Origin: Thermoplasmata archaeon
GTDB lineage: Archaea > Thermoplasmatota > Thermoplasmata > RBG-16-68-12
Reading direction: 5' to 3'
NCBI GenBank assembly: GCA_035557795.1
Contig: DATMDM010000098.1
Coordinates: forward strand, 1 to 62,689
DNA: 62,689 nt
This document shows positions 1-62,689 of this stretch, one piece after another. Numbering within the stretch: the first letter of the stretch is position 1; each line of letters starts with the position of its first letter. The position numbers and the translations under genes are program-made. Under the pieces are notes generated by a model. It saw only the letters and a list, made by a program, of their open reading frames with translations, did not search any database and was not told the origin of the DNA.

Positions 1-329
1 AGGGCCATCCGCCGCGTCGTGTTCCCGACCGTCACCACGAGGCGGTTCTTGTCCTCATCATGGCGCAAGGCGATCGTCTCCCCGGCCTTCGCGAGCCGCA
101 GAATCTCCTTCATCTTGTCCATGTCGATGCCGAGCTCGCCCTCGTCCGCCTTGTAGGCCTCAAACGCGCCCCGGTCTAACGTCAGGTCGACCATCGCGAC
201 GTGAGCCGGATCGACCGCCTTGACCGTGACGGAATCCTTCCCGACGTTGAACTTCGCTTCATCCACGAGGGTCGAGACGACGTCGACGACCTCCCGGAGA
301 ACATCAGCCTTGACCTTCCCCTCGAACAA
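1..329 (-). CDS. pcn: DNA polymerase sliding clamp PCNA, N-terminal ~109 codons (gene runs off the left edge)
   Basis: Hand translation of the minus strand from TTG at 329-327 gives MFEGKVKADVLREVVDVVSTLVDEAKFNVGKDSVTVKAVDPAHVAMVDLTLDRGAFEAYKADEGELGIDMDKMKEILRLAK. This fits the archaeal PCNA N-domain pattern. It is absent from the ORF track because no stop lies inside the window. Confidence 0.8.
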   Translation of the reverse strand, partial: MFEGKVKADVLREVVDVVSTLVDEAKFNVGKDSVTVKAVDPAHVAMVDLTLDRGAFEAYKADEGELGIDMDKMKEILRLAKAGETIALRHDEDKNRLVVTVGNTTRRMA

Positions 330-403
330 CCACGGCTCCCCCCGAATTTCGGCGGGAAATCAGGTGGGCTGTTATAAAGGTTCCCGGGCGACGACGCGGC
401 GAC

Positions 404-718
404 TCAGTACTCGCGCCACGTGTGCTGGCACTTCACGCACCGATAGATGCGCGTCGTCGGCTCGTCCGCGGCGCGCGTCTGGCGCATGACCCAGAAGGCC
501 TCGTAGTGCCCGCACTTCGGACATTCGACCCGCGTCCTCGGCAGCGTCTCCGTGATCTCATCGAGGACGAGCGTATCGGCGGGCTTCTCTTTCCCCGGCC
601 GCGCGACCCGGGTGACGGTCGCGTCTTTTCCGGAAAGAGAACGCTCGTAGCCGCACGAATTGCAATGCACCTTCCCCTTCGCCGGATAGAGGAGCGAGCC
701 GCACTTCGGACAGAACAT
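404..718 (-). CDS. tfs: Transcription elongation/cleavage factor TFS (RpoM-like)
   Basis: 104 aa. N-terminal zinc ribbon MFCPKCGSLL...CNSCGY and C-terminal ribbon CPKCG...RAADEPTTRIYRCVKCQHTW, the TFIIS-type acidic loop ribbon. Confidence 0.9.
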   Translation of the reverse strand: MFCPKCGSLLYPAKGKVHCNSCGYERSLSGKDATVTRVARPGKEKPADTLVLDEITETLPRTRVECPKCGHYEAFWVMRQTRAADEPTTRIYRCVKCQHTWREY

Positions 719-765
719 GAGGGGACGGACACGCCAAAGACGCGTGCGATAAAAAGGTTGCGCGG

Positions 766-1917
766 TCAGAGCTTCGAGTGATCGTAATTCTTCAGTGCGC
801 GTTCAACAAATCGCTGGATCGCGCGCTCCTCGGCCTGCGAACGCGTGCGCGTCGGACGCGCGGGTGGCTCCCGCGACTCGGCCTCCTCTCCGTCGTCCTC
901 CGCCTCCCGGTGATGAGCGGGATGGCGGTGCTCCCGGCGATCCTCTGGGTGTCCATGAGAGACCCGATGGGTGCGAGAGGCGACGATCTCCTCGCCTTCG
1001 TCTTCGTCGTCGCCGTCCGCTTCTTCTTCGTCTCGGTGCCGCGGTCGGACCAGGCTGTAGCCGCCTGACTCACCGAGTTCCGCGGGAATCTTGCGGAGGA
1101 ACTCGAGGTAGTCCGCGTGGCCTCGACGATGGCGCGTCCGTCCCGGTGCGCCGACCGCCGCGGGATGCCCGTGGGCCCGTGCACGTACGGGCCGACGGGA
1201 TCGGTGGACCTCCTCGTCCTCTTCGTACGCCTCTTCTTCGTCGTCGACGTAGGGTCGCGCGCCGAGGATCGGCTGCACGAGGTTGACGCCGAGCGACGCA
1301 CCGGATCCGGAGCGCGAGAGGAGTTCGCGGCGGGTCTGCTCCGCGATCAAGCCGCCGATGTACGCGAAGATGACCACCATGAGGTATCCGTTCGTCCCCA
1401 TCCCGAAGGTCGAGGTCAAAGCCTCGACGAAGCCCCGCATGTAAGCGACCATGAAATCCTTGTATGGCGCGAGGAACGGCAGGATGCTCGAAGCCCCGTC
1501 GCTGACCACCATCGGCAAGGACGCGACGAAGTCGATCTGGTGCGACGCGAAGTTGTGCGCGTAGGCGACGTTCGCGATGTAGATGGCGAAGATGGGCATG
1601 AGCGCCGCGATCACCGCCTTGATCGGCGAGCCGGCCCGGCGACCTCCGACGTAGCCGGCGATCATGGGCCCGGCCGGTTGGATCCACCACAGCAGGAACG
1701 ACAGGATCAGGATCACGCGGGACGAGGACCAGAACGAAAACGGTGGCCCATCCCGATGGAAACGTCCGGCCTCGCCGTCGACCTCGATCCGGTAGACGCC
1801 AGGGGTGTGCGACCGGGTCCGCGCCTTTGGCTTTCGCCGCCTGCGGGGCGTCTCGTCCTCCTCGATGTCCCGGGAGCGACGGGGCCAGAGAAGCCACCGG
1901 AGTAGTCCCATTCCCAT
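766..1917 (-). CDS. Hypothetical multi-pass membrane protein with long acidic and His-rich C-terminal tail
   Basis: Start re-set to ATG at 1917 (MGMGLLRWLLW) because the upstream part of the tracked ORF overlaps the cupin gene. It has a hydrophobic core (ILILSFLLWW, IAALMPIFAIYIANV, LMVVIFAYIGGLIA). The tail is rich in D/E and H (HGHPEDRREHRHPAHHREAEDDGEE). Confidence 0.6.
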   Translation of the reverse strand: MGMGLLRWLLWPRRSRDIEEDETPRRRRKPKARTRSHTPGVYRIEVDGEAGRFHRDGPPFSFWSSSRVILILSFLLWWIQPAGPMIAGYVGGRRAGSPIKAVIAALMPIFAIYIANVAYAHNFASHQIDFVASLPMVVSDGASSILPFLAPYKDFMVAYMRGFVEALTSTFGMGTNGYLMVVIFAYIGGLIAEQTRRELLSRSGSGASLGVNLVQPILGARPYVDDEEEAYEEDEEVHRSRRPVRARAHGHPAAVGAPGRTRHRRGHADYLEFLRKIPAELGESGGYSLVRPRHRDEEEADGDDEDEGEEIVASRTHRVSHGHPEDRREHRHPAHHREAEDDGEEAESREPPARPTRTRSQAEERAIQRFVERALKNYDHSKL

Positions 1918-2050
1918 CCCAGCAAGGTCAAGTCGGACCTTTGTCTGACGGGTTGAGACCGCCCCCGAGCGTATTAATAGATTTGGTCGCGGCCGCGAGT
2001 TGACAAAGGAATCGCGTCGAGCGCAACGTCCGTCGACGAAGGTGGGCGGT

Positions 2051-2383
2051 TCATTTCCTCGGTCGATATCGATTGGGATCGTCGAAGAAGTCGATCGCTC
2101 GGAAGCCCGCCTTGAAGGACGCGGAATGGGGGATGCCCGCTGGCACGAAGTACTCGTCGCCGCGCCGGCACGTTCGCGTGGCCTTGTCAATCGTCAACTG
2201 CATCTCCCCGTCGACAACGATCCCCCACTGGGCACCGTGGCTGTGTTCCGGCACCATCGAATCCTCTCGCGCGAGGAACAACGTCGCCGAAGCCGTCCTT
2301 CCCTGCAGCAGCCACAAGGTCACCCCTCGGAGGGGCGTGTCCGCTTCCGGCAACTTCCGAACGAACTCCGGGAATCCCGCCAT
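2051..2383 (-). CDS. Cupin-domain protein
   Basis: Start at ATG 2383 (MAGFPEFVRKL). Cupin motifs EHSHGAQWGIVVDGEM and GDEYFVPAGIPHS. Confidence 0.7.
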   Translation of the reverse strand: MAGFPEFVRKLPEADTPLRGVTLWLLQGRTASATLFLAREDSMVPEHSHGAQWGIVVDGEMQLTIDKATRTCRRGDEYFVPAGIPHSASFKAGFRAIDFFDDPNRYRPRK

Positions 2384-2460
2384 GGTGGGGAATTCGCTCC
2401 CGCGGTTTGAAGGTCGCGGCCGGCAAAGGATAAGACCGGCCTCGTCGTTACGACGCATGG

Positions 2461-2892
2461 ATGGTCCTCTACGCGAAAGACATCGTGGAAGCGGAGTTCC
2501 TCACGATGCCCCCGCGATGTTCGGTGCTCGAGGCCGCGAAAGCGATGGCCACGCGGCGTCACGGGTTTGCGATCGTCATGTCGCCCGAAGGGACGCCCAT
2601 CGGCATCGTGACGGAGTGGGACATCCTCGCGAAGGTCGTCGCGCCGGGACGGAACCCGTCTGACGTCCGACTGCAGGACATCATGAGCCCGAACTTGGTG
2701 TCCGTCGACGCGAACGAGGGCATCGATCGCGTTGCGAAGCTCATGGCCCAGGACGGGACCCGACGGGTCCTCGTCACGAAGGACGGGAAGCTCCTGGGAG
2801 TGATTCGTGTGCAGACGATCCTCGCGCGCATGCGGGACTACATCGACTCGGTCAGCGCTCAGATCGCGCGGGCTCAGCTCCCGATTTTCTGA
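2461..2892 (+). CDS. CBS-pair domain protein
   Basis: 143 aa. Two CBS-like repeats (GFAIVMSPEGTPIGIVTEWDIL; RRVLVTKDGKLLGVIRVQTIL). Confidence 0.85.
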   Translation: MVLYAKDIVEAEFLTMPPRCSVLEAAKAMATRRHGFAIVMSPEGTPIGIVTEWDILAKVVAPGRNPSDVRLQDIMSPNLVSVDANEGIDRVAKLMAQDGTRRVLVTKDGKLLGVIRVQTILARMRDYIDSVSAQIARAQLPIF

Positions 2893-2965
2893 TCGCCCGG
2901 TCTTCGACTTACGAGGCCGGGCCAAGCCTGAAGCCAGCCCGGGTATGGACCTTCGGAACGAGTGT

Positions 2966-3127
2966 CTAATCCGGGTGGTCCCGGCATCGGACCTTCATGA
3001 CGCCGTCCCCGACCAGACGCCACTCGCATCCGCAGTCGAACCGTGCGGCGACGACTCGCGTCTTCGTCGCCGGGAACCGGAAGTCCATCGCGTCGCTCAG
3101 ACCCAATTCCACCGCCGTGACGGTCAT
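2966..3127 (-). CDS. Small hypothetical protein (53 aa), possibly translationally coupled to the glycosyltransferase
   Basis: The ATG at 3127 overlaps the GT2 stop (ATGA overlap at 3124-3127). Sequence MTVTAVELGLSDAMDFRFPATKTRVVAARFDCGCEWRLVGDGVMKVRCRDHPD. No recognisable family. Confidence 0.3.
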   Translation of the reverse strand: MTVTAVELGLSDAMDFRFPATKTRVVAARFDCGCEWRLVGDGVMKVRCRDHPD

Positions 3128-4119
3128 TGATCCACCGCCCTCCCCACTTGCGTCGTCACGGGGGAGCGTTGCAGCTCGCGGGTGTCCCGCGGGTTCAACC
3201 GCCGCATGAGAAGGCGCCACGCAATGAGGAGCCCCGTGCGGAGCGGGATCAGTTTCGCTTCCCCGATCCGGCAGGCGTAGTCGACCGGCAGCTCCTTCAG
3301 GTGCGCTCCGACCTCGCATGCGGATGCAAAGATGTCCGCCTCCAGGTCGAAGCTCTCGGCGGCCAAGCGGAAATGCTGGAGCGCGTCCTCCCGGAATGCC
3401 CACATCCCGGTGCAGACGTCGCTGATCGGGAACCCGAACAGGAATCGGGCGAAGCCGCTCAGGACCTCGTTGCCCAGCCGGTTCAGCGAGGTGAAGGCAC
3501 CGTCCTCGACGCGGCCGCGCAACCGGGAGCCCGCGACGACGTCGCACCCGGATTCCAGGGCCTCGACGAACTCCGGAATCTGTTCTGGGGGATACGTCCC
3601 GTCGGCATCGAGCATGACGTAGAGCCGGGGTCCGGGGATGTGCTGACGACTCCGATCGTTCATCAGGTGATCCAGCGCCTGGCGGACGCCGTTCCCCTTC
3701 CCGGCGCCGCTCTGCACGTAGATGCTCGCCCCGCGGTCCCTAGCGACCTCCGGGGTCCCGTCGACGGACTGGCCGTCCACGACCCAGACGTACACGTCGT
3801 AACCGGCACGCTTCAGCGATTCCATCGGGATTCGCTCGATGACCGATCCGACGGCCATCTCCTCATTGAGGGCCGGGAGCAGGACCACAATACTGCGTGT
3901 CCGGACGCCTTGGGGAGCCAGGTGCCCGCCCGGCCCACGTTCGTCGATGAGAGGTCGGGAACCCCCGAAGATCCCGCCTCCGTCCGGACTCGCCCGAATG
4001 GTCGCTCCCGACCCGGTCATCGGAATGTGTTGTCCGAAGAGGGACCGACGGAACCGCGGTCGAAACGACGGAGACTTTGGCCGACGGTCCTTGACACCTT
4101 TGGCAATCCCGAACCCCAT
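3124..4119 (-). CDS. Family 2 glycosyltransferase (dolichyl-phosphate sugar transferase-like)
   Basis: Motifs VVLLPALNEE, YVMLDADGTYPPE (DxD) and CDVVAGSRL. A GGAGAAGGAAG sequence lies just upstream of ATG 4119. An alternative ATG is at 4020. Confidence 0.85.
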   Translation of the reverse strand: MGFGIAKGVKDRRPKSPSFRPRFRRSLFGQHIPMTGSGATIRASPDGGGIFGGSRPLIDERGPGGHLAPQGVRTRSIVVLLPALNEEMAVGSVIERIPMESLKRAGYDVYVWVVDGQSVDGTPEVARDRGASIYVQSGAGKGNGVRQALDHLMNDRSRQHIPGPRLYVMLDADGTYPPEQIPEFVEALESGCDVVAGSRLRGRVEDGAFTSLNRLGNEVLSGFARFLFGFPISDVCTGMWAFREDALQHFRLAAESFDLEADIFASACEVGAHLKELPVDYACRIGEAKLIPLRTGLLIAWRLLMRRLNPRDTRELQRSPVTTQVGRAVDQ

Positions 4120-4223
4120 CTTCCTTCTCCGCGACCGAGTGGGCCGGCGAGGGTCAATAGGCGTATGTTTTGGACCGGTCCGGGCTCGTTAGCGTGTGTG
4201 GCCGACCGTCGAAGAGAGTGCAA

Positions 4224-4249
4224 AAGAACATCTAAGAACACAAAGAACG
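4224..4249 (+). promoter_or_regulatory. Three direct AAGAAC(A/G) repeats upstream of the first RHH gene
   Basis: AAGAACA at 4224-4230 and 4234-4240, AAGAACG at 4243-4249, with about one helical turn spacing, 33-58 nt upstream of ATG 4282. Confidence 0.4.
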
Positions 4250-4281
4250 ATGTGCTAGGATGCGTGAGGCAAGGGCGGTTC

Positions 4282-4818
4282 ATGCCGGGAAAAGCGAGCG
4301 TAACGAGGTCCGTCCGGATTGAAAAGGACGCGGACGAACGTCTGCGGCACCTGGCCGAACAGGGCGACACGAGCGTGAACACACTCGTCAACCGCGCGCT
4401 GCGGAAGTTCGTCGAGTGGGACGCCTACGGCGAGAAGTTCGGCTTCATCACGTTGCCCTCGGCGATGCTGATCAAACTCATGGACTGCCTCACGGACGAG
4501 GAGGCTCGGGAGCTAGGGATTTGGGCGGGGAAGAACCTGGTGAAGGAATACATCACGTTCTGGTTCAAGGAGGTTACACCAGAAACGCTGCTCGAAGGGT
4601 TCCCTAAGTTGCTGGCGAAGTATGGCCGGGCGTTCGCGTACGAGGAGCTCGAGGAGGGGGACCGGCGGACCATCATCCTCAAGCATGGGAGCGGCGCGAA
4701 ATGGTCGACGTTCTACGAGGAGGCCATCCGCACCGCATTCCGCGACCACCTCAAGAGAGAGGTCAAGGTCGAGAAGTCGGAGAACCAGGTCGTCGTCCGC
4801 CTCCGGCTCTACGAATGA
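4282..4818 (+). CDS. Ribbon-helix-helix (CopG-like) N-terminal domain protein, paralog 1
   Basis: Real start ATG 4282 (MPGKASVTRSVRIEKDADERLRHLAEQGDTSVNTLVNRALRKFVEW, an RHH pattern). The upstream part of the tracked ORF is antisense to the GT2 gene. Confidence 0.75.
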   Translation: MPGKASVTRSVRIEKDADERLRHLAEQGDTSVNTLVNRALRKFVEWDAYGEKFGFITLPSAMLIKLMDCLTDEEARELGIWAGKNLVKEYITFWFKEVTPETLLEGFPKLLAKYGRAFAYEELEEGDRRTIILKHGSGAKWSTFYEEAIRTAFRDHLKREVKVEKSENQVVVRLRLYE

Positions 4819-4896
4819 CCGTCCATCGCTCCGAACAAAGGATTAGATAGTTTGACCTATACGCTCCTTACTAGTTCTCCGGTCGGGAGGAGTGGG

Positions 4897-5430
4897 TTGC
4901 CCCCGAGTAGCAGTGTCACTCGTACGATCCGCATCGAGAGGGATGTCGACGACTTCCTCCGCAAGTTTGGCGAGCGGGAGGGGGTCAGCGTGAATCTCCT
5001 CGTCAACAAGGCCATCCGAAGGCTGGTCGAATGGGACATCTACGCGGAGAAGTTCGGCCTCATCGCGCTCCCGAGCTCCCTCATCGAGCGGATGATGGAA
5101 CGCCTCTCGGATGAAGAGGCGTCGGAGCTCGGACGGTGGGTCGGACAAAATCTCATCCCCGAGTTCATCACGTTCTGGTTCAAAGAAGTGAGTCTCCAAG
5201 CGATGGTCATCGGCTTCCCCCGCCTTCAATCCCGGTACGGCCGGGCCTTCGAATACGAGGAACACGTGGACGGCGGCAAGTGGACCATCATCCTCAAACA
5301 CAGTGCCGGCTCGAAGTGGTCCGTCTACTATGAAGCCCTGTTGAAGACCGCGTTCCGCGACATGCTGCAGACGGATCTCGTGATCGACAAGACCGACAAC
5401 CAAGTCGTCGCACGGTTTTCGATCAAGTGA
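4897..5430 (+). CDS. Ribbon-helix-helix N-terminal domain protein, paralog 2 (tandem duplicate)
   Basis: A TTG at 4897 preceded by GGGAGGAGTGGG gives (M)PPSSSVTRTIRIERDVDDFLRKF, collinear with paralog 1 along the full length (WFKEV, YGRAFxYEE, IILKHxxGxKWS). Confidence 0.75.
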   Translation: MPPSSSVTRTIRIERDVDDFLRKFGEREGVSVNLLVNKAIRRLVEWDIYAEKFGLIALPSSLIERMMERLSDEEASELGRWVGQNLIPEFITFWFKEVSLQAMVIGFPRLQSRYGRAFEYEEHVDGGKWTIILKHSAGSKWSVYYEALLKTAFRDMLQTDLVIDKTDNQVVARFSIK

Positions 5431-5467
5431 GCCTGGCGCGATCGTCTGGACCCGTTTGAAGCCGAGT

Positions 5468-5749
5468 TCACTTGTGGCCGAGGCTGGACAGGGCCTTCTT
5501 CTCGATCGCTTCCGCGAGCCATCCCATCGACTGGCGAAGGCCGAAGCACACGCGGTCGAGCTCGCTGTTCCCGGTGTCCGCCTTCGGGTTCTTGGCCAGC
5601 ATCATCGCCTTGACGACCGCCGAGTTCTGTTTCCCGAAGAAGTCTTCGAAGGCCCTCCAGTACGCGGCCTGGTACATCTTGTTGTCTTTCAGCCCCATCG
5701 GTCCGGCCAGGTGTACCACGAAGACTCCTCCGAGCGGTGGCCCCTTCAC
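5468..5749 (-). CDS. Small hypothetical protein, last gene of the KaiC-like operon
   Basis: 93 aa. The start overlaps the stop of the upstream KaiC-like gene by 4 nt (5746-5749). Confidence 0.55.
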   Translation of the reverse strand: MKGPPLGGVFVVHLAGPMGLKDNKMYQAAYWRAFEDFFGKQNSAVVKAMMLAKNPKADTGNSELDRVCFGLRQSMGWLAEAIEKKALSSLGHK

Positions 5750-6519
5750 TTCCGTCCGGGGATGTGTGGCATCCTGACCGTGATTCCGCGGTTGCCGATG
5801 TCGATCGGAATTGGTCCCATTTGGTGGTTCGTCCCCCTCATCTTCGTGATCTCGACGTAACGGACGCGCGCATCCCCCGCCACCGGCACCAGATGGAAGT
5901 GGAGGACACCGTCCGCGATGAATTCCTGCATCCCGGGGTTCGGGTTGACGTCCCCGAGGAGGCCCGGTGCGCTCTCCGTGATCATCAGCGTCGTGCAGCC
6001 GGCACCCCCGATGATCTTTCCGAGGAGCATGTGGGTGAACACGCGGATGTCGCCCTGGGTGCCGAACGCCTGCGACATCGCGGTGAAGGAGTCGATGACC
6101 AACCGGACGATGCCCGCATCGTCGATGTTGCGGACGATTTCCTCCCAGATCGCCGGCAGGCCCTCCGCGCTCAGCGTCGGCATCTCGAGGAACCGGAACA
6201 GATCTTTCTTCTCCAGCGGCAGCAGGTCGAGGCCGAGCCGGTTCATGTTCCGGAAATACGCCTTGCGCCCCTCCAGCATGGAGACGTACATCCCGGGCTC
6301 CCCGTTTTCGCGGGCCCCCTGATACAGGAATTGCGAGCCGAAGATCGTCTTCCCGGTCCCCGGTCGGCCCGCCAGGGTGATCAGGCTCCCCGTCGGGAAG
6401 CCGCCCTCGAGCAGTTCATCGAGCCCTGGAATCCCCGTCGACACCCGCGGATCCGGGTCCGGCGTTGACCGGACCACCGGGTCCGAAGTGGGACGGACGA
6501 GCACCTTCTCCGCCATCAT
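5746..6519 (-). CDS. KaiC-like / RecA-superfamily ATPase, single domain
   Basis: STGIPGLDELLEGGFPTGSLITLAGRPGTGKT (Walker A) and VRLVIDSF (Walker B). ATGA overlap with the upstream gene at 6516-6519. Confidence 0.9.
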   Translation of the reverse strand: MMAEKVLVRPTSDPVVRSTPDPDPRVSTGIPGLDELLEGGFPTGSLITLAGRPGTGKTIFGSQFLYQGARENGEPGMYVSMLEGRKAYFRNMNRLGLDLLPLEKKDLFRFLEMPTLSAEGLPAIWEEIVRNIDDAGIVRLVIDSFTAMSQAFGTQGDIRVFTHMLLGKIIGGAGCTTLMITESAPGLLGDVNPNPGMQEFIADGVLHFHLVPVAGDARVRYVEITKMRGTNHQMGPIPIDIGNRGITVRMPHIPGRK

Positions 6520-8042
6520 GCGGCCCCCTTCTTGGACTGAGTCAGAGAGGTCATGACCGTTTCGAAAAAGTCCGCGCGCACCTCGTGACGACGCCCGGGG
6601 AACGTCACGGACGGGGGCCGCTCTTTCTCGGGACCCGTATCCGACGTCAAGGAGATGTCTTCGAGCGGGATCAGCTCGAACTCCGGATAGCCGTGCCCGA
6701 ACGTGAACTGCAGCGCGTAGAAGCCCGTGCGGGGCTTCACGCCATAGAGGATCAGCGTACCCCAGCGTTGGCTCAGGACGAGATGGATCTGCGAGATGTT
6801 GGCGACCTTCTGCGTCAGCGCCAAGTTGGGTCGGGCCACGATCGACTGGATGTCCTTGTTCACCGCGGCCCGCGACGCGACCGTCGCGAGGAAGTTCATC
6901 ACGCCTTGTCCGTAGAAATTCTCAACGGTGTCGAGGGCCATGAGCATCCAAATCGTCTTTCCTTCCGCCTTGTACGCGCTGTAGGTCCCGAGCCACTTAT
7001 CGAAGTCCTCCGTGGGATTCAGGGAGAACTTAATCGCCACCGGGTCATCGACCTTGTCCGTCGTGAAGACGCGCATGTTCGCGTTGTACACGTCTTCCGG
7101 CATGAACTGGGTCGCGAACAGACGGGCCCGCGTGGGGTCGTAGTCGCTGTACGGGAACGCCATGACCGCGTTGTTCGTCGCCAGGAAGTTCAGCAGGGCG
7201 GTGAGAGGCACATAGATCTGGCCTTCGAACGGGACGTCTCCGCGGATCTCTAGGAGGACGGTCGAGCCCCGCGGCACGCCGCCGCCTAGGAGGGCATCGA
7301 TGTCGCGGCTCCCGGTGGACATGTGGGTCGCCGTGTTCTCCAACGGCCGGAACATCGACGTCCGTTCGGGCAGGGTGAAGGCGAACGGCTCGAGGTATCG
7401 GAGGCGACCTCCGGCCAGCGTGAAGAGATACCGTTCCTGTCGGATCGGCACCCCCCTCAACTTGCGAAATTCGAGTTCGCGGACTCTCCGGTCTTCAATG
7501 ACTCGTTGGTGAAGGACCAGGATCGCCTCCGCGAGTTGGTCCAACGTGCTGTTCGTCTCCGGATGTTCGCTGACGAGGACCATCCGCGCCCCGGTGTCCT
7601 CGAGGACGGCCATCAAGGACTGTTCGACTTTCATCCGCGCTTCGGAAGGCACATAATCGGCGATGCCTTCCCACGAGTCCAGAACGACGAGGGGATTGTC
7701 CATCGCCGACAGAAGGCGATGAAGACCCGAGACGACGTTGTTAGCCACGACGAATTGAGTCGGGTCAAATTCGAGGGTGGAGAAGAAGTGGATGTTCTTC
7801 TGGGCCGCGAGTTTCGAGAAGAGGGCGTGTTGAAACACGAGTTTGTCGGGATACGTTCGCGTCGAGATGTGGACGGTATCCCCCGACGATCGAAGGCGGG
7901 ACATGAGTTCCAAGGCCGCGGTCGTCTTCCCCGTCCCGGTCTCGCCCTTCACCAGGAGGAGCAGGGTCTTTCGGTCGAGCAATTTCTGTAACTCGGGGGG
8001 CAAAGGCATCTCTGGCGATGCCCCCCGTTCGAGCTTCAACAT
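6516..8042 (-). CDS. Two-domain KaiC-like protein; the second domain lacks a P-loop
   Basis: Domain 1 has LLLLVKGETGTGKT and LVVLDSWEG. Domain 2 keeps STGSRDIDALLGGGVPRGSTVLLEIRGDVP but has no GxxxxGK[TS]. AGGTGA lies 5 nt upstream of the ATG. Confidence 0.8.
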   Translation of the reverse strand: MLKLERGASPEMPLPPELQKLLDRKTLLLLVKGETGTGKTTAALELMSRLRSSGDTVHISTRTYPDKLVFQHALFSKLAAQKNIHFFSTLEFDPTQFVVANNVVSGLHRLLSAMDNPLVVLDSWEGIADYVPSEARMKVEQSLMAVLEDTGARMVLVSEHPETNSTLDQLAEAILVLHQRVIEDRRVRELEFRKLRGVPIRQERYLFTLAGGRLRYLEPFAFTLPERTSMFRPLENTATHMSTGSRDIDALLGGGVPRGSTVLLEIRGDVPFEGQIYVPLTALLNFLATNNAVMAFPYSDYDPTRARLFATQFMPEDVYNANMRVFTTDKVDDPVAIKFSLNPTEDFDKWLGTYSAYKAEGKTIWMLMALDTVENFYGQGVMNFLATVASRAAVNKDIQSIVARPNLALTQKVANISQIHLVLSQRWGTLILYGVKPRTGFYALQFTFGHGYPEFELIPLEDISLTSDTGPEKERPPSVTFPGRRHEVRADFFETVMTSLTQSKKGAA

Positions 8043-8081
8043 CCGCTCACCTAATTAGAGAGAAGAGGAATCTTAGGCAGC

Positions 8082-8089
8082 GATATATC
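8082..8089 (-). promoter_or_regulatory. TATA-like box for the KaiC-like operon
   Basis: GATATATC about 45 nt upstream of ATG 8042. TGTTCTT and TGTTCAC (AGAACA-type motif) lie at 8109-8124, just upstream of it. Confidence 0.4.
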
Positions 8090-8540
8090 ACCGCTGTGTG
8101 CTCCGATGTGTTCTTCTGTGTTCACCGAAGGTGAACCGGGCCGCCCGATCCATCTCGTTGGCGAATCGAGCGCAAGAAATCGTGTGATGACGCGACATTC
8201 TCCGAAGCGAGGCGCCGTGGCACACGCCGGTTGGCCCTTCGGCGCCCCGTCGGACCGACAGCGACCTCCCTTGTTCCTTCACCTCCAGCGCGACGGGAGG
8301 TGGTCCGCGGGGATGTACGCTATGTCTACTCTGTCATAGAACCGCACGCGGTGCGCTACAACCGAGGCAGGAGGAGATGGGAGTTCGGGCGCACCGATCC
8401 CCCGACCGGGTGGAACATAACCCCGCCAACTCGGCTTCGACGCGCAGCCTGAGACGGCCGGGGGATCTCGCTATCAAGAAGCGAAATGTGTACTTGTGTG
8501 TACATGACGGCCATATACCCTCAAACCGTTCGGCCTCGCG

Positions 8541-9122
8541 ATGAAGCCGCGAGTGAGTCGCGGCCAAGCAGCCTCCCGCCTGGCCCCGACACCGGCAGCA
8601 CGACTGTCGCCTCAGGACGAACACATCTTCGGGGAGCTCATGGAGCGATTCGCCGTCCTCTCTGAAATGTGCTTCCGGTTCTCCCAGGACATCTACCTCC
8701 GGACGGGCGCGGTGCCGGAGCTGGACGTCGAGGAGACGGTTCGGAGGAACGTGTCGATTGCGCGGCGCGTCTTCGGGGATCGGTTCCTGGAAATCCTGGC
8801 GACGATCTATCTCAAGAAATCGGTCGGCGCCCGCGAGCTGGCGGCGATCCTCGGCGGGCTCACGACACCCGACATATCCCGGAAGCTGCGGGCCCTCGAA
8901 ATGGCCGGGCTGGTCGAGAGTGGTCCCTCGTTCGGCGAGCCCGACCAGACCCGATTCTCCCTGACGCACAAGGGGATCGTCATCGCCCGTCTCGGCGAAC
9001 CGGTGTTCCTATATCTGAGGCTGGCGGAGGGTTGGAACACGCCGACCTCCGAAGTGCGACCCGCAGCCGAGGCGGAAGGAGCCGAAAAGGCGGCGGACGT
9101 CCACGCCGAGGCGCGGACCTAG
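8541..9122 (+). CDS. Winged-helix transcriptional regulator (ArsR/HxlR-like)
   Basis: RFLEILATIYLKKSVGARELAAILGGLTTPDISRKLRALEMAGLVE is an HTH-plus-wing pattern. The start is uncertain. Confidence 0.65.
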   Translation: MKPRVSRGQAASRLAPTPAARLSPQDEHIFGELMERFAVLSEMCFRFSQDIYLRTGAVPELDVEETVRRNVSIARRVFGDRFLEILATIYLKKSVGARELAAILGGLTTPDISRKLRALEMAGLVESGPSFGEPDQTRFSLTHKGIVIARLGEPVFLYLRLAEGWNTPTSEVRPAAEAEGAEKAADVHAEART

Positions 9123-9177
9123 TCCGGCAGGACGCGCAGCCATCCCGTCAGGATGGCTTCTGATCACGGAAGGAGAG

Positions 9178-9292
9178 TCCCGCCTGCCGGATTTGAACCG
9201 GCGGCCTGATGATGGCAGCGGGCACCGCGCACGCGAACGGGCACGGGAGCACTCTACAGTCACCCGCTCTGACCAGGCTGAGCTAAGGCGGG
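9178..9292 (-). tRNA. tRNA-Tyr (GTA) with a 40-nt intron at the canonical 37/38 position
   Basis: Hand-folded cloverleaf: CCCGCCT/AGGCGGG acceptor, GCTC-AGCCTGGTCA-GAGC D arm, GGTGA-CTGTAG[intron 9214-9253]A-TCATC anticodon arm, GCCGG-TTCAAAT-CCGGC T arm, discriminator A. No encoded CCA. Confidence 0.85.
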
Positions 9293-9394
9293 ATACTCGT
9301 CGAAACGGCTCGGCCCATAAGACCCTATCGCATCGACCGCCGCAGCCGCGCGCCACTCGGGAAGATAAATAGCGACCGGGGGTTCCAGGTCCGC

Positions 9395-10348
9395 ATGGTC
9401 TTGCGCCGCGGACTTCGCAACTGGCTCCTCGCGAAGGACTCGGACCCGAGCGTCCGTCTCCGGGTGCTGAGGGATCTTCTCGACCGACCGGCCGACGATC
9501 CCGCGGTCGTCCGCGCCCAACGGGAAATCGGGAGAAAGGGATGGGCCGCCCAAATCCTGCGGGGACAGCACCCGGCGGGGCAATGGGTGAACCCGGGCAC
9601 CTCCGCACTCGATCTGTACCGGCCCAAGTACGTAGCAACGAACTGGCGGCTGCTCGTCCTCTCGGACCTGGGCCTCACCAAGAAGACCCCCCGGGTCGCG
9701 AAAGCGATGGGCCTGTTCCTGAACCGCTTCTCACAGTCCGGCGATCTCGGAGGCCGCAGCAGCGAAGTGTGCATCACCGGGAACGCGGTCCGCATGATGG
9801 CCCGCTTCGGGTACTTGAAGGACCCTCGGATGAAGCCGGCGATCGAATGGCTTGTTCGCCACCAGAAGAAGGATGGAGGCTGGCATTGCTTCCGCTCCCG
9901 CACCGGGACGCTCGACTGCTGGGAGGCCCTCGCCGCCTTCGCGGCGCTCCCCTCCGAGGCGAGGACGCCGCCAATCCTCGAATCGATCGAGCGAGGCGCG
10001 GAATTCTACCTCGAGCGACGGCTCTTTCGGGAAGGACCCACTCCTTACCGTCCGTGGTTCCGGCTCCACTATCCCGTCCACTATTACTACGACATCCTGC
10101 TCGGACTCGACACCCTCACGTCTCTGGGCTACGGCGCGGACCCGCGGACGCAGCCTGCCCTCGGCCGCCTCGAGGCGATGCGCAACCGCGACGGAAGCTG
10201 GAGCATGGACGCCCTCCACCCGGACACGGAAGACCCCGCATACCAGTTTCGCGGCCCGTTCTATCCGCTCGGACTCGAGGTCCCAGGCCGGCCGAGCCGA
10301 TGGATCACAACGACCGCGCTCTCGGTCCTGAAACGGGCCGGCCGCTGA
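9395..10348 (+). CDS. Prenyltransferase / squalene-oxidase-repeat-like (alpha/alpha toroid) protein
   Basis: 317 aa with repeated QxxDGGW-type motifs (HQKKDGGWHCF, MRNRDGSWSMD). Confidence 0.6.
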   Translation: MVLRRGLRNWLLAKDSDPSVRLRVLRDLLDRPADDPAVVRAQREIGRKGWAAQILRGQHPAGQWVNPGTSALDLYRPKYVATNWRLLVLSDLGLTKKTPRVAKAMGLFLNRFSQSGDLGGRSSEVCITGNAVRMMARFGYLKDPRMKPAIEWLVRHQKKDGGWHCFRSRTGTLDCWEALAAFAALPSEARTPPILESIERGAEFYLERRLFREGPTPYRPWFRLHYPVHYYYDILLGLDTLTSLGYGADPRTQPALGRLEAMRNRDGSWSMDALHPDTEDPAYQFRGPFYPLGLEVPGRPSRWITTTALSVLKRAGR

Positions 10349-10391
10349 CGCGCCCAGGTCCGCGGGCTCAGAAGGAGAATCGAGAGTGAAC

Positions 10392-10465
10392 TGCCGCGGG
10401 CCGGGCTCGAACCGGCGACTTCGAGATCTTCAGTCTCGCACTCTCCCAAACTGAGTTACCGCGGC
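10392..10465 (-). tRNA. tRNA-Phe (GAA)
   Basis: GCCGCGG-TA-ACTC-AGTTTGGGA-GAGT-G-CGAGA-CTGAAGA-TCTCG-AAGTC-GCCGG-TTCGAGC-CCGGC-CCGCGGC-A. 74 nt, no intron. Confidence 0.9.
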
Positions 10466-10527
10466 GCGAAGCGTCCGAACGCCCAGCGGGAGAAATAGTT
10501 TTTGGGGGCGCGACCTGAGGGTTCGAT

Positions 10528-11769
10528 TCAGAGGGGCAAATCCTTCACGGGCTCTCCCGAAATCCACACCTTGCGGATGTTCTCGGGCTCCGCGAGGATT
10601 CCAATCCGGTCCAGCGGACTCTTGGCTAGGGCAAGGAAATCCGCGTCGTAGCCGGCCTTGAGTTGTCCGGACTTCGGCGCCTGCGGGCCGATGGTGAGCG
10701 GCCCTGTGGCCGTAGCCGCCTCGATCGCATGAACCGGTTTCATCCCCGCCTCGACCAGATGCCCGACCTCGTGGCCGTTGAGGCCCCAGCCCGCCGGTCC
10801 ACCGGCGGACGTGAAGATGTCGGACCCGGTGGCCATACGCACCCCTTTACGAATCGCGATGCGCAACGCCTTCTGGTGTTGTTCGTTGATCGCGACGGCC
10901 TTCCGGTACGCGTACTCTGCGATCCCGGCCTCCTTCCCGACTCGGACGAGGCGATCGATGATGAACCGCGTGGGAACGAGGATCGCATCGCGCTCGAGCA
11001 GGAGGTCCGCCGCCTCCTCGTCGAGGAACGTGCCGTGCTCGATCGTCCGGCACCCTGCGCGGAGAGCGGCCATGATGCCGGGCTTGCCGTGGCAGTGGGC
11101 CGCGACGACCCGGTCCGCCCGCGCCGCCTCCGTGACGATCGCCTCGAGCTCCTCCCTCGAGAACTGCGCATGGACCGGATGGTCCAGTTCGCTCGCGACC
11201 CCGCCCGACGCGAGGACCTTGATGACCCTCGCCCCGACCCGGAGCTGCATCCGGACTCCTTTCAGGCACTCCGGGACTCCGTCGCAAAGATACGAGAAGC
11301 CGGTGCGACGCAACACATCATGAATGAAATCCAGCGGGAAGGAATGGAGATCTCCGTGCCCACCCGTCTGGCTCAGGGCTCCCCCCGCCCCGTAGATGCG
11401 CGGCCCACGGACCGTCCCTTCCGCGACGACCCGGGCCAAGTGGACGCCGAGCCCGGAGAGCTCCCGGATGCTCGTGAATCCAGCGGAGACCGCGACCTCC
11501 GCATCTTTCGTCGCCCGAGCCGCCAACACCGCGAGAGGCGTCCGGGCGATCTCCTCCACATTCAGGGTCCGGATCCCCATGAAATGCCCATGGACGTCCC
11601 ACATTCCCGGCATCAGCGCGGGCACGTTCAGGACCGTCGCACCCGCCGCCGACGGCGCCCCTTCGATCGGCCCCGCATATGCGATCGTCGCGCCGTCGAC
11701 GACCAGCGCGCCGTTCTTGATCGGATCCCCACGTCCAGGGATGAGCACGTCCGTTTCGATCCGCAGCAT
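10528..11769 (-). CDS. Metal-dependent amidohydrolase family protein
   Basis: Start at ATG 11769 (MLRIETDVLIPGRGDP). Motifs PGMWDVHGHF, VIKVLASGG and AAHCHG. Confidence 0.85.
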   Translation of the reverse strand: MLRIETDVLIPGRGDPIKNGALVVDGATIAYAGPIEGAPSAAGATVLNVPALMPGMWDVHGHFMGIRTLNVEEIARTPLAVLAARATKDAEVAVSAGFTSIRELSGLGVHLARVVAEGTVRGPRIYGAGGALSQTGGHGDLHSFPLDFIHDVLRRTGFSYLCDGVPECLKGVRMQLRVGARVIKVLASGGVASELDHPVHAQFSREELEAIVTEAARADRVVAAHCHGKPGIMAALRAGCRTIEHGTFLDEEAADLLLERDAILVPTRFIIDRLVRVGKEAGIAEYAYRKAVAINEQHQKALRIAIRKGVRMATGSDIFTSAGGPAGWGLNGHEVGHLVEAGMKPVHAIEAATATGPLTIGPQAPKSGQLKAGYDADFLALAKSPLDRIGILAEPENIRKVWISGEPVKDLPL

Positions 11770-11830
11770 CGGGTTGGCAATCACGGGCGGACGCAAGAAC
11801 GTAGCGGAGCGGCGAGACACCGAGAACCTT

Positions 11831-13273
11831 ATGGGTCGGTCCCCGTTCCCGCGCGCCATGGCGGGACTCGCGCCGCCGGAAGTGGATCGGGCCCTCGAAG
11901 CCCGCTTCTCCGACGCCCTCGAGTACACGCGCCGCCTGCTGCGTCAGCCCTCGGTGAGCGCGACCGGCGAAGGGATCCGAGAGTGTTCGGAACTCGTGCA
12001 GCAGATGATGGCGGACATTGGTTGCAAGACCCGGACCTGGTCGAAGGGCGGCCACCCGCTCATCATCGGCGAGCTGGACGTGGGCGCGCCCGTCACCCTG
12101 ATCGTGTACGAGATGTACGACGTCCAACCGGTCGGCGACTTGAACGCGTGGCAGGCTCCGCCCTTTGCGGCGGAAATCCGCGACCTGCCCGGCGTGGGCA
12201 AGGCCATCATCGCCCGCGGCTCGACGAACTCGAAGGGAGCGCTCGCGAACCATCTCTTCACCTGGAAGACGATCCGCGACGTCGACGAGATGCCCGTGAA
12301 CCTGATCATCCTCGCCGAGGGGGAGGAAGAGATCAGCAGCGCGAACTTCATCGAATACATCCGGACGCACCGCCGCGAGTTGAAGGCGGACGCCGCGATT
12401 GCGAACGACTATTCCGAGGACCTTCGCGGCGTGCCGACGATTTACCTCGGGGTGAAGGGATGTCTGTACCTGACCGTCTGGTCGCGCGGGAACCCGCAGG
12501 CCGGCGGACCGATGGACAGCGAAATCCACAGCTCGAACGCGGTGTGGATCGGCTCCCCCGTGTGGCGGCTGCTCCAGGCCCTCAACACGTTGGTCGACGA
12601 AAACCAGCGGCCCGCGATCGACGGCATCTGGGAGGACGTCGTTCCGCCGACGAAGGCCGATTCCGCGATGGTCAAGACGCTCGCGAAGACGTTCGACCCG
12701 TCCGCGTGGCTCCAGGAGGAGCGGACGGCGAAGTTCAAATTCGAGTTGCCGAAGGACCAGCTCTTGCTGAAGTACCTGTTCGAGCCGACCGTGAACATCT
12801 GCGGCATCTACTCCGGCTACATCGAACATGGCGGCACGAAGACGGTCCTGCCGCACGAAGCGTACGCGAAGATCGACATCCGACTGGTCAAGGCCATGAC
12901 GGTCGAGGGAACGCTGAGGAAGCTGCGCGACCACTTGAAGAAGCGAGGGTATGACGACTTGCGAATCGAGGTCCATGGGCCCTACGGACCGGCGAAGACG
13001 GACCCGGAATCGTGGATCGCGAAGGCCGCGGTCGAGGCCGTTCAGGCGAACGGGAAGGAGCCGGAGGTCTGGCCCTCGAGCGGGGGAACGATGCCCGCCT
13101 TTGCCTTCGACGAGTACCTCAAACTGCCATGGGTGTCGACCGGGCTGGGGCACGGTTCCCGCGCCCACGCGCCGAACGAGTACGCCTCGATCGACGGAAT
13201 GAGACGGTTCATGGCCGGCGAAGCGACGCTCCTCTACGCGGCCGCGAAGCGGGCCCCGAAACGGCGACGATAA
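11831..13273 (+). CDS. M20-family metallopeptidase (dipeptidase / ArgE-DapE-like)
   Basis: Motifs YEMYDVQPV, ILAEGEEEISS and HAPNEY. Divergent from the amidohydrolase. An alternative ATG is at 11858. Confidence 0.85.
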   Translation: MGRSPFPRAMAGLAPPEVDRALEARFSDALEYTRRLLRQPSVSATGEGIRECSELVQQMMADIGCKTRTWSKGGHPLIIGELDVGAPVTLIVYEMYDVQPVGDLNAWQAPPFAAEIRDLPGVGKAIIARGSTNSKGALANHLFTWKTIRDVDEMPVNLIILAEGEEEISSANFIEYIRTHRRELKADAAIANDYSEDLRGVPTIYLGVKGCLYLTVWSRGNPQAGGPMDSEIHSSNAVWIGSPVWRLLQALNTLVDENQRPAIDGIWEDVVPPTKADSAMVKTLAKTFDPSAWLQEERTAKFKFELPKDQLLLKYLFEPTVNICGIYSGYIEHGGTKTVLPHEAYAKIDIRLVKAMTVEGTLRKLRDHLKKRGYDDLRIEVHGPYGPAKTDPESWIAKAAVEAVQANGKEPEVWPSSGGTMPAFAFDEYLKLPWVSTGLGHGSRAHAPNEYASIDGMRRFMAGEATLLYAAAKRAPKRRR

Positions 13274-13380
13274 GCCTTCGACGAGGGCCCCGAAATCGCC
13301 TCGAAAAACGAGGGCGAAAAACGGTCCCGCTCATATGGAGAAAATCAACTCATTCTCAAGGTCAGATTTTCAGCGCGACA

Positions 13381-13392
13381 CCTATAAATAGC
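13381..13392 (+). promoter_or_regulatory. TATA box of the pilus-like operon
   Basis: CCTATAAATAGC lies about 60 nt upstream of ATG 13448. AGGTGGA precedes the ATG. Confidence 0.55.
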
Positions 13393-13447
13393 GTCATCCG
13401 GGATGGGCCGATGGAATGTCTACGGAGAATACTCCTCAGGTGGATTC

Positions 13448-14446
13448 ATGCGTCTTTTGATCCGCGACATTCGCGGGGACGAGAAAGGAGTCGCCTCGAC
13501 CGTCGGCACGATCATGGCCCTCCTCGTCTTCCTCACGTTCCTCAGCCTCATCGTGAATCAGTACGTGCCCGTCTGGATGAAGGACTCCGAAGCGTCCCAC
13601 ATGAACGGCGCGTTGGGCCAGTTTGGCGGGCTCAAAGGGGCGATCGACCTCCAGATCCTCTCGGCGCAGGCCGCCAAGATTTCGGGAACCCACTACATCC
13701 CCGTGACGTCCTCGTCCGCCGTGAGCCTCGGGGTCGACGGCGTTCCGATTTTCGCGGCTTCGACCCTCGGCACGCTCCAGTCTTACCCGGACGCAGGCCC
13801 CTTCACCGTGACGTTCGACTACCTGATTCGGGGCGTATCCACGCGAGTTCAAGAACAATCGAACGGGTCCATCGAACTTGACGTCGCGAACCGGTACTAT
13901 GTCCCGCAGAAGATCGCGTACGAAAACGGCGCGGTCATCCGGTACCAATCGGACGGCCAGGTCATCCGGGCCCAGCCCACGTTCTCCGTCTTGAAGACGA
14001 ACAACACCCTCGACGTCTCGTTCGGCCTGGTCAGCCTGTACGGTGCCGGCAGCGTGTCCGGGACCAGCACGGAAGTCGTGAACACGCAGGTGTTCGCCTT
14101 CGACCGCCAGGATTACCAAGGATTCCCCGCCAACGCGGTCATCTGGGTCAACCACACCTCGCGGTACGGCCTATCCTGGTATCGGTTCCTCAACCAGACC
14201 CTCGCCAGCGCACTCGTCCTCGGCGGGACGTTCACGCAGACTCCACTCGACATCTCGTACACGGCGAAGATCGGTCTCATCGTGATCTACAAAGTCTCTG
14301 CGAGCTACAATCCGGCTCTGCGGACGTACACGATGCGCCTCGAGATTCACAACAATCCAGCGCTGCTCGCCCTGAGCGTCTTCCGCCTGCTGCACGCCCA
14401 GGTCCAGGTCGGAGTGGGAGATACGACATCGAACGTTCAGTTCTGA
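13448..14446 (+). CDS. Archaeal type IV pilin-like protein (class III signal peptide)
   Basis: MRLLIRDIRGDEKG-VASTVGTIMALLVFLTFLSLIV fits the prepilin-peptidase motif plus a hydrophobic helix. The rest is beta-rich and Ser/Thr-rich. Confidence 0.7.
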   Translation: MRLLIRDIRGDEKGVASTVGTIMALLVFLTFLSLIVNQYVPVWMKDSEASHMNGALGQFGGLKGAIDLQILSAQAAKISGTHYIPVTSSSAVSLGVDGVPIFAASTLGTLQSYPDAGPFTVTFDYLIRGVSTRVQEQSNGSIELDVANRYYVPQKIAYENGAVIRYQSDGQVIRAQPTFSVLKTNNTLDVSFGLVSLYGAGSVSGTSTEVVNTQVFAFDRQDYQGFPANAVIWVNHTSRYGLSWYRFLNQTLASALVLGGTFTQTPLDISYTAKIGLIVIYKVSASYNPALRTYTMRLEIHNNPALLALSVFRLLHAQVQVGVGDTTSNVQF

Positions 14447-14458
14447 GGTGGAATAGGG

Positions 14459-16111
14459 ATGCCGAAACAGAAAAAGATCCTGATGCCGCGGGGCGCGATC
14501 CAAAAGAAGGCCGAGTGGTCCGGGACGCGCGGTTCCTACCTCACCCACATCCCGAATCTTTCCCGCGACACCTTGGAAGAAATCGAGGTCGTCCCGATTC
14601 GAGAGCCGTTCACCTACTCGCGCATCGTCTACGACCACGATCGCTCCGAATACGTGTACGAAGTCTGGGAGCCCCAGCTCAACGCGGAGGAGAAGGAGTT
14701 CCTCGACATGATCAAGGACTCCCTGAACCGCACCCTCGAATACGAATGGGACAAGATGGCGGAGAAGGACAAGAAAGAGTACCTCCAGGAGGCCGTCGAC
14801 TCGTTCATCCAGTCCCGGGGCCTCCGCTTGGCGCCGGCCTCGAAGGACAAGATCGTCTACTACATCATCCGCGACTTCGTCGGATACGGCCCGGTCGACG
14901 TCCTGATGTCCGACCTGCGAATCGAAGACGTCTCTTGCGACGGCACCAGCATCCCGCTCTTCATCTTCCATCAGAAGTTCGAATCGATCAAGACGAGCGT
15001 CATCTTCGATGACGAGGACGCCCTGAACTCATTCGCCGTCATGCTCGGGCAGCGATGCGGCAAGCAAATCTCCGTCGCGAACCCGATCCTGGACGGCACC
15101 TCTGTGGAAGGGCATCGTGTCCAAGCGACGTACAGCAAGGAAGTCACAACCCGAGGCTCGTCGTTCACGATCCGGCGGTACAAGGAGAAGCCCTTCACCC
15201 CGGTCGAGCTCGTCAAGTTCGGGACCGCGAGCGCCGAGATGGTCGCGTATCTCTGGGTCGCGGTGGAGAGCGGCAAGTCGATGATGGTCTGCGGAGGGAC
15301 GGCCAGCGGAAAGACTGCGACCCTGAACAGCGCCGCCCTCTTCATCCGACCGGGAGCGAAGATCGTGTCCATCGAGGACACCCGGGAAATCAACCTCCCC
15401 CACGAGAACTGGATCCCAGGGACGACGCGGTCCGGCGTGGGCGAGCGGGGGGCCGACGGCAAGGCGGGAGGCGAGATCGACATGTACGACCTCGTTCGAG
15501 CGGCGTTGCGGCAGCGGCCGAACTACATCGTCGTCGGAGAGGTCCGCGGCAAGGAGACGTACACGATGTTCCAGGCGATGGCGACGGGCCACCCGACGAT
15601 GTCCACGATGCACGCGGACTCGGTCAAGTCGATGGTGAACCGCCTGGAGAACCCACCGATCAACACACCGCGCATCCTGTTGACTGCCTTGAACTTCGTC
15701 ATCATCCAGTCCCATGCTCGGATTGGAGACTCGATCGTGCGACGGATGAAGCAGATCGTCGAGCTCGTCGGGTTTGAGCCGGAGACGAACGAACTCATCA
15801 CGAACACGGTCTACGAGTGGGACGCCGCGACAGACACGTTCGTGTACAAGGGGCACTCGTTTCTGTTCGATGAGATCATGGAAATGAAGAACATGACTCA
15901 TGAGGAGATGGAGGCGGAGTTCCAGCGCCGGGTCGACATTATCAACTACATGCTGCAAAAGGGCATGCTGGACTTCCGAGAGATCGCGAAGCTCGTTGTC
16001 CAGTACTACCAGTACCCAGAGGAGACCGCGAAGCGAGTCCGGGAAGAAATGGGCTGGCAGGACCATGCAGTCATGAAGGCCGTCGAGGCAGGGGGCGAGA
16101 CCGTTGGGTAG
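14459..16111 (+). CDS. Type IV filament assembly ATPase (PilB/ArlI/VirB11 family), copy 1
   Basis: GSSFTIRRY, Walker A GGTASGKT, SIEDTREINLPHENW, Walker B YIVVGEVRG, His box TMHAD. GAGGTGG RBS. Confidence 0.9.
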   Translation: MPKQKKILMPRGAIQKKAEWSGTRGSYLTHIPNLSRDTLEEIEVVPIREPFTYSRIVYDHDRSEYVYEVWEPQLNAEEKEFLDMIKDSLNRTLEYEWDKMAEKDKKEYLQEAVDSFIQSRGLRLAPASKDKIVYYIIRDFVGYGPVDVLMSDLRIEDVSCDGTSIPLFIFHQKFESIKTSVIFDDEDALNSFAVMLGQRCGKQISVANPILDGTSVEGHRVQATYSKEVTTRGSSFTIRRYKEKPFTPVELVKFGTASAEMVAYLWVAVESGKSMMVCGGTASGKTATLNSAALFIRPGAKIVSIEDTREINLPHENWIPGTTRSGVGERGADGKAGGEIDMYDLVRAALRQRPNYIVVGEVRGKETYTMFQAMATGHPTMSTMHADSVKSMVNRLENPPINTPRILLTALNFVIIQSHARIGDSIVRRMKQIVELVGFEPETNELITNTVYEWDAATDTFVYKGHSFLFDEIMEMKNMTHEEMEAEFQRRVDIINYMLQKGMLDFREIAKLVVQYYQYPEETAKRVREEMGWQDHAVMKAVEAGGETVG

Positions 16112-17141
16112 CTCGGCATTCGAGAAGCTCGAGACGCGAGGCACGCTCACGAAGACGAAGCGGTTCCGCCCGGGCGAGGAGTCCGAAAAGGCCGCCCACA
16201 TGGTGAAGCTCCCGAAGGGGGCCAAGCCCGTGAACGTCAGCCTGCCCCCGAAGGCGCAGGTTGCCTGGCGCATGTTCGGGAAGTTCGTCCAGGCTCGGAC
16301 CGGGAGCGACCCGGAACTTGAGGACAATCTCCTGAAGGCCCACATCCGGCTTCGGCCCGAAGAGTACCTTGCGGTCGCGTGGATGAACACCACGTTCGCG
16401 GCCGTCGGCGCGGTGGTCGCGGCGTTCGTCGCCGCGCTCTTCCTGCTCATCCTCAACATCCCGATCACGACGCTCCTGATCATCTTCGGGCTCGTCGCAG
16501 CCATTCCGATCTTCTTCTCGTACATGTACGCCTTCGGCCTCCCGGTCGGTTACCATGGGAAGCCCGCGGGTATGGCGAAGAAGCGCGGCCACAAGATCGA
16601 CAAGCGGATCTCCGGCGCGATGTCGTTCGTCTCCGCGATGGCCTCCGCCGACGTCCCCGTGGACGTGATCTTCAAAGAGCTCTCCAAGCAGACGATCTAC
16701 GGCGAGGTCGCCAAGGAGGCGGAGTGGATCACCCGAGACACGGAGCTGCTCGGCCTGGATATCTTGACCGCGATCCGTAAGGCGGCGCAGCGCTCCCCGT
16801 CCTCAAAGTTCTCGGACTTCCTCCAAGGCGTCGTCACGACGTCCACGAGCGGCGGCCAGCTCAAACCGTACTTTCTCGTGAAGGCGGAGCAATTCGAGAA
16901 AGAAGACCGCCTCGAGATGCGGAAGAAGATGGAGACGCTCGGGATGCTCGCGGAGTCGTTCGTGACCGTCGTCGTGGCATTCCCGCTTTTCCTCGTCGTG
17001 ATCATGGCGATCATGGCCCTGATCAGCAAGACGGGGTCCGGATTCGTCGTCCTCCTGTTGTACGTAGTTGTCGCGCTCATGATCCCGATGAGCCAGTTCG
17101 GGTTCATCTTCGTCATCTGGAACATGGAACAGGAGGGCTGA
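16104..17141 (+). CDS. Type II secretion system F-domain membrane platform protein, half 1 (TadB/ArlJ-like)
   Basis: Multi-pass membrane protein with one T2SSF-like cytoplasmic helical domain (IFKELSKQTIYGEVAKEAEWI...LTAIRKAAQRSPS...FLQGV). Overlaps the ATPase stop. An alternative ATG is at 16200. Confidence 0.75.
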   Translation: MGSSAFEKLETRGTLTKTKRFRPGEESEKAAHMVKLPKGAKPVNVSLPPKAQVAWRMFGKFVQARTGSDPELEDNLLKAHIRLRPEEYLAVAWMNTTFAAVGAVVAAFVAALFLLILNIPITTLLIIFGLVAAIPIFFSYMYAFGLPVGYHGKPAGMAKKRGHKIDKRISGAMSFVSAMASADVPVDVIFKELSKQTIYGEVAKEAEWITRDTELLGLDILTAIRKAAQRSPSSKFSDFLQGVVTTSTSGGQLKPYFLVKAEQFEKEDRLEMRKKMETLGMLAESFVTVVVAFPLFLVVIMAIMALISKTGSGFVVLLLYVVVALMIPMSQFGFIFVIWNMEQEG

Positions 17142-17142
17142 G

Positions 17143-18063
17143 ATGACGAACGTCGAGCTCGAGAAAGCCCGGCTCCGACGGACGGAGAAGGGGGACCGCC
17201 GCAAGAGCGTCATTGGCATCGGGTCGGCCCTGCTCGTCCTCTTCGGGTTCGTCGGCTTCCTGAACCTGATCGACTCGGTGAACCTCGCCTTCCGAGCCAC
17301 CCAAGGACCCGTTGAGCGCTTCCTGTACTGGCTCGTGATCGCGACCCTCGGCTTCATCGGGCCGTACGGATTCTACGTGGCGAAACTTCAGCGGGAGATC
17401 AAGCAGATCGAACGCCGGCTCCCGGACTTCCTCCGCGACGTCGCGGAGGCCGGGCGCTTCGGCATGACCCTCGCGGAAGCCATCGTCGTCTCGTCCGGAG
17501 GCCGCTACGGGAAGCTCACGCCGGAAATCAAGAAGATGGCGGCCCAGATCGCGTGGGGCGTCCCCGCGACGGAGGCGCTGCGCCTCTTTGCGGAGCGCGT
17601 GAAGACCCCGATGGTCGGGCGGGTCGTCGCCATCATCGTCAAGTCGTCCGATGCGGGAGGCGACGTCGCCGACGTCCTGACGATGGTCAGCCATGACACG
17701 AAGGAGAACCAGTTGACCGAGGACGAGCGCCGGATCGCGATGTCGACGTACATCGCGGTGATTTACATTTCCTTCATGGTCTTCCTCGTGACGATCTGGA
17801 TTCTCGACGTGACGTTCCTGCCGAAGATGCTCGAGGCGAGCGGCGCGCTGGCCTCGACCGGCGGCGCCGTCCAGAGCCCGCTGGCCCAAGACCTTCCGGG
17901 AGTCGTCAACCAAATCCGAATCGCGTTCTTCATCGCGACGGTGGTGCACGGCCTCGGGGACGGCATCCTCGCGGGAGTCCTGGACACCGGGAAGATCCCG
18001 AACGGGCTGAGGCACAGCTTCATCATGCTCGTGATCGCCCTGTTCGCGTTCCTGTTCATCTGA
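17143..18063 (+). CDS. Type II secretion system F-domain membrane platform protein, half 2 (TadC/ArlJ-like)
   Basis: LPDFLRDVAEAGRFGMTLAEAIVVS...MAAQIAWGVPATEALRLFAERV is a T2SSF pattern, followed by TM helices. AGGAGGG RBS. Confidence 0.8.
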   Translation: MTNVELEKARLRRTEKGDRRKSVIGIGSALLVLFGFVGFLNLIDSVNLAFRATQGPVERFLYWLVIATLGFIGPYGFYVAKLQREIKQIERRLPDFLRDVAEAGRFGMTLAEAIVVSSGGRYGKLTPEIKKMAAQIAWGVPATEALRLFAERVKTPMVGRVVAIIVKSSDAGGDVADVLTMVSHDTKENQLTEDERRIAMSTYIAVIYISFMVFLVTIWILDVTFLPKMLEASGALASTGGAVQSPLAQDLPGVVNQIRIAFFIATVVHGLGDGILAGVLDTGKIPNGLRHSFIMLVIALFAFLFI

Positions 18064-18074
18064 GGTGACGGAAA

Positions 18075-19862
18075 ATGGCCCAATCCACGGAGAAGAACTA
18101 CGCGGGGACACCGGAAGACCAAGACCGGAGGGCCTCCAGGCGCGAACGCGACGAAGCGAAGCGGATGGTCGACGACATGGACGCGAAGAAGAAGAGCAGC
18201 ACCTTCGCGGCCCTCGACTCGATCAAGAAGCGGTACTTCAACCGCCTCCTCGGGGACAGGGGCATCAAGGTCAAGTCGCCGAAGGTGAGCAGCGTCGAAG
18301 AGACGAGCCTCGGCAAGATCACGACGATCCCGAAGATCGTTCAGCAGAACATGAACGAGATCGAGATCCAGCCGATTCTGAAGAATTTCTCGTATGTCCG
18401 GATCCTGTACGACACGATGGCGAACGAGTACTTCTACGAGGCGATCGAACCGAAGCTGATCGAGGAGGAGTCGGAACTTCTCGATGTCCTCAAGGAGATC
18501 CTCGTGGAGAACCTCGAGATGCTGGACGACGCGGACCGCCCGAGGAAAGAAAACTACCTACGGCGGATCGTGGACGGCCTCCTCCGGGAGCTCGGCGTCG
18601 AGCTCCATCCCGTGTCGAAAGAACGCGTCCTCTATTACGTGTATCGTGACTTCATCCGATACGGCCCGATCGACGTCGTCATGACGGACGTTCAGGTCGA
18701 AGATGTCTCGTGCGACGGAGTTCGTGTGCCGCTCTACATCTACCACCGCAAGTACGGCTCGATTCCGTCGAACCTCAAGTTCGAAAACGCGGAGGAGCTC
18801 GACTCGTTCGTCGTGTGGCTCGCGCAGCGGTCGGGGAAGCACATTTCGGTCGCGCAACCCATGCTCGACGCGACGATCCCGGACGGTTCGCGTCTGCAGG
18901 CCACCCTCGGCATGCACGTCACGAAGCGAGGATCCTCGTTCACGATCCGGCGGTTCCGGGAGAACCCCTTCACCCCGCTCGACCTCGTCCGATTTAAGAC
19001 GATGTCGCCCGAGATGATGGCGTATCTGTGGCTCGCGATCGAGAACGGCCAATCGATGCTGATCTGCGGAGGCACGGCTTCCGGGAAGACGACGACCCTG
19101 AACGCGATCCTGCTGTTCATCCCGCCCCAGATGAAAATCGTGTCCATCGAGGACACGCGGGAACTGAACCTCCCCCACGAGAACTGGGTCCCGCTGCTCA
19201 CCCGCGCCGGGTTCGGAGGTCGGGTCGTGGCCACGGGAAAGCCCGCGGGCGAGATCGACATGTTCGACCTGCTCACTGCCGCGCTCCGTCAGCGCCCGCA
19301 GTACATGATGATCGGAGAGGTCCGTGGACCCGAGGCGTTCGTCGTGTTCCAGGCCATGGCGACCGGCAAGTCCGCATACACGACGTTCCACGCAGACGAC
19401 GTCCAGGCCATGGTCCACCGGCTCGAGAACGACCCGATCAACCTGCCGCGGGCCCTCGTCGCGGCCCTCGACATCGTCCTGCTTCAGGCGCAGGTGAAGG
19501 TCGGCACGGACATGACCCGGCGCGTGAAGGCGATCGTCGAGGTCGTCGGGACGGACCCGGAGTCGAACGAGCTGATCACGAACTCGGCGTACACCTGGAA
19601 CCCGGCGGATGACACGTTCAACTACTCCGGTCACTCGTACGTCTACGAGAAGATCTCCCTCGCCCGGAACTGGAACCAGCGGAGGATGGAACAGGAGGTC
19701 AAGCGCCGCCTGGACATCTTCGAGTACATGAAGCGGATGGAGATCAAGAACTACCGGGATGTCGCGAAGATCGTGTCGTCGTACTACAAGGACCCGGACG
19801 GCATGATCAAGATCATCCGCGACACGCTGCAAGCGCAAGGCGTGGCGGTGCCCGCGGCCTGA
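18075..19862 (+). CDS. Type IV filament assembly ATPase (PilB/ArlI/VirB11 family), copy 2
   Basis: GSSFTIRRF, GGTASGKT, SIEDTRELNLPHENW, YMMIGEVRG, TFHAD. Roughly 55-60% identical to copy 1 by eye over the core. It has a longer Lys/Asp-rich N-terminus. Confidence 0.9.
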   Translation: MAQSTEKNYAGTPEDQDRRASRRERDEAKRMVDDMDAKKKSSTFAALDSIKKRYFNRLLGDRGIKVKSPKVSSVEETSLGKITTIPKIVQQNMNEIEIQPILKNFSYVRILYDTMANEYFYEAIEPKLIEEESELLDVLKEILVENLEMLDDADRPRKENYLRRIVDGLLRELGVELHPVSKERVLYYVYRDFIRYGPIDVVMTDVQVEDVSCDGVRVPLYIYHRKYGSIPSNLKFENAEELDSFVVWLAQRSGKHISVAQPMLDATIPDGSRLQATLGMHVTKRGSSFTIRRFRENPFTPLDLVRFKTMSPEMMAYLWLAIENGQSMLICGGTASGKTTTLNAILLFIPPQMKIVSIEDTRELNLPHENWVPLLTRAGFGGRVVATGKPAGEIDMFDLLTAALRQRPQYMMIGEVRGPEAFVVFQAMATGKSAYTTFHADDVQAMVHRLENDPINLPRALVAALDIVLLQAQVKVGTDMTRRVKAIVEVVGTDPESNELITNSAYTWNPADDTFNYSGHSYVYEKISLARNWNQRRMEQEVKRRLDIFEYMKRMEIKNYRDVAKIVSSYYKDPDGMIKIIRDTLQAQGVAVPAA

Positions 19863-19869
19863 CGCGGCC

Positions 19870-21003
19870 TTACGGAGCCGCTCGGCGGACGCCGAGGGAG
19901 AACGCTCCCGATGCCGCGAGGCAGCCCCCGAGGACCAGGAACAGGATGGCATTCGCATTCCGTGCGAGGAGCCATCCGGCGAGCGCCGCGCCCAGCGATC
20001 CGATGCCGAAGACACTCAAGAACGTGAAGCCGAAGGCCAGCCCGCGAAGCGGCCGCGGCACTTCTCCGGTGACGAGCGTGTTCTGAAGCGGCTCGAGGGA
20101 GAACAGGAGAAAGCCGAACACCAGGGCGGCGGCGATGAAGGCGCCTCCCGGAGGGAGGAACGCCAGGAGGGCGAGAAGCGAGGCGGCCGCCGCGGACAAC
20201 GGGAACAAGATCCGCTCGGGTCGACGGCGGTCGGCGAGACGACCGGACAAGACTTGCCCGATCGCGCCGAGTGCGAGACCCAGCGCGAAGAACCCAGCTC
20301 CGACGAACCGAGGGAGAAAGGTGAGCCCGCCTTGATACGCGAACCCCGCGAACATGTAGACGAGGAGGATGAACACGAACGAGCGACGCAACAGGACGAC
20401 CTGCGGGCGGCTCGAACCGGGCACGGGAGTGGTCTCGGCCGGCAACCGCGCGACGGCGAGCAGGGCCAGCGCGACGAGGCCCGGGATGACGAGAAGGCCG
20501 GCGACAGGCCGCCACGACCAGCCGACGGCCAGCGCCGTGCCGACGTACGCAGGGCCTGCCGCGATCCCGAGGCTTCCGCCCATCCCGTGCCATCCCATGC
20601 CGCGGCCTTGTTCGGCCACGGCGCGGGAGATGATCGACAGCCCCGTGGGATGGTAGATCCCCGAGAAAAGGCCTAAGGCGCCCAGGGAGACGGTCAGGAG
20701 AGGGATCGACGGGCTCGCCGCGACCCCCAGCATCGACACGGCGATCCCCGCGGCACAAAGGAGCAGGAGGCGGGCGGGCGTCCCCCGGTCCGCAAGGAAG
20801 CCGAACGGGACGGCCCCGAGGCCGTAGAAGCCGTATCCGGCCGCCGCGAGGAGCCCCAGAGTCACGTCGTCCGCGCCGAACTCCATCTTCCAGGCGAGCA
20901 AGAAGACGGGGATCGACAAGATGTTCGCATGGACCACGCCGTGGAGGAAGCCGAGGACGGCCACGATTCGCCGATCCTCCCGTCGCATCCGGGGCCGCAT
21001 CAC
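19870..21003 (-). CDS. Major facilitator superfamily transporter
   Basis: 377 aa, about 12 hydrophobic segments, and a GxLADRxGRR-like loop (GRLADRRRPERI). Confidence 0.85.
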   Translation of the reverse strand: MMRPRMRREDRRIVAVLGFLHGVVHANILSIPVFLLAWKMEFGADDVTLGLLAAAGYGFYGLGAVPFGFLADRGTPARLLLLCAAGIAVSMLGVAASPSIPLLTVSLGALGLFSGIYHPTGLSIISRAVAEQGRGMGWHGMGGSLGIAAGPAYVGTALAVGWSWRPVAGLLVIPGLVALALLAVARLPAETTPVPGSSRPQVVLLRRSFVFILLVYMFAGFAYQGGLTFLPRFVGAGFFALGLALGAIGQVLSGRLADRRRPERILFPLSAAAASLLALLAFLPPGGAFIAAALVFGFLLFSLEPLQNTLVTGEVPRPLRGLAFGFTFLSVFGIGSLGAALAGWLLARNANAILFLVLGGCLAASGAFSLGVRRAAP

Positions 21004-21237
21004 CCGGGTGAGATAAGGACTTCTGCGGTCACATCCGCAGGATCGCGCGGACCGCTCCCGGAATCTCGAGGACCAGGCTCACGACGACCAACCAGAGTCG
21101 CCACGCCCCGCGAGGGAATTGCATGACAACGAAGAGGGCGAGGCAGGCCCATGGTCCTTTGGGAATCGTTCGGCCCACGCCGAACCGGCACGGCCGAACG
21201 ACACACCGAGTGGGAGCGCGTCACGCGGCGAGCGGGC

Positions 21238-24200
21238 TCACAAGTCTTCTTCCTTCGAATCCTCGTCGTCGTTCGTTTCGGACTGGGATGCGGCTTCCTC
21301 GTCTTCCACCGCCTTCTTGACGATCTTCTTCTGGATGAGCGGTTGGGGCGTGATCGCCTTGCGAATCACGCGGCGCGGAATCGCGTCCGTTGCGGGAGCT
21401 CCGGCGGGGGCGCCCGACACGACGGTCGTCGCGGCTTGCGACGCAGAGGGAGTCTCGGACGGCGCGGCCCCACGGATCGGCTGGCGGGCCGCGGATGGGA
21501 CTTGGACGACGGCCGCACCGCCCCCGCCGCCGCTCGGTGGGCGCTGCACTTCGCGCATGAGCGATCCGCACTTGTGGCAGACGTTGGCCGTCACGGAGTT
21601 GAGCGTGCCGCACGTCGGGCACGGCTTCGAGCCCATCTTGCGCATCTCCTCTTCCTCCCGGAGCCAGTCTTCGAACGTCACGAAGGTGGGTTGTTTCTTC
21701 CACCACTCCTGGAAATCGCGGTCCGAGAGATCGCGTCCGAGTTCCTTCGACGCCTCTTGACGCAGTTTCGACACGACTTCGTCGTACTGCAGACGCATCT
21801 TCCCCTCGTAGTCCGCCATTTCGACCTCGCCGGTCGCGAACTCGACGCCGCACTCCGGACACGACTTCACGTCGAGCGGGATCCAAGCCTGGCAGTTCGA
21901 GCACTTCGCCATGTCCTTCTCGAACTCGACCCCGCACTTCGGGCAGGTCGTCGCGTCCTCCGGGATGAAGGCGCCGCACTCGCCGCACTCGACCATCTTG
22001 CCGAGGCCATAGACTTTCCAGTACACCGTGATGCCGGCCACCACCGCGACGGCGGCGCCGAGGATGACCAGGAAGAGCCACCACGGGACGCCGAGGATCG
22101 GGACGGGGCTGCTCAGGAACGGCAGGGTCTTCTTCACCGTGATCGACTGGGTCTGCGGCCCGATGATGCCGGACGACGGCGTGACGACGACGTCGTAGGG
22201 ACCATCCGCGAGCCCCGACGGCACGTTGACGGTGCCGAGGAAGAATCCGTCGCTCTGGGTGACCGTCGTGTTGGACGCCATCACGGCGGCCCCTTGCCGC
22301 AATTCGATTGTGAGTCCGACGCCTGAGATCCCGTTGTTCGTGCTCTGATCCCGGACATACCCGGTGACGCTCAGCGAAGACCCCGGCTCGAGCGTCTGGC
22401 CCGATGTCGGCGAGAGCATCGCGACGTAGCCCAGCGGCGGCTGCACGTTCAGCGTGATTGTCGCCGTGTTGTTCGCCTCCTGCGCGGCTCCGCCCTCGTT
22501 GATTCGGTTGTCCGGATCGACCTTGAGGAGGATCTGCTGGTTGCCGGTGAGGGGAATGCCGCTCACGTTCAGCGAGACGTTCAGGAACGTCCCGATGATC
22601 CGGCCGTCCACCCGACCGATCTGGGCCGCGCCGAAGAACGCCGCGACCGAGACGTTCAACGCGGCGGTCTGGCCCGCATTGTACACGAGGACGTAGATCG
22701 TGAAGGGCTGATTCTGCCTCACGGTCCGCACGCCGGGATAGTCGCCCTGGTGCAACGCCAGGTCCGGCGGGGTGAGCGCATTCACCGAGAACGTTGCATT
22801 GTTGTTGCCCAGAACATAGTCCTTGTTGCGGATGTCGCTCCCCGTCGCGGTCTTCAGGCTGAAGGTCAGGACATGGGCTCCCGTGGACGTCGGGCGCCAG
22901 AGCACCGTGAGCGTCGCGTCGACGCCGGGACTGATGTCGAACGTGACCGGTCCACCGACCCGCTGCGCTCCCTCCCAGACCTCCAGGATCGCTCCCGCGG
23001 CGCGATTCGTCCCGATGTTGTGGGCCACGACTCGCACATGGGCGTCGTTGTTCAGGACCGGGTCGGAGGCGAACTGGACGTCCGCGGACGAAATCGCCAG
23101 GTCGGGCCAGGTGAAGAGCGTGAAGGACCGGGAGAGGATGTTGTTCCGCTCATTCGTCTCACGGGTTACGCCGCCATCGGTGACGGCGGACAGCGGCGGG
23201 TCCACGACCGCGGACACGGTCCGGCTCGACTCGAGGGCGCCGTTCGGCCGCCAGATGATCGTGGCGGTCGTCGTCGCGTTCTTCGGGACGAGCGGGAGGA
23301 CGGTGTCGTTGATCCAGACGCCGGCCGCGATATAGTCGAGCGGGGTGAAGTCCATGAGGCCGTCGCCATTCCGGTCCACGTTGTCCTCGAAGAAGCTCAC
23401 CCGGACGTTGCGGACGTTCACTTGACCGATGTTGCGGATCGTCGCCGTTACCTGAATATCCGTGTTAATCGGCTGCAGTGCAGACGCGCCGTTCCCGCCC
23501 GAGACCGTCATCGCGGTGATGCTGAGGTCTGGGGTCAGGCTGGAGAACGTGAGTTGTGAGAGCGTGTTGCCTGTCACGAGGGCGGAGGCCGGGGCGTCGG
23601 GCTGGTACGTGGTCAGGTCGACGACCGCGGATCCGGTGGCGACGTACGAGTTGTTCAGGATCCGGGCCGAGGTCGTCCGACTCTCCGCGAACGCTCGGTA
23701 CAGGATCGATCCGCCCGGGGCCGAGACGGGCCACGTCGTCGAGTTCGCGAAGTAGATGTCGTCGACCGCGGGGTCCGGGACCGTGAAGGGCGTCAGCGTA
23801 TTCGGGTCGAGGCGTTGGAGCATGATGTGGACATTCGCGTCGGCGAGGAGCGTCCCCGTCCCGTCGACCGCGTTGACGTGGAGCCACCAGTAGCGGCTCA
23901 CCTGGGCGCCTCCGGTGATCATGCCGACCCACCACGAGCCGCTCGGATCGAACGTCTGCACCGAGGTGAGTTGGACGTTCTGAGTGCCGCCGAAGACGAG
24001 TTGGGACGTCTGGACCTGGTTGAACGTGGTGTTCCGGATGTCGAGGTCGACGGTGTTCGCGTTCCCGTCGTCCGTCGTGAAGGCGAGGGTCGTGACGCCC
24101 GTGAGGGTCGCGTCCCAGAGATGCGTCGTCTGAACCGTGTCAATCCAGAGGCCGGGACCGAGGAACCCATCGCGCACCAGGGTCGCGCTCCCGCCGAACA

Positions 24201-25836
24201 GGGTCACGTTCGCGTCGATCGCCGTGTCGGACATCGTGACGCTCGAGGTAGGCCCCTCTTCGCGGAGCATGCCGGGGGAGCCGCGGGCCGCCAACGTGAG
24301 GGCGCTCCCTCGGCTCGTGACCAGCGTCCCGCCGTTCGCGACGTAAAAGGGGAGCGGGTAGTTGCTCCAGACCGTGGAGTTGACCAGGGTCAACCGGCCT
24401 CCCGAGAGGATCTTCACGTACGCCCGCGAACTGCCGTCCGAGCCTTGGTCGACGTACAGGCCGCCGTCGGTGATCGAGACGGAGCCGGAAATCTCGAGAC
24501 AGCTCGACACGGACACGGAGCCGACAATCTGCCGGTCGAACGACCAGGCGGTGACTCCGGTCGGGCACACCTGCAGACCGCTGAAGGACATCGTGACCGA
24601 TTTGGAATTGTTCGCGGCGCTGACCGCCGGGTACGGGTCGTAGAACTCGTCGCCGATCGTGCTCGAGGCCGCGTACGTCACCTGCTGGTGGTAGTTCCCG
24701 AAGGACTCGGCGTTCGGCAGGCTGGCCGTCGTGATCTGGTCCGTGAAGAGCGGGATGAGCGCGAGCCCGTCGGAGTTCGTGCGGTTCCACGCGTTCGTGC
24801 CGCTCGAGGTGCGACCAAGATACCACAGGGTGCGTGAAGTAGGCGTCGTCGCGAGGGCGTTGTCGGGATACTGCGCAGTCGTGCTGCTCGGACTGAGCGT
24901 CGACCAGACGGTCGCCCCGCTCACCGGGATCCCGCTCGAGTCGACGACGGTCGCATAGAGCCATCGCATCAAGTCCACATTGCCGCCCGCGGCGGTGGGC
25001 CGGAACGCCGGCTGCCAGTCCGCTTTCGCGGCCGGGTCTTGGGTGCGGTCGATCGTGATGTTGTACAGGTACGCGTTCGAGGTTCCATCGACGCGCAGCT
25101 CGTTGTGCGCGCCGGCTACGTTCGAGTAGTCCACTCCGAGATAGGAGTCGTAGGAGTACAGGTTGCTCGTCGCGGTCAGGAGGAGGTTTCCGGGGGTGCC
25201 GCCGGGGTATTCGTAGAGCCGTTCGATTCGAGAGCGATACAGGCTCCCGGTCGTGGTCGTCCAGGCCATCAGGGGCGCGTCGTTGTTGTCATCCGTGTTG
25301 ATGCCGAGACCGGAGAGCTCGGAATCGGTGAAGCCGGTGATCCTCGAGTCCGTGACGTTGATCGTGGCGCTCGTGGCGTTGAACCAACCGGGGAATTTCA
25401 GCGAAGCGCCGTTCTTCATCGTGAACCGGCTGTTCGCGCCCGAGACCGTGAAGGCCAGTTTCAGGAAGGGAGAAATCGAGTCCGTCTGGGTCGTGACGAT
25501 CGAGTGGTCGAGCACGAGTTCGCCGCCCGCGTTCACGTTGAGCGCGTAGCCTTCGTGCGATGTGTCCTTGGAAAAACTCAGGCCGCCGTCGGTCAGCGTG
25601 AGGCTGCCGCCGGAGTTGATGCTGATCGTGCCGTCGACCGAATAGAGGATTCCGCTGCACACTTGCGCGTTCGTGATCGTCCAGTCCCCGGTGATGACGC
25701 CACCCACCTGGTCGCAGGTTCCGGCCCGCGCGGCCGGGGCGAGCGCAAGGATCGCAGCGAACAGAGCGCCGAGGGCGACCGACCAAACGATGAGGAGCGT
25801 GGGGGCCCTCGCACTCCGTCCGGCCCGACTAGACAT
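21238..25836 (-). CDS. Giant type I surface protein: signal peptide, duplicated beta-helix-like head, CARDB-like modules, one TM helix, cytoplasmic triple zinc-ribbon tail (paralog 1)
   Basis: 1532 aa. Signal peptide LLIVWSVALGALFAAILALAPAARA-GTCDQ. Three or more PDL[SA]I...N.G CARDB-like modules. TM helix VPWWLFLVILGAAVAVVAGITVYW. Tail ribbons ECGECGAFIPEDATTCPKCGVEF, KCSNCQAWIPLDVKSCPECGVEF and PCPTCGTLNSVTANVCHKCGSLM. Acidic C-terminus. AGGTGG RBS. Confidence 0.85.
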   Translation of the reverse strand: MSSRAGRSARAPTLLIVWSVALGALFAAILALAPAARAGTCDQVGGVITGDWTITNAQVCSGILYSVDGTISINSGGSLTLTDGGLSFSKDTSHEGYALNVNAGGELVLDHSIVTTQTDSISPFLKLAFTVSGANSRFTMKNGASLKFPGWFNATSATINVTDSRITGFTDSELSGLGINTDDNNDAPLMAWTTTTGSLYRSRIERLYEYPGGTPGNLLLTATSNLYSYDSYLGVDYSNVAGAHNELRVDGTSNAYLYNITIDRTQDPAAKADWQPAFRPTAAGGNVDLMRWLYATVVDSSGIPVSGATVWSTLSPSSTTAQYPDNALATTPTSRTLWYLGRTSSGTNAWNRTNSDGLALIPLFTDQITTASLPNAESFGNYHQQVTYAASSTIGDEFYDPYPAVSAANNSKSVTMSFSGLQVCPTGVTAWSFDRQIVGSVSVSSCLEISGSVSITDGGLYVDQGSDGSSRAYVKILSGGRLTLVNSTVWSNYPLPFYVANGGTLVTSRGSALTLAARGSPGMLREEGPTSSVTMSDTAIDANVTLFGGSATLVRDGFLGPGLWIDTVQTTHLWDATLTGVTTLAFTTDDGNANTVDLDIRNTTFNQVQTSQLVFGGTQNVQLTSVQTFDPSGSWWVGMITGGAQVSRYWWLHVNAVDGTGTLLADANVHIMLQRLDPNTLTPFTVPDPAVDDIYFANSTTWPVSAPGGSILYRAFAESRTTSARILNNSYVATGSAVVDLTTYQPDAPASALVTGNTLSQLTFSSLTPDLSITAMTVSGGNGASALQPINTDIQVTATIRNIGQVNVRNVRVSFFEDNVDRNGDGLMDFTPLDYIAAGVWINDTVLPLVPKNATTTATIIWRPNGALESSRTVSAVVDPPLSAVTDGGVTRETNERNNILSRSFTLFTWPDLAISSADVQFASDPVLNNDAHVRVVAHNIGTNRAAGAILEVWEGAQRVGGPVTFDISPGVDATLTVLWRPTSTGAHVLTFSLKTATGSDIRNKDYVLGNNNATFSVNALTPPDLALHQGDYPGVRTVRQNQPFTIYVLVYNAGQTAALNVSVAAFFGAAQIGRVDGRIIGTFLNVSLNVSGIPLTGNQQILLKVDPDNRINEGGAAQEANNTATITLNVQPPLGYVAMLSPTSGQTLEPGSSLSVTGYVRDQSTNNGISGVGLTIELRQGAAVMASNTTVTQSDGFFLGTVNVPSGLADGPYDVVVTPSSGIIGPQTQSITVKKTLPFLSSPVPILGVPWWLFLVILGAAVAVVAGITVYWKVYGLGKMVECGECGAFIPEDATTCPKCGVEFEKDMAKCSNCQAWIPLDVKSCPECGVEFATGEVEMADYEGKMRLQYDEVVSKLRQEASKELGRDLSDRDFQEWWKKQPTFVTFEDWLREEEEMRKMGSKPCPTCGTLNSVTANVCHKCGSLMREVQRPPSGGGGGAAVVQVPSAARQPIRGAAPSETPSASQAATTVVSGAPAGAPATDAIPRRVIRKAITPQPLIQKKIVKKAVEDEEAASQSETNDDEDSKEEDL
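21834..22024 (-). repeat. Near-identical block shared with 30264-30454 (zinc ribbons 1-2 and the membrane-proximal tail)
   Basis: 191 nt at a constant offset of 8430 nt, about 95% identical by eye (about 97% over the last 134 nt). This is far above the identity of the ectodomain middle. Confidence 0.8.
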
Positions 25837-25916
25837 CGGACCACCTTTCGAGGTTGAGGCACCGGGCTAGCTCCTGAGAAATGCGACCGGTGGGCATGGA
25901 CCGCTGCCCATCCGGG
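25837..25916 (-). promoter_or_regulatory. Conserved 80-nt 5' leader of surface-protein paralog 1
   Basis: Same length as 32501-32580. Shares CCCGGATGG, a 15-nt identical CATGCCCACCGGTCG, and the CCTC..AGG...(A/T)TGTCTAG start context. Confidence 0.55.
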
Positions 25917-25920
25917 ACAG

Positions 25921-25933
25921 ATTCTTAAAAAGG
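25921..25933 (-). promoter_or_regulatory. TATA-like box of paralog 1
   Basis: The minus strand reads CCTTTTTAAGAAT, about 90 nt upstream of ATG 25836. Confidence 0.5.
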
Positions 25934-25942
25934 TTCTCGGAT

Positions 25943-25985
25943 GATTATCCGTCCCGATACGTAACTGTTCTCAGGCAGGAGAACA
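25943..25985. promoter_or_regulatory. Conserved promoter-upstream element with a perfect 7-6-7 palindrome
   Basis: GATTATCCGTCCCGATACGTAACTGTTCTCaggcagGAGAACA. It aligns with 32607-32649, and both lie about 10 nt beyond the TATA box. Confidence 0.55.
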
Positions 25986-26328
25986 TCCGAATTTTCCAGG
26001 AAGTCATCTTTTATCTGGCCTTGGTAATAAAAGAACAGGTTCAATCGACGGCTGTCGTCCCCGCCGGCGCCGCGTCCCCGCACCAACGAGACCCGCGGCC
26101 GTGGCGATCCTCGATGGCCTAGGATCGCACGACTCCTTCGCGCGGTGTCAGACAGGAAGTCCCGCGTTCACGCTCGACTTCGACATATGTCCGTGTACCG
26201 GGAGAAGGGCCGTCCACGCGTGCCTCGTGATTCTCACGCTATCACGGGTTGGTAACTACCACGAACAATTTATATATCGTCGGGTCGGGTGCGAGAGTGT
26301 TCTCCCTAGCCCACCGGGAGGCCATCTC

Positions 26329-27963
26329 ATGCGAACCATCCTCCGCGAAGACGAGTCGGGTGTGTCGGAAGTCATCGGCACGATCCTGATCCTCGCGATG
26401 ACCGTCGTGCTGTTTTCCGTGATCATCGTCTGGGTGTCTGCCATCCCCACGCCCGCGGCGCAGGCCCGGACCGACATGCAGTCCGTGATGAACCCAATCT
26501 ATAACGGGCTCGGTGTGGAGATCGGCGTGAATATCACCCTCACCCACCAGGGCGGCGAGGCGCTGCAGCCCGTGCCGACGATCATTTACGTCACGTCGCA
26601 GCGCGGTACGAACGCCCCGCAGACGGACATCGTCATCCTGCACAAGTTCAACGGCTTCCTGGCGACCCCGAGTGGCCTCCTGGACGGGACCGACAGCGTC
26701 TGGGACATCGGCGAGCGCTGGGCGTACAAGAGCTTCAGCCTCCGGTCCTCGGACCAAATCACGGTCATTATCGTCGATAACCTGAAGAGCGTCATCCTAT
26801 GGAGTGGCCCAATGAATGCGCCGGCCGGCACGCGTCCCCCGGTCTTTGTCGATAAATGGACGGACGGAATCTTGGCCACGGAAGAGATCGACCCAGTCCA
26901 GGCGACCCAGGGATTCTACATCTTCGCGAAGCTCATGGACCCGGACAACGACCTGAATGTGAATTCGGTTTACGTGACGATCACCGCATGGTATGGGTCA
27001 GGCACTTCGTGTGCCGCCCCCCAACAGATGAAAGATAACGGGGTTTCCCCGGACCGCATCGCCGGAGACAAGATTTTCTCCTTCGGAGCGAACGCCTGCA
27101 CGAAACCTCCGTATCCCGCCCTCAGCTGGGCCGGATCCATCATTCTGCTAAATGCGACTGACTTGAAAGGCCACCAGACGACGACCCGCCTCGTCTTGGA
27201 CGTGGTTGCGCCCCTCACCGGCGGAGGTGGGAATGGCGGGACGATCCCGAGCCAGCTGTGGCAATACATCGGCTACGTCCAGATTCGGACCGGGGAGGTC
27301 TGGGTGTCGAACCTCAGTAACCCGTACAACTCGCCGAGCACGTACCAGCCGTACCGGGTCACGCGAGCCCAACTTAACGGGAACGGCGGAGCCATATTCC
27401 ATTACAAGATGGTGAACCACGGCAACACCACGATCTTCATCGATGGATGGAGTGAAGCGTTCTTCCAGAACACCCAGTCCGCGAGCGGTGCCGTCGCCTT
27501 CATTGTCGCGCCGTGCAGCACGGCGATCGCGGCGAACGCGGGCGGAGTCGCACCGTACCCCGGCACGGCTGGGAACATCAACGATTTCCAGTACGCCCAT
27601 ACCGGCTTGCCGGTCGGGTGTTCCGTGACGAGTCCTATCGCGGTCTTCGACATCAACACTTTCAACCAGGACACCGGTGGCACCCCGTACGTGATGTTAG
27701 CGTACGCCAAGACACCATTCTCCACGGGCTCTGCCAATGTCTGGGGCTCCGCCACCTTCTTCATGAGCATCCTCGTCTCGGGCATGGCGGGTCCCGCGAA
27801 CTACACGTACGCGCAACTCGCCGGGACCGGACCCAACCCGAACAGCTGCGGCGGGCTCGGACCGGCGTACAACCCCTTCAACCACCTGAACGACCCGATC
27901 GTGGCGTGCCGGACCTCGTGGTACGCCCAAGTGATTCCGTTCATCGGGATGGTCGTGTACTAG
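26329..27963 (+). CDS. Large secreted protein with archaeal pilin-type N-terminus (class III signal peptide)
   Basis: Start at ATG 26329 with a GGGAGG RBS and TATA AATTTATATATC at 26267-26278. MRTILREDESG-VSEVIGTILILAMTVVLFSVIIVWV matches the archaeal pilin N-terminal domain pattern. 544 aa. Confidence 0.75.
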   Translation: MRTILREDESGVSEVIGTILILAMTVVLFSVIIVWVSAIPTPAAQARTDMQSVMNPIYNGLGVEIGVNITLTHQGGEALQPVPTIIYVTSQRGTNAPQTDIVILHKFNGFLATPSGLLDGTDSVWDIGERWAYKSFSLRSSDQITVIIVDNLKSVILWSGPMNAPAGTRPPVFVDKWTDGILATEEIDPVQATQGFYIFAKLMDPDNDLNVNSVYVTITAWYGSGTSCAAPQQMKDNGVSPDRIAGDKIFSFGANACTKPPYPALSWAGSIILLNATDLKGHQTTTRLVLDVVAPLTGGGGNGGTIPSQLWQYIGYVQIRTGEVWVSNLSNPYNSPSTYQPYRVTRAQLNGNGGAIFHYKMVNHGNTTIFIDGWSEAFFQNTQSASGAVAFIVAPCSTAIAANAGGVAPYPGTAGNINDFQYAHTGLPVGCSVTSPIAVFDINTFNQDTGGTPYVMLAYAKTPFSTGSANVWGSATFFMSILVSGMAGPANYTYAQLAGTGPNPNSCGGLGPAYNPFNHLNDPIVACRTSWYAQVIPFIGMVVY

Positions 27964-28277
27964 GGGATTGCGAGTCAAGGCTTGGCGATTGCCAACGCCC
28001 CATTCGATTGAGCCGCTCCGTCCGACCGCTAGCGGCTGGATCCGAGGTCCGACACGTTTACGAACTCCTGCGCATTCCAAACTGCTCGGAATGACTGCCC
28101 GGGGGGCAAGGGCACTCTGCCCGAAGCGGCGCTGCAAGGTGAAGGTGCCACTTCTGGTCGCGATAGCGCGAAGACATGAATGCGCATATCGGGGGTACCC
28201 AGCAGGATGTTGAGCACCGGTTGTACCGCGATCGAACCGGGCCCGGGCGAGCCGGGCGTCTGGGACGAATCCCATAG

Positions 28278-28655
28278 ATGAGCCGCATGTTCGATCCCAA
28301 TATGATCCATCCGCTTCGCGACGGCGGTATCGTATGGGTCTTCTATTTCCGAAAGTCCGAGGTCCCGCAGCGGGAACTCGAGATCGTTTCATGGGCCAAA
28401 CGCGGACAGCTCCTGCGCCTCGCGGTCACCTTCGGATCGGTGGACCCGGAAACGCGCGAGTACAGGAGTACGACGGCTGTCCATCTCTGGCAAATGGACA
28501 CCCTGCCCTCGACGGTCTCTTGGCGCGAGGTCTTCGTCCATGTGTTTACGCATGAGCCATTGCATCACGTGATCGGCCGGTTTCTTGCCGAGATCGCGGA
28601 GCGCGGAGACCAGGAATGGGTCATCCAGCGGCTCGGCGACGGTCGTTGGTGGTAG
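28278..28655 (+). CDS. Hypothetical protein with an HExxH motif
   Basis: 125 aa containing VFTHEPLHHVIGRF. No RBS seen. Confidence 0.4.
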   Translation: MSRMFDPNMIHPLRDGGIVWVFYFRKSEVPQRELEIVSWAKRGQLLRLAVTFGSVDPETREYRSTTAVHLWQMDTLPSTVSWREVFVHVFTHEPLHHVIGRFLAEIAERGDQEWVIQRLGDGRWW

Positions 28656-28793
28656 GTCCACCCTTGTCGTAACATCGGCGTAGAAGCCCTCGTTCTCCGC
28701 CACGCCCGCACTCCGGGACGGGCAAACTACCTCTGGTTAGTTAGTATCCCGGAAATCCTTAACGAGTCAATTCCCCGCTGCCGGTCTTGGGTC

Positions 28794-29048
28794 TTGCGGA
28801 GCAATCGAGCCCTGAAAGCGTTAAGCGCGCGCAATTCCATTCCGTTGTACGTCTGGGACGACGACAGTTTGGGACCCCTTTACTCAGAATGGGGGAATTT
28901 CGAGAACTGGCTGAGGTATTACGGATGGGTGTTCCGGGCTCTGGTCTTTCTATTGACTCTGTCGATTCTGATTAACCTCTGGTTTTACTGGGAGCGTTGG
29001 GCGCACCTGCACCTGCTCAAGAACGCGATAGGGAACGTTACGGATTAA
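28794..29048 (+). CDS. Hypothetical small membrane protein (weak call)
   Basis: TTG start, one hydrophobic helix (VFRALVFLLTLSILINLWFYW), in a lower-GC patch. Confidence 0.25.
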   Translation: MRSNRALKALSARNSIPLYVWDDDSLGPLYSEWGNFENWLRYYGWVFRALVFLLTLSILINLWFYWERWAHLHLLKNAIGNVTD

Positions 29049-29056
29049 GAAGCGAT

Positions 29057-29476
29057 GTGGGGGGAGTCCTGGCCGTTCTGGGAGGAGTCATTACCCTCAT
29101 CGCCCAGATTCTGCCATGGGTGGGATTTAGACCGACATCGGCCTGCCCAGGGTGCGGCGGGTACGGCGCATCTGGTTTGATCTATGAAGGAGGGGCCATC
29201 ATCGTTCCGTTGTTCGGCCTCTTTTGGCTCACGGTCTTCGCAGTTCCAAGGAAAGTCGCCGCGATTCTGGGTGTCATCTGGGGAGCACCGGCGTTTCTCC
29301 TGTCAGCGGGAGCGCTTGCGATTATTCCCGGGCCTGCGACCCATGTCGAGTACGGGGCTTACATGAGCATCGTCGGATCCCTCGCCCTGATTGCCGGTTC
29401 GGCGTTTGCCTTCATGGAGGCAGATACGATTCAGTCACCGATACCGTTGGCCGAGACACCGCCTTCGACGCGTTAG
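29057..29476 (+). CDS. Hypothetical 4-TM membrane protein
   Basis: A GTG at 29057 follows the stop of the previous ORF; the tracked start is 28997. Hydrophobic segments VLAVLGGVITLIAQILPWV, IIVPLFGLFWLTVFAV, ILGVIWGAPAFLLSAGALAII and MSIVGSLALIAGSAFAF. Confidence 0.5.
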   Translation: MGGVLAVLGGVITLIAQILPWVGFRPTSACPGCGGYGASGLIYEGGAIIVPLFGLFWLTVFAVPRKVAAILGVIWGAPAFLLSAGALAIIPGPATHVEYGAYMSIVGSLALIAGSAFAFMEADTIQSPIPLAETPPSTR

Positions 29477-29746
29477 GCGATCCTGTGTGAGAGAGAGCCA
29501 AAACACAAACAGTTTCCGGGGGGTCATACCGCGGCGGAACCCGAAAGGCTCGACAAAAGAAGCGGGGCTTTGTAAACACACTCAGCGGGCGAGAACCAGG
29601 AATCCCGGGCGGTCAGTCCGGTCGACTTCCGGATCAATCTCGCCTCTCTACACCGGGTCGACTTCCAGAGAGGTCGACGGCGCGATGCCCTTTTTGTCAG
29701 CCGGAATGGAGCCCTCACTGCCGAAGAAGGCTCGGCCTACCAAACA

Positions 29747-29758
29747 GGAAAAGAAAAG
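29747..29758 (-). terminator. Oligo-T tract downstream of paralog 2
   Basis: The minus strand reads CTTTTCTTTTCC within 30 nt after the stop at 29777. Archaeal terminators are T-runs. Confidence 0.45.
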
Positions 29759-29776
29759 GGGTTGGGGAAGGCCGGC

Positions 29777-32500
29777 TCAGAGATCGTCGGACGACGCATT
29801 CTCGCCGTTCTGGCCTTCCGAACTCTCGCCTTCCTTGCCTTCGATCGGCTTCTTGATGACGCGCTTCTGCACGATCGGTGCGGGCGCGTTGGTCGGCCCG
29901 GGCGGAGACATCGGCCCGCGGGCCTGGATTCTGCGCGCCGGAGCGCCTGCGACGACCGCTCCACCGCTCGGTGGGCGCTGATCGCGCATCAAGGATCCGC
30001 ACTTGTGGCAGACCGTGGCCGTCACGGAGTTGAGGGTGCCGCACGTCGGGCACGGCTTCGAGCCCATCTTGCGCATCTCCTCTTCCTCGCGGAGCCAGTC
30101 TTCGAAGGTGAGGAAGGTCGGCTGCTTGCGCCACCACTCCTGGAACTCGGTTTCGCTCAGGCTGCGGCCCAGCTGTCGGGAGGCTTCTTGCTTGAAGCGA
30201 GCGATGACCTCGTCGTACTGGAGGCGCATCTTCTCCTTGTAGTCGGCCATCTCGAGCTGACCCGTCGCGAACTCGACGCCGCACTCCGGGCACTGCTTCA
30301 CGTCGACCGGGATCCAGGCCTGGCAGTTCGAGCACTTCGCCATGTCCCGCTCGAACTCGACCCCGCACTTCGGGCAGGTCGTCGCGTCCTCCGGGATGAA
30401 GGCGCCGCACTCGCCGCACTCGACCATCTTGCCGAGGCCGTAGACTTTCCAGTAGAGCGACACGCCGATCGCGACGGCCGCTGCGGCCGCAAGGATGACC
30501 AGGAAGAGCCACCACTCGATGCCGAGGACCGGGACCTTCTGGAACAGGAAGGACGACGATCTCTGCACGGAGATCGTGCGGGTGTCCGGCTGAATCAGTG
30601 TGGTCGCCGGCGTCACGACGATCGTGTACGACCCGTCCTGGGTGGTCTGGGGCACCGTGATCGTCCCGATGAAGAAGCCGTCACTCGCCGACATCGTGGA
30701 GTTCGTCGCGAGGACCGTGGCGCCGCTGCGCAGCTCGATGTTCAGGACGACGCCGCCGATGCCGTTCGAGCCCGAGTCCCGAACGTATCCCGTGACGCCA
30801 AGCGAGTTGCCGGAGACGACGGATTGGCCGCTCGACGGGGTCAGAATCGCGGTGAACCCGGCCGGCGGTGGCTGGACGGTCAAGGTGATGTTGGCGAAGT
30901 TGTTGCTCTCCTGCGCGGCTCCGCCCTCGTTGATCGTGTTGTCCGGGTCGACGATGAGCTCGAGCGTGTGCGACCCGAGGGCGCCGATGCCGGCCACGTT
31001 CAACGTCTGGTTCAGGGACGTGACGACCGTCAGGCCGTTCACCCGGGCGACCTCGCTCGCGCGGTTTCCGTCAAGGTAGGCCCCGACCGAGACCGCCGTC
31101 GCGGTGGTCTGCCCCTGGTTCGAAATCAGGGCGTATGCCGTGAAGGGCTGGTTCTGCAGGACCGTCATCGTGGCGCTCGCCGGCTGCACGGTCAGGTCTG
31201 GTCCCGTGCGCACCTGTACAGGGAGGGACACCGAGACCTGCTTCGTGTTGTTGTCCGCGTTGATCGCCGGGTACGGGTCGAAATTCACGCCGCCCGGGCC
31301 CGTCGTCGCGCCAAAGGCGATCGTCAGCTGGTAGTTGCCGAACGATTCCGCGTTCGGTAGGCTCGCGGTCGTGATCAGGTCCGTGTACAACGGGATTGTG
31401 GCGAGGCCGTTCGCATCCGTGCGGTTCCACGCGTTCGCGCCGCTCGCGGCCTTCCCGAGGTACGAGAGGGTCCGCGCGCTCGGCGTCGTGGAGAGACCGT
31501 TGTCCGGATACTGGGCGGTCGTCGTGCTCGGACTGAGGGTCGACCAAATCGTCGCGCCGCTCACCGGGAACCCGGTCGAATCGATGACGGAGGCCCGGAG
31601 CCACCGCAAGAGGAACACGTTTCCGCCCGCGGCCTGCGGCACGTACGCGGGCTGCCACGACGACTTGAGGACGGGGTCCTCGGTTCGGTCGACCGTGACG
31701 TTGTACAGGTACGCGTTCGAGGTTCCGTCGACCTGCAGCGTGTTATGCAGCCCGAGGACGTTGGAGAAGTCGACTCCGATGTACGTGTCGTACGCAAACA
31801 GGTTGCTGGTGGCGGTCAAGCCAAGGTTGCCTTCGACGGGGCCCGTGGCATTGCCGCTGGGCGCGCTCGCGTTCTCATAGATCCGTTCGATTCGGGATCC
31901 GTAGAGGCTCGCGGTCGTGGACGCCCAGGAGATCAACGGACTGTCGTCGTTGTCGTCCTGATACACTCCGACGCCGAAGAGCTCGGTCGATGTGAAACCG
32001 GTGATTCGCGAGCCGGTGATGTCGATCGTCGCGCCGGTCGCGTTGAACCAACCGGGGAATTTCACGGTCGCGCCGTTCTTCATCGCGAAGTGGCTGCCCG
32101 CGCCCGAGACTGTGAAGGCGAGCTTCAGGTACGGCTTGATTGCATCCGTCTGGGTCGTGACGATCGAGTGGTCGAGGACCAGTTCGCCGCCCGCGTTCAC
32201 GTTGAGCGCGTAGCCTTCATGAGCCGTATCCTTGGAGAAACTCAAACCTCCGTTGACCAGCGTGAGGCTGCCTCCGGAGTTGATGTTGATCGAACCGTCG
32301 ACCGAGTAGACGATTCCTGTGCACACCTGAGTCGTGGTGACCGTCCAGGTCCCGGTGATGACGCCACCGACCTGGTCGCAGGTTCCGGCCCGTGCGGCCG
32401 GGCTGAGTGCCACAAAGGCGGCGAAGAGGCCACCCAGGGCGACGGACCAAATGATCAAACACGTCAGGGCCTTCCCATTCCGTTCGGATCGGCTAGACAA
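29777..32500 (-). CDS. Giant type I surface protein with cytoplasmic triple zinc-ribbon tail (paralog 2)
   Basis: Start re-set to TTG 32500 by alignment with paralog 1 (TTGTCTAGC vs ATGTCTAGT, (M)SSRSERNGKALTCLIIWS vs MSSRAGRSARAPTLLIVWS), with AGGAGG 8 nt upstream. 907 aa. It has the same head, one CARDB-like module, a TM helix and the tail. Confidence 0.85.
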   Translation of the reverse strand: MSSRSERNGKALTCLIIWSVALGGLFAAFVALSPAARAGTCDQVGGVITGTWTVTTTQVCTGIVYSVDGSININSGGSLTLVNGGLSFSKDTAHEGYALNVNAGGELVLDHSIVTTQTDAIKPYLKLAFTVSGAGSHFAMKNGATVKFPGWFNATGATIDITGSRITGFTSTELFGVGVYQDDNDDSPLISWASTTASLYGSRIERIYENASAPSGNATGPVEGNLGLTATSNLFAYDTYIGVDFSNVLGLHNTLQVDGTSNAYLYNVTVDRTEDPVLKSSWQPAYVPQAAGGNVFLLRWLRASVIDSTGFPVSGATIWSTLSPSTTTAQYPDNGLSTTPSARTLSYLGKAASGANAWNRTDANGLATIPLYTDLITTASLPNAESFGNYQLTIAFGATTGPGGVNFDPYPAINADNNTKQVSVSLPVQVRTGPDLTVQPASATMTVLQNQPFTAYALISNQGQTTATAVSVGAYLDGNRASEVARVNGLTVVTSLNQTLNVAGIGALGSHTLELIVDPDNTINEGGAAQESNNFANITLTVQPPPAGFTAILTPSSGQSVVSGNSLGVTGYVRDSGSNGIGGVVLNIELRSGATVLATNSTMSASDGFFIGTITVPQTTQDGSYTIVVTPATTLIQPDTRTISVQRSSSFLFQKVPVLGIEWWLFLVILAAAAAVAIGVSLYWKVYGLGKMVECGECGAFIPEDATTCPKCGVEFERDMAKCSNCQAWIPVDVKQCPECGVEFATGQLEMADYKEKMRLQYDEVIARFKQEASRQLGRSLSETEFQEWWRKQPTFLTFEDWLREEEEMRKMGSKPCPTCGTLNSVTATVCHKCGSLMRDQRPPSGGAVVAGAPARRIQARGPMSPPGPTNAPAPIVQKRVIKKPIEGKEGESSEGQNGENASSDDL
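30264..30454 (-). repeat. Near-identical block shared with 21834-22024
   Basis: See the partner feature. Confidence 0.8.
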
Positions 32501-32580
32501 CCCAAGACCTCCTGAGGTCGAGTCGGCCGAACGCATCCGGAGGACTACGACCGGTGGGCATGTTGCGCGGGCCATCCGGG
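32501..32580 (-). promoter_or_regulatory. Conserved 80-nt 5' leader of paralog 2
   Basis: Aligns without gaps to 25837-25916. Confidence 0.55.
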
Positions 32581-32581
32581 G

Positions 32582-32597
32582 CCTCTTTATAAATAGG
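32582..32597 (-). promoter_or_regulatory. TATA box of paralog 2
   Basis: The minus strand reads CCTATTTATAAAGAGG. Confidence 0.6.
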
Positions 32598-32606
32598 TTA
32601 CCGCGC

Positions 32607-32649
32607 GATTATCTATCCCGATACGCACCTGTTCTCACGCGGAAGAATA
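32607..32649. promoter_or_regulatory. Conserved promoter-upstream element (partner of 25943-25985)
   Basis: GATTATCTATCCCGATACGCACCTGTTCTCacgcggAAGAATA. The palindrome is degenerate in its right arm. Confidence 0.5.
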
Positions 32650-32791
32650 ACGCGGGAATATGGAGAGAATGATTTTATCATCTCACACGGATAGAAATGG
32701 CCAAAAATCGCGGAAATTCGACCGAAAAATGTGAGAAAACCGAATGGCCTTGAGCCCGTGCATCGTCTTTGCGTGGACTCGACCACCCGGC

Positions 32792-33928
32792 TCAGATCAC
32801 TTTCTTCTTCATGACCTTCTTCACGCTGACGGGGGCCTTCTTCGACGCTTTGTCGTCATCGGCCATCCGGTGCCCGCATGCGTAGCACATGATCGCATCG
32901 GACGAGATCATCGTGCCACAGGCTGGACAAGGGATCTCGGACTCTCCCTCCGTCTCAGATGTTTCCTCCGCGGCCGCTTCGTCCTGGAGACGGTGCCCAC
33001 ATGCGTAGCACATGATCGCATCGGACGAGATCATCGTGCCACACGCCGGACAGGCCATTTCTGATTCGCCTGAAGCGGACTCCGCCTGTATGGCGACCTT
33101 CGCGACGGGTTTCGCCATCTGCGCGACCGCGACCGGCACCTGCGCTGCCGCCTTCGCGACCGCGGGCGCCGGACTGGATGGGACCGGTTGAGGCCGCAAT
33201 CCCGCGGACGACACCGGCGCCGTGGGCACCGGTCTCACGGAGACGGCAGGCCCTGCAGCAGGCGTCGAAGGCATCGCCTTCATCGACTGTTCTTGGGCGA
33301 TCAACTGTTTCTCCCGCTCGAGGAGCCGCTTCCCTTCTTCGGCGATCTTCGCGCGGGCCGCCGCAAAGTTTTCCTCCTCGACCGCGAGCTTCTTTTCGCG
33401 CTCCATGAGCTCGCGGTTCCGACCGATCTGGGCGTCGAGCGTGGCCTTCTGGTCTTCGAGGAGCTTCACAATCTGCTCTTGCCTCGTGGCGATCTCGGTC
33501 TTCCGCGCTGCGATGTCCTTCACATGGGTGACAGCCTCGGAGTCACGTCGAGCGATGTCCTCTTCCCTCCGCACGAGCGAATCGAGGCGTTTTGCGAGTT
33601 CCTGCTCGCGCGACACCAGCGAGTTCTCCTTCGCGAGCACCTGTTGCCTCGTGGAATCGAATTGCTGCGCCTGCTCGGCAATCGCCCGCTCGCTCTGCTC
33701 GAGCTCCTTCTCTCGGGCCCGCAGCCCTTTCTCCCGGCCGACGAGCGAGTCCCTCTCTTCCGAGAGCGAGGTCCGTTCCTGTTCGAGGACCCGGCGGTCT
33801 TCCTCGATTTTGGCCGCTTGATCCTGAAGGGCGGCCTCGCGCTCCCTTCGTTCCGCATCCTGGGACTTCAGGCTTTCTTCTACTTTCTTCAGTGCATCCA
33901 GCGCGTCTAGGATCGATCCTTCGGCCAT
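32792..33928 (-). CDS. Coiled-coil protein with Pro/Ala-rich linker and two C-terminal zinc ribbons
   Basis: About 220 aa of heptad-like E/R/K/L/Q sequence, then a P/A/V-rich linker, then ACPACGTMISSDAIMCYACGHRL and PCPACGTMISSDAIMCYACGHRM. GGAGGG RBS. Confidence 0.8.
   Translation of the reverse strand: MAEGSILDALDALKKVEESLKSQDAERREREAALQDQAAKIEEDRRVLEQERTSLSEERDSLVGREKGLRAREKELEQSERAIAEQAQQFDSTRQQVLAKENSLVSREQELAKRLDSLVRREEDIARRDSEAVTHVKDIAARKTEIATRQEQIVKLLEDQKATLDAQIGRNRELMEREKKLAVEEENFAAARAKIAEEGKRLLEREKQLIAQEQSMKAMPSTPAAGPAVSVRPVPTAPVSSAGLRPQPVPSSPAPAVAKAAAQVPVAVAQMAKPVAKVAIQAESASGESEMACPACGTMISSDAIMCYACGHRLQDEAAAEETSETEGESEIPCPACGTMISSDAIMCYACGHRMADDDKASKKAPVSVKKVMKKKVI
32868..32929 (-). 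repeat. Intragenic direct repeat copy A (zinc-ribbon unit)
   Basis: 62 nt, 59/62 identical to 32991-33052. Period 123 nt (41 codons). Confidence 0.85.
32991..33052 (-). repeat. Intragenic direct repeat copy B (zinc-ribbon unit)
   Basis: See copy A. Confidence 0.85.
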
Positions 33929-33993
33929 TTAGGGTGCCCTCCGATGTTCATGCATGGCGCCGAGCCTCCCTGGCGTCGGCGTGTGAACGTCCC

Positions 33994-34713
33994 TCATGAA
34001 TTCCCTCCCGCCTCGAAGATCGGCCCGAGGACGGTGAGTCCGCCTTTCCGGACCTCGATCGCGTGTTTCTCCATCGAGTGATCGACGGATCGCATCTTCT
34101 CGACCTGGAGGTACCGCACGAGCTTCCCGCGGGACCGGTCCAGTCCCAGCACAACGATGCCATCGACGAGAAACCCCTCGTTTCCAAGGAGCTGACTCTC
34201 CCCGTTCGGCGCCCGCTCCATGACCACGAGGCACGTGAGTTCGTTGTCCCGGAGCATCTTGAAGAAGTAGAACATCCGCTTCCGCATGTTGGTCGTGTTC
34301 TCCATGAGCGAGTAGAGGGCGCCGAGGGAGTCGAGGGCGAACAGCTTGAACTTGTGACCGTGCACCTTGCGGTAGTGACCGATCATCCGCTCGATGAAGG
34401 CGAGGTAGTCCGTCTGGTCTTCCGGGCCGACGACTGCATCGATCTCCCGGAGATCTGTGAAGTCGCTGATCTGCATGTTCATCGAGAGTTCGACACCGAG
34501 GGACTCCATGTTCCGTAGGTGCGACTGGACGGTCTCTTCGAGGGTGGTGTACAGCCCGAACTCTCCGGTGTCTTTCAAGTAACGCGACATGAGCGTGTAG
34601 CAAAACGAAGTCTTCATCGACCCGGGCGGGCCCGTGACGAGGATGACCTTCGGTGGGACGATGTCGCTCCGAATCACTTTGTCCAGACCGTCGATTGCAC
34701 TGCGAAACGCCAT
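33994..34713 (-). CDS. KaiC-like / RecA-superfamily ATPase, single domain
   Basis: GLDKVIRSDIVPPKVILVTGPPGSMKT (Walker A) and LFALDSLG (Walker B). Directly upstream of the coiled-coil gene on the same strand. Confidence 0.9.
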   Translation of the reverse strand: MAFRSAIDGLDKVIRSDIVPPKVILVTGPPGSMKTSFCYTLMSRYLKDTGEFGLYTTLEETVQSHLRNMESLGVELSMNMQISDFTDLREIDAVVGPEDQTDYLAFIERMIGHYRKVHGHKFKLFALDSLGALYSLMENTTNMRKRMFYFFKMLRDNELTCLVVMERAPNGESQLLGNEGFLVDGIVVLGLDRSRGKLVRYLQVEKMRSVDHSMEKHAIEVRKGGLTVLGPIFEAGGNS

Positions 34714-34844
34714 GGCCGCGCCGGATACGCATCACACGGGGGCAGGGCTCACTTAATCGTTTTGAGGTGATTATCTGGGCTGAGGACTTATCATTCTCTG
34801 GACTGAGTCCGGAAAGTCTTAGTACGCAGTTTCCAGATAGAAAC

Positions 34845-36320
34845 GTGTCGACGAGTTCGAGGTGTCGGCTTACGCCAGCGAAGGAAACGAAAGTCTGTCC
34901 CGTCTGTGACACTCCAATCGACGCGGACGCACGCGTGTGCCCTTCGTGCCAGACGGACCTGACCTTGTTCGACATCAGCGGGGGCACGGATCCGCTCGAG
35001 ATGCCCGTCAAGGACGGTCGGAGCATCGACGAGATCCTCGCCTCGATCATGGAAGGCAAGGAAGACCACCGCGAAATCTTCGAGACGCTCAAGAACGTCG
35101 CCCGCGAAACCCCGGAATCGGCCGAGGTCGGCGCCGAGGCGAAACCGAGACCCGCCACGGAGGCCGCGGCCGATCTGGGCGAGCAGTTCCTCTGCCCCGT
35201 CTGCGAGACGCTCGTCTCGGCGGACGCGACCGTGTGTCCGGGTTGCGGGGCGGAATTCTCCGAAGGCGAGGCGACGGAATACGAATGCCCCGTGTGCAAG
35301 ACCTCGGTCCCGGCGGACGCGGACCGCTGCCCGAGTTGCGGGGTCCGGTTCGCGGAAGACGCGCAGACCGCAGCCGCCCCGATGGGGAAGATCCGGCCCC
35401 CTCCGGTCGTCGAGACCGTCCGGGCGGAGGCTCCCATGGCGCGGTCGTTCGCAGGTCCCGCGGCCACCGCGAAGCCGGCTCGGAGCCCCCTCCAGAACCG
35501 GATCGACCAACTGCGGCGGACCCGGCGGGAATCGGAGCGCCGCATTCCATCCGGAGACCGAAAGCTCCTCTACCGCGAACTCCCGAAATTAGTGAACGAG
35601 GTGAAGCCTCTCTTGGTCTCGGCCAAACGGATCGGGCTCGAAATCGAGGAGGGGAAACGGATCATCAACGACGCGATCCAGGCGGGCAAGGGACGCGACA
35701 TCGAGCGCTCGGTCATGCTCATCGCGGACGCCCGGCGCACGCTCGACGTGGCGTTCGTCGACTTCATCGGCGGACAAATCGATACATTCCTCCAAGAACT
35801 CCGCGCCGCGAAGGGGGATGCAGGCGTCCAGGCGGCGACCCCGAAGCTCCAAGAGGCCGTCGGTCGGCTGGAAGCCGGCGACTACGACGCGGCCTGGGAC
35901 CGGCTCCAGTTGGCGCTCGGCACGTTCCAGATCGATGCGAAGGATTTCCACGAAGCCCGCCAGATGATCGATGGCGGCGATCGCCTCGCGCGCGAGGTGC
36001 GGGCCATGGGGATGGACCTCCGCGACGCCGAGCGACTCCTCCGCCAAGGCCGCGAATCGCTCGACCGGCGGGACGCCTCAGGCGCCTTACGGTTCGGGAA
36101 GCAGGCGCAAGAGCGCATGAAGCGAGACGTCCCGGCTTTCGTTCAAGAGGAGATGCGGAAAGCGCGCAACGAACTGCTGGACTTGAAGGTGCGAGGCAAC
36201 GACCTCTCCCGACCGATCGGCATCCTCAAGGAGGCGAGCACCCTCGTGAAGCAGGGGTCCTGGGGAGATGCGCTCCGCCAGATCCGCGAGTTTCACAAGG
36301 CGGTTCGAAGTCTCGAGTAG
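34845..36320 (+). CDS. Triple zinc-ribbon protein with C-terminal helical-repeat domain
   Basis: GTG at 34845; other in-frame starts include 34767. Ribbons VCPVCDTPIDADARVCPSCQTDL, LCPVCETLVSADATVCPGCGAEF and ECPVCKTSVPADADRCPSCGVRF. About 270 aa of repeated helical hairpins follow (AGKGRDIERSVMLIADA, EAGDYDAAWDRLQLA, DRRDASGALRFGKQA, KQGSWGDALRQIRE). Confidence 0.75.
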   Translation: MSTSSRCRLTPAKETKVCPVCDTPIDADARVCPSCQTDLTLFDISGGTDPLEMPVKDGRSIDEILASIMEGKEDHREIFETLKNVARETPESAEVGAEAKPRPATEAAADLGEQFLCPVCETLVSADATVCPGCGAEFSEGEATEYECPVCKTSVPADADRCPSCGVRFAEDAQTAAAPMGKIRPPPVVETVRAEAPMARSFAGPAATAKPARSPLQNRIDQLRRTRRESERRIPSGDRKLLYRELPKLVNEVKPLLVSAKRIGLEIEEGKRIINDAIQAGKGRDIERSVMLIADARRTLDVAFVDFIGGQIDTFLQELRAAKGDAGVQAATPKLQEAVGRLEAGDYDAAWDRLQLALGTFQIDAKDFHEARQMIDGGDRLAREVRAMGMDLRDAERLLRQGRESLDRRDASGALRFGKQAQERMKRDVPAFVQEEMRKARNELLDLKVRGNDLSRPIGILKEASTLVKQGSWGDALRQIREFHKAVRSLE

Positions 36321-36331
36321 GTCCTCGACAA

Positions 36332-38491
36332 TCACGGATACCGGATGACTTCCATCTCTCGCTCGAGTGTCTTGAGCTCTTGGTCCTTCAACGTCGCGGG
36401 CCCGAGGGAAATGATGAACGCGTAGCGACTCTCGGAGATCGCATCCAGCAGCCGTCGCACGAACATCAACACGGCGTCGAACGAACTGTTCGAAACCAGG
36501 TATTCGATTCCGTCCAAGAGGATGGCCCCGCGAGTCTGCTTCCCCATGAAGTCCTCGATCTCGTAGACGATTCGCTCGAGCGCAGGGGCGATCGTCTCCT
36601 CCGCAGAGCCCTCGCGGTCCGTGAGCCATAGGACGCGTTCCGTCGGCAAGTCATGGGCCTGCCGCACGCGTTTCGGGTTCGTGCGGGTGATGACCAGGCC
36701 GCCGCCCCCGCCACCGAGGAAATCCGTCAAGAGGCGGAACGCCCGGGCGGGTCGCTCCTCCTCTATCAGGTAGCTGCGGCCTGGTGTAAGCTCGTGGTTT
36801 GCCGTCGCGGCGCTCGGCGGACGGTCCGCCCGCTCCTCCGCAATCCGCTCATGCATCGGTTGCGCGATCGGTTCCGCCGTCGGTTCCGCGGTCGCACCGG
36901 ACAAGACTTCGCGGGCGAGATCCTGGGTGAGCGGGCGATGCATCAACGACGAGAACGCGACGACCCGATTGAAGGCCCCACCGAGCTCTCGGACGTTGTT
37001 GGCCACGAGGTTCGCGATGCACGTCAGCACTTCCCCCTCGATGGCGATGTTCTCGTCGCGAGCGCGACGCTCGAGGATGGTCACGCGCATCAGGAGGTCG
37101 GGAGGCTCGATGCCGGCGACGAGCCCGGATTCGAAACGCGAGATCAGGCGCTCGTCGAGGTTCGGGATCGACTTCGGGGCGCGATCGCTTGCCAGGACGA
37201 TTTGCTTCTGCGTGTCGTGCAAATCATTGAACGTGTGGAACAGTTCCTCGTGAACCTCCGGCATGCCGCTCAGGAACTGAATGTCATCGATCAGAAGGCA
37301 ATCCATGCCGCGCATGCGCTCCCGGAACGCGGAGAGGGTACCGACCTCCTTCGCGTTGGCGAGGCTCGACGCGAACGTTTCGCAGGTCATGTACAGCACT
37401 TTCGATTCCTTCGCATGGGACGCGACGTAATTCCCGATCGCATGGAGGAGATGCGTCTTCCCGAGGCCCGGCCCGGACGTGATGAGGAGCGGATTGTACT
37501 CCTTGGCCGGCTGCTTCGCGACCGCAACCGCGGCGCCGTGGGCGAACCGGTTGCTCTCTCCGACGATGAACGACTCGAACGTGTACGCCTGGACGAGATT
37601 CGTCGCCGCATCCCGCGCGGGCAACGATTCTTCGAGGCCCTTCCGCGCGACGTCTTCGGTCGAGTATGGACCGCCTTCGGGCCGCAGGGCCTGCTGTTGC
37701 TTCATGACGAGATCCAGGACCTTTCTCGTGCGCTCTTGCGAGTCTCGCCCTCGCTCCAGCTCGACCTGGCGACGCGCTTCGATCTGGCGCAGGCTCTCCA
37801 CCGCATCCCGGAGGCTTTCGACCTCCGTGTCGATGTCGGGGTGTCTCACGGGGTCCTTGAGTTTCTCCCGGAGAATCGCGGCTCGGGATTCGAATCCGGA
37901 AACGTCGAGGCCGGCCAACATCTCGCCGACGGCTTCGGCCTTCTTCACGCCGTCGCGCATCGCGACGACGGACGCTGCGAGGATTGATGGTTCGGCATCG
38001 AGGTTCGATTCGACGGAGGAGACGTCGTACCCTTTGTCCTTCCACGCGCGGATCTGCTTCTCGACCTCCGACCGTTCCATTGTCTGCGGGATCTTGGTCT
38101 TCTTGACGACCTTCGCGGGCCGTTCGAGGATCGAGTCCGCGTACTCTCTCACCAAACCGTCCATGTCGACTCGGGCGTGGAGCTCCAAGATGCACGACTC
38201 GTCGTAGGAGTCCTGCCAGACTTTCTTCAGCGCGCTCCGCCCGCGGTCTTGTGTGCCGTCCCGATGGTACAGGCTCGCCTCCGGGTTCCCGCCGCGGAGG
38301 AGGACGATTCCCTCGGACCGTTTCCCGCTCCCGCCCCGAACCGTGCGGACGTAGCCGGAGAACGAGTACTTCTTCAAATCGATGAGGAGCTGCTTGAGCG
38401 CGTTGGGACCGCCCCGCGTGGTACGGATGAGTTTTCCCTCTGGAAGGAGGAGGTCCTGGGGCGTAGAGGTCCCTCGGTGGCGACGGCCCAT
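36332..38491 (-). CDS. Fusion protein: DUF4388-like N-domain, coiled linker, bacterial DnaA-type AAA+ module, DUF835-like C-domain
   Basis: FESFIVGESNRFAHGAAVAVA...YNPLLITSGPGLGKTHLLHAIGN...CLLIDDIQFL...EELFHTFNDLHDTQKQIVLASDRAPKSI...ERLISRFESGLVAGIEPPDLLMRVTIL...NVRELGGAFNRV is collinear with DnaA domain III. The C-terminus GRSYLIEEERP...GLVITRTNPKRV...VLWLTD...ILLDGIEYL fits DUF835. ATG 38491 has CCTTTTTAGAGG 17 nt upstream, consistent with a leaderless transcript. The tracked start is 38551. Confidence 0.85.
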   Translation of the reverse strand: MGRRHRGTSTPQDLLLPEGKLIRTTRGGPNALKQLLIDLKKYSFSGYVRTVRGGSGKRSEGIVLLRGGNPEASLYHRDGTQDRGRSALKKVWQDSYDESCILELHARVDMDGLVREYADSILERPAKVVKKTKIPQTMERSEVEKQIRAWKDKGYDVSSVESNLDAEPSILAASVVAMRDGVKKAEAVGEMLAGLDVSGFESRAAILREKLKDPVRHPDIDTEVESLRDAVESLRQIEARRQVELERGRDSQERTRKVLDLVMKQQQALRPEGGPYSTEDVARKGLEESLPARDAATNLVQAYTFESFIVGESNRFAHGAAVAVAKQPAKEYNPLLITSGPGLGKTHLLHAIGNYVASHAKESKVLYMTCETFASSLANAKEVGTLSAFRERMRGMDCLLIDDIQFLSGMPEVHEELFHTFNDLHDTQKQIVLASDRAPKSIPNLDERLISRFESGLVAGIEPPDLLMRVTILERRARDENIAIEGEVLTCIANLVANNVRELGGAFNRVVAFSSLMHRPLTQDLAREVLSGATAEPTAEPIAQPMHERIAEERADRPPSAATANHELTPGRSYLIEEERPARAFRLLTDFLGGGGGGLVITRTNPKRVRQAHDLPTERVLWLTDREGSAEETIAPALERIVYEIEDFMGKQTRGAILLDGIEYLVSNSSFDAVLMFVRRLLDAISESRYAFIISLGPATLKDQELKTLEREMEVIRYP

Positions 38492-38777
38492 TCCCGAGGC
38501 CCCTCTAAAAAGGTTCCAACCTAGTTTCCTCGTTTGAGAACCGTGAGGCATCCGCCGCGGCGGTCGACGCGCACTCGCGATGCGAAAGGACTATGACGGT
38601 TGCAAAGTCAGGGCATAACAGACCTGGCTCGGATATCGGACACTCTCATTGCGAAGTCCGACGTGCTAATCTTCCGCGCTTCCAAGTCGGCCCACAGTCG
38701 GACTACTTCGGGCGGCGGAAAGCCTCATCTGGTTTCCACGAGCCGTGCCGCAATCACCTGGTTTTGGGAAGGTCGAG

Positions 38778-38999
38778 TCAAGCGCGCGATGGTCGCCGCT
38801 GGCTCCTCCACAGAACGAACAGGAGTGCGAAGGCCAGCAGGTACAAAACCGTAATGACCGCCGGATTCGGGATGGCCCTGTCGAATCCGTCCGGCGTGTA
38901 GGCGCGGATGAGGTTCAAGGTCAAGGCCACAGCCAATGCAAGAAGAATGACGACTGCGGCAACGATAAGAGAGTCGCGGACGAAATTCCAGGGTGGCAT
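38778..38999 (-). CDS. Hypothetical small 2-TM protein
   Basis: 73 aa, with LIVAAVVILLALAVALTLNLI and VITVLYLLAFALLFVLW. Confidence 0.35.
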   Translation of the reverse strand: MPPWNFVRDSLIVAAVVILLALAVALTLNLIRAYTPDGFDRAIPNPAVITVLYLLAFALLFVLWRSQRRPSRA

Positions 39000-39047
39000 G
39001 CCGAAACATCTATCCCTTGGTTACGGCAAAGCTCTTCCGGCGGGGAA

Positions 39048-39323
39048 TCACCTGATTTTGGCACTTGGCGGGAGAATACCCTCTTGTCTTCGAGCGCGGA
39101 GTATGACAAATCGAACGAGCAAGACGACGCCCACAAGTACTGCGAAAAGCAAGCCTTCGACCGCTCCAAAGAAACGGACCAAAAGCACGCCGCCGATGAA
39201 CGCAAGCATCGTGAGGAGTTTCTCAACGCTGTATTCGGCCGGTGCCTTCTTTGGGACCTTCCTGGCGCGCTTTGGGACACGCGGCGCAAGAATGACCGGC
39301 GACGCGGATGCATCGTTTTCCAT
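39048..39323 (-). CDS. Hypothetical small membrane protein
   Basis: ATG 39323 (MENDASASP), basic linker, then LLTMLAFIGGVLLVRFFGAVEGLLFAVLVGVVLLV. Confidence 0.35.
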   Translation of the reverse strand: MENDASASPVILAPRVPKRARKVPKKAPAEYSVEKLLTMLAFIGGVLLVRFFGAVEGLLFAVLVGVVLLVRFVILRARRQEGILPPSAKIR

Positions 39324-39568
39324 GCAGAAACCTCTATCTCTCCATGTCGGCAAATTCCTTTCGATTCGGGACATCGGGGCCGCGTTGCCGTGAGCCGCCG
39401 GCCGCTACGCTGAACCGTGGGAAAGAAAAAAGGAAAGGGGGCAAGGGCCAACGGCCCGCCCACATGCTGGGAACACGGGGACAGATGAACGGTCTTCGTG
39501 GGAATCTCTTACGCTCCGACTTCGTCACCGATAGGACTATTATGCTCCGGGATTTTGCGTCGTATGTG

Positions 39569-40816
39569 ATGGCCCGGGACTTCTTCACGATGGATGACTT
39601 TGACCTCTCGGGCCGCACGGTCCTCCTGCGAGTGGACATCAACTCTCCGATCGACCCTGCGACCGGCGAACTCCTGAACGATGCGAGGATCCGGGAGCAC
39701 CTGCTCACGATCCGGGAGCTGCGAGGAGCGAAGGTCGTGTTGCTTGCGCACCAGTCGCGACCGGGAAGGGACGACTTCACGACCCTCGAGGTGCACGCAG
39801 AGCGGATCGCCGCACTCCTGGGACGCACCGTGCGGTACGTTCCGAGTCTCTTCGGTCGGCCCGCAATCGAAGCGATCGAGTCGATGCACGTCGGGGACGT
39901 CATCGTGCTCGAAAACACCCGCTTCTATTCGGAGGAAGAAGCGCTCGCGGACACGAAGCTCGAGAAGATGGCGAAGACCCACATCGTGAGCCGGCTCGCA
40001 CCGCACGCGGACTTCTTCGTCCTCGATGCGTTCGCCGCGGCCCACCGGGCGCAACCGAGCCTCGTCGGGTTCTGCGAGGTCCTGCCCTCCCTCGCGGGTC
40101 GCGTGATGGAGCGCGAGCTAATGATGCTCACCCAGGCGGTCCAGCAGCCCGAGCGACCGAAGATCGCGCTGCTCGGAGGCGTGAAGGCCGACGACTCCAT
40201 CGCGGTTGCGCGGCACATGCTCGAGAAAGACCTCGTCGACAGCGTCCTCACGTCCGGAGGTGTCGCGAACCTGTTCCTCGATGCGGCGGGAATCGACCCC
40301 GGTAAGCCGACGAGCGACTTCATGCGCCGAGAAGTCGAAGACTACGATGCGCACCGGGCGATGTGCAAAGAACTCCTCGCACGGTTTCCCGGTCGGATCC
40401 TGCGGCCCATGGACGTCGTCCTGAACGACGACGGCGTGCGGAAGCCCGTCCCGGTGTCCGATCTCCCGGCGAAATGGCCCGTGTACGACATCGGACTGGA
40501 CACGATCGCCCATTACGTCGACGAGATCCACCGCGCGAAGACGATCTTCGTCAACGGTCCGGCGGGCGTCTTCGAACTCGAGCCGTTCTCGGTCGGCACC
40601 CGCGAGCTCCTCACCGCGGTCGCGGAGGCGGACGGCTTCTCGATCGTCGGCGGCGGACACACCGTCGCAGCGGTCGAACAATTCGGGTTGGCGGATCGGA
40701 TCGATCACGTGAGCACGGGCGGAGGAGCGCTCATCAATTTCCTCGCGGGGAGAGAACTCCCGCTCGTCACCGCGCTCAAGCATTCGTACAAGAAATTCGC
40801 GAAGACCAAGAAATAG
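39569..40816 (+). CDS. pgk: Phosphoglycerate kinase (archaeal type)
   Basis: MARDFFTMDDFDLSGRTVLLRVDINSPI, LLAHQSRPG, VLENTRF and STGGGALINFL. Alternative ATGs at 39542 and 39590. Confidence 0.9.
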   Translation: MARDFFTMDDFDLSGRTVLLRVDINSPIDPATGELLNDARIREHLLTIRELRGAKVVLLAHQSRPGRDDFTTLEVHAERIAALLGRTVRYVPSLFGRPAIEAIESMHVGDVIVLENTRFYSEEEALADTKLEKMAKTHIVSRLAPHADFFVLDAFAAAHRAQPSLVGFCEVLPSLAGRVMERELMMLTQAVQQPERPKIALLGGVKADDSIAVARHMLEKDLVDSVLTSGGVANLFLDAAGIDPGKPTSDFMRREVEDYDAHRAMCKELLARFPGRILRPMDVVLNDDGVRKPVPVSDLPAKWPVYDIGLDTIAHYVDEIHRAKTIFVNGPAGVFELEPFSVGTRELLTAVAEADGFSIVGGGHTVAAVEQFGLADRIDHVSTGGGALINFLAGRELPLVTALKHSYKKFAKTKK

Positions 40817-40875
40817 GCGGCCGGTCGCCGGTCGGTCCGCGAACCCGATATATACGCGGAGGCTTTGGCCTCCCG

Positions 40876-42237
40876 ATGGTCCGTCTGCGCAGACCGCCGG
40901 AATGGGGCGTCGAACCCGTGCCGCCGGCGTTGCGAGTCCTGCGGACCTTCGACCTGTTCGTGCTGTGGTCGAGCCTCGGCGTCGGGCTCCTCGTCCTGGC
41001 CGCGGGGACGCTCCTCATCGGAGTTGGTGGCTTCGGATTCGGCCTGACGCTGGCCGAGTCCGCGGTGGTCGCCCTCGTCGGTTCCGTCCTGGGGAGCGTG
41101 ATGCTCGCGGCCGCCGCGCACCACGGGAGCCGGGCGGGCGTCCCGACGATGGTCAGCCTGCGTCCGATCCTCGGCCGACGGGGGTCGTACATCCCGACGG
41201 CACTGAACGTGTTCCAGCTCCTCGGCTGGGCAGCGTTCGAACTCCTCGTGATGGGGATTGCGGCAGCGACGCTTGCTGGGAACGTATTCGGGCCGTCCAC
41301 CGCCGCTCTCTTCATCCCAATCTTCGGTGCGGTCGTCGCAGCACTTGCCCTCGGAGGCCCGCTCGCGGTCATCCGGGCTTGGCTCGAGAAGTTCGCGATC
41401 TGGCTCGTCTACGCTTCGACGGCGGCGATCGCGATTGCGCTCATCCTGAAAGGACCCGACCTCGGCATCCGATACGCCCCGCAATACTTCTCGGGGACCG
41501 CCTCGATCCTCCTGGCTCTCGACCTGGTGATCGCGATGCCCGTGTCCTGGTGGCCGCTGATCTCCGACTACAACCGGTTCGCGCGATCCTCGAAAGACTC
41601 GCTGATCGGGACCGCCGCGGGCTACACGATCGCGAACACGGTGTTCTACATGCTCGGTGCCGGGCTGATGGCGCTTGGGATCGCGCTCGGGCAGCCGAAC
41701 TTTCTGGCAGTCATCGGCTTACTGGGCCTTGGTGCGTTCCCCCTCCTCATCATCCTCGTGGACGAAACCGACAACGCGTTCGCGAACGTCTACTCGACCG
41801 CGGTGTCGATCCAGAATCTGGCGCCGAGGCGACGTCAATTGATGTTCATTGCCGCCGCGACCGTCGTTGCCATGGCCGGGGCCGCGTTCCTCTGGACCCG
41901 GGGCGAGGGAATTGGAGGCGGATACGAAGGGTTCCTGTTCCTGATCGGCGGTTTGTTCGTGCCGCTCCTCGGAGTCGTTATCGCGGATTCGTTCGTGGTG
42001 CGTCGGGGGACCTACGCGCCCGGAGAGTTCTTCCAAAATTCCCCACGGTGGCGATGGTCCGCCTTTGCGAGTTGGATCCCGGGTGTGGCCCTGTATTTCG
42101 TGATTGTGGCCTTTGCGCTCCCGATCGGCGCGACCCTGCCCTCGTTCGCTCTCGCTGCCGGACTCCACATCTTGCTTTCCCGAGTGGAGTCTGCCCTGAC
42201 GAGGCCCACATCGGTGGCGGTCAGCGGCGATCCTTGA
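40876..42237 (+). CDS. NCS1-type (purine-cytosine/CodB-like) permease
   Basis: Start at ATG 40876; the upstream part of the tracked ORF overlaps pgk. About 12 TM segments. Pattern FDLFVLWSS...PTMVSLRPILG...PLISDYNRF. Confidence 0.75.
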   Translation: MVRLRRPPEWGVEPVPPALRVLRTFDLFVLWSSLGVGLLVLAAGTLLIGVGGFGFGLTLAESAVVALVGSVLGSVMLAAAAHHGSRAGVPTMVSLRPILGRRGSYIPTALNVFQLLGWAAFELLVMGIAAATLAGNVFGPSTAALFIPIFGAVVAALALGGPLAVIRAWLEKFAIWLVYASTAAIAIALILKGPDLGIRYAPQYFSGTASILLALDLVIAMPVSWWPLISDYNRFARSSKDSLIGTAAGYTIANTVFYMLGAGLMALGIALGQPNFLAVIGLLGLGAFPLLIILVDETDNAFANVYSTAVSIQNLAPRRRQLMFIAAATVVAMAGAAFLWTRGEGIGGGYEGFLFLIGGLFVPLLGVVIADSFVVRRGTYAPGEFFQNSPRWRWSAFASWIPGVALYFVIVAFALPIGATLPSFALAAGLHILLSRVESALTRPTSVAVSGDP

Positions 42238-42258
42238 CTCGGGCCCAGAGTGCCGCGC

Positions 42259-43614
42259 TCAAGACTCCCAGGCAACGACGACCTGCGGCAACGGAGCGAC
42301 CGTCCCGTCGCTCCGAGTGTACGTGGTCAACGTATCATCCGTGAAGATGATCGCTGCCTTGCCGCTCAACGGGTTGATCGCAATTTCAAACAGGTCGAGC
42401 AGATTCCGTGTGCCTCGGGCGCAGCCAGTGCCGAATGTGCAGATCACCCCGACGTGGTTCGGGTGCGCGGACAGGGTGGCCTGCGTGAAATGCGAACCGT
42501 CGTCCGTCGTTTGGGCCATGTACGTGTTCCACACCGCCGCGGCATCGTCCTTGCTCGACGCCGTCGTACCATAGAACACGACGTCGACTTTACCGCCGAA
42601 CGCCGCGATCCATGGGAAGACCGCTGTCGCGGCATCCCCCGTGTTCACCGAAACAGCCGAAGTCCAGCTCATCCCGTGGTCGGAGGACGCCGCGAACCAG
42701 ACTGTGTGGGCGTCGGACCATGCGGCGTACAGCTTCCCGTTCGTCGGATCCACCGCGAGAGCTGGGAAGACGTTGTTCAGTGCGGTGTTGACTGGCGCAT
42801 GGAACACGATCGTCGGACTCCAAGTCTGACCCTGGTCGACGCTCCGTGAGACGACGATGTTGTTGAAGTTTGCGCTCGTCGCCTTCTGGTGGCCGCCCTG
42901 TCCCGCGGCGTAGATCGCGAACACGGAGTGCGTGGTCGGGTCCGCGACGATCGGGCCTTGGTCGTTGTTGAATGTCGACATCGCGGTTAGGCCGCCCTGG
43001 CCAGTGATCGGATCTCCGGCGCGCACCCAGGTAAAGCCGTCGTCATCTGATCGCCACACATGGATCAGGGTGCTCGAGCCGCTGTCGTGATACGAAAGGT
43101 AAACCGTCGCACCGTCCGACGTGATCCACGAGCGATCCACCTGGGTCGTATCGAGGATTTGTGCCTTGCAGTTCGCGAAGTTGTTGGAGGTGTCCGCGTT
43201 TCGGCAGGTAATCGCGGAGACGCCGAACCGAGCGGCGGTAAAAGGCGGGTTGATCAACGCAATCAATGAGGTGAAGTGCAACGTACCCGTCGACCCGATG
43301 TCCGCATCCGCATCCTCACCTCCCAACTGCCCGGAGACAATTCCGTTGTCAGGGATCCCTTGGAACGCGGGGGACGAGCCGAAGGCGGTTTTCCACACAT
43401 TCGTTCCGAAAGTGATCCACGAGAGCGAAGTGAAAACCGTGGTTCCGTCTGGCCCAATCGTGACCGCGGGCTCGCTGCTCCCGCTACTCAGCAACAACGA
43501 TGTGTTCGAGAACGTGATCGAGCTCGTGGCAACGGGCTTCGCGGCACTCACCGTCGAGCCGAGCATGGAGAGAGAGACCGCCACAACGAACAACGCAATG
43601 AAGCCATACCGCAT
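42259..43614 (-). CDS. Secreted BNR-repeat (sialidase-like beta-propeller) protein
   Basis: Signal peptide MRYGFIALFVVAVSLSMLGSTVSA. BNR motifs SDDDGFTW, SVDQGQTW, SSDHGMSW and TTDDGSHF. Confidence 0.8.
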   Translation of the reverse strand: MRYGFIALFVVAVSLSMLGSTVSAAKPVATSSITFSNTSLLLSSGSSEPAVTIGPDGTTVFTSLSWITFGTNVWKTAFGSSPAFQGIPDNGIVSGQLGGEDADADIGSTGTLHFTSLIALINPPFTAARFGVSAITCRNADTSNNFANCKAQILDTTQVDRSWITSDGATVYLSYHDSGSSTLIHVWRSDDDGFTWVRAGDPITGQGGLTAMSTFNNDQGPIVADPTTHSVFAIYAAGQGGHQKATSANFNNIVVSRSVDQGQTWSPTIVFHAPVNTALNNVFPALAVDPTNGKLYAAWSDAHTVWFAASSDHGMSWTSAVSVNTGDAATAVFPWIAAFGGKVDVVFYGTTASSKDDAAAVWNTYMAQTTDDGSHFTQATLSAHPNHVGVICTFGTGCARGTRNLLDLFEIAINPLSGKAAIIFTDDTLTTYTRSDGTVAPLPQVVVAWES

Positions 43615-43824
43615 ACGACGCCCTCCTCGGAGCACTCCGGCGAAGGGAAGGGCCCGCCAAATACCTTTCGCGAACGACCGAAGAGTTGTTCGGATCAAAC
43701 TCGCGTTATCGGTTATGAGATTACCGATACCTATGTGAATAGTAATGCTGCGGATTCTCGTTCGGAAGCGAACGGCGCAGACCGTGACTCCGGAGGGAGC
43801 GCCCACTCCCCGGAACTTGATCGG

Positions 43825-44169
43825 TCAAAGCCCCACGAGCTGGATGCGATGGGTGAATCCCCACTCGGCGAGCGCGCGTTGAACTGTGGGTTCGCAGGCT
43901 TTCGGAATCCCGAGCACGAGTTTGTATTCGGATGGGAGGCCCCCGCAATAGCCTAGCAACTGCTCTTTCGTATCCTGTAAGGGAAAATCCTCGCAGAGTT
44001 TTGCTTCGCCGTAGACGATCTTTCCGAAGTAGTCCGCTTGGACATCCGGTACCATGTCGGCAACGGGATCCGCAGGAGTCTTCACGTTGGAGAGGCCTTG
44101 AGTCGTGAACCACGCGGCGAGCGCTTTCCGCATGCGTTCATGCTCGGCAGTCTCGGTTTTCCCAACCAT
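43825..44169 (-). CDS. Hypothetical protein
   Basis: ATG 44169 (MVGKTETAEHE). Contains PDVQADY...YGEAK, loosely reminiscent of a PD-(D/E)xK signature. Confidence 0.4.
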   Translation of the reverse strand: MVGKTETAEHERMRKALAAWFTTQGLSNVKTPADPVADMVPDVQADYFGKIVYGEAKLCEDFPLQDTKEQLLGYCGGLPSEYKLVLGIPKACEPTVQRALAEWGFTHRIQLVGL

Positions 44170-44386
44170 ACCGCCGACTAGCCAACGGCTGCGATATGAA
44201 GGTATCCGGGAGGGCGGCGACACAGACCTCGCTCATCGGGGATCGTCAGCGAACCGATGACGTTGTGAATCGTCAGGTAAACCACCGAGGGGACGGCGCG
44301 AGCGGAACGTTTCGACCGGAAGGAGCCTTCGAATCCTCTCCATGGGCCGACCTTATTACCTCCCCGCTCGATGGCGCCGTCGGTCC

Positions 44387-45025
44387 ATGAGCGCGCGAGG
44401 AGGCACCGTCTCCGGACTCGGGAAGACGAGGGTCGAGGCCCTCACGGATGGCATCTTCGGAGCCGTGATGACGGTCCTCGGACTCAGCCTGACCATCCCG
44501 TACATCACGGGCCCCGCAAACCAACAGCTCCCAGCCCTTGAGGACATCGTGACGGGAGTCCTGACGTACGCGCTCAGCTTCGTCACGGTCGGGGTCTTCT
44601 GGGTCGGTCACCATGTTGGATTCCAAATCGTGAAGCGCACGGATCGGACGTTCATCTGGCTCAACAATTCCTTCCTCCTGTTCATCGGCCTGCTCCCGCT
44701 GACGACGGCCCTCCTGGGACACCACCCGTTCCAGCAGGTGACCATCGTGGCCTACGGGCTCAACCTCCTCGCGATCCAGATTTTCATGTTCCTGACGATC
44801 TGGTACGCCACCCTCCATCATCATCTCGTGGAAGCGGGCCTCAACGACCGCTTCATCTGGCTGGCGCGGCGCCGGATGCTCATGGGACCCGGTTTCTCCG
44901 CGGCGGCCATCCTCCTCTCCTTCCTCAACCCCGTCTTCAGCCTTGGGGCCTACGTGCTCTATCCCGTGTTCTTCATCACGCCCGGTCGAATCGATCGACT
45001 CTGGCGGCGCCAAGAAGTGAAGTAG
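44387..45025 (+). CDS. DUF1211 / TMEM175-like membrane protein (putative K+ channel family)
   Basis: RVEALTDGIFGAVMTVL matches the RxxxFSDGxxAxxxTLL signature, and several TM helices follow. An alternative ATG is at 44342. Confidence 0.75.
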   Translation: MSARGGTVSGLGKTRVEALTDGIFGAVMTVLGLSLTIPYITGPANQQLPALEDIVTGVLTYALSFVTVGVFWVGHHVGFQIVKRTDRTFIWLNNSFLLFIGLLPLTTALLGHHPFQQVTIVAYGLNLLAIQIFMFLTIWYATLHHHLVEAGLNDRFIWLARRRMLMGPGFSAAAILLSFLNPVFSLGAYVLYPVFFITPGRIDRLWRRQEVK

Positions 45026-45109
45026 GACCGATCGGCCGCACGGCATGGAAACAACGGGTCGAAAGCCACCGCAGGCATTCGAACGGCAGATGCCTCCGGT
45101 AAAAGTGGG

Positions 45110-45151
45110 AGCCGCCAGAGGGCTTCGATCCCCCGACCTGCAGTTTACGAA
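45110..45151 (-). pseudogene. 3' half of a disrupted tRNA-Thr(CGT) (copy A)
   Basis: TTCGTAA-ACTGC-AGGTC-GGGGG-ATCGAAG-CCCTC-TGGCGGC-T. The acceptor 3' strand is complementary to the 5' half at 46540-46578. Confidence 0.65.
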
Positions 45152-45189
45152 TTTGTCGTTTGCACAAACACCTACGATTTGAGAGTAGG

Positions 45190-45293
45190 AGCCGCCTGAG
45201 GGCTTTGCTCCCTCGACCTGCAGTTCCTTCGGTGCAAGCGTCTTCCGCCTGCGCATACGAAACTGCCGCTCTGCTGGGCTGAGCTAAGGCGGC
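45190..45293 (-). tRNA. tRNA-Thr (CGT), copy B, with a 30-nt intron at 37/38 and a non-canonical T-loop
   Basis: GCCGCCT-TA-GCTC-AGCCCAGCA-GAGC-G-GCAGT-TTCGTA[intron 45226-45255]A-ACTGC-AGGTC-GAGGG-AGCAAAG-CCCTC-AGGCGGC-T. TTCG in the loop can pair with CGAA in the intron, leaving 3-nt bulges at both junctions (bulge-helix-bulge-like). Confidence 0.65.
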
Positions 45294-45646
45294 GCAAGTC
45301 GCCCAGAATCCTGCGGTGGTTATCAAGGCTACGGCACGAGGAGCCGCTGGCCCAAGGCGCTGTCCTCAACGGTTGAAAGCGTTCGAAGGCTGGTTTGATG
45401 GGTGACTATCGGTCTAGTCCCGGCCTGACTGCCATCTAGACAGGCAGTTGGAACCTGATCATCGGTGTGTCGCAAGAGCCGGTCCGCGGGTGAACTTGTG
45501 TCGCTTAGCCATCCCGCAGGTCGCGGACCAGGTACCCCAATCCTCGCCACGCAACCTATTAGCCGGAGAGTCAAGCTGAAACCATCCAGCGCGATTATGG
45601 AACGCTGAGGGCCTTGGACGGGCGAGACAACACGATTGGCCGGAAC

Positions 45647-46417
45647 ATGATTCTTGTAGTCCTTGAAGGAGACGGCCCACTCAAAGAAATGACCCTCAGT
45701 GGCGCAGTGGTTGGAGACGCCAAGTCGAAGGTTAGCCCTGGGACCGCGTACATCGTACGGATGGAAGAGCGCTCGGAAGATGCTCTCAGAATTTACACTC
45801 CCGACCCACGATTCCTCCTGGTTGATCTCGAGGACCTCCCTGCCATGCGCCTTCCAGGCATGCCCGATTACATTGGCGGCGCATTCGTCCGTCTTCATGC
45901 CAAAACATCCTACGGCGACGATCAGGAGTCTTCCGTGTTCAGCAAGTTCCTAGGGACCGCAGAAGTCGTAGAGCGTGAGGGGCAACGCCTACTCTCGACA
46001 CCTCGCGCTGCTTACGAACAGGCCGCAAACGAGATGATCGCATATGCGATGGACTTGCATCGCATCAAGTTGGAGATCGGAATCGCGTCGTTACGTGACG
46101 CGGCCACCGTAATGATTGAGATGGCTCCACCGGGCGGGTATTCCTCGCTGCCCCTTGGAAGGGCGATTTTTCTGTGGGGTTCGTTCCTGGGAGAATGCAT
46201 CTTAAAGGAGTTCGAGGGACGATGGTTTCAAGACCCCAAGATCGGAGAGCTAGTGCTAGTACCGCGGGGGCCACTGCCTCCAGCCAAGGTGTCTCCGTTT
46301 CGGATCGCAGAACGACTTATTCGTAGAAAGGAAGGCGCAGTTGCGGTCTTGGCCTGGCTGGAACGAGTTAAGGAGGCGAAGGCTTCCACGGAGTTCGCGC
46401 CCCCACTGGTGAGGTAG
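45647..46417 (+). CDS. Hypothetical protein inside the lower-GC insert
   Basis: First ATG of the 45614 ORF. Balanced amino-acid composition and no recognisable motif. Partly antisense to ORF 45329..45898. Confidence 0.45.
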   Translation: MILVVLEGDGPLKEMTLSGAVVGDAKSKVSPGTAYIVRMEERSEDALRIYTPDPRFLLVDLEDLPAMRLPGMPDYIGGAFVRLHAKTSYGDDQESSVFSKFLGTAEVVEREGQRLLSTPRAAYEQAANEMIAYAMDLHRIKLEIGIASLRDAATVMIEMAPPGGYSSLPLGRAIFLWGSFLGECILKEFEGRWFQDPKIGELVLVPRGPLPPAKVSPFRIAERLIRRKEGAVAVLAWLERVKEAKASTEFAPPLVR

Positions 46418-46539
46418 CACTCTTTGGGTCTTCGATCTTTCAGACCCCGAATTGACATTCGCAAGTTCTGGTCTCCTGCTCTAGCCGCTGATAACGTCCG
46501 TCTAATGGGTAGAAAAATCTGTAGCGTCGTCTCGACAGA

Positions 46540-46578
46540 TTACGAAACTGCCGCTCTGCCGGGCTGAGCTATGGCGGC
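46540..46578 (-). pseudogene. 5' half of the disrupted tRNA-Thr(CGT) (copy A)
   Basis: GCCGCCA-TA-GCTC-AGCCCGGCA-GAGC-G-GCAGT-TTCGTAA, followed by the hairpin AATCTGT-cgagacgacgct-ACAGATT (46516-46541). Confidence 0.65.
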
Positions 46579-46583
46579 ATTTG

Positions 46584-46649
46584 CGCGATCGCTGCGGTAC
46601 AGGCGGTAAGGCGGAGGATCCGCTCCAACCGGCTGAGCTACGGTCGCGC
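46584..46649 (-). other. tRNA-like fragment (acceptor strand plus D arm only) closed by a 6-bp helix
   Basis: GCGACCG-TA-GCTC-AGCCGGTTG-GAGC, then sequence that I could not fold into anticodon or T arms. GCGCGA (46649-46644) pairs with TCGCGC (46589-46584). A TCTTTAT TATA-like box lies about 30 nt upstream on the minus strand. Confidence 0.3.
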
Positions 46650-46740
46650 GAGCGGAAGGAAAAGCTCCCACGCCATAAAGATTCCGAGGACATCCGCAGC
46701 CCCCGGACAACGTTTAAACGCGACCCGACCATCGCGCGGT

Positions 46741-47874
46741 GTGCAGCGCGTCTCCGGCTGGTATTACGACGGCCGCCGGTTCCGGGAGGGGACGGTGGGA
46801 TGGGAAGACGACGTCGTCGTCGAGGTCCGCTCCGGGCGCGCTCGGGCTCCGCTTGCGGAAGGCCTGATAGTTCCAGGAATGTGGAACGCGCACACGCACC
46901 TGGGCGACGCGATCGTGACGCAGGAACTGAAAGGGACCCTCGAGGAACTCGTCGCACCGCCACACGGCCTCAAGCATCGGGTCCTCGCGAAGGCGAAAGA
47001 CGCCGCGGTGATCGCCGCGATGCGACGGGCCATGGCGACGATGGTGCGGACCGGAACCACGGGGTTCGCTGACTTCCGCGAAGGAGGACTCAAGGGACTC
47101 AAACTGCTCTATGCGGCGGCTGCCATGCTACCGATCCAAGGGATCGCCCTCGGTCGGCCGGTCGAGCTGTCATACGATCCGCGAGAGGTGGCGGCAATCC
47201 TGCGCGCATCAGACGGGATCGCGGTGAGCTCGTACATCGATTGGCCGCGTCACGCGATCGAGAAGCTCGCGGCGGACGTCCGACGGGCGAAGAAGATCTT
47301 CGCGATCCATTGCTCCGAACGAGTGCGGGAAGACGTTGACACGGTCCTGGATTTAAAGCCCGCATTCCTCGTCCACATGGTCCAGGCGACGGATGCGGAC
47401 CTCGAGCGGTGCGCCGACGCGGACGTCCCGATCGTCGTCTGTCCGCGCTCGAATGCGTTCTTCGGGATGACACCGGACATTCCGCGCATGCTGGGGCACG
47501 GCGTGGAGCTCCGTTTGGGAACGGACAACGCGATGATCAACACGCCGTCCCTTCTGCGGGAAATGGAATTCGCGTATCGCGTCGCCCGGATGAACGGCGG
47601 CGTGCCGGCGCGCGAGATTTTCGAAATGGCGCTCCGCGGACGTCGTCTCGCCGATCCGGACGGTCATTCCGGGATTCGCGTCGGTGCCCGCGCCGACCTC
47701 GTCATCCTGGATCTCCCGGGCGGGTCGAACGCGTTTGCTTCCCTTGTGCGAGCCTCGGCGAGCGACATCCGACTCGTCGTCTCTGGCGGACGGCCATGGC
47801 CCGCTCCGGCTCCGTCGGTCCGGGACGCGTCGATGATCCGGGGACGGCGACGCGGCGTCACACGCTCGACCTGA
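46741..47874 (+). CDS. Amidohydrolase / aminohydrolase (chlorohydrolase-deaminase-like)
   Basis: GTG start. GLIVPGMWNAHTHLGD metal-binding HxH motif, FAIHCSE and LGTDN. Confidence 0.8.
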   Translation: MQRVSGWYYDGRRFREGTVGWEDDVVVEVRSGRARAPLAEGLIVPGMWNAHTHLGDAIVTQELKGTLEELVAPPHGLKHRVLAKAKDAAVIAAMRRAMATMVRTGTTGFADFREGGLKGLKLLYAAAAMLPIQGIALGRPVELSYDPREVAAILRASDGIAVSSYIDWPRHAIEKLAADVRRAKKIFAIHCSERVREDVDTVLDLKPAFLVHMVQATDADLERCADADVPIVVCPRSNAFFGMTPDIPRMLGHGVELRLGTDNAMINTPSLLREMEFAYRVARMNGGVPAREIFEMALRGRRLADPDGHSGIRVGARADLVILDLPGGSNAFASLVRASASDIRLVVSGGRPWPAPAPSVRDASMIRGRRRGVTRST

Positions 47875-47930
47875 TGAAACATCCGTCGCCCACCCCATCC
47901 TTTATCCTGAGGCGCCACTTTCTGGCGCCA

Positions 47931-49415
47931 ATGGCCGCCTACGACGACGTGATGTCGTTGTCCATCCGCCGCGGTTTCCTGTGGCCCGCGGTCGATTTGT
48001 ATGGGGGCTTCGCGGGTTTCTACGACTATGGCCACAACGGCTTCCTCCTGCGCCGCCGGTGGGAAGACCTCTGGACCGAGACCTTCCTGGGATTGAGCGA
48101 TAACTACTACCTCATCGACACGACCACGATCCTCCCGGAGGCGCCTCTCAAAGCCTCCGGCCACGTGGACCACTTCTCGGACCTCCTGGTCACGTGCACG
48201 CGGTGCGGGGAATCATACCGCGGGGATCAGCTGCTCGAGACGGCGACGCACGAAGAGCACGAAGGGCTCACACCCGCAGAGCTGGACGCTCGAATCCGCG
48301 AGTTGAAAATCCGTTGCCCCAACTGCAAAGGCGAGCTTGGGCCGGCACGACCCTTCAACATGATGTTCCCGCTGGACGTCGGGCCGACTGGAGGAGATCG
48401 CGCGTACCTTCGGCCGGAGACCGCCCAGGGTGTCTACCTGAATTTCAAGCGGGAGTTCGAGGCGTTGCGCCGGAAGCTTCCGATGGGGCTCGCGATCGTC
48501 GGGCGGGCGTACCGGAACGAGATCAGCCCACGCCAGGGCGCGTACCGCATGCGCGAATTCCTCCAGGCGGAACTCCAGATCTTCTTCAACCCTGCGACGT
48601 TCGCAGACGGACTGCCGTTCGACGCAATCGCAGCCACACCAATCCGCATTGCGTGGGCCTCGGAGAAAAACCAGCCCGGTGCGCACGACATTCTCCCGAA
48701 GGATCTCGTCGCGCGCGATCTGCCACGCTGGTACGTCTATCACCTCGCCGCGGTTCAGCGATTCTATCTCGAGCGGCTCCGGGTCCCGCGAGACGCGTTC
48801 CGCTTTGCGGAGCTCGATGAGAAGGAGCGCGCGTTTTACAACAAGATCCACTTCGACATCCAGGTGAAACAGGAGAGCCTCGGCGGATTCAAGGAGGTCG
48901 GAGGTGTCCACTACCGGACGGACCACGACCTGAAGGGTCACGAGGCGATGTCTCACGCGAAGCAGTCCGTCACCTTCGACGGATCGCGGCTCATTCCCCA
49001 TGTCCTCGAATTGTCCTTTGGCGTGGATCGCAACGTGTGGGCCTTGCTCGACCTGTCGTACAGCAAAGGCGAGCGGATCGTCTTGCGACTCCCGCCGCGG
49101 CTGGCGCCCGTGAGCGTTGGCGTCTTCCCCCTTGTGAACAAAGACGGGCTCCCGGAAAAGGCCGAGACGCTCCACGCAAGCCTGAGGAAGCGCCTCGCCG
49201 CCTTCTATGACGACTCCGGTTCAATCGGCCGACGGTACGCTCGCATGGACGAAATTGGTACGCCCTTCACTGTCACGGTGGACCACGAGTCGCTCGAAGG
49301 AAAAGGGGTCACCCTCCGCGAGCGGGATTCGCAGAAGCAGATTCGTCTGACCGAGTCCGAGCTCGCCGACACGCTCACGCAACTCCTCACCGGCGACAAG
49401 ACGTTCGGCGCGTGA
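47931..49415 (+). CDS. glyS: Glycine--tRNA ligase (archaeal/eukaryotic dimeric type)
   Basis: MAAYDDVMSLSIRRGFLWPAVDLYGGFAGFYDYGHNG, YLRPETAQG, GRAYRNEISPRQG..R.REF and a C-terminal anticodon-binding pattern. An alternative ATG at 47874 overlaps the preceding stop. Confidence 0.9.
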   Translation: MAAYDDVMSLSIRRGFLWPAVDLYGGFAGFYDYGHNGFLLRRRWEDLWTETFLGLSDNYYLIDTTTILPEAPLKASGHVDHFSDLLVTCTRCGESYRGDQLLETATHEEHEGLTPAELDARIRELKIRCPNCKGELGPARPFNMMFPLDVGPTGGDRAYLRPETAQGVYLNFKREFEALRRKLPMGLAIVGRAYRNEISPRQGAYRMREFLQAELQIFFNPATFADGLPFDAIAATPIRIAWASEKNQPGAHDILPKDLVARDLPRWYVYHLAAVQRFYLERLRVPRDAFRFAELDEKERAFYNKIHFDIQVKQESLGGFKEVGGVHYRTDHDLKGHEAMSHAKQSVTFDGSRLIPHVLELSFGVDRNVWALLDLSYSKGERIVLRLPPRLAPVSVGVFPLVNKDGLPEKAETLHASLRKRLAAFYDDSGSIGRRYARMDEIGTPFTVTVDHESLEGKGVTLRERDSQKQIRLTESELADTLTQLLTGDKTFGA

Positions 49416-49419
49416 GCCC

Positions 49420-50034
49420 ATGGCGTCGTCACGCCACGTCGACGCTTTCGTCCGCCGCCTCGAGGATGGGATCGCGCAGGAGATCCACGGTCGCAGCCGC
49501 GTCGCCCTCGCCTACTCGGGGGGACTCGCGAGTACCCTCATCGCGATGATTGCGCGAAAACGATCCGTGCTGGACTGCGTCGTCGCCGGCGTCGACGGAT
49601 CGTCCGACGTCCTCGCCGCGAAGGCCGCGAAAGCGCATCTCGACTACCGGGTCGAGTATGTGATCCTGACTCGCGAGGACGCGATGCGAATCCGCGCACG
49701 GATTGCGCGGTCCCATCCGGGAATGCCGCTGCGTGACGTCCACAACCTGGTGCCACTCCATGCGGCACTCGAACGCGCGGAAGGCCGCACGATGCTTTCC
49801 GGTTTCGGAGTGCCCCGGCCCGGCGCGGCGATAGTTACGGCTCTCAGGCATGCTGCCGTCGTCTGGCCTCTTCACGCGATCGCGCGCGGGACGACTCTCT
49901 CACGCTCCGTGGTCCGAGCCGCGGCCACCTCGCTCGGCCTCCCGCCGGATTGGGCTCGCGTGTCTCACCGCACTCCGGCCGAAGGCGCGGGCATTCGGAA
50001 CTGGCTCCGCGGATCGAACGATGACGCACACTGA
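49420..50034 (+). CDS. PP-loop (adenine nucleotide alpha-hydrolase-like) protein
   Basis: VALAYSGGLASTL resembles the SGGxDS PP-loop. 204 aa. Starts 4 nt after glyS. Confidence 0.55.
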   Translation: MASSRHVDAFVRRLEDGIAQEIHGRSRVALAYSGGLASTLIAMIARKRSVLDCVVAGVDGSSDVLAAKAAKAHLDYRVEYVILTREDAMRIRARIARSHPGMPLRDVHNLVPLHAALERAEGRTMLSGFGVPRPGAAIVTALRHAAVVWPLHAIARGTTLSRSVVRAAATSLGLPPDWARVSHRTPAEGAGIRNWLRGSNDDAH

Positions 50035-50185
50035 CCACTCCGCTCAATCCCGTTTGTGAGAATCACGAAGCCCGCGAATTTCCTTCCGATGATGCACCGA
50101 GAGCAAGATTAAATAGACCCCTCACGAATGGTCGCCGTGGTCGGCGTCCGCGAGGCGGACAATCGGTTGGGGGGGCTCCAACCAA

Positions 50186-51151
50186 ATGCAAAATCGAACA
50201 GCGCGCGTACCACGCTTCATCTCCGGGGTCGCCCTCCTCCTTCTCGCGTTCACGCTCACGGCCTCGCTCGCTTCCGCGGTCCCTCGCCGCTCGTACTATC
50301 AGCTCGCGGTAATCCTGAACGATTCCCATGCGCCCGACGTGGACTTCACGTTCTGGTTAGATTCGCCGTATCCGAACAATCTGAGCTATAGCGATACGAT
50401 GGCCGCGACGATCAGCATCACGGCGGTCTTCGGTTCCGAACTCGCCTACCAGCAGCAGGCGGGCGGCACGTACCATGAGGTCGTGTCCAACAAGATCGGA
50501 GACTGGTCCTTCTACGCCAACACGACGGAGACGTCGCAGACCGCGAGTCCCGTCTTCACCACGGTCGCCGTCACGGTGACGTACACGGACAACTTTGATC
50601 AGAACCCCCGGACGATTTATCGGTCCCTGACGTTCGCGCTCAAGTACGTCGCGCCTCCGCCTCCCGTGAACACCATCTGGGCGGCGGCTGCCGGCCTCGG
50701 CGCCGCGGGGGTGCTCGGCCTCGGCGTGTACGTGACCCGACGTGCGCGTCTCGAGGAACTGTACCTGATGCACGACAGCGGAATGCTGATCCGCCACTGG
50801 TCGCGCACGCAAGGCATGGTTCACGACAGCGACATCATGAGCGGGATGCTGATCGTCCTCCAGGAGTTCGTCCGAGACTCGTTCGACGATCGGGGCGGGA
50901 CGCTCGAGCAGTTGCGCTTCGGGCAACGCCAGGTCCTCATGCTCCGAGGCGAGCACACGGTCCTCGCCGCCGTGATCGTCGGCCGATACCTGAACAACCT
51001 GCCAAGGAAACTCCAAATCGCGGTGTGGGAATTCGAACGGTCGCACTCGGACATCCTCGCGAGGTGGGACGGAGACGTGGCGCTCCTGCCGCAGGCGGAT
51101 CTGATTGCGGCGCGGTTCATTCGCCCGCGGCTCCGACTTCATCCGAACTGA
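50186..51151 (+). CDS. Single-pass membrane protein: secreted N-domain, TM helix, cytoplasmic roadblock/LC7-like domain
   Basis: Signal peptide FISGVALLLLAFTLTASLASA. TM helix IWAAAAGLGAAGVLGLGVYV. Cytoplasmic LYLMHDSGMLIRHW...DSDIMSGMLIVLQEFVRDSF...QRQVLMLRGEHTVLAAVIVG fits a beta-alpha-beta-beta-alpha roadblock pattern by eye. Confidence 0.65.
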   Translation: MQNRTARVPRFISGVALLLLAFTLTASLASAVPRRSYYQLAVILNDSHAPDVDFTFWLDSPYPNNLSYSDTMAATISITAVFGSELAYQQQAGGTYHEVVSNKIGDWSFYANTTETSQTASPVFTTVAVTVTYTDNFDQNPRTIYRSLTFALKYVAPPPPVNTIWAAAAGLGAAGVLGLGVYVTRRARLEELYLMHDSGMLIRHWSRTQGMVHDSDIMSGMLIVLQEFVRDSFDDRGGTLEQLRFGQRQVLMLRGEHTVLAAVIVGRYLNNLPRKLQIAVWEFERSHSDILARWDGDVALLPQADLIAARFIRPRLRLHPN

Positions 51152-51226
51152 GGCCCGTGTATTCGCATCGCTGACATTGAGTCAGCAAGCGTTATAAGAG
51201 TGGCCCCTGCATGGAGCGATGCCGTC

Positions 51227-52045
51227 ATGGTCGATGACCACGTCAAGCGAAAGATCTTGCTCCTCGGCGACGGCGCCGTGGGTAAGACGAGCCTCATCCG
51301 GCGCTTCGTCGTCGACAAGTTCTCGGACGATTACATCACGACGATCGGCACGAAAGTCACAAAGAAAGATTTGCGAATCGAGTCGCCCAGCAAGGCGACC
51401 GACATGACGTTCATGATCTGGGACGTCCTGGGCCAAAAGGGGTACCGGGGGATCCAAGAGAGTTCGTTCCAGGGGGCGAAAGGCGCGCTCCTGGTCTACG
51501 ACGTGACGCGCACGGAGACGGCCGAGAGCCTCCACGAGTATTGGATCCCGCATCTGCTCTCTGTCACCGATCCGATCCCGATCGTCCTCGTCGCGAACAA
51601 AGTGGACCTCGCTGACTCCCGTCGGAAGGTCCAAGAAGATCTGGACGACCTGAAGGACGTCCTCCAGGTGGACGGCTTCGTGAGCTCCGCGAAGACGGGC
51701 CTGAACGTCGAAGCGGGGTTCTTCGGACTCGCCAAGGCGATGATCGCGAAAGCGGATGCGAAGGTCGCGAAACGAGACGCCGTCGAAGAGACTTGGAATC
51801 CATACATCGCGGTCACGGACCAGATCATCGTGGACTTCTGCGAATTCATGGGAGGTCAGGAGGCCGCGATGCCGATCGTCCGCCAGCAACTCACGCGCGC
51901 GGGCATCGACGTCAAGGCACCGACGAAGGAGGGCCTGCGTCTCGCGGTCGACTACTTGGCGGAAGCGGAGTCGTCGTTCCGCAACGCCGCGGACGTCGAG
52001 GCGAGCAAGCTCCGACGGCTCGGCTGGATCAAGGAAGTCGCCTGA
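51227..52045 (+). CDS. Ras-superfamily (Rab/Arf-like) small GTPase with about 100-aa C-terminal extension
   Basis: G1 LLGDGAVGKTS, G2 TIG, G3 WDVLGQ, G4 NKVD, G5 SAK. TATA GTTATAAGAG lies at 51191-51200, about 30 nt before the ATG, which suggests a leaderless transcript. Confidence 0.85.
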   Translation: MVDDHVKRKILLLGDGAVGKTSLIRRFVVDKFSDDYITTIGTKVTKKDLRIESPSKATDMTFMIWDVLGQKGYRGIQESSFQGAKGALLVYDVTRTETAESLHEYWIPHLLSVTDPIPIVLVANKVDLADSRRKVQEDLDDLKDVLQVDGFVSSAKTGLNVEAGFFGLAKAMIAKADAKVAKRDAVEETWNPYIAVTDQIIVDFCEFMGGQEAAMPIVRQQLTRAGIDVKAPTKEGLRLAVDYLAEAESSFRNAADVEASKLRRLGWIKEVA

Positions 52046-53608
52046 TCAGTGCGGCTTGACCATGTACGGCGCTCGCAGCTCGTAGCCGAGGTTGCGATAG
52101 TAACCGCGGACGCCGACTCCGGCGGTGACACGGACGGCGCGGGCATCGAATCCCTCCCGAGCCAGGCGCTCGCACTCGTGCATGAGCCGACGACCGAACC
52201 CGCGATGTTGCCAGCGGTCGTGCGCCGCCTCATGGATCCTCACCATGGGACCGAACACCTTCAGCTCCCGCACCGTCGCTCCGGCCGTGTCGATTCGAAG
52301 ACGCGCGTACGCGACGAGCACGTCGAGCCCGGGGTCCTCGATGCTGAGGAATACCTCGTGCCCTCCGGAGGACTCGTAGTCGCAACGCACCAAGGTCAGG
52401 GCTTCCGGACGTGGCTCGATGTCGCGGAATCCGACTTCGCGGCACCGGACGCACACGCACTTCAGGCCGTTCGCACGAAGTCGTTCCCGTGCGAGGAGGC
52501 GGAGGTCCCCCTTCTTCGGTCCATCTTGGATTTCCGGCGCACCGATCTCGCGCTGCACGCGCTGGATCCGGCACCACCGCGGGACGATCGCCTTCACGCG
52601 GGCGATCAGGTCGACGGCCTCCTCCGTCGTGAGCGGCGTGTAGCGGCCGGATTTCCACAGTCCGTAAAGGGCGGTCCCGGGCAGGACGAGCGTCGGGTAG
52701 ATCTTGAGGAAGTCCGGGCGGTAGTCCGGATCGTCGAACAACGTCCGGAACGACTCGAAGTCGCGGTCGCAGTCCGATCCCGGGAGACCCGGCATCATGT
52801 GTGCGCCGACCTTCAACCCGGCGGCCTTCGCGCGGCCCATCGCGGCGCGGCTCTGGGAATCCGTGTGGCCGCGGTGCACGGCCTCGAGAACATCGTCGTG
52901 GGTCGACTGGATCCCCAGCTCCACGCGCGTGGTGCCGAGCGCGAGGCATGCGTCGACCTCCGACCCGAGGAAACAGTCGGGTTTCGTCTCGATCGTCAGG
53001 CCGATGCATCGGGCCGCGGCGGTCTCGTTCGCCGCCTGGGCCGCGACGATCGAATGCGAGACGAAGCCGTTCATGGCGTCGAGGCAGCCCTTTACAAACG
53101 ACTCCTGGTAGTCGCGGTCGAGAGATGTGAAGGTGCCTCCGAGCACAATCAAGTCGATCTTGTCGGTCGGATGTCCGATTTCCTGGAGGGACCGGAGACG
53201 TGCGACGATCTGTGATCCGGGATCGTAGCGGTGGGCCGACGCGCGTCGCGCCGCGGGTTCTGTGCCGAGGTACGACTGCGGCGTCCCCATCCTCGGCCCT
53301 CCGGGACAGAAGGTGCACACACCGTGGGGGCACGCATGGGGCGCGGTCATGACCGTCACGACGGCGACGCCGCTCGCGGTGCGGGCGGGTTTGACTCGTA
53401 GAAGGTCCACCAATTCTTCACGGCACGCGGGAGGCAGCCGACCGAGGACATCTGAGTCGCTCGGAATCCCCACGAGGCCGTGGGACCGCGCGACGCGGCG
53501 CTTCAATTGTTGGAGCTCATCCTTCGATCTGGGCACGCGCTCTCTTAGTTCGGCGAGGAAGGCCGCGAGGAACGAATCCTCTGGAGAAGGAGTCAGTGCT
53601 AAGGCCAA
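52046..53608 (-). CDS. elp3: Elp3-type radical SAM plus GNAT tRNA modification enzyme
   Basis: Radical SAM cluster motif CPHGVCTFCPGG and a C-terminal GNAT pattern (WQHRGFGRRLMHECERLA). The start is uncertain; TTG 53608 was chosen because the upstream gene ends at 53658. Confidence 0.9.
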   Translation of the reverse strand: MALALTPSPEDSFLAAFLAELRERVPRSKDELQQLKRRVARSHGLVGIPSDSDVLGRLPPACREELVDLLRVKPARTASGVAVVTVMTAPHACPHGVCTFCPGGPRMGTPQSYLGTEPAARRASAHRYDPGSQIVARLRSLQEIGHPTDKIDLIVLGGTFTSLDRDYQESFVKGCLDAMNGFVSHSIVAAQAANETAAARCIGLTIETKPDCFLGSEVDACLALGTTRVELGIQSTHDDVLEAVHRGHTDSQSRAAMGRAKAAGLKVGAHMMPGLPGSDCDRDFESFRTLFDDPDYRPDFLKIYPTLVLPGTALYGLWKSGRYTPLTTEEAVDLIARVKAIVPRWCRIQRVQREIGAPEIQDGPKKGDLRLLARERLRANGLKCVCVRCREVGFRDIEPRPEALTLVRCDYESSGGHEVFLSIEDPGLDVLVAYARLRIDTAGATVRELKVFGPMVRIHEAAHDRWQHRGFGRRLMHECERLAREGFDARAVRVTAGVGVRGYYRNLGYELRAPYMVKPH

Positions 53609-53657
53609 CGCTTCGGCCTCCCGAGACCTCCGCCATCGTGATCGGGAGCGGCGAGAA

Positions 53658-54191
53658 TCAGCCGGTCTCCTCCTTCCGGGTTGCGTGCGCGGGAACCATC
53701 CGCTCCCGCCGACCGAACAGGTCCGTCGACTGTGCAAAGCCGACCACGAGAGAGGCCAGACCCGCGAACGCGAGTGCGGTGCCTGCGATGACCCCGGTAT
53801 CGAGGACCGGAGTCTGCGCCAACACGCCGATCGGGTTGAACGCCGCGCTGAGCCAATCGAGGAAGAGCGCGAACTCCAACACGCCGAGGGTGCCGACCCC
53901 CGCCACGCCGAACGCGAGCCCTCGGATCCCGGCGTTGGACGCGCCCGCGGCGAGGTTCGCCCGCCAGAGCGCCGCGACCAAGCCGCCGAAGAAGAGGAGC
54001 TGGCCGAGACCGGACGTCAGCGCCAGGACCTCCCTCACCTCCGAGAGGGGGAGGACGACGATCTCGGCGACGCGTGCGGGATAGAGTCGCAGCAACTGCG
54101 ATGCGAGGTACAGCCATACCCCGAGGAATGCGAAGAACAGCCAGCCCCGGGGCGATCGGAGGCCCGTCCGCCCGATGCGAGGAGAAGCCAT
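53658..54191 (-). CDS. Hypothetical multi-pass membrane protein
   Basis: 177 aa with 4-5 hydrophobic segments. Confidence 0.55.
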   Translation of the reverse strand: MASPRIGRTGLRSPRGWLFFAFLGVWLYLASQLLRLYPARVAEIVVLPLSEVREVLALTSGLGQLLFFGGLVAALWRANLAAGASNAGIRGLAFGVAGVGTLGVLEFALFLDWLSAAFNPIGVLAQTPVLDTGVIAGTALAFAGLASLVVGFAQSTDLFGRRERMVPAHATRKEETG

Positions 54192-54242
54192 GCGGCCGTC
54201 ATCCTCCTACCCGGGCAAGAACCTTGGCCTCGCCGAATGCGA

Positions 54243-54527
54243 TCAGCCGTACATCGTGCCGTGCTTCTCGACTTTCGGCGCATCCCCTGGCACTTGTTCC
54301 AGGATGTCGACCGCGAGCACGACATGCAACGGAATCAGGCGCAGCTTTCCTTTGAGCTCCTGATGGCTCTCATCGAGCTCCACGACGATTGCGTCGTCCG
54401 TCCCGATCGTCGCGTATCCGCGGAAAATGCCCTTCGTGACCTTGGTGCGGTCCCGCGTCTCCATGGACTCGATCCGGTACCGGGAACCTTTCGTGAGCGA
54501 GACGATCTCGTCGGCCAACTCTGTCAC
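54243..54527 (-). CDS. Small hypothetical protein
   Basis: 94 aa. The start overlaps the upstream regulator stop by 4 nt. Confidence 0.5.
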   Translation of the reverse strand: MTELADEIVSLTKGSRYRIESMETRDRTKVTKGIFRGYATIGTDDAIVVELDESHQELKGKLRLIPLHVVLAVDILEQVPGDAPKVEKHGTMYG

Positions 54528-54958
54528 CTCCGTTGCTCCGCAAGTTTCTCGAGATGGTCGACCGTCTTGCGGTAGTTCTCCATCGCGATCTCCACGTTCG
54601 ATTCGACGAAATTCCAGGCCTTCGAGAGATTCCCGTATCGGATGCGGTACCCTTTCCGGACCGAGCTACGCTCCGTGACGTTCACCTCGTCCAGCAGGTC
54701 CATCTCCTTCAACTTGTTGATGTGCCGATAGATCGTCGCCTTCGTCGTCTTCAACTTCGCGGCGAGCTGCTCGACCGTCCAACCCTTGTCGAGCCGGCCG
54801 AGCAGGCATTCGACGAACAACCGGTACGGGACGGAATCCCGCACGGAGCTCGCGTCGGTCTTCGGATCATACCCCTTCGGGATGTATCCGATTTGCGTGA
54901 GGAACAGGAGCGCGACATCGTCGATGTCCTTCAGCGGCGTGAGGGGGGTGTTGCTCAC
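54524..54958 (-). CDS. Winged-helix transcriptional regulator
   Basis: WTVEQLAAKLKTTKATIYRHINKLKEMDLLDE is an HTH pattern. Confidence 0.7.
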   Translation of the reverse strand: MSNTPLTPLKDIDDVALLFLTQIGYIPKGYDPKTDASSVRDSVPYRLFVECLLGRLDKGWTVEQLAAKLKTTKATIYRHINKLKEMDLLDEVNVTERSSVRKGYRIRYGNLSKAWNFVESNVEIAMENYRKTVDHLEKLAEQRR

Positions 54959-55063
54959 GATGACGATTTCGAACGGCAGTCGGAACCCCTTCGCCTCGGT
55001 ATCGGGGAGGCATAGTTAAGGCTTCCCATTGAATATTATGCAAGATTGTGATAATAATAATGC

Positions 55064-55894
55064 TCAGACATCGACAATTCCGCTATAGGTGTCGATGCGA
55101 AGCCCACGCGTCCGGAGCTCTCGGACGAGCGCGTTGATGCCGATGCTGTCCGAAGCCACGTGCCCCGTGACCACGAGGTTCTTCGAACCCTCTCGCCCGA
55201 AGAGTTCCCACAACCGGCGGAGGGCCCCCGCATCAATGTGGATATAGAAAACCGTGTCGATGCCGTGCTCGAAGGCCACTCGGGCGACGGGTAGCCCTCC
55301 GTTCGTCCCCGCGCCGTGGTGGACCGCCCATTTTCCGAGCGAATTATCGATCTTCCCCATGCGGACCGCGATACGCGTCTTCGCCGCCTGGAATTCCGGG
55401 ATCGTGTAGAGCGTGTCGATCGCATCGCGCACTCGCGGATTCGGTTTCAACTTGGTGCGGAGCGTCTCGTCCATCACGCGTCGCCCGATCTCATCGCACG
55501 GGTTGTGGATGCACATCAGGCCGATCCCGATCAGACGCGCGATCGACGGGAGTCGGTCGTAATTCTCCGCATGGGCTCGCTGCTCTCGGTCCTCTTGCAT
55601 CTCCCGGACCGCGGCATCCGCGACGGGCCGAGGCACTCCATGGCGGGCAAGGATGTCCGCATGCTTCACGAGGACCTTGGGGAAGTCCAGGGCCGCAGAT
55701 CCCCCCGTCGGATGGTGGGCGATCACGACGTCGTACCCCTTTTCCTTCGCCATCAAGAGATCCGCGGCTTCGACGTCGATGCCGAACAAGGCCCGGCGCA
55801 CGTTCTTGGCGGGCACGTTGATCGTCGTGTCGGAGGGAATCTCGGACTGATTCGCGAGTCGGAGGGCCGCGTCCAAGATGTCCTGGGTATCCAT
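55064..55894 (-). CDS. NIF3-family (YbgI-like dinuclear metal centre) protein
   Basis: ALFGIDVEAADLLMAKEKGYDVVIAHHP and a C-terminal GHVASD pattern. Confidence 0.75.
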   Translation of the reverse strand: MDTQDILDAALRLANQSEIPSDTTINVPAKNVRRALFGIDVEAADLLMAKEKGYDVVIAHHPTGGSAALDFPKVLVKHADILARHGVPRPVADAAVREMQEDREQRAHAENYDRLPSIARLIGIGLMCIHNPCDEIGRRVMDETLRTKLKPNPRVRDAIDTLYTIPEFQAAKTRIAVRMGKIDNSLGKWAVHHGAGTNGGLPVARVAFEHGIDTVFYIHIDAGALRRLWELFGREGSKNLVVTGHVASDSIGINALVRELRTRGLRIDTYSGIVDV

Positions 55895-56043
55895 CGACCG
55901 CGGGAGCGACTGGGACGAGATAAGGCCTTCCGCATCCCGGCCCTTTGCGGACGCCGGCCAAAGGCTTTTCGTCTCCTGGTCGATGCGGTGCGGGGGAAGG
56001 ACTCATCCCTGACGTCTCGCCCAGGGAAATCGCCCGCGCGGGG

Positions 56044-56310
56044 GTGCTTGTGCGAATCCCGCCGGCCCTACGTTCCTACACGGACGGCCAGGACGAAGTC
56101 GTCCTGGAGGCGTCGGACGTCGCCGCGATGCTGCGCGCCCTCGATGTGAACTTCCCGGGAATCCGGGATCGCGTCGTCGACGAGGCGGGCCGGCGCCGGC
56201 CGTACGTGAACGTGTTCGTGAACGAGGAATTGATCGGAGCGTCGCTGCCGGAATCGAAACTGAATCCGGGAGACGTCGTCCACATCCTCCCCAGCGTCGC
56301 CGGTGGTTGA
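56044..56310 (+). CDS. MoaD/ThiS-family ubiquitin-like protein (SAMP-like), C-terminal GG
   Basis: GTG start at 56044 or 56050. VRIPPALRSYTDG...VFVNEELI...PGDVVHILPSVAGG-stop. Confidence 0.75.
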   Translation: MLVRIPPALRSYTDGQDEVVLEASDVAAMLRALDVNFPGIRDRVVDEAGRRRPYVNVFVNEELIGASLPESKLNPGDVVHILPSVAGG

Positions 56311-56311
56311 C

Positions 56312-57415
56312 ATGGCTCGTTCCATCAAGAAAGGCAGCGTGGTCGTGGCGATCGGGACGAAGAAAGGCGGATTCCTCTTCCATTCTCCGGATCGAAAGAA
56401 ATGGTCGGTCGCGGGTCCTTTCATGGAGGGCGGGTCCGTCTATCACATGACGCTGGACCCGCGGGACGGTCGCACGGTCTACGCGTCCGCGCCGATGGGC
56501 AGCGAACCGTGGGGACCGGCGATCTACCGCGGCCTCGCCGGGGAGGAGCCGAAGGCGACGCGAGCGGCTCCGAAGTTCAAGGAGGGCTCCGACCTTAGCG
56601 TCTCCCGCATCTGGCACATCGAAGCGGGACCGTCGAAAGCGCCGGACACGATTTACGCCGGCGTGGAGCCCGCGGCATTGTTCCGCAGCGACGACCGCGG
56701 GGACACGTGGCACGACTTGGATGCGTTGAACTATCACCCGACGAGGAAAGAGTGGCAACCGGGCGGCGGGGGGCTGTGCCTCCACTCGGTGCTCGTCGAT
56801 CCGCGGAACCCGCGGCATCTCATCGTCGGGATCAGTGCGGTCGGCGCGTTCGAGACGCGAGATGGTGGGCGCAGCTGGACGACCGAGAACCGCGGCGTCC
56901 GGGCGGAATTCCTCCCGAACAAATACCCGGATTGGGGTCAGTGCGTGCACAAGCTCGCCTGGGATGCCTCCGGGGACGGCTCGATCTTCCAGCAGAACCA
57001 CTGCGGGACCTACCATCGCGGACCGGACGGCGGAGCGTGGACGGAAGTCACGAAGGGCCTGCCGTCCGATTTCGGATTTCCGATCGCCGCGCATCCGACG
57101 CAAAAGCACACCGCGTTCGTGGCCCCCTTGGTCGGCGCGGGGAACCGCGTCTTCCCGAAGGGACAAATGGCCGTCTGGAAGACAACGAACAGCGGCAAGG
57201 CGTGGCGCCGCTTGACGAAGGGTTTGCCCGGCCCGGGCGCCTACCTCGGGGTGCTCCGAGAGGGAATGGCCGTCGATGAGGCCGATCCGATCGGCGTCTA
57301 CGTCGGGACGAACACGGGGCAACTCTTTGCGAGCCGCGACGAAGGCGAATCGTGGAAGATGATCAGCGACTTTCTGCCGCCCATCTTCTCCGTGACCGCC
57401 GGGATCGCACAGTAG
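56312..57415 (+). CDS. BNR/Ycf48-like beta-propeller protein
   Basis: The ATG at 56312 lies 1 nt after the SAMP-like stop, with a GGTGG RBS inside the GG codons. Motifs SDDRGDTW, TRDGGRSW, TNSGKAW and SRDEGESW. Confidence 0.75.
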   Translation: MARSIKKGSVVVAIGTKKGGFLFHSPDRKKWSVAGPFMEGGSVYHMTLDPRDGRTVYASAPMGSEPWGPAIYRGLAGEEPKATRAAPKFKEGSDLSVSRIWHIEAGPSKAPDTIYAGVEPAALFRSDDRGDTWHDLDALNYHPTRKEWQPGGGGLCLHSVLVDPRNPRHLIVGISAVGAFETRDGGRSWTTENRGVRAEFLPNKYPDWGQCVHKLAWDASGDGSIFQQNHCGTYHRGPDGGAWTEVTKGLPSDFGFPIAAHPTQKHTAFVAPLVGAGNRVFPKGQMAVWKTTNSGKAWRRLTKGLPGPGAYLGVLREGMAVDEADPIGVYVGTNTGQLFASRDEGESWKMISDFLPPIFSVTAGIAQ

Positions 57416-57503
57416 CCCGAAACGACGCGTGGAACGGGAGAAGCCGAAGGCCGAAAGTGGAAGGAGGCGGCGCGCCCGCGCCGCCTCGTGCTTGGTCCCG
57501 AAC

Positions 57504-57815
57504 TCAGAAGACGAAAATCAGGACCAGGACGGCCGCAAGCAGTTGCGCGATTCGCCAGACGGTCGTCGTCCAGGAATCGCCCGACGCCGCATACGCTCCG
57601 AGGAAGAGGGCCAGCGTCACGAAGAAGCCGCCGATGCCTCGGAGGATCAAGGCCGCCATGATGATCGACGTGGCCCCACCGCCGCCTCCGGCGACGGCGA
57701 GGATCGAGGTCGCGACGATCCCCGTCAGGAGCGCGAGCAGGCCGAACACCAAGACGGTCATGTGCTGGGCCGGCGACCGGCCGATGTCCCAGAGTCTCTC
57801 GCCCATTCCCGCCAT
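57504..57815 (-). CDS. Hypothetical 3-TM membrane protein
   Basis: 103 aa, hydrophobic, with a G-rich loop. Confidence 0.5.
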   Translation of the reverse strand: MAGMGERLWDIGRSPAQHMTVLVFGLLALLTGIVATSILAVAGGGGGATSIIMAALILRGIGGFFVTLALFLGAYAASGDSWTTTVWRIAQLLAAVLVLIFVF

Positions 57816-57824
57816 CGTGCCACC

Positions 57825-58187
57825 TCACCCGAAGATCGTGGGAGAGTTCGCGAGGACCAGCAGGAGGGCGACGAACGCGACGATCAGGAGGAACAGCCGG
57901 ACAAAGACATCCAGATCCTCCGCATAGACGGCAGCGGCGAAGAGACCGAGGACGAACAGGAAGATCCCGAAGTGGGCGACGAGCGGGCCCCAGACATTGG
58001 CCAGGTCCGCCCGGGCAAGCGCGGCGTCCGCCGGCTCGCCGGGTCTCGGTGCCGTTCGGCTCACGTCGACGAGGATCGCGCCGATCATGAGGAACAAGAG
58101 ACCTAGCGCGATGACCGCGGCAATCATGATCTTCTTTCGATCCATCATCATTGGCGCACTCATCATCGGGGGCGGTGGTTCACGCAT
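57825..58187 (-). CDS. Hypothetical membrane protein
   Basis: ATG 58187 (MREPPPPMMSAPMMMDRKK), then three hydrophobic helices. Lies 9 nt upstream of the previous gene. Confidence 0.5.
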   Translation of the reverse strand: MREPPPPMMSAPMMMDRKKIMIAAVIALGLLFLMIGAILVDVSRTAPRPGEPADAALARADLANVWGPLVAHFGIFLFVLGLFAAAVYAEDLDVFVRLFLLIVAFVALLLVLANSPTIFG

Positions 58188-58309
58188 CCAATCCCTACCT
58201 TGGAAGGAGCAGTTATGTTCTGATTTATATATATTACGCTGAATGAGCCGCTCATATAGGTTTCGCAAGATAGACCCGCCCCGGGAGGATCGAACGCACG
58301 ATCAACGGA

Positions 58310-59719
58310 TCAGAGCCCCAGCTTCCCCGGGTTGAGCGTCCCCGCGGAATCGAGCGCGGCCTTTACACGGCGCGCGACCTCAAGGCCCGTCCCGAGTTCG
58401 TCGGGCATGAGGTGCGCGAGCTTTACGCCGACGCCATGCACATATTCCATCGTCCCCCCGAGCGCGAGGGCGCGTCGGATGACCTCATCGACCGCGGTTG
58501 CGACCGACGCACGAGCGGCAGCACGGTCTTGACCCACGGATCGTAGGATTTCGAGGGAGACGAGCTCCGGTTGCGTCCAGACGCCGAACCCAATCGGCCG
58601 GACGCCGTGACGTCGCAGGATCGCGAGGCCGGACCGACGGTAGGCCAGGATCTTCGACCTCGGCAGCGCGACGTGGACGTAGTCGAAAATGAATTCCTTC
58701 AGGCGCACGTCCGCGCGCGTCACCCCCGGCGCGACCTCGTCATGCGCGTAGATGATGTCATGCCGAGTCCGCCAGTACTCCCGGGCTTCGCGGTCCGGGA
58801 GGGATTGTGCGGCGGCCGCGCGAAGACGACGACGAGCGATCCGCCAGGAGGCGGCGACGACCTCGCGGGATCCCGCGAAACCAAGATAGAGGATCGGCGG
58901 TCCGCCCTCGGATCGCCACGGCAGGGAAGGCCCGGGGAAGGTTTCTTCGAAATCCATCACCGCCGGAGCGAGGCCGTCGTCATAGATTCGAACGAGGCCA
59001 GCGAGCCCCCGCGGAAAATCACGAATCGCGAACGCATGAATCTCCTCCCGCTCCGGGATTGGGAACACGCGAAGGGTCGCCGAGGTCACGATGCCGAGCG
59101 TCCCCTCGGTTCCGATGAACAGCCGCTTCAGGTCGGGGCCGGTCGTGGATCGCACCGCGGGACGGGTGCGCACGATGGTCCCGTCCGCGAGGACGACCTC
59201 GAGCCCGAGGACCTGGTCCCCCATCGTCCCGCGGAGGTATCCTGCGTACCCGATCCCGTTCGTCCCGATTGCCCCTCCGAGGGTCGCGCGCGGGCGAGAC
59301 CAAGGATCGTGGCCCAGGGTGAGACGCCTCTTTCGCAGTCGGCGATCCAACGCCTCCAAGACGATGCCGACCTCCGCGGTAGCCCGGTTCGAGGCTCGGT
59401 CAATCGACAGGACTCGTCGCATCCGACGCATGTCGAGGACGATCGACTCGGCCGCCGGTCGGGCGCCACCCATCAAGCCGGTGCCGCCACCCCACGGCAC
59501 GATCGACAGGCCCGCGGCCGCCGCGAAGCGGACGACGATGGAGACATCTTCCGTCGAGCGAGGCCAGACGACGGCGGCGGGATCGACGCCGCCCTCCGGG
59601 AGGCGGGACCCGCGATGGGCTCGGAACGCATCCAGCCGGTATCGGGGTAGAATCGCGGAATCCGTTGCGATCTGGTCTGCCCCGAGACGCTCCGCGAGCT
59701 CCGAGAATCTCGCGCCCAC
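58310..59719 (-). CDS. FAD-linked oxidase (GlcD / D-lactate dehydrogenase family)
   Basis: FAD-binding PCMH pattern VVWPRSTEDVSIVVRFAAAAGLSIVPWGGGTGLMGG and a C-terminal oxidase domain. Confidence 0.85.
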   Translation of the reverse strand: MGARFSELAERLGADQIATDSAILPRYRLDAFRAHRGSRLPEGGVDPAAVVWPRSTEDVSIVVRFAAAAGLSIVPWGGGTGLMGGARPAAESIVLDMRRMRRVLSIDRASNRATAEVGIVLEALDRRLRKRRLTLGHDPWSRPRATLGGAIGTNGIGYAGYLRGTMGDQVLGLEVVLADGTIVRTRPAVRSTTGPDLKRLFIGTEGTLGIVTSATLRVFPIPEREEIHAFAIRDFPRGLAGLVRIYDDGLAPAVMDFEETFPGPSLPWRSEGGPPILYLGFAGSREVVAASWRIARRRLRAAAAQSLPDREAREYWRTRHDIIYAHDEVAPGVTRADVRLKEFIFDYVHVALPRSKILAYRRSGLAILRRHGVRPIGFGVWTQPELVSLEILRSVGQDRAAARASVATAVDEVIRRALALGGTMEYVHGVGVKLAHLMPDELGTGLEVARRVKAALDSAGTLNPGKLGL

Positions 59720-60173
59720 GCGGACGGCAACGCGGCGGCCCTATTCAACCCGCGCGGACGCATGCTCGAACGATGTAATGCAACGCGTATGCTTTGCGGC
59801 TCGGCATGGCATGCCGGTTGTGCGCGAGGCGCACAGGGAGCCGATAATCGGGGAGCCCCATGAGGTCTTCTTCATCGCACTCGAGGGTGTGGAGCTTCGT
59901 CCTCATGGATGACCGCGTCGCCGCTCATGGGGGAATTGAAAGCACATTCGGAGCCGTTCTCGCAAGTTATTATCGGGACCACTCCGGGCAACATTTTCGT
60001 GGGCCCTCCGGCACGTCCGAGACGTCGTCCGCTTTCTGGCCGACGCGCCCTCCATGGGCCCAGGATGCGCTATATTACGACGTCAAAATAGCTGTCTCGA
60101 CGTTCTTGTCAGACACTGATATGGGAAGGGAAACGCTTTTGACCCCTACGTGTATGGAGGAACGAGGTCAAAC

Positions 60174-60362
60174 ATGCCGTACACGTACCAGGGATGGACG
60201 CTGTACTCGCGAGACGTGAAACTGAAGAAGGGACCGAAAGTAACGATCTACTTCTTCAGCAAGCGGAAACCGAAAAGCGGCAAACCGATGGACGAAATGC
60301 CGAAGAACCGAAAGGTCGGCGTGAACAAGCGCACGGGCCTTCCGTTCTTGCGGAAAGGCTGA
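60174..60362 (+). CDS. Small basic hypothetical protein (62 aa)
   Basis: ATG 60174 preceded by GGAGG..GAGGT. MPYTYQGWTLYSRDVKLKKGPKVTIYFFSKRKPKSGKPMDEMPKNRKVGVNKRTGLPFLRKG. Confidence 0.5.
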   Translation: MPYTYQGWTLYSRDVKLKKGPKVTIYFFSKRKPKSGKPMDEMPKNRKVGVNKRTGLPFLRKG

Positions 60363-60534
60363 GTCCAATCTCGCGAACCCCACCCGCCGAGGCAAAATGG
60401 GGGAGGACCTCGGCCCCTTTCTCTTATTGAGTGGATTTTCGAGACTGGGTTCTGCATCGAGGCCGACGGCCCGTGCACAACCCCGGAGGCGCCGCTGCAA
60501 AGTATTTGACAACCGTTGCGTTCCACAACCCCAC

Positions 60535-60963
60535 ATGCCCGAAGGGACCGCGACGTTCGAGGTCCGTGCGCCGATCGAACGAGTGTGGGCGTTCGTGAGC
60601 GACATGCGGAAGATCGGAGGCTGCGTCCCCGGCGTTCAATCTGTCGAAATCCTGGACGAGACTCGCGCCCGCTGGAATCTGAAGGTGAAGATCGGGCCGC
60701 TGTCCCAGGAAATCGAGGTCCTCACCGAGACGCTCGAGCAGGTCCCGTTGAAGCACGGGATGTTCCGCGGGCAAGCAGAGAACATGGACATCACGGGCAC
60801 CATCGACCTCGCGCCGGACGGGAGATCGACGAAGGTGACCTACACGATGACCGTCCAGGCGAAGGGCCCGCTCGCGCGGATCATGGACAATTTCATGAAG
60901 ACACGTCTAAAAGGGCAGACGGAAGAGTTCGCGACGAACGTCAAGAAGTCCCTCGAAGGGTGA
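60535..60963 (+). CDS. SRPBCC-fold protein (CoxG-like)
   Basis: ATG 60535. FEVRAPIERVWAFVSDMRKIGGCVPGVQSVEILDE...W.LKVKIGP is a CoxG-like pattern. Confidence 0.7.
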   Translation: MPEGTATFEVRAPIERVWAFVSDMRKIGGCVPGVQSVEILDETRARWNLKVKIGPLSQEIEVLTETLEQVPLKHGMFRGQAENMDITGTIDLAPDGRSTKVTYTMTVQAKGPLARIMDNFMKTRLKGQTEEFATNVKKSLEG

Positions 60964-61061
60964 CGCCCACCCCCGTGGGTCGTGCCTATCTCTCGCTCAA
61001 TGGTGATAACGGGAGCCTAGGGCTTTTAGAGAGGCGAGCGCGAATCGGCCGCGTGGCATCG

Positions 61062-61514
61062 ATGGGACCGCCCAACGGAGGTTCTCCGGCACCCCGTCCC
61101 CGACTCATAGCCGAAGACCTCCTGCTGTACGACTCGGACGGGCAGTCTCTCCTCGACGATCACGCGCTCCGGATTCTCATCGCGCTTCACCAAGAGAGCC
61201 TCACGGCGCAGGAGATTTCGACCCGGTACCGCGTGCCGATCGCTGCGTGCTACCGCCGCATCCGACGCCTCGCCTCGTTGGCCCTGATTTCCGAAGCGGG
61301 ATTCGTCACGGAGGGCCGTCGGAGGCCCGCGCGCCTCTACAAGTCGGAAGTCGACCGGTTCCAGATCATGTACGGCAACGGGAAGATGCACCTTCACCTG
61401 CTCCTGCGAAACGGGACCGAGGCGAAGACCGTCGTCGGCGTCCCACCCGACGCGGGGGTCAGTGAAAGAGCGCCTCCACCCCCGCACGAAGTCGGGGAAT
61501 ATCCGTCCGCATGA
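61062..61514 (+). CDS. Winged-helix (ArsR-like) transcriptional regulator
   Basis: ATG 61062. ALRILIALHQESLTAQEISTRYRVPIAACYRRIRRLASLALI. The 3' end overlaps the convergent SIS gene by 56 nt. Confidence 0.6.
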   Translation: MGPPNGGSPAPRPRLIAEDLLLYDSDGQSLLDDHALRILIALHQESLTAQEISTRYRVPIAACYRRIRRLASLALISEAGFVTEGRRRPARLYKSEVDRFQIMYGNGKMHLHLLLRNGTEAKTVVGVPPDAGVSERAPPPPHEVGEYPSA

Positions 61515-62514
61515 TGTCCGGGTTCGCGCGCCGTGCGAGCGCCGCGTAGTACGCGAGGAACTGCAGCGGCACGATGGAAAGGATCGGCCGAAGGATTCGA
61601 GGCATCGCAGGTAATCGGATTTTGGCGCGGGCGGACTCCCCCACCGTGGCGACCGTTGCCCCGGAGGCCTGGAGCGCTCGCGCGATCGCGACACTGCGCA
61701 GGCCATCGTCTCGAGAACGCAACATCACGATGGACTCCCGGTCGTCGATCGAGAGATAGGGGCCATGGAGGAATTGCTCGGTGTGGTAGCCGGTCGCCGG
61801 CACACTCGACGTCTCGCGGATCTTGAGCGCGGCCTCGAGGGCGGTGATCTCGTCGAGATCGCTTCCGAGGAACGTCACGCGAGCAGCGTGCGCGACCCGA
61901 GTCGCGAGTCGCCGGACCCGTGACTCGCAACCGAGCGTCGTCTCGAGGGACCGGGCGAGTCCTCTCAGCGACGGTTCAATCGCGGGTCCCAGGTTCGATC
62001 GTGATTGCGATGCGAGAGCGGCGAAGGCCGTGAGCTGCGTCGTGTAGCTCATCGTGTTCGCCCACGACCGGTCGTGAGTCGAGCCGATGACCAACGTGCG
62101 GTCCGCCACTCGTTCCATGGCGGAGCTCGGGAGACCGCACACCGCCAGAGTGCGGCAACCTCGCCGGTGCGCGCGGTGAAGGGCCCGGTTCGTCGTCGGT
62201 GTCGAGCCGCTGTGGCTCACCCCGATTACCGTCGCATTCGCCGGCACGGATGAGCCGTACGCAAGGTCGTACGCGTGAATCGCACGCACCGGGACGGAGG
62301 GCATGACCTCTTGAAACACACGCGCCCCGTACATCGCCGCATGGAACGACGTCCCGCACCCGGTCAGGACCAGACGCCGCGGTCTCCCGAGGAAGGAACT
62401 CCCACGCGCAGCGGCCGTCCGCTGCAACGCCTCCGCGACGAACGCAGGTTGGCCAAGAATCATGTCATGCATGTGGAACGGATGACGACGTCGCGGATCC
62501 GGAAAAGCGACCAT
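61459..62514 (-). CDS. SIS-domain sugar-phosphate isomerase/aminotransferase-like protein (two SIS repeats)
   Basis: LVLTGCGTSFHAAMYG and VIGVSHSGSTPTT. Start uncertain (62514, 62472 or 62583). Confidence 0.8.
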   Translation of the reverse strand: MVAFPDPRRRHPFHMHDMILGQPAFVAEALQRTAAARGSSFLGRPRRLVLTGCGTSFHAAMYGARVFQEVMPSVPVRAIHAYDLAYGSSVPANATVIGVSHSGSTPTTNRALHRAHRRGCRTLAVCGLPSSAMERVADRTLVIGSTHDRSWANTMSYTTQLTAFAALASQSRSNLGPAIEPSLRGLARSLETTLGCESRVRRLATRVAHAARVTFLGSDLDEITALEAALKIRETSSVPATGYHTEQFLHGPYLSIDDRESIVMLRSRDDGLRSVAIARALQASGATVATVGESARAKIRLPAMPRILRPILSIVPLQFLAYYAALARRANPDIMRTDIPRLRAGVEALFH

Positions 62515-62689
62515 GTCGGCGCATCGCGGCCCCGCCCTTAACTTCGACGGGAAGGGAGGCCCACCGGGGTCAAAACGGAACAAGTCCCGTCATTCTTAAA
62601 TCCGGTAACAGGACGGTCGCGGTCCGCGAGGTGAACGAAATGGACGGGCCGCCCAAAGAGCCGCACTAGCTGTCCGCGAGCCGCGCCGG

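What the first reader, a model, noticed from the sequence alone, without database searches (positions are those of the whole stretch)
21238..38551. One zinc-ribbon module links giant surface proteins to a coiled-coil, a KaiC-like ATPase and a DnaA-like fusion
Seen directly: eleven copies of one 23-residue module, C-P-x-C-x(4)-[IVL]-x(2)-D-A-x(2)-C-P-x-C-G-x(2)-F, occur in four proteins within 15 kb.
- Three copies sit in each cytoplasmic tail of the two giant proteins (for example ECGECGAFIPEDATTCPKCGVEF).
- Three sit in 34845-36320 (for example LCPVCETLVSADATVCPGCGAEF).
- Two sit in the coiled-coil protein 32792-33928 (ACPACGTMISSDAIMCYACGHRL).

The giant proteins read as type I membrane proteins. 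Each has a signal peptide, a beta-helix-like head, CARDB-like modules, one TM helix followed by basic residues, and then the ribbon tail. The ribbons would therefore face the cytoplasm, where the soluble ribbon proteins, a KaiC-like ATPase (33994-34713) and the DUF4388-like/DnaA-like/DUF835-like fusion (36332-38491) are encoded. A 544-aa pilin-type secreted protein lies between the two surface genes.

Inference: this is a transmembrane apparatus, either for outside-in signalling or for anchoring a surface layer to a cytoplasmic coiled-coil scaffold, driven by P-loop ATPases. KaiC-like ATPases have been proposed as signalling hubs in archaea. I do not know of a described system with this composition.
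Basis: partly seen in the sequence, partly recalled or inferred. Interest (0 to 1): 0.85.

Follow-up and report, generated by a model that had tools for sequence, protein, structure and literature searches.

The report
Zinc-ribbon ATPase module beside archaeal surface proteins
A group of uncultured archaea (Thermoplasmata) keeps four cytoplasmic genes together: a KaiC-like ATPase, a coiled-coil zinc-ribbon protein, a helical zinc-ribbon protein and a bacterial-type DnaA ATPase fused to an inactive KaiC domain; they lie next to giant cell-surface proteins and a pilus machine, and nobody seems to have described this set, whose function is still only inferred.

Summary
Eleven CxxC-x10-CxxC zinc ribbons sit in four proteins, and the window has only one other CxxC…CxxC site. 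The motif is the generic Pfam DZR/Zn_ribbon_3 consensus, not a special module. It is still about 100-fold enriched here compared with 546 flanking genes in 83 related loci.

KaiC, CARDB, Pilin_N, Bac_DnaA and DUF835 are confirmed. DUF4388 and the beta-helix head are not.

The gene set is conserved across Thermoplasmata species genomes:
- A coiled-coil ribbon protein directly follows KaiC in 62 of 66 loci.
- The DnaA–DUF835 fusion lies within 10 kb in 35 of 42.
- A ribbon-tailed or pilin-type giant surface protein follows in 27 of 40.
- A type IV pilus operon lies beyond the ribbon-tailed protein in 17 of 20.

The 148-residue cytoplasmic tail is the best-conserved part of the surface proteins. 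Domain permutations elsewhere (N-domain+DnaA+DZR, N-domain+coiled coil+DZR, N-domain+DUF835) tie the parts together.

Best reading: a KaiC-centred cytoplasmic hub, docked through ribbons and coiled coils, that controls or anchors giant surface proteins and a pilus-like machine. The mechanism is inferred, not shown. I class it as a new variant of the known association between KaiC ATPases and archaeal pilus loci.

The parts
33994..34713 (-). Single-domain KaiC-like ATPase (239 aa). Walker A reads GPPGSMKT, with Met where Gly is canonical. The catalytic EE pair and the Walker B Asp are present.
   Evidence: Pfam PF06745 E=1.1e-33. PDB KaiC and PH0186 matches. 81-93% identical in loci where PGK is 69-81%. 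Invariant residues. Orthologue found in 225 species genomes.
32792..33928 (-). Coiled-coil protein (378 aa). About 210 aa of coiled coil, a Pro/Ala-rich linker, two identical zinc ribbons (32999-33052, 32876-32929) and the basic C-terminal motif VKKVMKKKVI.
   Evidence: Pfam Zn_ribbon_3 E=1.8e-17 and weak SMC/RNase Y coiled-coil matches. Directly downstream of KaiC in 62/66 loci. The C-terminal motif is in 56/70 orthologues against 1/546 background genes.
34845..36320 (+). Three-ribbon protein (ribbons at 34896-34949, 35193-35246, 35286-35339) with a C-terminal all-helical domain of about 275 aa that has no known relative.
   Evidence: Pfam DZR and Zn_ribbon_3. AF2 pLDDT above 90 for residues 215-490. 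No PDB fold match below E=0.09 and no PDB sequence match to the helical domain. About 195 homologues; every one that carries a taxon name is Thermoplasmata, Thermoplasmatota or 'Euryarchaeota archaeon'.
36332..38491 (-). Fusion protein (719 aa from the likely start). Conserved alpha/beta N-domain (about 14-116), helical region (140-290), DnaA domain III AAA+ with lid (about 295-535), a linker, then DUF835 (inactivated KaiC, about 570-719).
   Evidence: Pfam Bac_DnaA E=1.3e-60 and DUF835 E=2.4e-25. TIGR00362 positions 99-341 only. 50-53% identical to B. subtilis DnaA domain III, rmsd 1.2 A. Walker A, Walker B, box VII and sensor II are invariant in 46 sequences. AF2 model.
29777..32575 (-). Surface protein 2 (932 aa). 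Signal peptide, head domain, CARDB, one TM (aa 683-701) and a cytoplasmic tail: ribbon-ribbon-helix-ribbon, then a basic motif and an acidic end.
   Evidence: Pfam CARDB and DZR. Hydropathy. Tail core 54-95% identical across lineages. Tail alignments.
21238..25836 (-). Surface protein 1 (1532 aa). A paralogue of surface protein 2 with about 600 extra ectodomain residues, CARDB modules, a TM at aa 1247-1265 and the same tail (86% identical core).
   Evidence: It has 18 N-x-S/T sequons.
26326..27963 (+). Pilin-type secreted protein (545 aa) with a class III signal peptide (…ESG|VSEVIGTILIL…).
   Evidence: Pfam Pilin_N E=6.4e-11 and TIGR02537. Orthologues lie between the two surface genes in L001, L007, L011, L014, L020 and L025.
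13403..19862 (+). Type IV pilus-like operon: a DUF7289 pilin-like protein, a PilB-type ATPase, two TadC/PilC-like membrane proteins and a second ATPase. It is convergent with the surface-protein genes.
   Evidence: Pfam T2SSE, T2SSF and PilB3_C. The T2SSE_b orthologue lies beyond the ribbon-tailed surface gene in 17/20 loci with enough flank.
19870..21003 (-). MFS transporter between the pilus operon and surface protein 1. Probably a passenger gene.
   Evidence: Pfam MFS_1. Present at this position in only a subset of loci.

Best explanation
This is a Thermoplasmata-specific cytoplasmic hub built around a KaiC-like ATPase.

Shown: four soluble proteins are inherited together.
- A single-domain KaiC.
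- A coiled-coil protein ending in zinc ribbons and a basic C-terminal motif.
- A three-ribbon protein with a novel helical domain.
- A fusion of a conserved N-domain, a catalytically intact DnaA-type AAA+ module and an inactivated KaiC domain (DUF835).

Also shown: they are usually encoded next to giant cell-surface proteins and a type IV pilus-like machine. In this window the surface proteins are type I membrane proteins, and their most conserved part is a three-ribbon cytoplasmic tail.

Inferred mechanism:
- The DUF835 domain binds or co-assembles with the KaiC ring. DUF835 is already known as an output domain of archaeal response regulators.
- The DnaA-type module oligomerises when ATP is bound.
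- The ribbons, the coiled coil and the basic motifs act as docking and scaffolding elements. They bring the surface-protein tails, and probably the pilus ATPases, to this complex at the membrane.
- The nucleotide or phosphorylation state of the ATPases then sets whether the surface proteins or pilus-like structure are assembled, positioned or active. This parallels how the KaiC-like ArlH tunes ArlI in the archaellum motor. Signalling from outside to inside through the tails is equally possible.
For: Conservation: the DnaA fusion neighbourhood is the same in L001-L003 at 61-72% identity. In 80 species genomes found through KaiC:
- KaiC is followed by the coiled-coil ribbon protein in 62/66.
- The DnaA-DUF835 fusion is within 10 kb in 35/42.
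- A ribbon-tailed surface protein follows in 22/40 and a giant Pilin_N protein in 5/40.
- A pilus ATPase lies beyond the ribbon-tailed protein in 17/20.

The pairs stay together when the flanks change (L040/L042, L081 clade).

KaiC is more conserved than PGK. The tail core is far more conserved than the ectodomain. Ribbons are about 100-fold enriched over neighbouring genes.

Fusion evidence:
- A ribbon is inserted in the DnaA fusion in L059, L074, L075 and L081.
- N-domain+coiled coil+DnaA+DZR and N-domain+coiled coil+DZR are adjacent in L084, next to a secreted C25 peptidase. N-domain+DUF835 also exists.

The catalytic motifs of the DnaA module are invariant.

Literature:
- DUF835 is an inactivated KaiC used as a response-regulator output (PMC5847659).
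- KaiC ATPases, coiled-coil proteins and C-terminally anchored S-layer-like proteins recur in archaeal pilus loci (PMC4858521).
Against: - No interaction has been shown or modelled.
- The three transcription units are separate: KaiC-coiled coil-surface, the ribbon-helical gene, and the DnaA fusion.
- 13 of 40 loci with enough flank have no surface gene after the coiled-coil gene. There the four-gene module, or only KaiC plus the coiled-coil gene, stands among housekeeping genes (L039, L041, L044, L045, L050, L051, L053).
- The pilus operon is convergent, not co-transcribed, and much of the wider region is syntenic among the closer relatives.
- The KaiC Walker A has Met in place of the canonical Gly, so ATPase activity is not assured.
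- The ribbon is a generic fold with no known partner.
- BLASTP finds no similarity between the KaiC and the DUF835 domain.
Confidence: 0.45

Rival explanations
1. Structural anchoring. The giant glycoproteins form an S-layer-like coat on a wall-less cell. Their ribbon tails are pinned to a membrane-associated cortex made of the coiled-coil ribbon protein. The ATPases only remodel this cortex, and the pilus operon is a bystander.
For: - The surface proteins have the layout described for archaeal S-layer-like proteins in PMC4858521: signal peptide, large sequon-rich ectodomain and a single C-terminal TM.
- The tail is extremely conserved.
- The coiled-coil protein ends in a conserved basic motif, VKKV[LM]KK, that could lie on the membrane. 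The tails carry a similar VVQKKVIKKP.
Against: - The coiled-coil/KaiC pair is kept in lineages where the next gene is a pilin-anchored giant with no cytoplasmic tail, or no surface gene at all.
- There is no evidence that these proteins form a lattice.
- Two regulatory-type ATPases and an iKaiC output domain fit control better than a static scaffold.
Confidence: 0.2
2. A DNA-linked function. The DnaA-type AAA+ module still oligomerises on DNA, and the ribbons bind nucleic acid. The module would then couple chromosome replication, segregation or DNA uptake through the pilus machine to the membrane.
For: - The AAA+ module is 50-53% identical to B. subtilis DnaA domain III, with all catalytic motifs kept.
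- Zinc ribbons often bind nucleic acids (general knowledge).
- In one clade gyrB-gyrA sit between the DnaA fusion and KaiC.
- Type IV pilus machines take up DNA in bacteria (general knowledge).
Against: - The DNA-binding domain IV and domain I of DnaA are absent, and TIGR00362 matches only positions 99-341.
- Archaea initiate replication with Orc1/Cdc6 (established knowledge).
- The gyrase adjacency is confined to one clade.
- No nuclease, helicase or competence gene is in the locus.
- In the alignment to B. subtilis DnaA, the basic residue in 'flaGKeqtq' is replaced ('flsGMpevh'). From memory, that residue is involved in single-strand contacts.
Confidence: 0.12
3. No system at all. These would be unrelated genes that stay together only through inherited synteny within one archaeal class, and that happen to carry a very common zinc-ribbon fold.
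For: - The ribbon matches generic Pfam families.
- PGK, prolyl-tRNA synthetase and other housekeeping genes are also syntenic in L001-L003.
- There are three separate transcription units.
Against: - The gene pairs persist where the flanks differ.
- Ribbons are about 100-fold enriched over 546 neighbouring genes.
- Domain permutations and fusions link the N-domain, DnaA, DUF835, coiled coil and DZR.
- The cytoplasmic tail is under stronger constraint than the ectodomain.
Confidence: 0.1

Closest known systems
KaiC-family ATPases, coiled-coil proteins and S-layer-like proteins encoded in archaeal type IV pilus loci (Makarova, Koonin and Albers 2016, PMC4858521)
   Same: The overall composition matches: PilB/VirB11-type ATPase(s), TadC-like proteins, Pilin_N proteins, a large surface protein with a single C-terminal TM, a KaiC-like ATPase and a cytoplasmic coiled-coil protein.
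   Different: That survey covered 168 genomes. In the passages I read it does not describe zinc-ribbon cytoplasmic tails, a coiled-coil protein with ribbons, the helical ribbon protein or any DnaA-DUF835 fusion. Here the cytoplasmic genes also persist without pilus genes nearby.
ArlH (FlaH)-ArlI-ArlX/ArlCDE of the archaellum motor
   Same: A single-domain KaiC-like ATPase is encoded with a PilB-type ATPase, a polytopic platform protein and a coiled-coil scaffold. ArlH nucleotide and phosphorylation state controls its binding to ArlI (cited in PMC12448462).
   Different: The KaiC here scores far below the ArlH/FlaH cut-offs (23.8 and 29.4 bits against 215 and 194). There is no archaellin and no ArlF/G or ArlCDE/X gene. 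The locus adds the DnaA-iKaiC fusion and the ribbon proteins.
REC-DUF835 response regulators and the proposal that KaiC-like ATPases are archaeal signalling hubs (Galperin et al. 2018, PMC5847659; Makarova et al. 2017, not readable here)
   Same: DUF835 is an inactivated KaiC domain used as a signalling output, also in Thermoplasmata. Here it sits next to an active-looking KaiC.
   Different: The input here is not a receiver domain. It is a novel N-domain plus a DnaA-type AAA+ module, a combination I did not find described.
Bacterial DnaA / Hda
   Same: Domain III (AAA+ core and lid) is present, with Walker A, Walker B, box VII arginine and sensor II. Identity to B. subtilis DnaA is 50-53% and rmsd is 1.2 A.
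   Different: Domains I/II and the DnaA-box-binding domain IV are missing. The host is an archaeon. The C-terminus is an iKaiC domain.
Helicobacter pylori HP0958 (coiled-coil hairpin plus zinc ribbon, needed for flagellum formation; cited in PMC4858521)
   Same: A cytoplasmic coiled coil followed by a C-terminal zinc ribbon, encoded with a surface-filament machine.
   Different: No sequence relationship was detected: the Pfam hits are to DZR/Zn_ribbon_3 only. The protein here has 2-3 ribbons, a long Pro/Ala linker and a basic C-terminal motif.

Membership tests
Bacterial DnaA (replication initiator) | AAA+ domain III with Walker A/B, box VII arginine finger and sensor II | tested here: met
   PF00308 at 204.7 bits. 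8btg/8bv3 at E=3.5e-75, 50-53% identity, rmsd 1.2 A. Motif residues are invariant in 46 sequences.
Bacterial DnaA (replication initiator) | C-terminal domain IV (DnaA-box-binding helix-turn-helix) and N-terminal domain I | tested here: not met
   No Bac_DnaA_C or DnaA_N hit. TIGR00362 matches only positions 99-341 of 437 and scores 309.3, below the 343.9 cut-off. The C-terminus is DUF835.
KaiC family (PF06745) | RecA-like KaiC ATPase domain above the Pfam gathering score | tested here: met
   117 bits against a cut-off of 26.6. PDB KaiC, PH0186 and PH0284 matches.
Circadian KaiC | Tandem CI+CII domains (about 500 aa) with KaiA/KaiB partners | tested here: not met
   A single domain of 239 aa. 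NF006799 scores 89 bits against a 408 cut-off and TIGR02655 52.5 against 546. The Pfam scans of neighbouring genes gave no KaiA or KaiB hit.
KaiC family (PF06745) | Canonical Walker A GxxxxGK[ST] | tested here: not met
   The sequence is GPPGSMKT, and the Met is invariant in orthologues. The catalytic EE pair (E59, E60) and Walker B D128 are conserved.
ArlH/FlaH (archaellum) | Equivalog-level match and an archaellum gene context | tested here: not met
   NF052589 scores 23.8 bits against 215 and NF004723 29.4 against 194. No archaellin or ArlF/G/CDE genes were found.
DUF835 / inactivated KaiC | PF05763 match above the cut-off, with no P-loop | tested here: met
   89.3 bits against 33.1. The strand-loop position reads TRTNPKR, with R603, P606, R608 and R610 invariant. 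Assigned as iKaiC in PMC5847659. Direct BLASTP to the neighbouring KaiC finds nothing.
DZR / Zn_ribbon_3 zinc ribbons | Two CxxC knuckles matching the Pfam profiles above the cut-off | tested here: met
   All four proteins exceed the DZR and Zn_ribbon_3 cut-offs. All 11 ribbons have x10 spacing. Metal binding itself was not tested.
   No hit at E<=5 on the isolated N-terminal 130 aa. The AF2 model shows an alpha/beta domain of moderate confidence, which could not be searched on its own.
Archaeal type IV pilus locus | PilB/VirB11-type ATPase, TadC/PilC-like membrane protein and a protein with a class III signal peptide | tested here: met
   T2SSE twice, T2SSF twice, PilB3_C and DUF7289. Pilin_N and TIGR02537 in 26326-27963. 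No prepilin peptidase was looked for.
Type I membrane surface protein with a cytoplasmic tail | Cleavable signal peptide, one TM and a C-terminus inside the cell | tested here: inconclusive
   Kyte-Doolittle segments at aa 14-32 and 1247-1265 (giant1) and 39-57 and 683-701 (giant2). An ARA|G site, Lys after the TM and 12 CxxC cysteines in the tail. No dedicated signal-peptide or topology predictor was available.

The most novel reading that the evidence does not exclude
This would be a previously unrecognised transmembrane coupling apparatus of wall-less Thermoplasmata. The strongly conserved three-ribbon cytoplasmic tails of giant surface glycoproteins would be held by a complex of a DnaA-type AAA+ oligomer, an inactive-KaiC/KaiC ring and ribbon-bearing coiled-coil and helical scaffolds. 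ATP turnover inside the cell would then control, or respond to, what the surface proteins and the pilus-like machine do outside. A bacterial replication-initiator ATPase would have been recruited for a job at the cell envelope.
Probability: 0.27. Interest if true: 0.85.

Novelty: new variant of a known kind. Interest (0 to 1): 0.66.

Why it matters
Thermoplasmata are abundant in soils, sediments and oceans and are almost entirely uncultured. How they build and control their cell surface is largely unknown.

This module is present in at least 225 species-level genomes. Its KaiC is more conserved than a glycolytic enzyme.

It would give a concrete, testable case for the proposal that KaiC-like ATPases act as signalling hubs in archaea. 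It would also show a bacterial DnaA ATPase module, still about 50% identical to Bacillus DnaA, working outside replication. And it identifies three domains with no known relatives as targets for structural and interaction studies: the fusion's N-domain, the helical domain of the ribbon protein and the 148-residue tail core.

Tried and rejected
- DUF4388/PATAN for the fusion's N-terminus: no Pfam hit at E<=5.
- Beta-helix head of the giants: no profile hit.
- PDB sequence search and Foldseek search for the ribbon protein's helical domain: nothing significant, only designed helical repeats and RanBP-type fingers for the ribbons.
- Foldseek on the whole fusion model: dominated by DnaA, so the N-domain could not be assessed.
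- BLASTP of KaiC against the DUF835 region: no alignment.
- Protein search with the tail core: mostly short fragments from contig ends, all Thermoplasmata. It gave no information on other ectodomains.
- Region 27963-29777 between the pilin gene and giant2: only small non-conserved ORFs. The 256-aa membrane protein at this position in L001 has no counterpart here.
- Gyrase genes between the DnaA fusion and KaiC in the L081 clade: considered as a functional clue, then judged a clade-specific insertion.
- Literature searches for DUF835, DnaA+Thermoplasmata+KaiC, and zinc ribbon+coiled-coil+KaiC: no description of this module.
- The key KaiC-hub paper (PMC5717392) is not held, so I cannot exclude that it mentions part of this neighbourhood.
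Full report
**What is in the window.** The window is GC-rich (about 63%) and comes from a Thermoplasmata-type archaeon. Its KaiC gene is 100% identical at the protein level to that of soil MAGs named 'Methanobacteriota archaeon EA_6/EA_12' and 'Thermoplasmata archaeon'. Using ORF calls, third-position GC and profile searches, the region reads as follows:

| Coordinates | Strand | Gene |
|---|---|---|
| 13403-19862 | + | Type IV pilus-like operon: DUF7289 pilin-like protein, PilB-type ATPase, two TadC/PilC-like proteins, second ATPase |
| 19870-21003 | − | MFS transporter |
| 21238-25836 | − | Surface protein 1 |
| 26326-27963 | + | Pilin_N protein |
| 29777-32575 | − | Surface protein 2 |
| 32792-33928 | − | Coiled-coil ribbon protein |
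| 33994-34713 | − | KaiC-like ATPase |
| 34845-36320 | + | Three-ribbon protein |
| 36332-38491 | − | DnaA-DUF835 fusion |
| from 39308 | + | Phosphoglycerate kinase |

**Checking the observation.** The only further matches in that region bridge two adjacent ribbons. The other 47 kb hold a single CxxC…CxxC site with different spacing.

Pfam places all four proteins above the curated cut-offs of DZR, Zn_ribbon_3 and Zn_Ribbon_1. It also confirms CARDB, KaiC, Bac_DnaA, DUF835 and Pilin_N.

Hydropathy gives each surface protein an N-terminal signal-like segment ending in ARA|G and a single C-terminal membrane segment followed by lysines. The four other proteins have no membrane segment. The ribbons of the surface proteins are therefore most likely cytoplasmic, although no dedicated topology predictor was available.

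The N-terminus of the fusion gives no DUF4388 hit even at E<=5, and the 'beta-helix-like head' has no profile support. The 23-residue 'module' is also not special: it is the ordinary DZR consensus, and each protein has its own ribbon subtype.

**Is the clustering more than chance?** I gathered 83 related loci (about 1.2 Mb) and called genes in them. The x10 ribbon occurs 6 times in 546 background genes, or 0.03 per 1000 residues. In orthologues of the coiled-coil protein, the three-ribbon protein and the surface proteins it occurs at 2.0 to 5.5 per 1000 residues. The ribbon is therefore not a common decoration in these genomes, at least near this locus.

**Is the neighbourhood conserved?** The DnaA-DUF835 fusion has thousands of relatives. 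Those listed keep both domains, and every one that carries a taxon name is from Thermoplasmata. Three loci at 61-72% identity show the same gene order. Housekeeping genes are syntenic there too, so I looked further out.

The KaiC is the slowest-evolving gene of the set: 81-93% identical where PGK is 69-81%. A scan of one genome per species with its most conserved peptides found orthologues in 225 species genomes. I analysed the best 80, which include MAGs labelled Proteinoplasmatales SG8-5, Methanomassiliicoccales and several RBG lineages. Counting only loci with enough flanking sequence:
- A coiled-coil protein with 1-3 ribbons starts 50-180 nt after KaiC in 62 of 66.
- The DnaA-DUF835 fusion is within 10 kb in 35 of 42.
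- A surface protein with a TM and a ribbon tail follows in 22 of 40, and a giant Pilin_N protein (1700-2550 aa; the one scanned carries CARDB, Big_5 and VWA) in 5 of 40.
- The pilus ATPase lies just beyond the ribbon-tailed protein in 17 of 20.

The pairs survive rearrangement. In one clade four genes (a Yip1-family membrane protein, ThiC, GyrB and GyrA) separate the fusion and its convergent ribbon partner from KaiC. In L040 and L042 the upstream region is replaced by what looks like an integrated element (it encodes a recombinase-like gene), yet KaiC, the coiled-coil gene, the surface gene and the pilus operon remain.

Thirteen of 40 loci have no surface gene next to the cytoplasmic genes. 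The cytoplasmic genes, especially the KaiC/coiled-coil pair, are therefore the core, and the surface proteins are frequent but not obligatory neighbours.

**Evidence that the parts work together.**
- *Tail conservation.* The cytoplasmic tail is the most constrained part of the surface proteins. Its 148-residue core (ribbon, ribbon, a helical segment of about 65 residues, ribbon) is 54-95% identical to the window's. The ectodomains are only 28-71% identical over partial alignments, and the whole proteins range from about 900 to 2040 residues. After the core come a low-complexity linker, a conserved basic motif (IPRRVIRKP…VVQKKVIKKP) and an acidic end.
- *A shared basic motif.* The coiled-coil protein ends in a similar motif, VKKV[LM]KK. 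It is present in 56 of 70 orthologues and in 1 of 546 background genes.
- *A ribbon in the fusion.* In distant lineages (L059, L074, L075, L081) the DnaA fusion has itself acquired a ribbon between its helical region and the AAA+ module.
- *Domain permutations.* An exhaustive search with the fusion's N-terminal domain found 111 cluster representatives, with the domain at or near the N-terminus in almost all of them. Their architectures are permutations of the same parts:
  - N-domain + coiled coil + DnaA + double ribbon;
  - N-domain + coiled coil + double ribbon, encoded right next to the previous one in L084 and followed by a secreted C25 peptidase;
  - N-domain + DUF835, followed in L086 by a small DnaA-like gene;
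  - N-domain + coiled coil + a marginal helix-turn-helix match (below the Pfam cut-off).

  This is classic fusion evidence that the N-domain, DnaA-type ATPase, inactive KaiC, coiled coil and ribbons belong to one functional network.

**What the individual proteins look like.**
- *The fusion's AAA+ part* is a genuine DnaA domain III. It is 50-53% identical to B. subtilis DnaA, superposes at 1.2 A in the AF2 model, and has Walker A, Walker B, the box VII arginine and sensor II invariant in 46 sequences. DnaA domains I and IV are absent, so it is not a replication initiator in the usual sense.
- *Its C-terminal DUF835* has been classified as an inactivated KaiC domain that serves as an output of archaeal response regulators, including in Thermoplasmata (PMC5847659).
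- *The KaiC* is a single RecA-like domain with the catalytic glutamate pair. Its P-loop is unusual (GPPGSMKT) and invariant.
- *The three-ribbon protein* ends in a confidently predicted all-helical domain (pLDDT above 90) with no structural or sequence relative in the PDB.

**How it most likely works.** This is inference. KaiC-family ATPases, cytoplasmic coiled-coil proteins and large surface proteins with a single C-terminal TM are already known to recur in archaeal type IV pilus loci and have been proposed as regulators and accessory components (PMC4858521). In the archaellum, the KaiC-like ArlH binds the PilB-type ATPase ArlI depending on its nucleotide and phosphorylation state (cited in PMC12448462).

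By analogy I propose a membrane-proximal hub:
- The DUF835 domain couples the fusion to the KaiC ring.
- The DnaA-type module provides ATP-dependent oligomerisation.
- The ribbons, coiled coil and basic motifs recruit the surface-protein tails, and probably the pilus ATPases.
- The state of the ATPases would then gate assembly, placement or activity of the surface structures, or relay surface events inward.

I give this about 0.45.

**Rival explanations.**
- A mainly structural anchoring cortex, about 0.2.
- A DNA-linked role for the DnaA module, about 0.12.
- Mere inherited synteny, about 0.1. The enrichment, tail-conservation and fusion evidence argue against this one.

**Novelty.** Full-text searches found no description of a DnaA-DUF835 fusion, of ribbon-tailed archaeal surface proteins, or of this gene set. 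The 2017 KaiC-hub paper could not be read. Because the general association of KaiC ATPases, coiled-coil proteins and S-layer-like proteins with archaeal pilus loci is published, I class this as a new variant of a known kind. Its components are unusual: a repurposed bacterial DnaA module, a zinc-ribbon network and three domains without known relatives. Nothing about mechanism has been demonstrated, and the decisive tests are interaction predictions and pull-downs between the tail and the soluble proteins.

Noticed in passing
window 5468-8042 (- strand): A second KaiC-type set lies here: a 257-aa KaiC (5746-6519, PF06745 E=2e-52) overlapping a 508-aa GvpD-like/KaiC-like ATPase (6516-8042), followed by a 93-aa ORF with no Pfam hit. 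It is about 5 kb upstream of the pilus operon.
   Followed up: partly
window 51200-52045 (+), next to 52046-53737 (-): A Ras/Roc-family small GTPase (PF00071 E=1e-34) lies beside an ELP3-like radical SAM/GNAT protein. The same pair is adjacent in L002, and the GTPase is also seen at the edge of L003.
   Followed up: partly
window 9395-10348 (+): A 317-aa protein with squalene-hopene-cyclase-type repeats lies about 3 kb upstream of the pilus operon. PMC4858521 notes a squalene cyclase gene in clade 1 pilus loci of Thermococci.
   Followed up: no
window 33994-34713 (KaiC), residue 33: The Walker A motif reads GPPGSMKT, with Met replacing the canonical Gly before Lys. This is invariant across orthologues: the search pattern G[SA]MKTSFC found 225 species. 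Whether the protein still hydrolyses ATP is unknown.
   Followed up: partly
window 32861-32944 and 32984-33067: The two ribbons of the coiled-coil protein are identical over 20 residues (CPACGTMISSDAIMCYACGH), but only 69 of 84 nucleotides match. The repeat is therefore kept by selection on the protein, not by a recent duplication.
   Followed up: yes
L081 2775-9871 and L075 2789-9871: In one Thermoplasmata clade, four genes are inserted between the DnaA-DUF835 gene and KaiC: a Yip1-family membrane protein with an N-terminal zinc ribbon, ThiC, GyrB and GyrA.
   Followed up: partly
L040 1-8100 (also L042): Upstream of KaiC, the usual DnaA-fusion/ribbon pair is replaced by small ORFs and a gene whose N-terminal sequence looks like a serine recombinase (read by eye, not profile-searched). 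This suggests an integrated mobile element at this position.
   Followed up: no
L084 3424-13581: In another lineage two N-domain proteins, one of 1355 aa (coiled coil-DnaA-double ribbon) and one of 996 aa (coiled coil-double ribbon), are adjacent. A gingipain-like secreted Peptidase_C25 protein of more than 910 aa follows them.
   Followed up: partly
window 44342-45025 (+): A TMEM175-family potassium-channel homologue (PF06736 E=8e-22).
   Followed up: no
window 404-718 (-): A 104-aa ORF carries the only other CxxC…CxxC site of the window (653-712, spacing x12). It is a different ribbon type and was not characterised.
   Followed up: no
loci L038, L039, L041, L044, L051-L053, L058, L070: Where no ribbon-tailed surface gene follows, the coiled-coil protein often has three ribbons instead of two. 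The correlation is partial: L045, L050, L066 and L074 have two.
   Followed up: no

What the first reader, a model, noticed from the sequence alone, without database searches (positions are those of the whole stretch)
45110..46578. tRNA-Thr(CGU) gene split in its anticodon loop by a 1.39-kb lower-GC insert carrying a replacement tRNA-Thr(CGU)
On the minus strand, a perfect 5' half (GCCGCCA...GCAGT-TTCGTAA, 46578-46540) and a matching 3' half (TTCGTAA-ACTGC...TGGCGGC-T, 45151-45110) are separated by 1388 bp. The acceptor strands are complementary (GCCGCCA/TGGCGGC). The 7-nt loop sequence TTCGTAA is present at both junctions, like a target-site duplication or att core.

The insert has visibly lower GC. 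It holds one or two orphan ORFs. At its proximal end it carries a complete second tRNA-Thr(CGT) (45190-45293) with a compensating acceptor change (GCCGCCT/AGGCGGC) and a 30-nt intron that can form a bulge-helix-bulge-like structure (TTCG/CGAA helix with 3-nt bulges).

The best reading is a decayed integrated element that disrupted the host tRNA and supplies a substitute. Both Thr T-loops are odd (ATCGAAG and AGCAAAG) compared with TTCAAAT and TTCGAGC in the Tyr and Phe tRNAs of this window. Copy B therefore lacks the canonical T54-T55 positions, which raises the question of which copy is functional.
Basis: partly seen in the sequence, partly recalled or inferred. Interest (0 to 1): 0.65.

Follow-up and report, generated by a model that had tools for sequence, protein, structure and literature searches.

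The report
Integrated element overwrites threonine tRNA gene
A soil archaeon's only visible tRNA-Thr(CGU) gene has been cut in two by a small, integrase-less relic of a 23-kb integrating element that brings its own intron-containing copy of the same tRNA, and leftover fragments show that this "break and replace" has happened at least twice at this spot.

Summary
On the minus strand, 46578-46540 and 45151-45110 join into a perfect 74-nt tRNA-Thr(CGU). This is 74/74 identical to the uninterrupted gene at the same locus in a related soil Thermoplasmata genome. The 1388-bp insert carries an intron-bearing tRNA-Thr(CGU) (copy B, 45293-45190; Rfam 40.7 bits; bulge-helix-bulge intron).

The insert is a miniature, integrase-less member of an element family. 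A sister species carries a 23.2-kb element at the same site with the same ends. It has a tyrosine integrase beside the left junction and copy B beside the right junction. The anticodon loop TTCGTAA is the crossover core.

Unlike described tRNA-targeting elements, this one does not rebuild the resident tRNA. It carries a complete substitute with its own promoter. The intron of B breaks the integrase target.

Relatives show every stage: empty site, full element, mini inserts with different cargo, and "collapsed" loci where B sits behind the host promoter. The window also holds decayed halves of an older, canonical tRNA-Thr around copy A, giving three nested generations.

The split or giant-intron reading is rejected, because no bulge-helix-bulge can form at the outer junctions. 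This is a new variant of a known kind. No RNA data show which tRNA matures.

The parts
46673..46681 (-). TATA-like box (TCTTTATGG) of the ancestral tRNA-Thr(CGU) promoter
   Evidence: The same motif directly precedes the uninterrupted tRNA in L015, L016, L038 and L044. Coordinates. Promoter function is inferred.
46620..46647 (-). Decayed 5' remnant (28 nt, acceptor strand plus D arm) of the oldest, canonical tRNA-Thr(CGU) ('generation 0')
   Evidence: It aligns with positions 1-28 of the GCCACCG-type tRNA of L012, L015 and others, with 2 mismatches.
46579..46619 (-). Leader of copy A, related to the leader of copy B
   Evidence: Local alignment with the B leader scores 40; 1 of 1000 shuffles reaches this.
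46540..46578 (-). 5' half of tRNA-Thr(CGU) copy A, ending in the anticodon loop TTCGTAA (attL core 46540-46546)
   Evidence: 100% identical to the uninterrupted L030 gene.
46493..46539 (-). Left arm of the element: imperfect inverted repeat TCTGTCG, a small hairpin and a T5 run
   Evidence: About 81-90% identical to the left end of the 23-kb element next to its integrase. Homologous ends are present in L010, L088 and L090. A terminator role is inferred.
45647..46417 (+). Cargo gene ORF-X (256 aa; alternative start at 45614 gives 267 aa), function unknown
   Evidence: Homologues at 42-77% identity. No Pfam or PHROG match. AlphaFold2 pLDDT 80; best PDB fold match is 3hlz_A, of unknown function. 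Not present in the 23-kb element.
45294..45361 (-). Conserved leader of copy B with TATA-like CCTTGATAACC (45318-45328)
   Evidence: The 54-68 nt upstream of B are conserved in all full inserts and in the 23-kb element. Promoter function is inferred.
45190..45293 (-). tRNA-Thr(CGU) copy B: exon 1 45293-45256, intron 45255-45226, exon 2 45225-45190
   Evidence: Rfam 40.7 bits. Bulge-helix-bulge motif. Across 11 variants the exons vary at only one compensatory pair.
45152..45189 (-). Right arm of the element, ending in CAAACGACAAA
   Evidence: Present after B in all 26 copies. 20 of 38 positions vary, but the terminal CAAACGACA is kept.
45110..45151 (-). 3' half of copy A, starting with the second TTCGTAA (attR core 45145-45151)
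45064..45105 (-). Decayed 3' remnant (anticodon-arm to acceptor, TTCGAATGCCTGCGGTGGCT best kept) of the generation-0 tRNA
   Evidence: Local alignment with positions 35-74 of the GCCACCG-type tRNA scores 49. The acceptor CGGTGGC complements the 5' remnant.

Best explanation
The 1388-bp insert is a miniature, integrase-less derivative of a family of integrative elements of soil Thermoplasmata. These elements recombine with the anticodon loop of the tRNA-Thr(CGU) gene.

**Full-length member (23,199 bp).** From left to right it carries:
- the left end;
- a 409-aa tyrosine integrase;
- a D5-type primase-helicase;
- a serine recombinase;
- many small genes;
- a methylase / UDG / ThyA-like module;
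- the B leader, tRNA B and the right end.

**Proposed mechanism.**
- Strand exchange takes place in the 7-nt loop TTCGTAA. The attB arms are GCAGT/ACTGC. The inferred attP arms, CGACAGT/ACTGTCG, mimic the anticodon stem.
- The resident gene is split and is not rebuilt.
- The element supplies a complete tRNA-Thr(CGU) with its own promoter. Its 37/38 intron destroys the right half of the core, so B cannot be attacked by the integrase.
- Later deletions remove the integrase and cargo, giving mini inserts such as the one in the window. Some deletions remove everything up to B, giving 'collapsed' loci. The orphan halves then decay.
- The window shows three generations. An ancestral canonical tRNA (remnants only) was replaced by A, and A was split by the element carrying B.

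**What is shown.** Anatomy, empty sites, the full-length element, the intermediate states, the nesting, and the conservation of B.

**What is inferred.** Catalysis by the integrase at the loop, B being the only working copy, the intron acting as a shield, and the T-run acting as a terminator.
For: - **Halves and empty site.** The joined halves match the uninterrupted gene of L030 (74/74). Uninterrupted genes are also present in L009, L044, L026 and L020.
- **Recurrence.** The same junctions and copy B occur in L010 and L012 and in 24 metagenome loci, always in tRNA-Thr(CGU).
- **Full-length element.** It sits at the same site on WNGH01000796.1 and at least 5 other assemblies. Its attL is GGCAGT|TTCGTAA|TCTGTCGGGACGG, followed by a PF00589 integrase at 71.8 bits.
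- **Shared arms.** The window insert shares 47 nt on the left and about 210 nt on the right with the full-length element.
- **Deletion derivative.** L090 keeps 32 integrase codons.
- **Tree of the neighbouring gene.** On the GlyRS tree, L010 (insert) is sister to L030 (empty). One tight clade holds native, filled and collapsed states. The hosts of the full element, the mini insert and the empty site are about 92.5% identical to each other.
- **Polymorphism in one sample.** In run X1 the flanks lie at 15-16x and the insert at 6.3x, and a contig joins 45144 to 46540.
- **Conservation of B.** B exons vary at 2 of 74 positions (one compensatory pair), against 20 of 38 positions in the right arm.
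- **Collapsed loci.** B sits directly behind the host promoter in L089, L092, L095, L103, L105 and L111.
- **Outer remnants** of an older tRNA flank copy A.
- **Literature.** The anticodon loop plus stem equals the 7-bp overlap plus core sites of tyrosine recombinases (PMC8371274).
Against: - The window's own insert holds no integrase.
- No excised circle or attP junction was found.
- ORF-X and the other mini-insert cargo genes are absent from the one full-length element recovered. The direct parent of the window's insert is therefore unknown.
- Positions 22-49 are identical in all three tRNA types. Spread of a filled allele by homologous recombination would leave the same junctions.
- B has A54 and G55, which is very unusual for a working elongator tRNA, and it scores only 40.7 bits.
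- Metatranscriptome contigs over B are low-depth, unspliced and from relatives.
- The 24-nt search pattern fixed part of exon 2 by ascertainment.
Confidence: 0.8

Rival explanations
1. The mini insert is not a dead relic. It is a non-autonomous cassette that is still moved in and out of the tRNA by an integrase supplied in trans. It consists of the conserved arms, variable cargo and tRNA B, much as a MITE relates to a transposon or a CIME to an ICE.
For: - Both arms and the core are intact in every mini insert, while the cargo differs.
- Filled and apparently empty alleles with identical flanks coexist in run X1.
- Filled and empty sites alternate among sister genomes.
- Earlier AI notes report integrase-less cassettes at tRNA-Glu in the same genome (untested).
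Against: - No circle junction was seen.
- L090 shows plain deletion decay.
- The presence/absence pattern is equally explained by independent integrations followed by deletions, or by strain mixtures.
- No integrase is known in this genome.
Confidence: 0.3
2. This particular copy arrived by homologous recombination with DNA from a relative that already had the filled locus. The conserved tRNA halves or the flanking genes served as arms, with no site-specific event in this lineage.
For: - tRNA positions 22-49 are identical in all types, so short-arm recombination would be scarless.
- The dinucleotides next to the loop are mosaic between host-like and element-like among copies.
- The B leader and B are 100% identical between the window and L010, although their host genes are about 82% identical.
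Against: The arms are only 17 and 11-18 nt of identity. The element family has a dedicated integrase and a stem-loop-mimicking attP. The cargo in the window is unique among the recovered copies.
Confidence: 0.12
3. The two A halves form a true split or giant-intron tRNA and are joined at the RNA level. B is a redundant paralogue.
For: The sequences next to the two loop copies can pair: 7 bp, then a 3x3 loop, then 3+5 bp in the window (9 bp in L010). Recently split tRNAs a few kb apart are known in Desulfurococcales (PMC3218864).
Against: - No 4-bp helix with two 3-nt bulges can yield the mature tRNA. Because the repeat is identical on both strands, that helix would need a self-complementary 4-mer, and none exists.
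- A T5 run follows the 5' half.
- Relatives have the uninterrupted gene.
- In collapsed loci the orphan 3' halves accumulate mutations.
- The insert is an integrase element in a sister species.
Confidence: 0.03
4. The arrangement is an assembly chimera of two strains' tRNA loci.
For: The tRNA halves are short repeats. One metagenome contig (L101) does look chimeric, with a generation-0 5' half and an A-type 3' half.
Against: The same junctions appear in an independent ENA contig, in a 1448-nt Logan contig spanning 45122-46569, and in dozens of other assemblies.
Confidence: 0.01

Closest known systems
Caldiarchaeum subterraneum tRNA-Thr(GGU) locus heterogeneity (Sugahara et al. 2012, PMC3293823)
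   Same: A natural archaeal population shows a tRNA-Thr 5' fragment, an insert of about 1.8 kb, and then a complete tRNA-Thr carrying an extra intron. The authors proposed that a mobile element delivered the intron and that the intron protects against further integration.
   Different: There the working tRNA is a hybrid rebuilt from an attP-borne 5' part and the host 3' part. No full-length element or recognisable integrase was found. Here the element carries a whole tRNA gene with its own promoter. The resident 3' half is left orphaned downstream. A full-length element with a tyrosine integrase was recovered, and three nested generations are visible.
Classical tRNA-targeting tyrosine-integrase elements of Archaea (SSV1, pNOB8, pTN3, pT26-2 types; review PMC8371274) and cryptic integrated elements of Thaumarchaeota (PMC6563490)
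   Same: A tyrosine integrase lies next to an att site, and the integrase is left intact after integration (non-suicidal). The anticodon loop serves as the 7-bp overlap with stem-like core arms. The att core is short (11-15 nt; Thaumarchaeota median 17 bp). Integrase occurs together with a D5-type primase-helicase.
   Different: The review states that all described integrations reconstitute an uninterrupted tRNA from a partial copy in attP. Here nothing is reconstituted at either junction, and a separate, complete, intron-bearing tRNA gene substitutes.
Recently split and trans-spliced tRNAs of Desulfurococcales, Nanoarchaeum and Caldivirga (Chan et al. 2011, PMC3218864)
   Same: tRNA halves lie a few kb apart with some flank complementarity, and an origin through mobile elements has been suggested.
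   Different: Those halves form a bulge-helix-bulge and are the only source of that tRNA. Here no such motif is possible, a substitute gene is present, and the orphan halves decay in relatives.
Hypothesis that introns or splits protect tRNA genes from integration (Randau and Soll, as cited in PMC3218864 and PMC3293823)
   Same: The intron of B sits inside the 15-nt core (CAGTTTCGTA^AACTG). None of the 26 B copies is invaded, while the intron-less A and generation-0 genes are invaded repeatedly.
   Different: Here the shield would serve the element first, by protecting its own tRNA from its own integrase. This is an inference, not a test.

Membership tests
Tyrosine-recombinase integrative element inserted in a tRNA gene | Element encodes a PF00589 integrase next to an att site | tested here: not met
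   The window's 1388-bp insert has no integrase (tblastn). The 23.2-kb family member at the same site does have one (409 aa, 71.8 bits). The window copy is therefore a derivative, not an autonomous member.
Tyrosine-recombinase integrative element inserted in a tRNA gene | Identical core sequence at both junctions, flanked by dyad-symmetric arms | tested here: met
   TTCGTAA is present at both junctions in all copies. Identity is 11-15 nt in L010 and L119/L113. The inferred attP, CGACAGT TTCGTAA ACTGTCG, mimics the anticodon arm.
Tyrosine-recombinase integrative element inserted in a tRNA gene | Empty target site in close relatives | tested here: met
   L030 (74/74), L009, and L015 for the generation-0 type. 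An empty-site contig is present in runs X1 and X2.
Tyrosine-recombinase integrative element inserted in a tRNA gene | Integration reconstitutes the tRNA from a partial copy carried in attP | tested here: not met
   The left junction continues into non-tRNA sequence, and the right junction is preceded by a 38-nt arm. A whole separate tRNA gene is carried instead.
Tyrosine-recombinase integrative element inserted in a tRNA gene | Excised circular form or attP junction detectable | tested here: inconclusive
   The attP pattern is absent from viral contigs. No 'goes back' joint or left-end loose end was seen in Logan contigs. Contigs drop rare forms and raw reads were not available.
Archaeal intron-containing tRNA (copy B) | Cloverleaf recognised by a covariance model | tested here: met
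   Rfam RF00005 scores 40.7 bits against a gathering score of 29. This is lower than A (58.4) and generation 0 (69.3).
Archaeal intron-containing tRNA (copy B) | Bulge-helix-bulge at the exon-intron borders, giving the mature tRNA | tested here: met
   The central helix is TTCG/CGAA. The bulges are UA^U and GG^A. The outer helix is the 5-bp anticodon stem. The inner helix is 1 bp, a mismatch, then 7 bp. The one variant in the central helix keeps a wobble pair.
Archaeal intron-containing tRNA (copy B) | Mature, spliced, aminoacylated RNA exists | not testable with these tools
   Only low-depth unspliced metatranscriptome contigs from relatives were found. No tRNA-seq is available.
Split / trans-spliced or giant-intron tRNA (copy A) | Bulge-helix-bulge formed by the sequences flanking the two halves | tested here: not met
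   An exhaustive scan finds no 4-bp helix with 3-nt bulges that would give the mature tRNA in the window. L010 has only a bare 4-bp match with no flanking helices.
Split / trans-spliced or giant-intron tRNA (copy A) | Arrangement conserved and halves under selection in relatives | tested here: not met
   Relatives have uninterrupted genes, and orphan halves carry mutations in collapsed loci.
Insertion sequence / MITE with target-site duplication | Terminal inverted repeats, duplication of an arbitrary target, transposase family | tested here: not met
   There is only a 5-7-bp imperfect inverted repeat. Every independent copy uses the same 7 nt of the same tRNA. No transposase is present, and the autonomous relative uses an integrase.

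The most novel reading that the evidence does not exclude
Soil Thermoplasmata host a lineage of integrase elements that practise 'kill and replace' on an essential tRNA gene.

- They split tRNA-Thr(CGU) at the anticodon loop without repairing it.
- They install their own copy, whose intron shields it from the element's own integrase and from later invaders.
- After the ends decay, the host depends on the incoming tRNA.

Repeated waves (canonical, then A, then B; Rfam scores 69, 58 and 41 bits) would then drive both tRNA sequence turnover and intron gain. This would be a direct natural demonstration of the idea that archaeal tRNA introns spread on, and protect against, mobile elements.
Probability: 0.4. 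Interest if true: 0.8.

Novelty: new variant of a known kind. Interest (0 to 1): 0.68.

Why it matters
**Introns and mobile elements.** Integration of mobile elements into tRNA genes is textbook. In every described case the element repairs the gene it enters. Here the element leaves the resident gene broken and substitutes a complete one that carries an intron exactly where the integrase would cut. One set of related genomes offers all the intermediate states: empty site, full element, decayed element, and replaced gene with orphan halves. That gives a concrete, testable case for two long-standing ideas:
- archaeal tRNA introns are delivered by mobile elements;
- those introns protect tRNA genes from integration.

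**Turnover of an essential gene.** The locus also shows that an essential tRNA gene can be overwritten repeatedly by progressively less canonical versions.

**Annotation.** ARAGORN in default mode and the Rfam scan of the whole window both missed B. Such genomes would be scored as lacking tRNA-Thr(CGU), and the halves would be taken for pseudogenes or split tRNAs.

Tried and rejected
- **False tRNA calls.** ARAGORN with long introns also reported tRNA-Arg c[3019,3418] and tRNA-Pro [29868,31139]. Both have poor stems and were rejected as false positives.
- **ORF-X as recombinase or nuclease.** There is no Pfam, PHROG or PDB sequence match. The AlphaFold2 model (pLDDT 80) matches only 3hlz_A, of unknown function, at TM 0.36. 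ORF-X homologues in L001, L002, L004, L006 and L007 are not next to tRNAs or element genes.
- **Free or viral form.** Patterns for the T arm of B and for attP gave 0 hits in viral contigs. No circle joint was seen in Logan contigs. One ENA record named DNA_vOTU_8576 (23,215 nt) carries the element. Its far end could not be fetched, so whether it is circular is unknown.
- **IS or MITE, casposon and IS200/605-type readings.** These were rejected because the target is fixed and because of the integrase relative.
- **Metatranscriptomes.** They gave only unspliced, low-depth contigs from relatives. They do not show which tRNA matures.
- **Literature.** Searches found no description of a nested or replacement tRNA arrangement in Archaea.
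Full report
**1. The observation**

Read on the minus strand, 46578-46540 is GCCGCCATAGCTCAGCCCGGCAGAGCGGCAGT-TTCGTAA. Positions 45151-45110 are TTCGTAA-ACTGCAGGTCGGGGGATCGAAGCCCTCTGGCGGCT. The two pieces lie 1388 bp apart.

ARAGORN with long introns allowed folds them into a clean cloverleaf. It places the break three bases off because of the 7-nt repeat. Default ARAGORN and the Rfam gathering scan of the whole window saw neither this gene nor copy B.

A focused Rfam scan finds copy B at 45293-45190 with 40.7 bits and a 30-nt insertion after position 37. Insert GC is 57.1%, against 60-64.5% in the flanks.

**2. Organism and empty site**

I used the neighbouring GlyRS gene to fetch syntenic loci. 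They come from soil Thermoplasmata MAGs. In all of them tRNA-Thr(CGU) lies between an amidohydrolase-GlyRS pair and a TMEM175 gene.

- L030 has an uninterrupted tRNA that is 74/74 identical to the joined halves.
- L009, L044, L026 and L020 also have uninterrupted genes.

The halves are therefore a recently broken gene.

L010 and L012 have the same split arrangement with copy B (100% and 99% identical). In L012 the broken resident gene is a different, canonical tRNA-Thr(CGU). It has acceptor GCCACCG/CGGTGGC and T loop TTCGAAT. This type ('generation 0') is the common one in the wider lineage.

**3. A recurrent element**

An exact search for the T arm of B in metagenome contigs gave 24 further loci, all in tRNA-Thr(CGU). 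Two layouts recur.

Full inserts read, in order:
- resident 5' half;
- TTCGTAA;
- a conserved left arm ((A/T)CTGTC…TACAGAT plus a pyrimidine run);
- variable cargo;
- a conserved leader of 54-68 nt with CTTGATAA;
- copy B;
- a right arm of about 38 nt ending in CAAACGACA(GT/AA);
- TTCGTAA;
- resident 3' half.

Insert sizes are about 1.1, 1.4, 1.6 and 2.9 kb. Cargo differs between them:
- ORF-X in the window, and a 42%-identical ORF-X in L010;
- a membrane protein in L012;
- that membrane protein plus a RibD_C protein and an unknown protein in L088.

In 'collapsed' loci (L089, L092, L095, L103, L105, L111) the host promoter is followed directly by B, the right arm, TTCGTAA and a mutated generation-0 3' half.

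**4. The autonomous relative**

L109 had more than 7 kb of cargo. Following its methylase gene through the look-up of encoding contigs recovered the whole element. It is on WNGH01000796.1 and at least five other assemblies, and it is 23,199 bp long.

Its left junction is GGCAGT|TTCGTAA|TCTGTCGGGACGGTCCTACAGATTGTTC. About 190 nt further lies a 409-aa tyrosine integrase (PF00589, 71.8 bits). The nearest solved relatives are archaeal XerA proteins. The remaining genes, in order, are:
- a D5-type primase-helicase;
- an HTH protein;
- a PF00239 serine recombinase;
- about ten small ORFs;
- a TFIIB-like protein;
- a 920-aa protein;
- a methylase-Mrr fusion;
- a UDG-family protein;
- a thymidylate-synthase-like protein.

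Then come the B leader, B and the right arm, with the junction CGACAGT|TTCGTAA|ACTGCAGG.

The window's insert shares with this element only the left 47 nt and the right ~210 nt. The L090 mini insert still holds the first 32 integrase codons. At least some mini inserts are therefore deletion derivatives.

**5. Dynamics**

On a GlyRS tree:
- L010 (filled) is sister to L030 (empty), with 100% SH-aLRT support;
- the window groups with L008, and L009 (empty) is nearby;
- one clade with nearly identical GlyRS holds a native generation-0 gene (L015), filled loci (L088, L100) and collapsed loci (L092, L103).

The hosts of the full element (L120), the mini insert (L010) and the empty site (L030) are each about 92.5% identical in the amidohydrolase-GlyRS block.

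In run X1 (97% of the sampled words, probably the source sample) the flank contigs have depth 15-16. The contig spanning 45122-46569 has depth 6.3, and a contig joins 45144 to 46540. This fits a population polymorphic for the insert. The joining contig lies within sequence shared with other species, so it cannot be tied strictly to window-type flanks.

**6. Three generations in the window**

Directly behind the TATA-like TCTTTATGG lies a 28-nt remnant of the generation-0 5' half (46647-46620, 2 mismatches). A decayed generation-0 3' part lies downstream of A (45105-45064; TTCGAATGCCTGCGGTGGCT is best kept).

The 41-46 nt between the 5' remnant and A align with the leader of B (score 40; 1 of 1000 shuffles reaches it). 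A therefore probably arrived on an earlier element of the same family and lost its cargo.

Rfam scores fall with each generation: 69.3, 58.4 and 40.7 bits.

**7. Which copy works**

A cannot be spliced. An exhaustive scan finds no 4-bp helix flanked by two 3-nt bulges that would yield the mature tRNA. With the same repeat on both strands, that helix would have to be a self-complementary 4-mer. A T5 run follows the 5' half.

B has:
- its own conserved leader;
- a TTCG/CGAA central helix with bulges UA^U and GG^A next to the 5-bp anticodon stem;
- exons that vary at only one compensatory pair (7:66) across 11 distinct element variants, while 20 of 38 right-arm positions vary.

One caveat applies. 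24 nt of exon 2 were fixed by the search pattern.

B is the sole copy at the locus in collapsed genomes. Its A54/G55 T loop is odd. It co-occurs with G18 to A in the D loop, which may be a compensating change of the 18-55 contact (inference only). The A54 of copy A is also found in uninterrupted genes of L044, L026, L020 and L025.

**8. Mechanism**

Established knowledge (review PMC8371274) holds that the 7-nt anticodon loop with its stem matches the overlap and core sites of tyrosine recombinases. It also holds that all described integrations rebuild the tRNA.

Here the core is the loop itself, and the inferred attP is a stem-loop mimic (CGACAGT TTCGTAA ACTGTCG). Nothing is rebuilt.

The intron of B interrupts the core (CAGTTTCGTA^AACTG). 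Without it, B would lie 75 nt from attP in direct orientation and could be deleted by the element's own integrase. This 'shield' is an inference. It is consistent with 0 invaded B copies against repeated invasion of the intron-less A and generation-0 genes.

**9. Comparison and novelty**

The closest published case is the Caldiarchaeum tRNA-Thr(GGU) locus (PMC3293823). Differences from it, and from classical integrases and split tRNAs, are listed in Closest known systems.

Earlier AI notes of this scan describe similar 'replacement tRNA cassettes' in Patescibacteria, and integrase-less cassettes at tRNA-Glu in this same genome. I used them only as leads.

I found no paper describing a complete, intron-bearing substitute tRNA carried by an archaeal integrase element, or nested generations of such replacements.

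**10. Limits**

- No RNA proof exists of which tRNA matures.
- No attP circle was found.
- The direct parent of the window's insert and the function of ORF-X are unknown.

Noticed in passing
window 46620-46647 and 45064-45105 (minus strand): Decayed halves of an older, canonical tRNA-Thr(CGU) bracket copy A. The locus therefore holds three nested generations of the same tRNA. This explains the 'promoter-proximal tRNA-like fragment' noted earlier at 46584-46649.
   Followed up: yes
L117 1-21176; L113 10001-14060; L119 3720-5230: The 23.2-kb element carries both a tyrosine integrase and a serine recombinase, plus a TFIIB-like gene. Next to tRNA B it has a methylase-Mrr fusion, a UDG-family protein and a thymidylate-synthase-like protein. 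That trio could be a DNA-modification or anti-restriction module. One ENA record labels the element as a viral OTU, but no capsid or terminase match was found.
   Followed up: partly
window 9177-9292 (minus strand): tRNA-Tyr(GUA) has an intron of about 40 nt (Rfam 53.2 bits). Default ARAGORN misses it, and the ARAGORN intron borders did not give a bulge-helix-bulge in my simple scan.
   Followed up: partly
window 45647-46417 (+) and loci L001, L002, L004, L006, L007, L010: ORF-X is a conserved protein family of about 256-269 aa in soil archaea with no assigned domain. The model has an N-terminal beta domain and a helical C-terminal half, and the best fold match is the uncharacterised BT_1490 (3hlz). 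It occurs both as element cargo and in unrelated contexts.
   Followed up: partly
L101 (metagenome contig WNGJ01067015.1): A generation-0 5' half and an L088-type insert are followed by an A-type 3' half with one extra T. This is either an assembly chimera or a recombinant between two host types.
   Followed up: no
L044, L019, L020, L025, L026 (tRNA loci): A-type tRNA-Thr(CGU), with T loop ATCGAAG, sits directly behind the native promoter in lineages scattered among generation-0 lineages. L018 and L019 are close relatives with different types. This suggests complete, scarless replacements elsewhere in the family.
   Followed up: partly
window 3019-3418 and 29868-31139: ARAGORN with introns of up to 3 kb allowed reports a tRNA-Arg and a tRNA-Pro with 306-nt and 1179-nt 'introns'. 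Both have weak stems and lie in coding sequence, so they are false positives.
   Followed up: partly
window 45092-45371, runs X23-X26: Four soil metatranscriptome runs of one study contain low-depth contigs (92-95% identity, from relatives). They cover the B leader, B with its intron, the right arm and the orphan 3' half. Read-through transcription or DNA carry-over cannot be told apart.
   Followed up: partly
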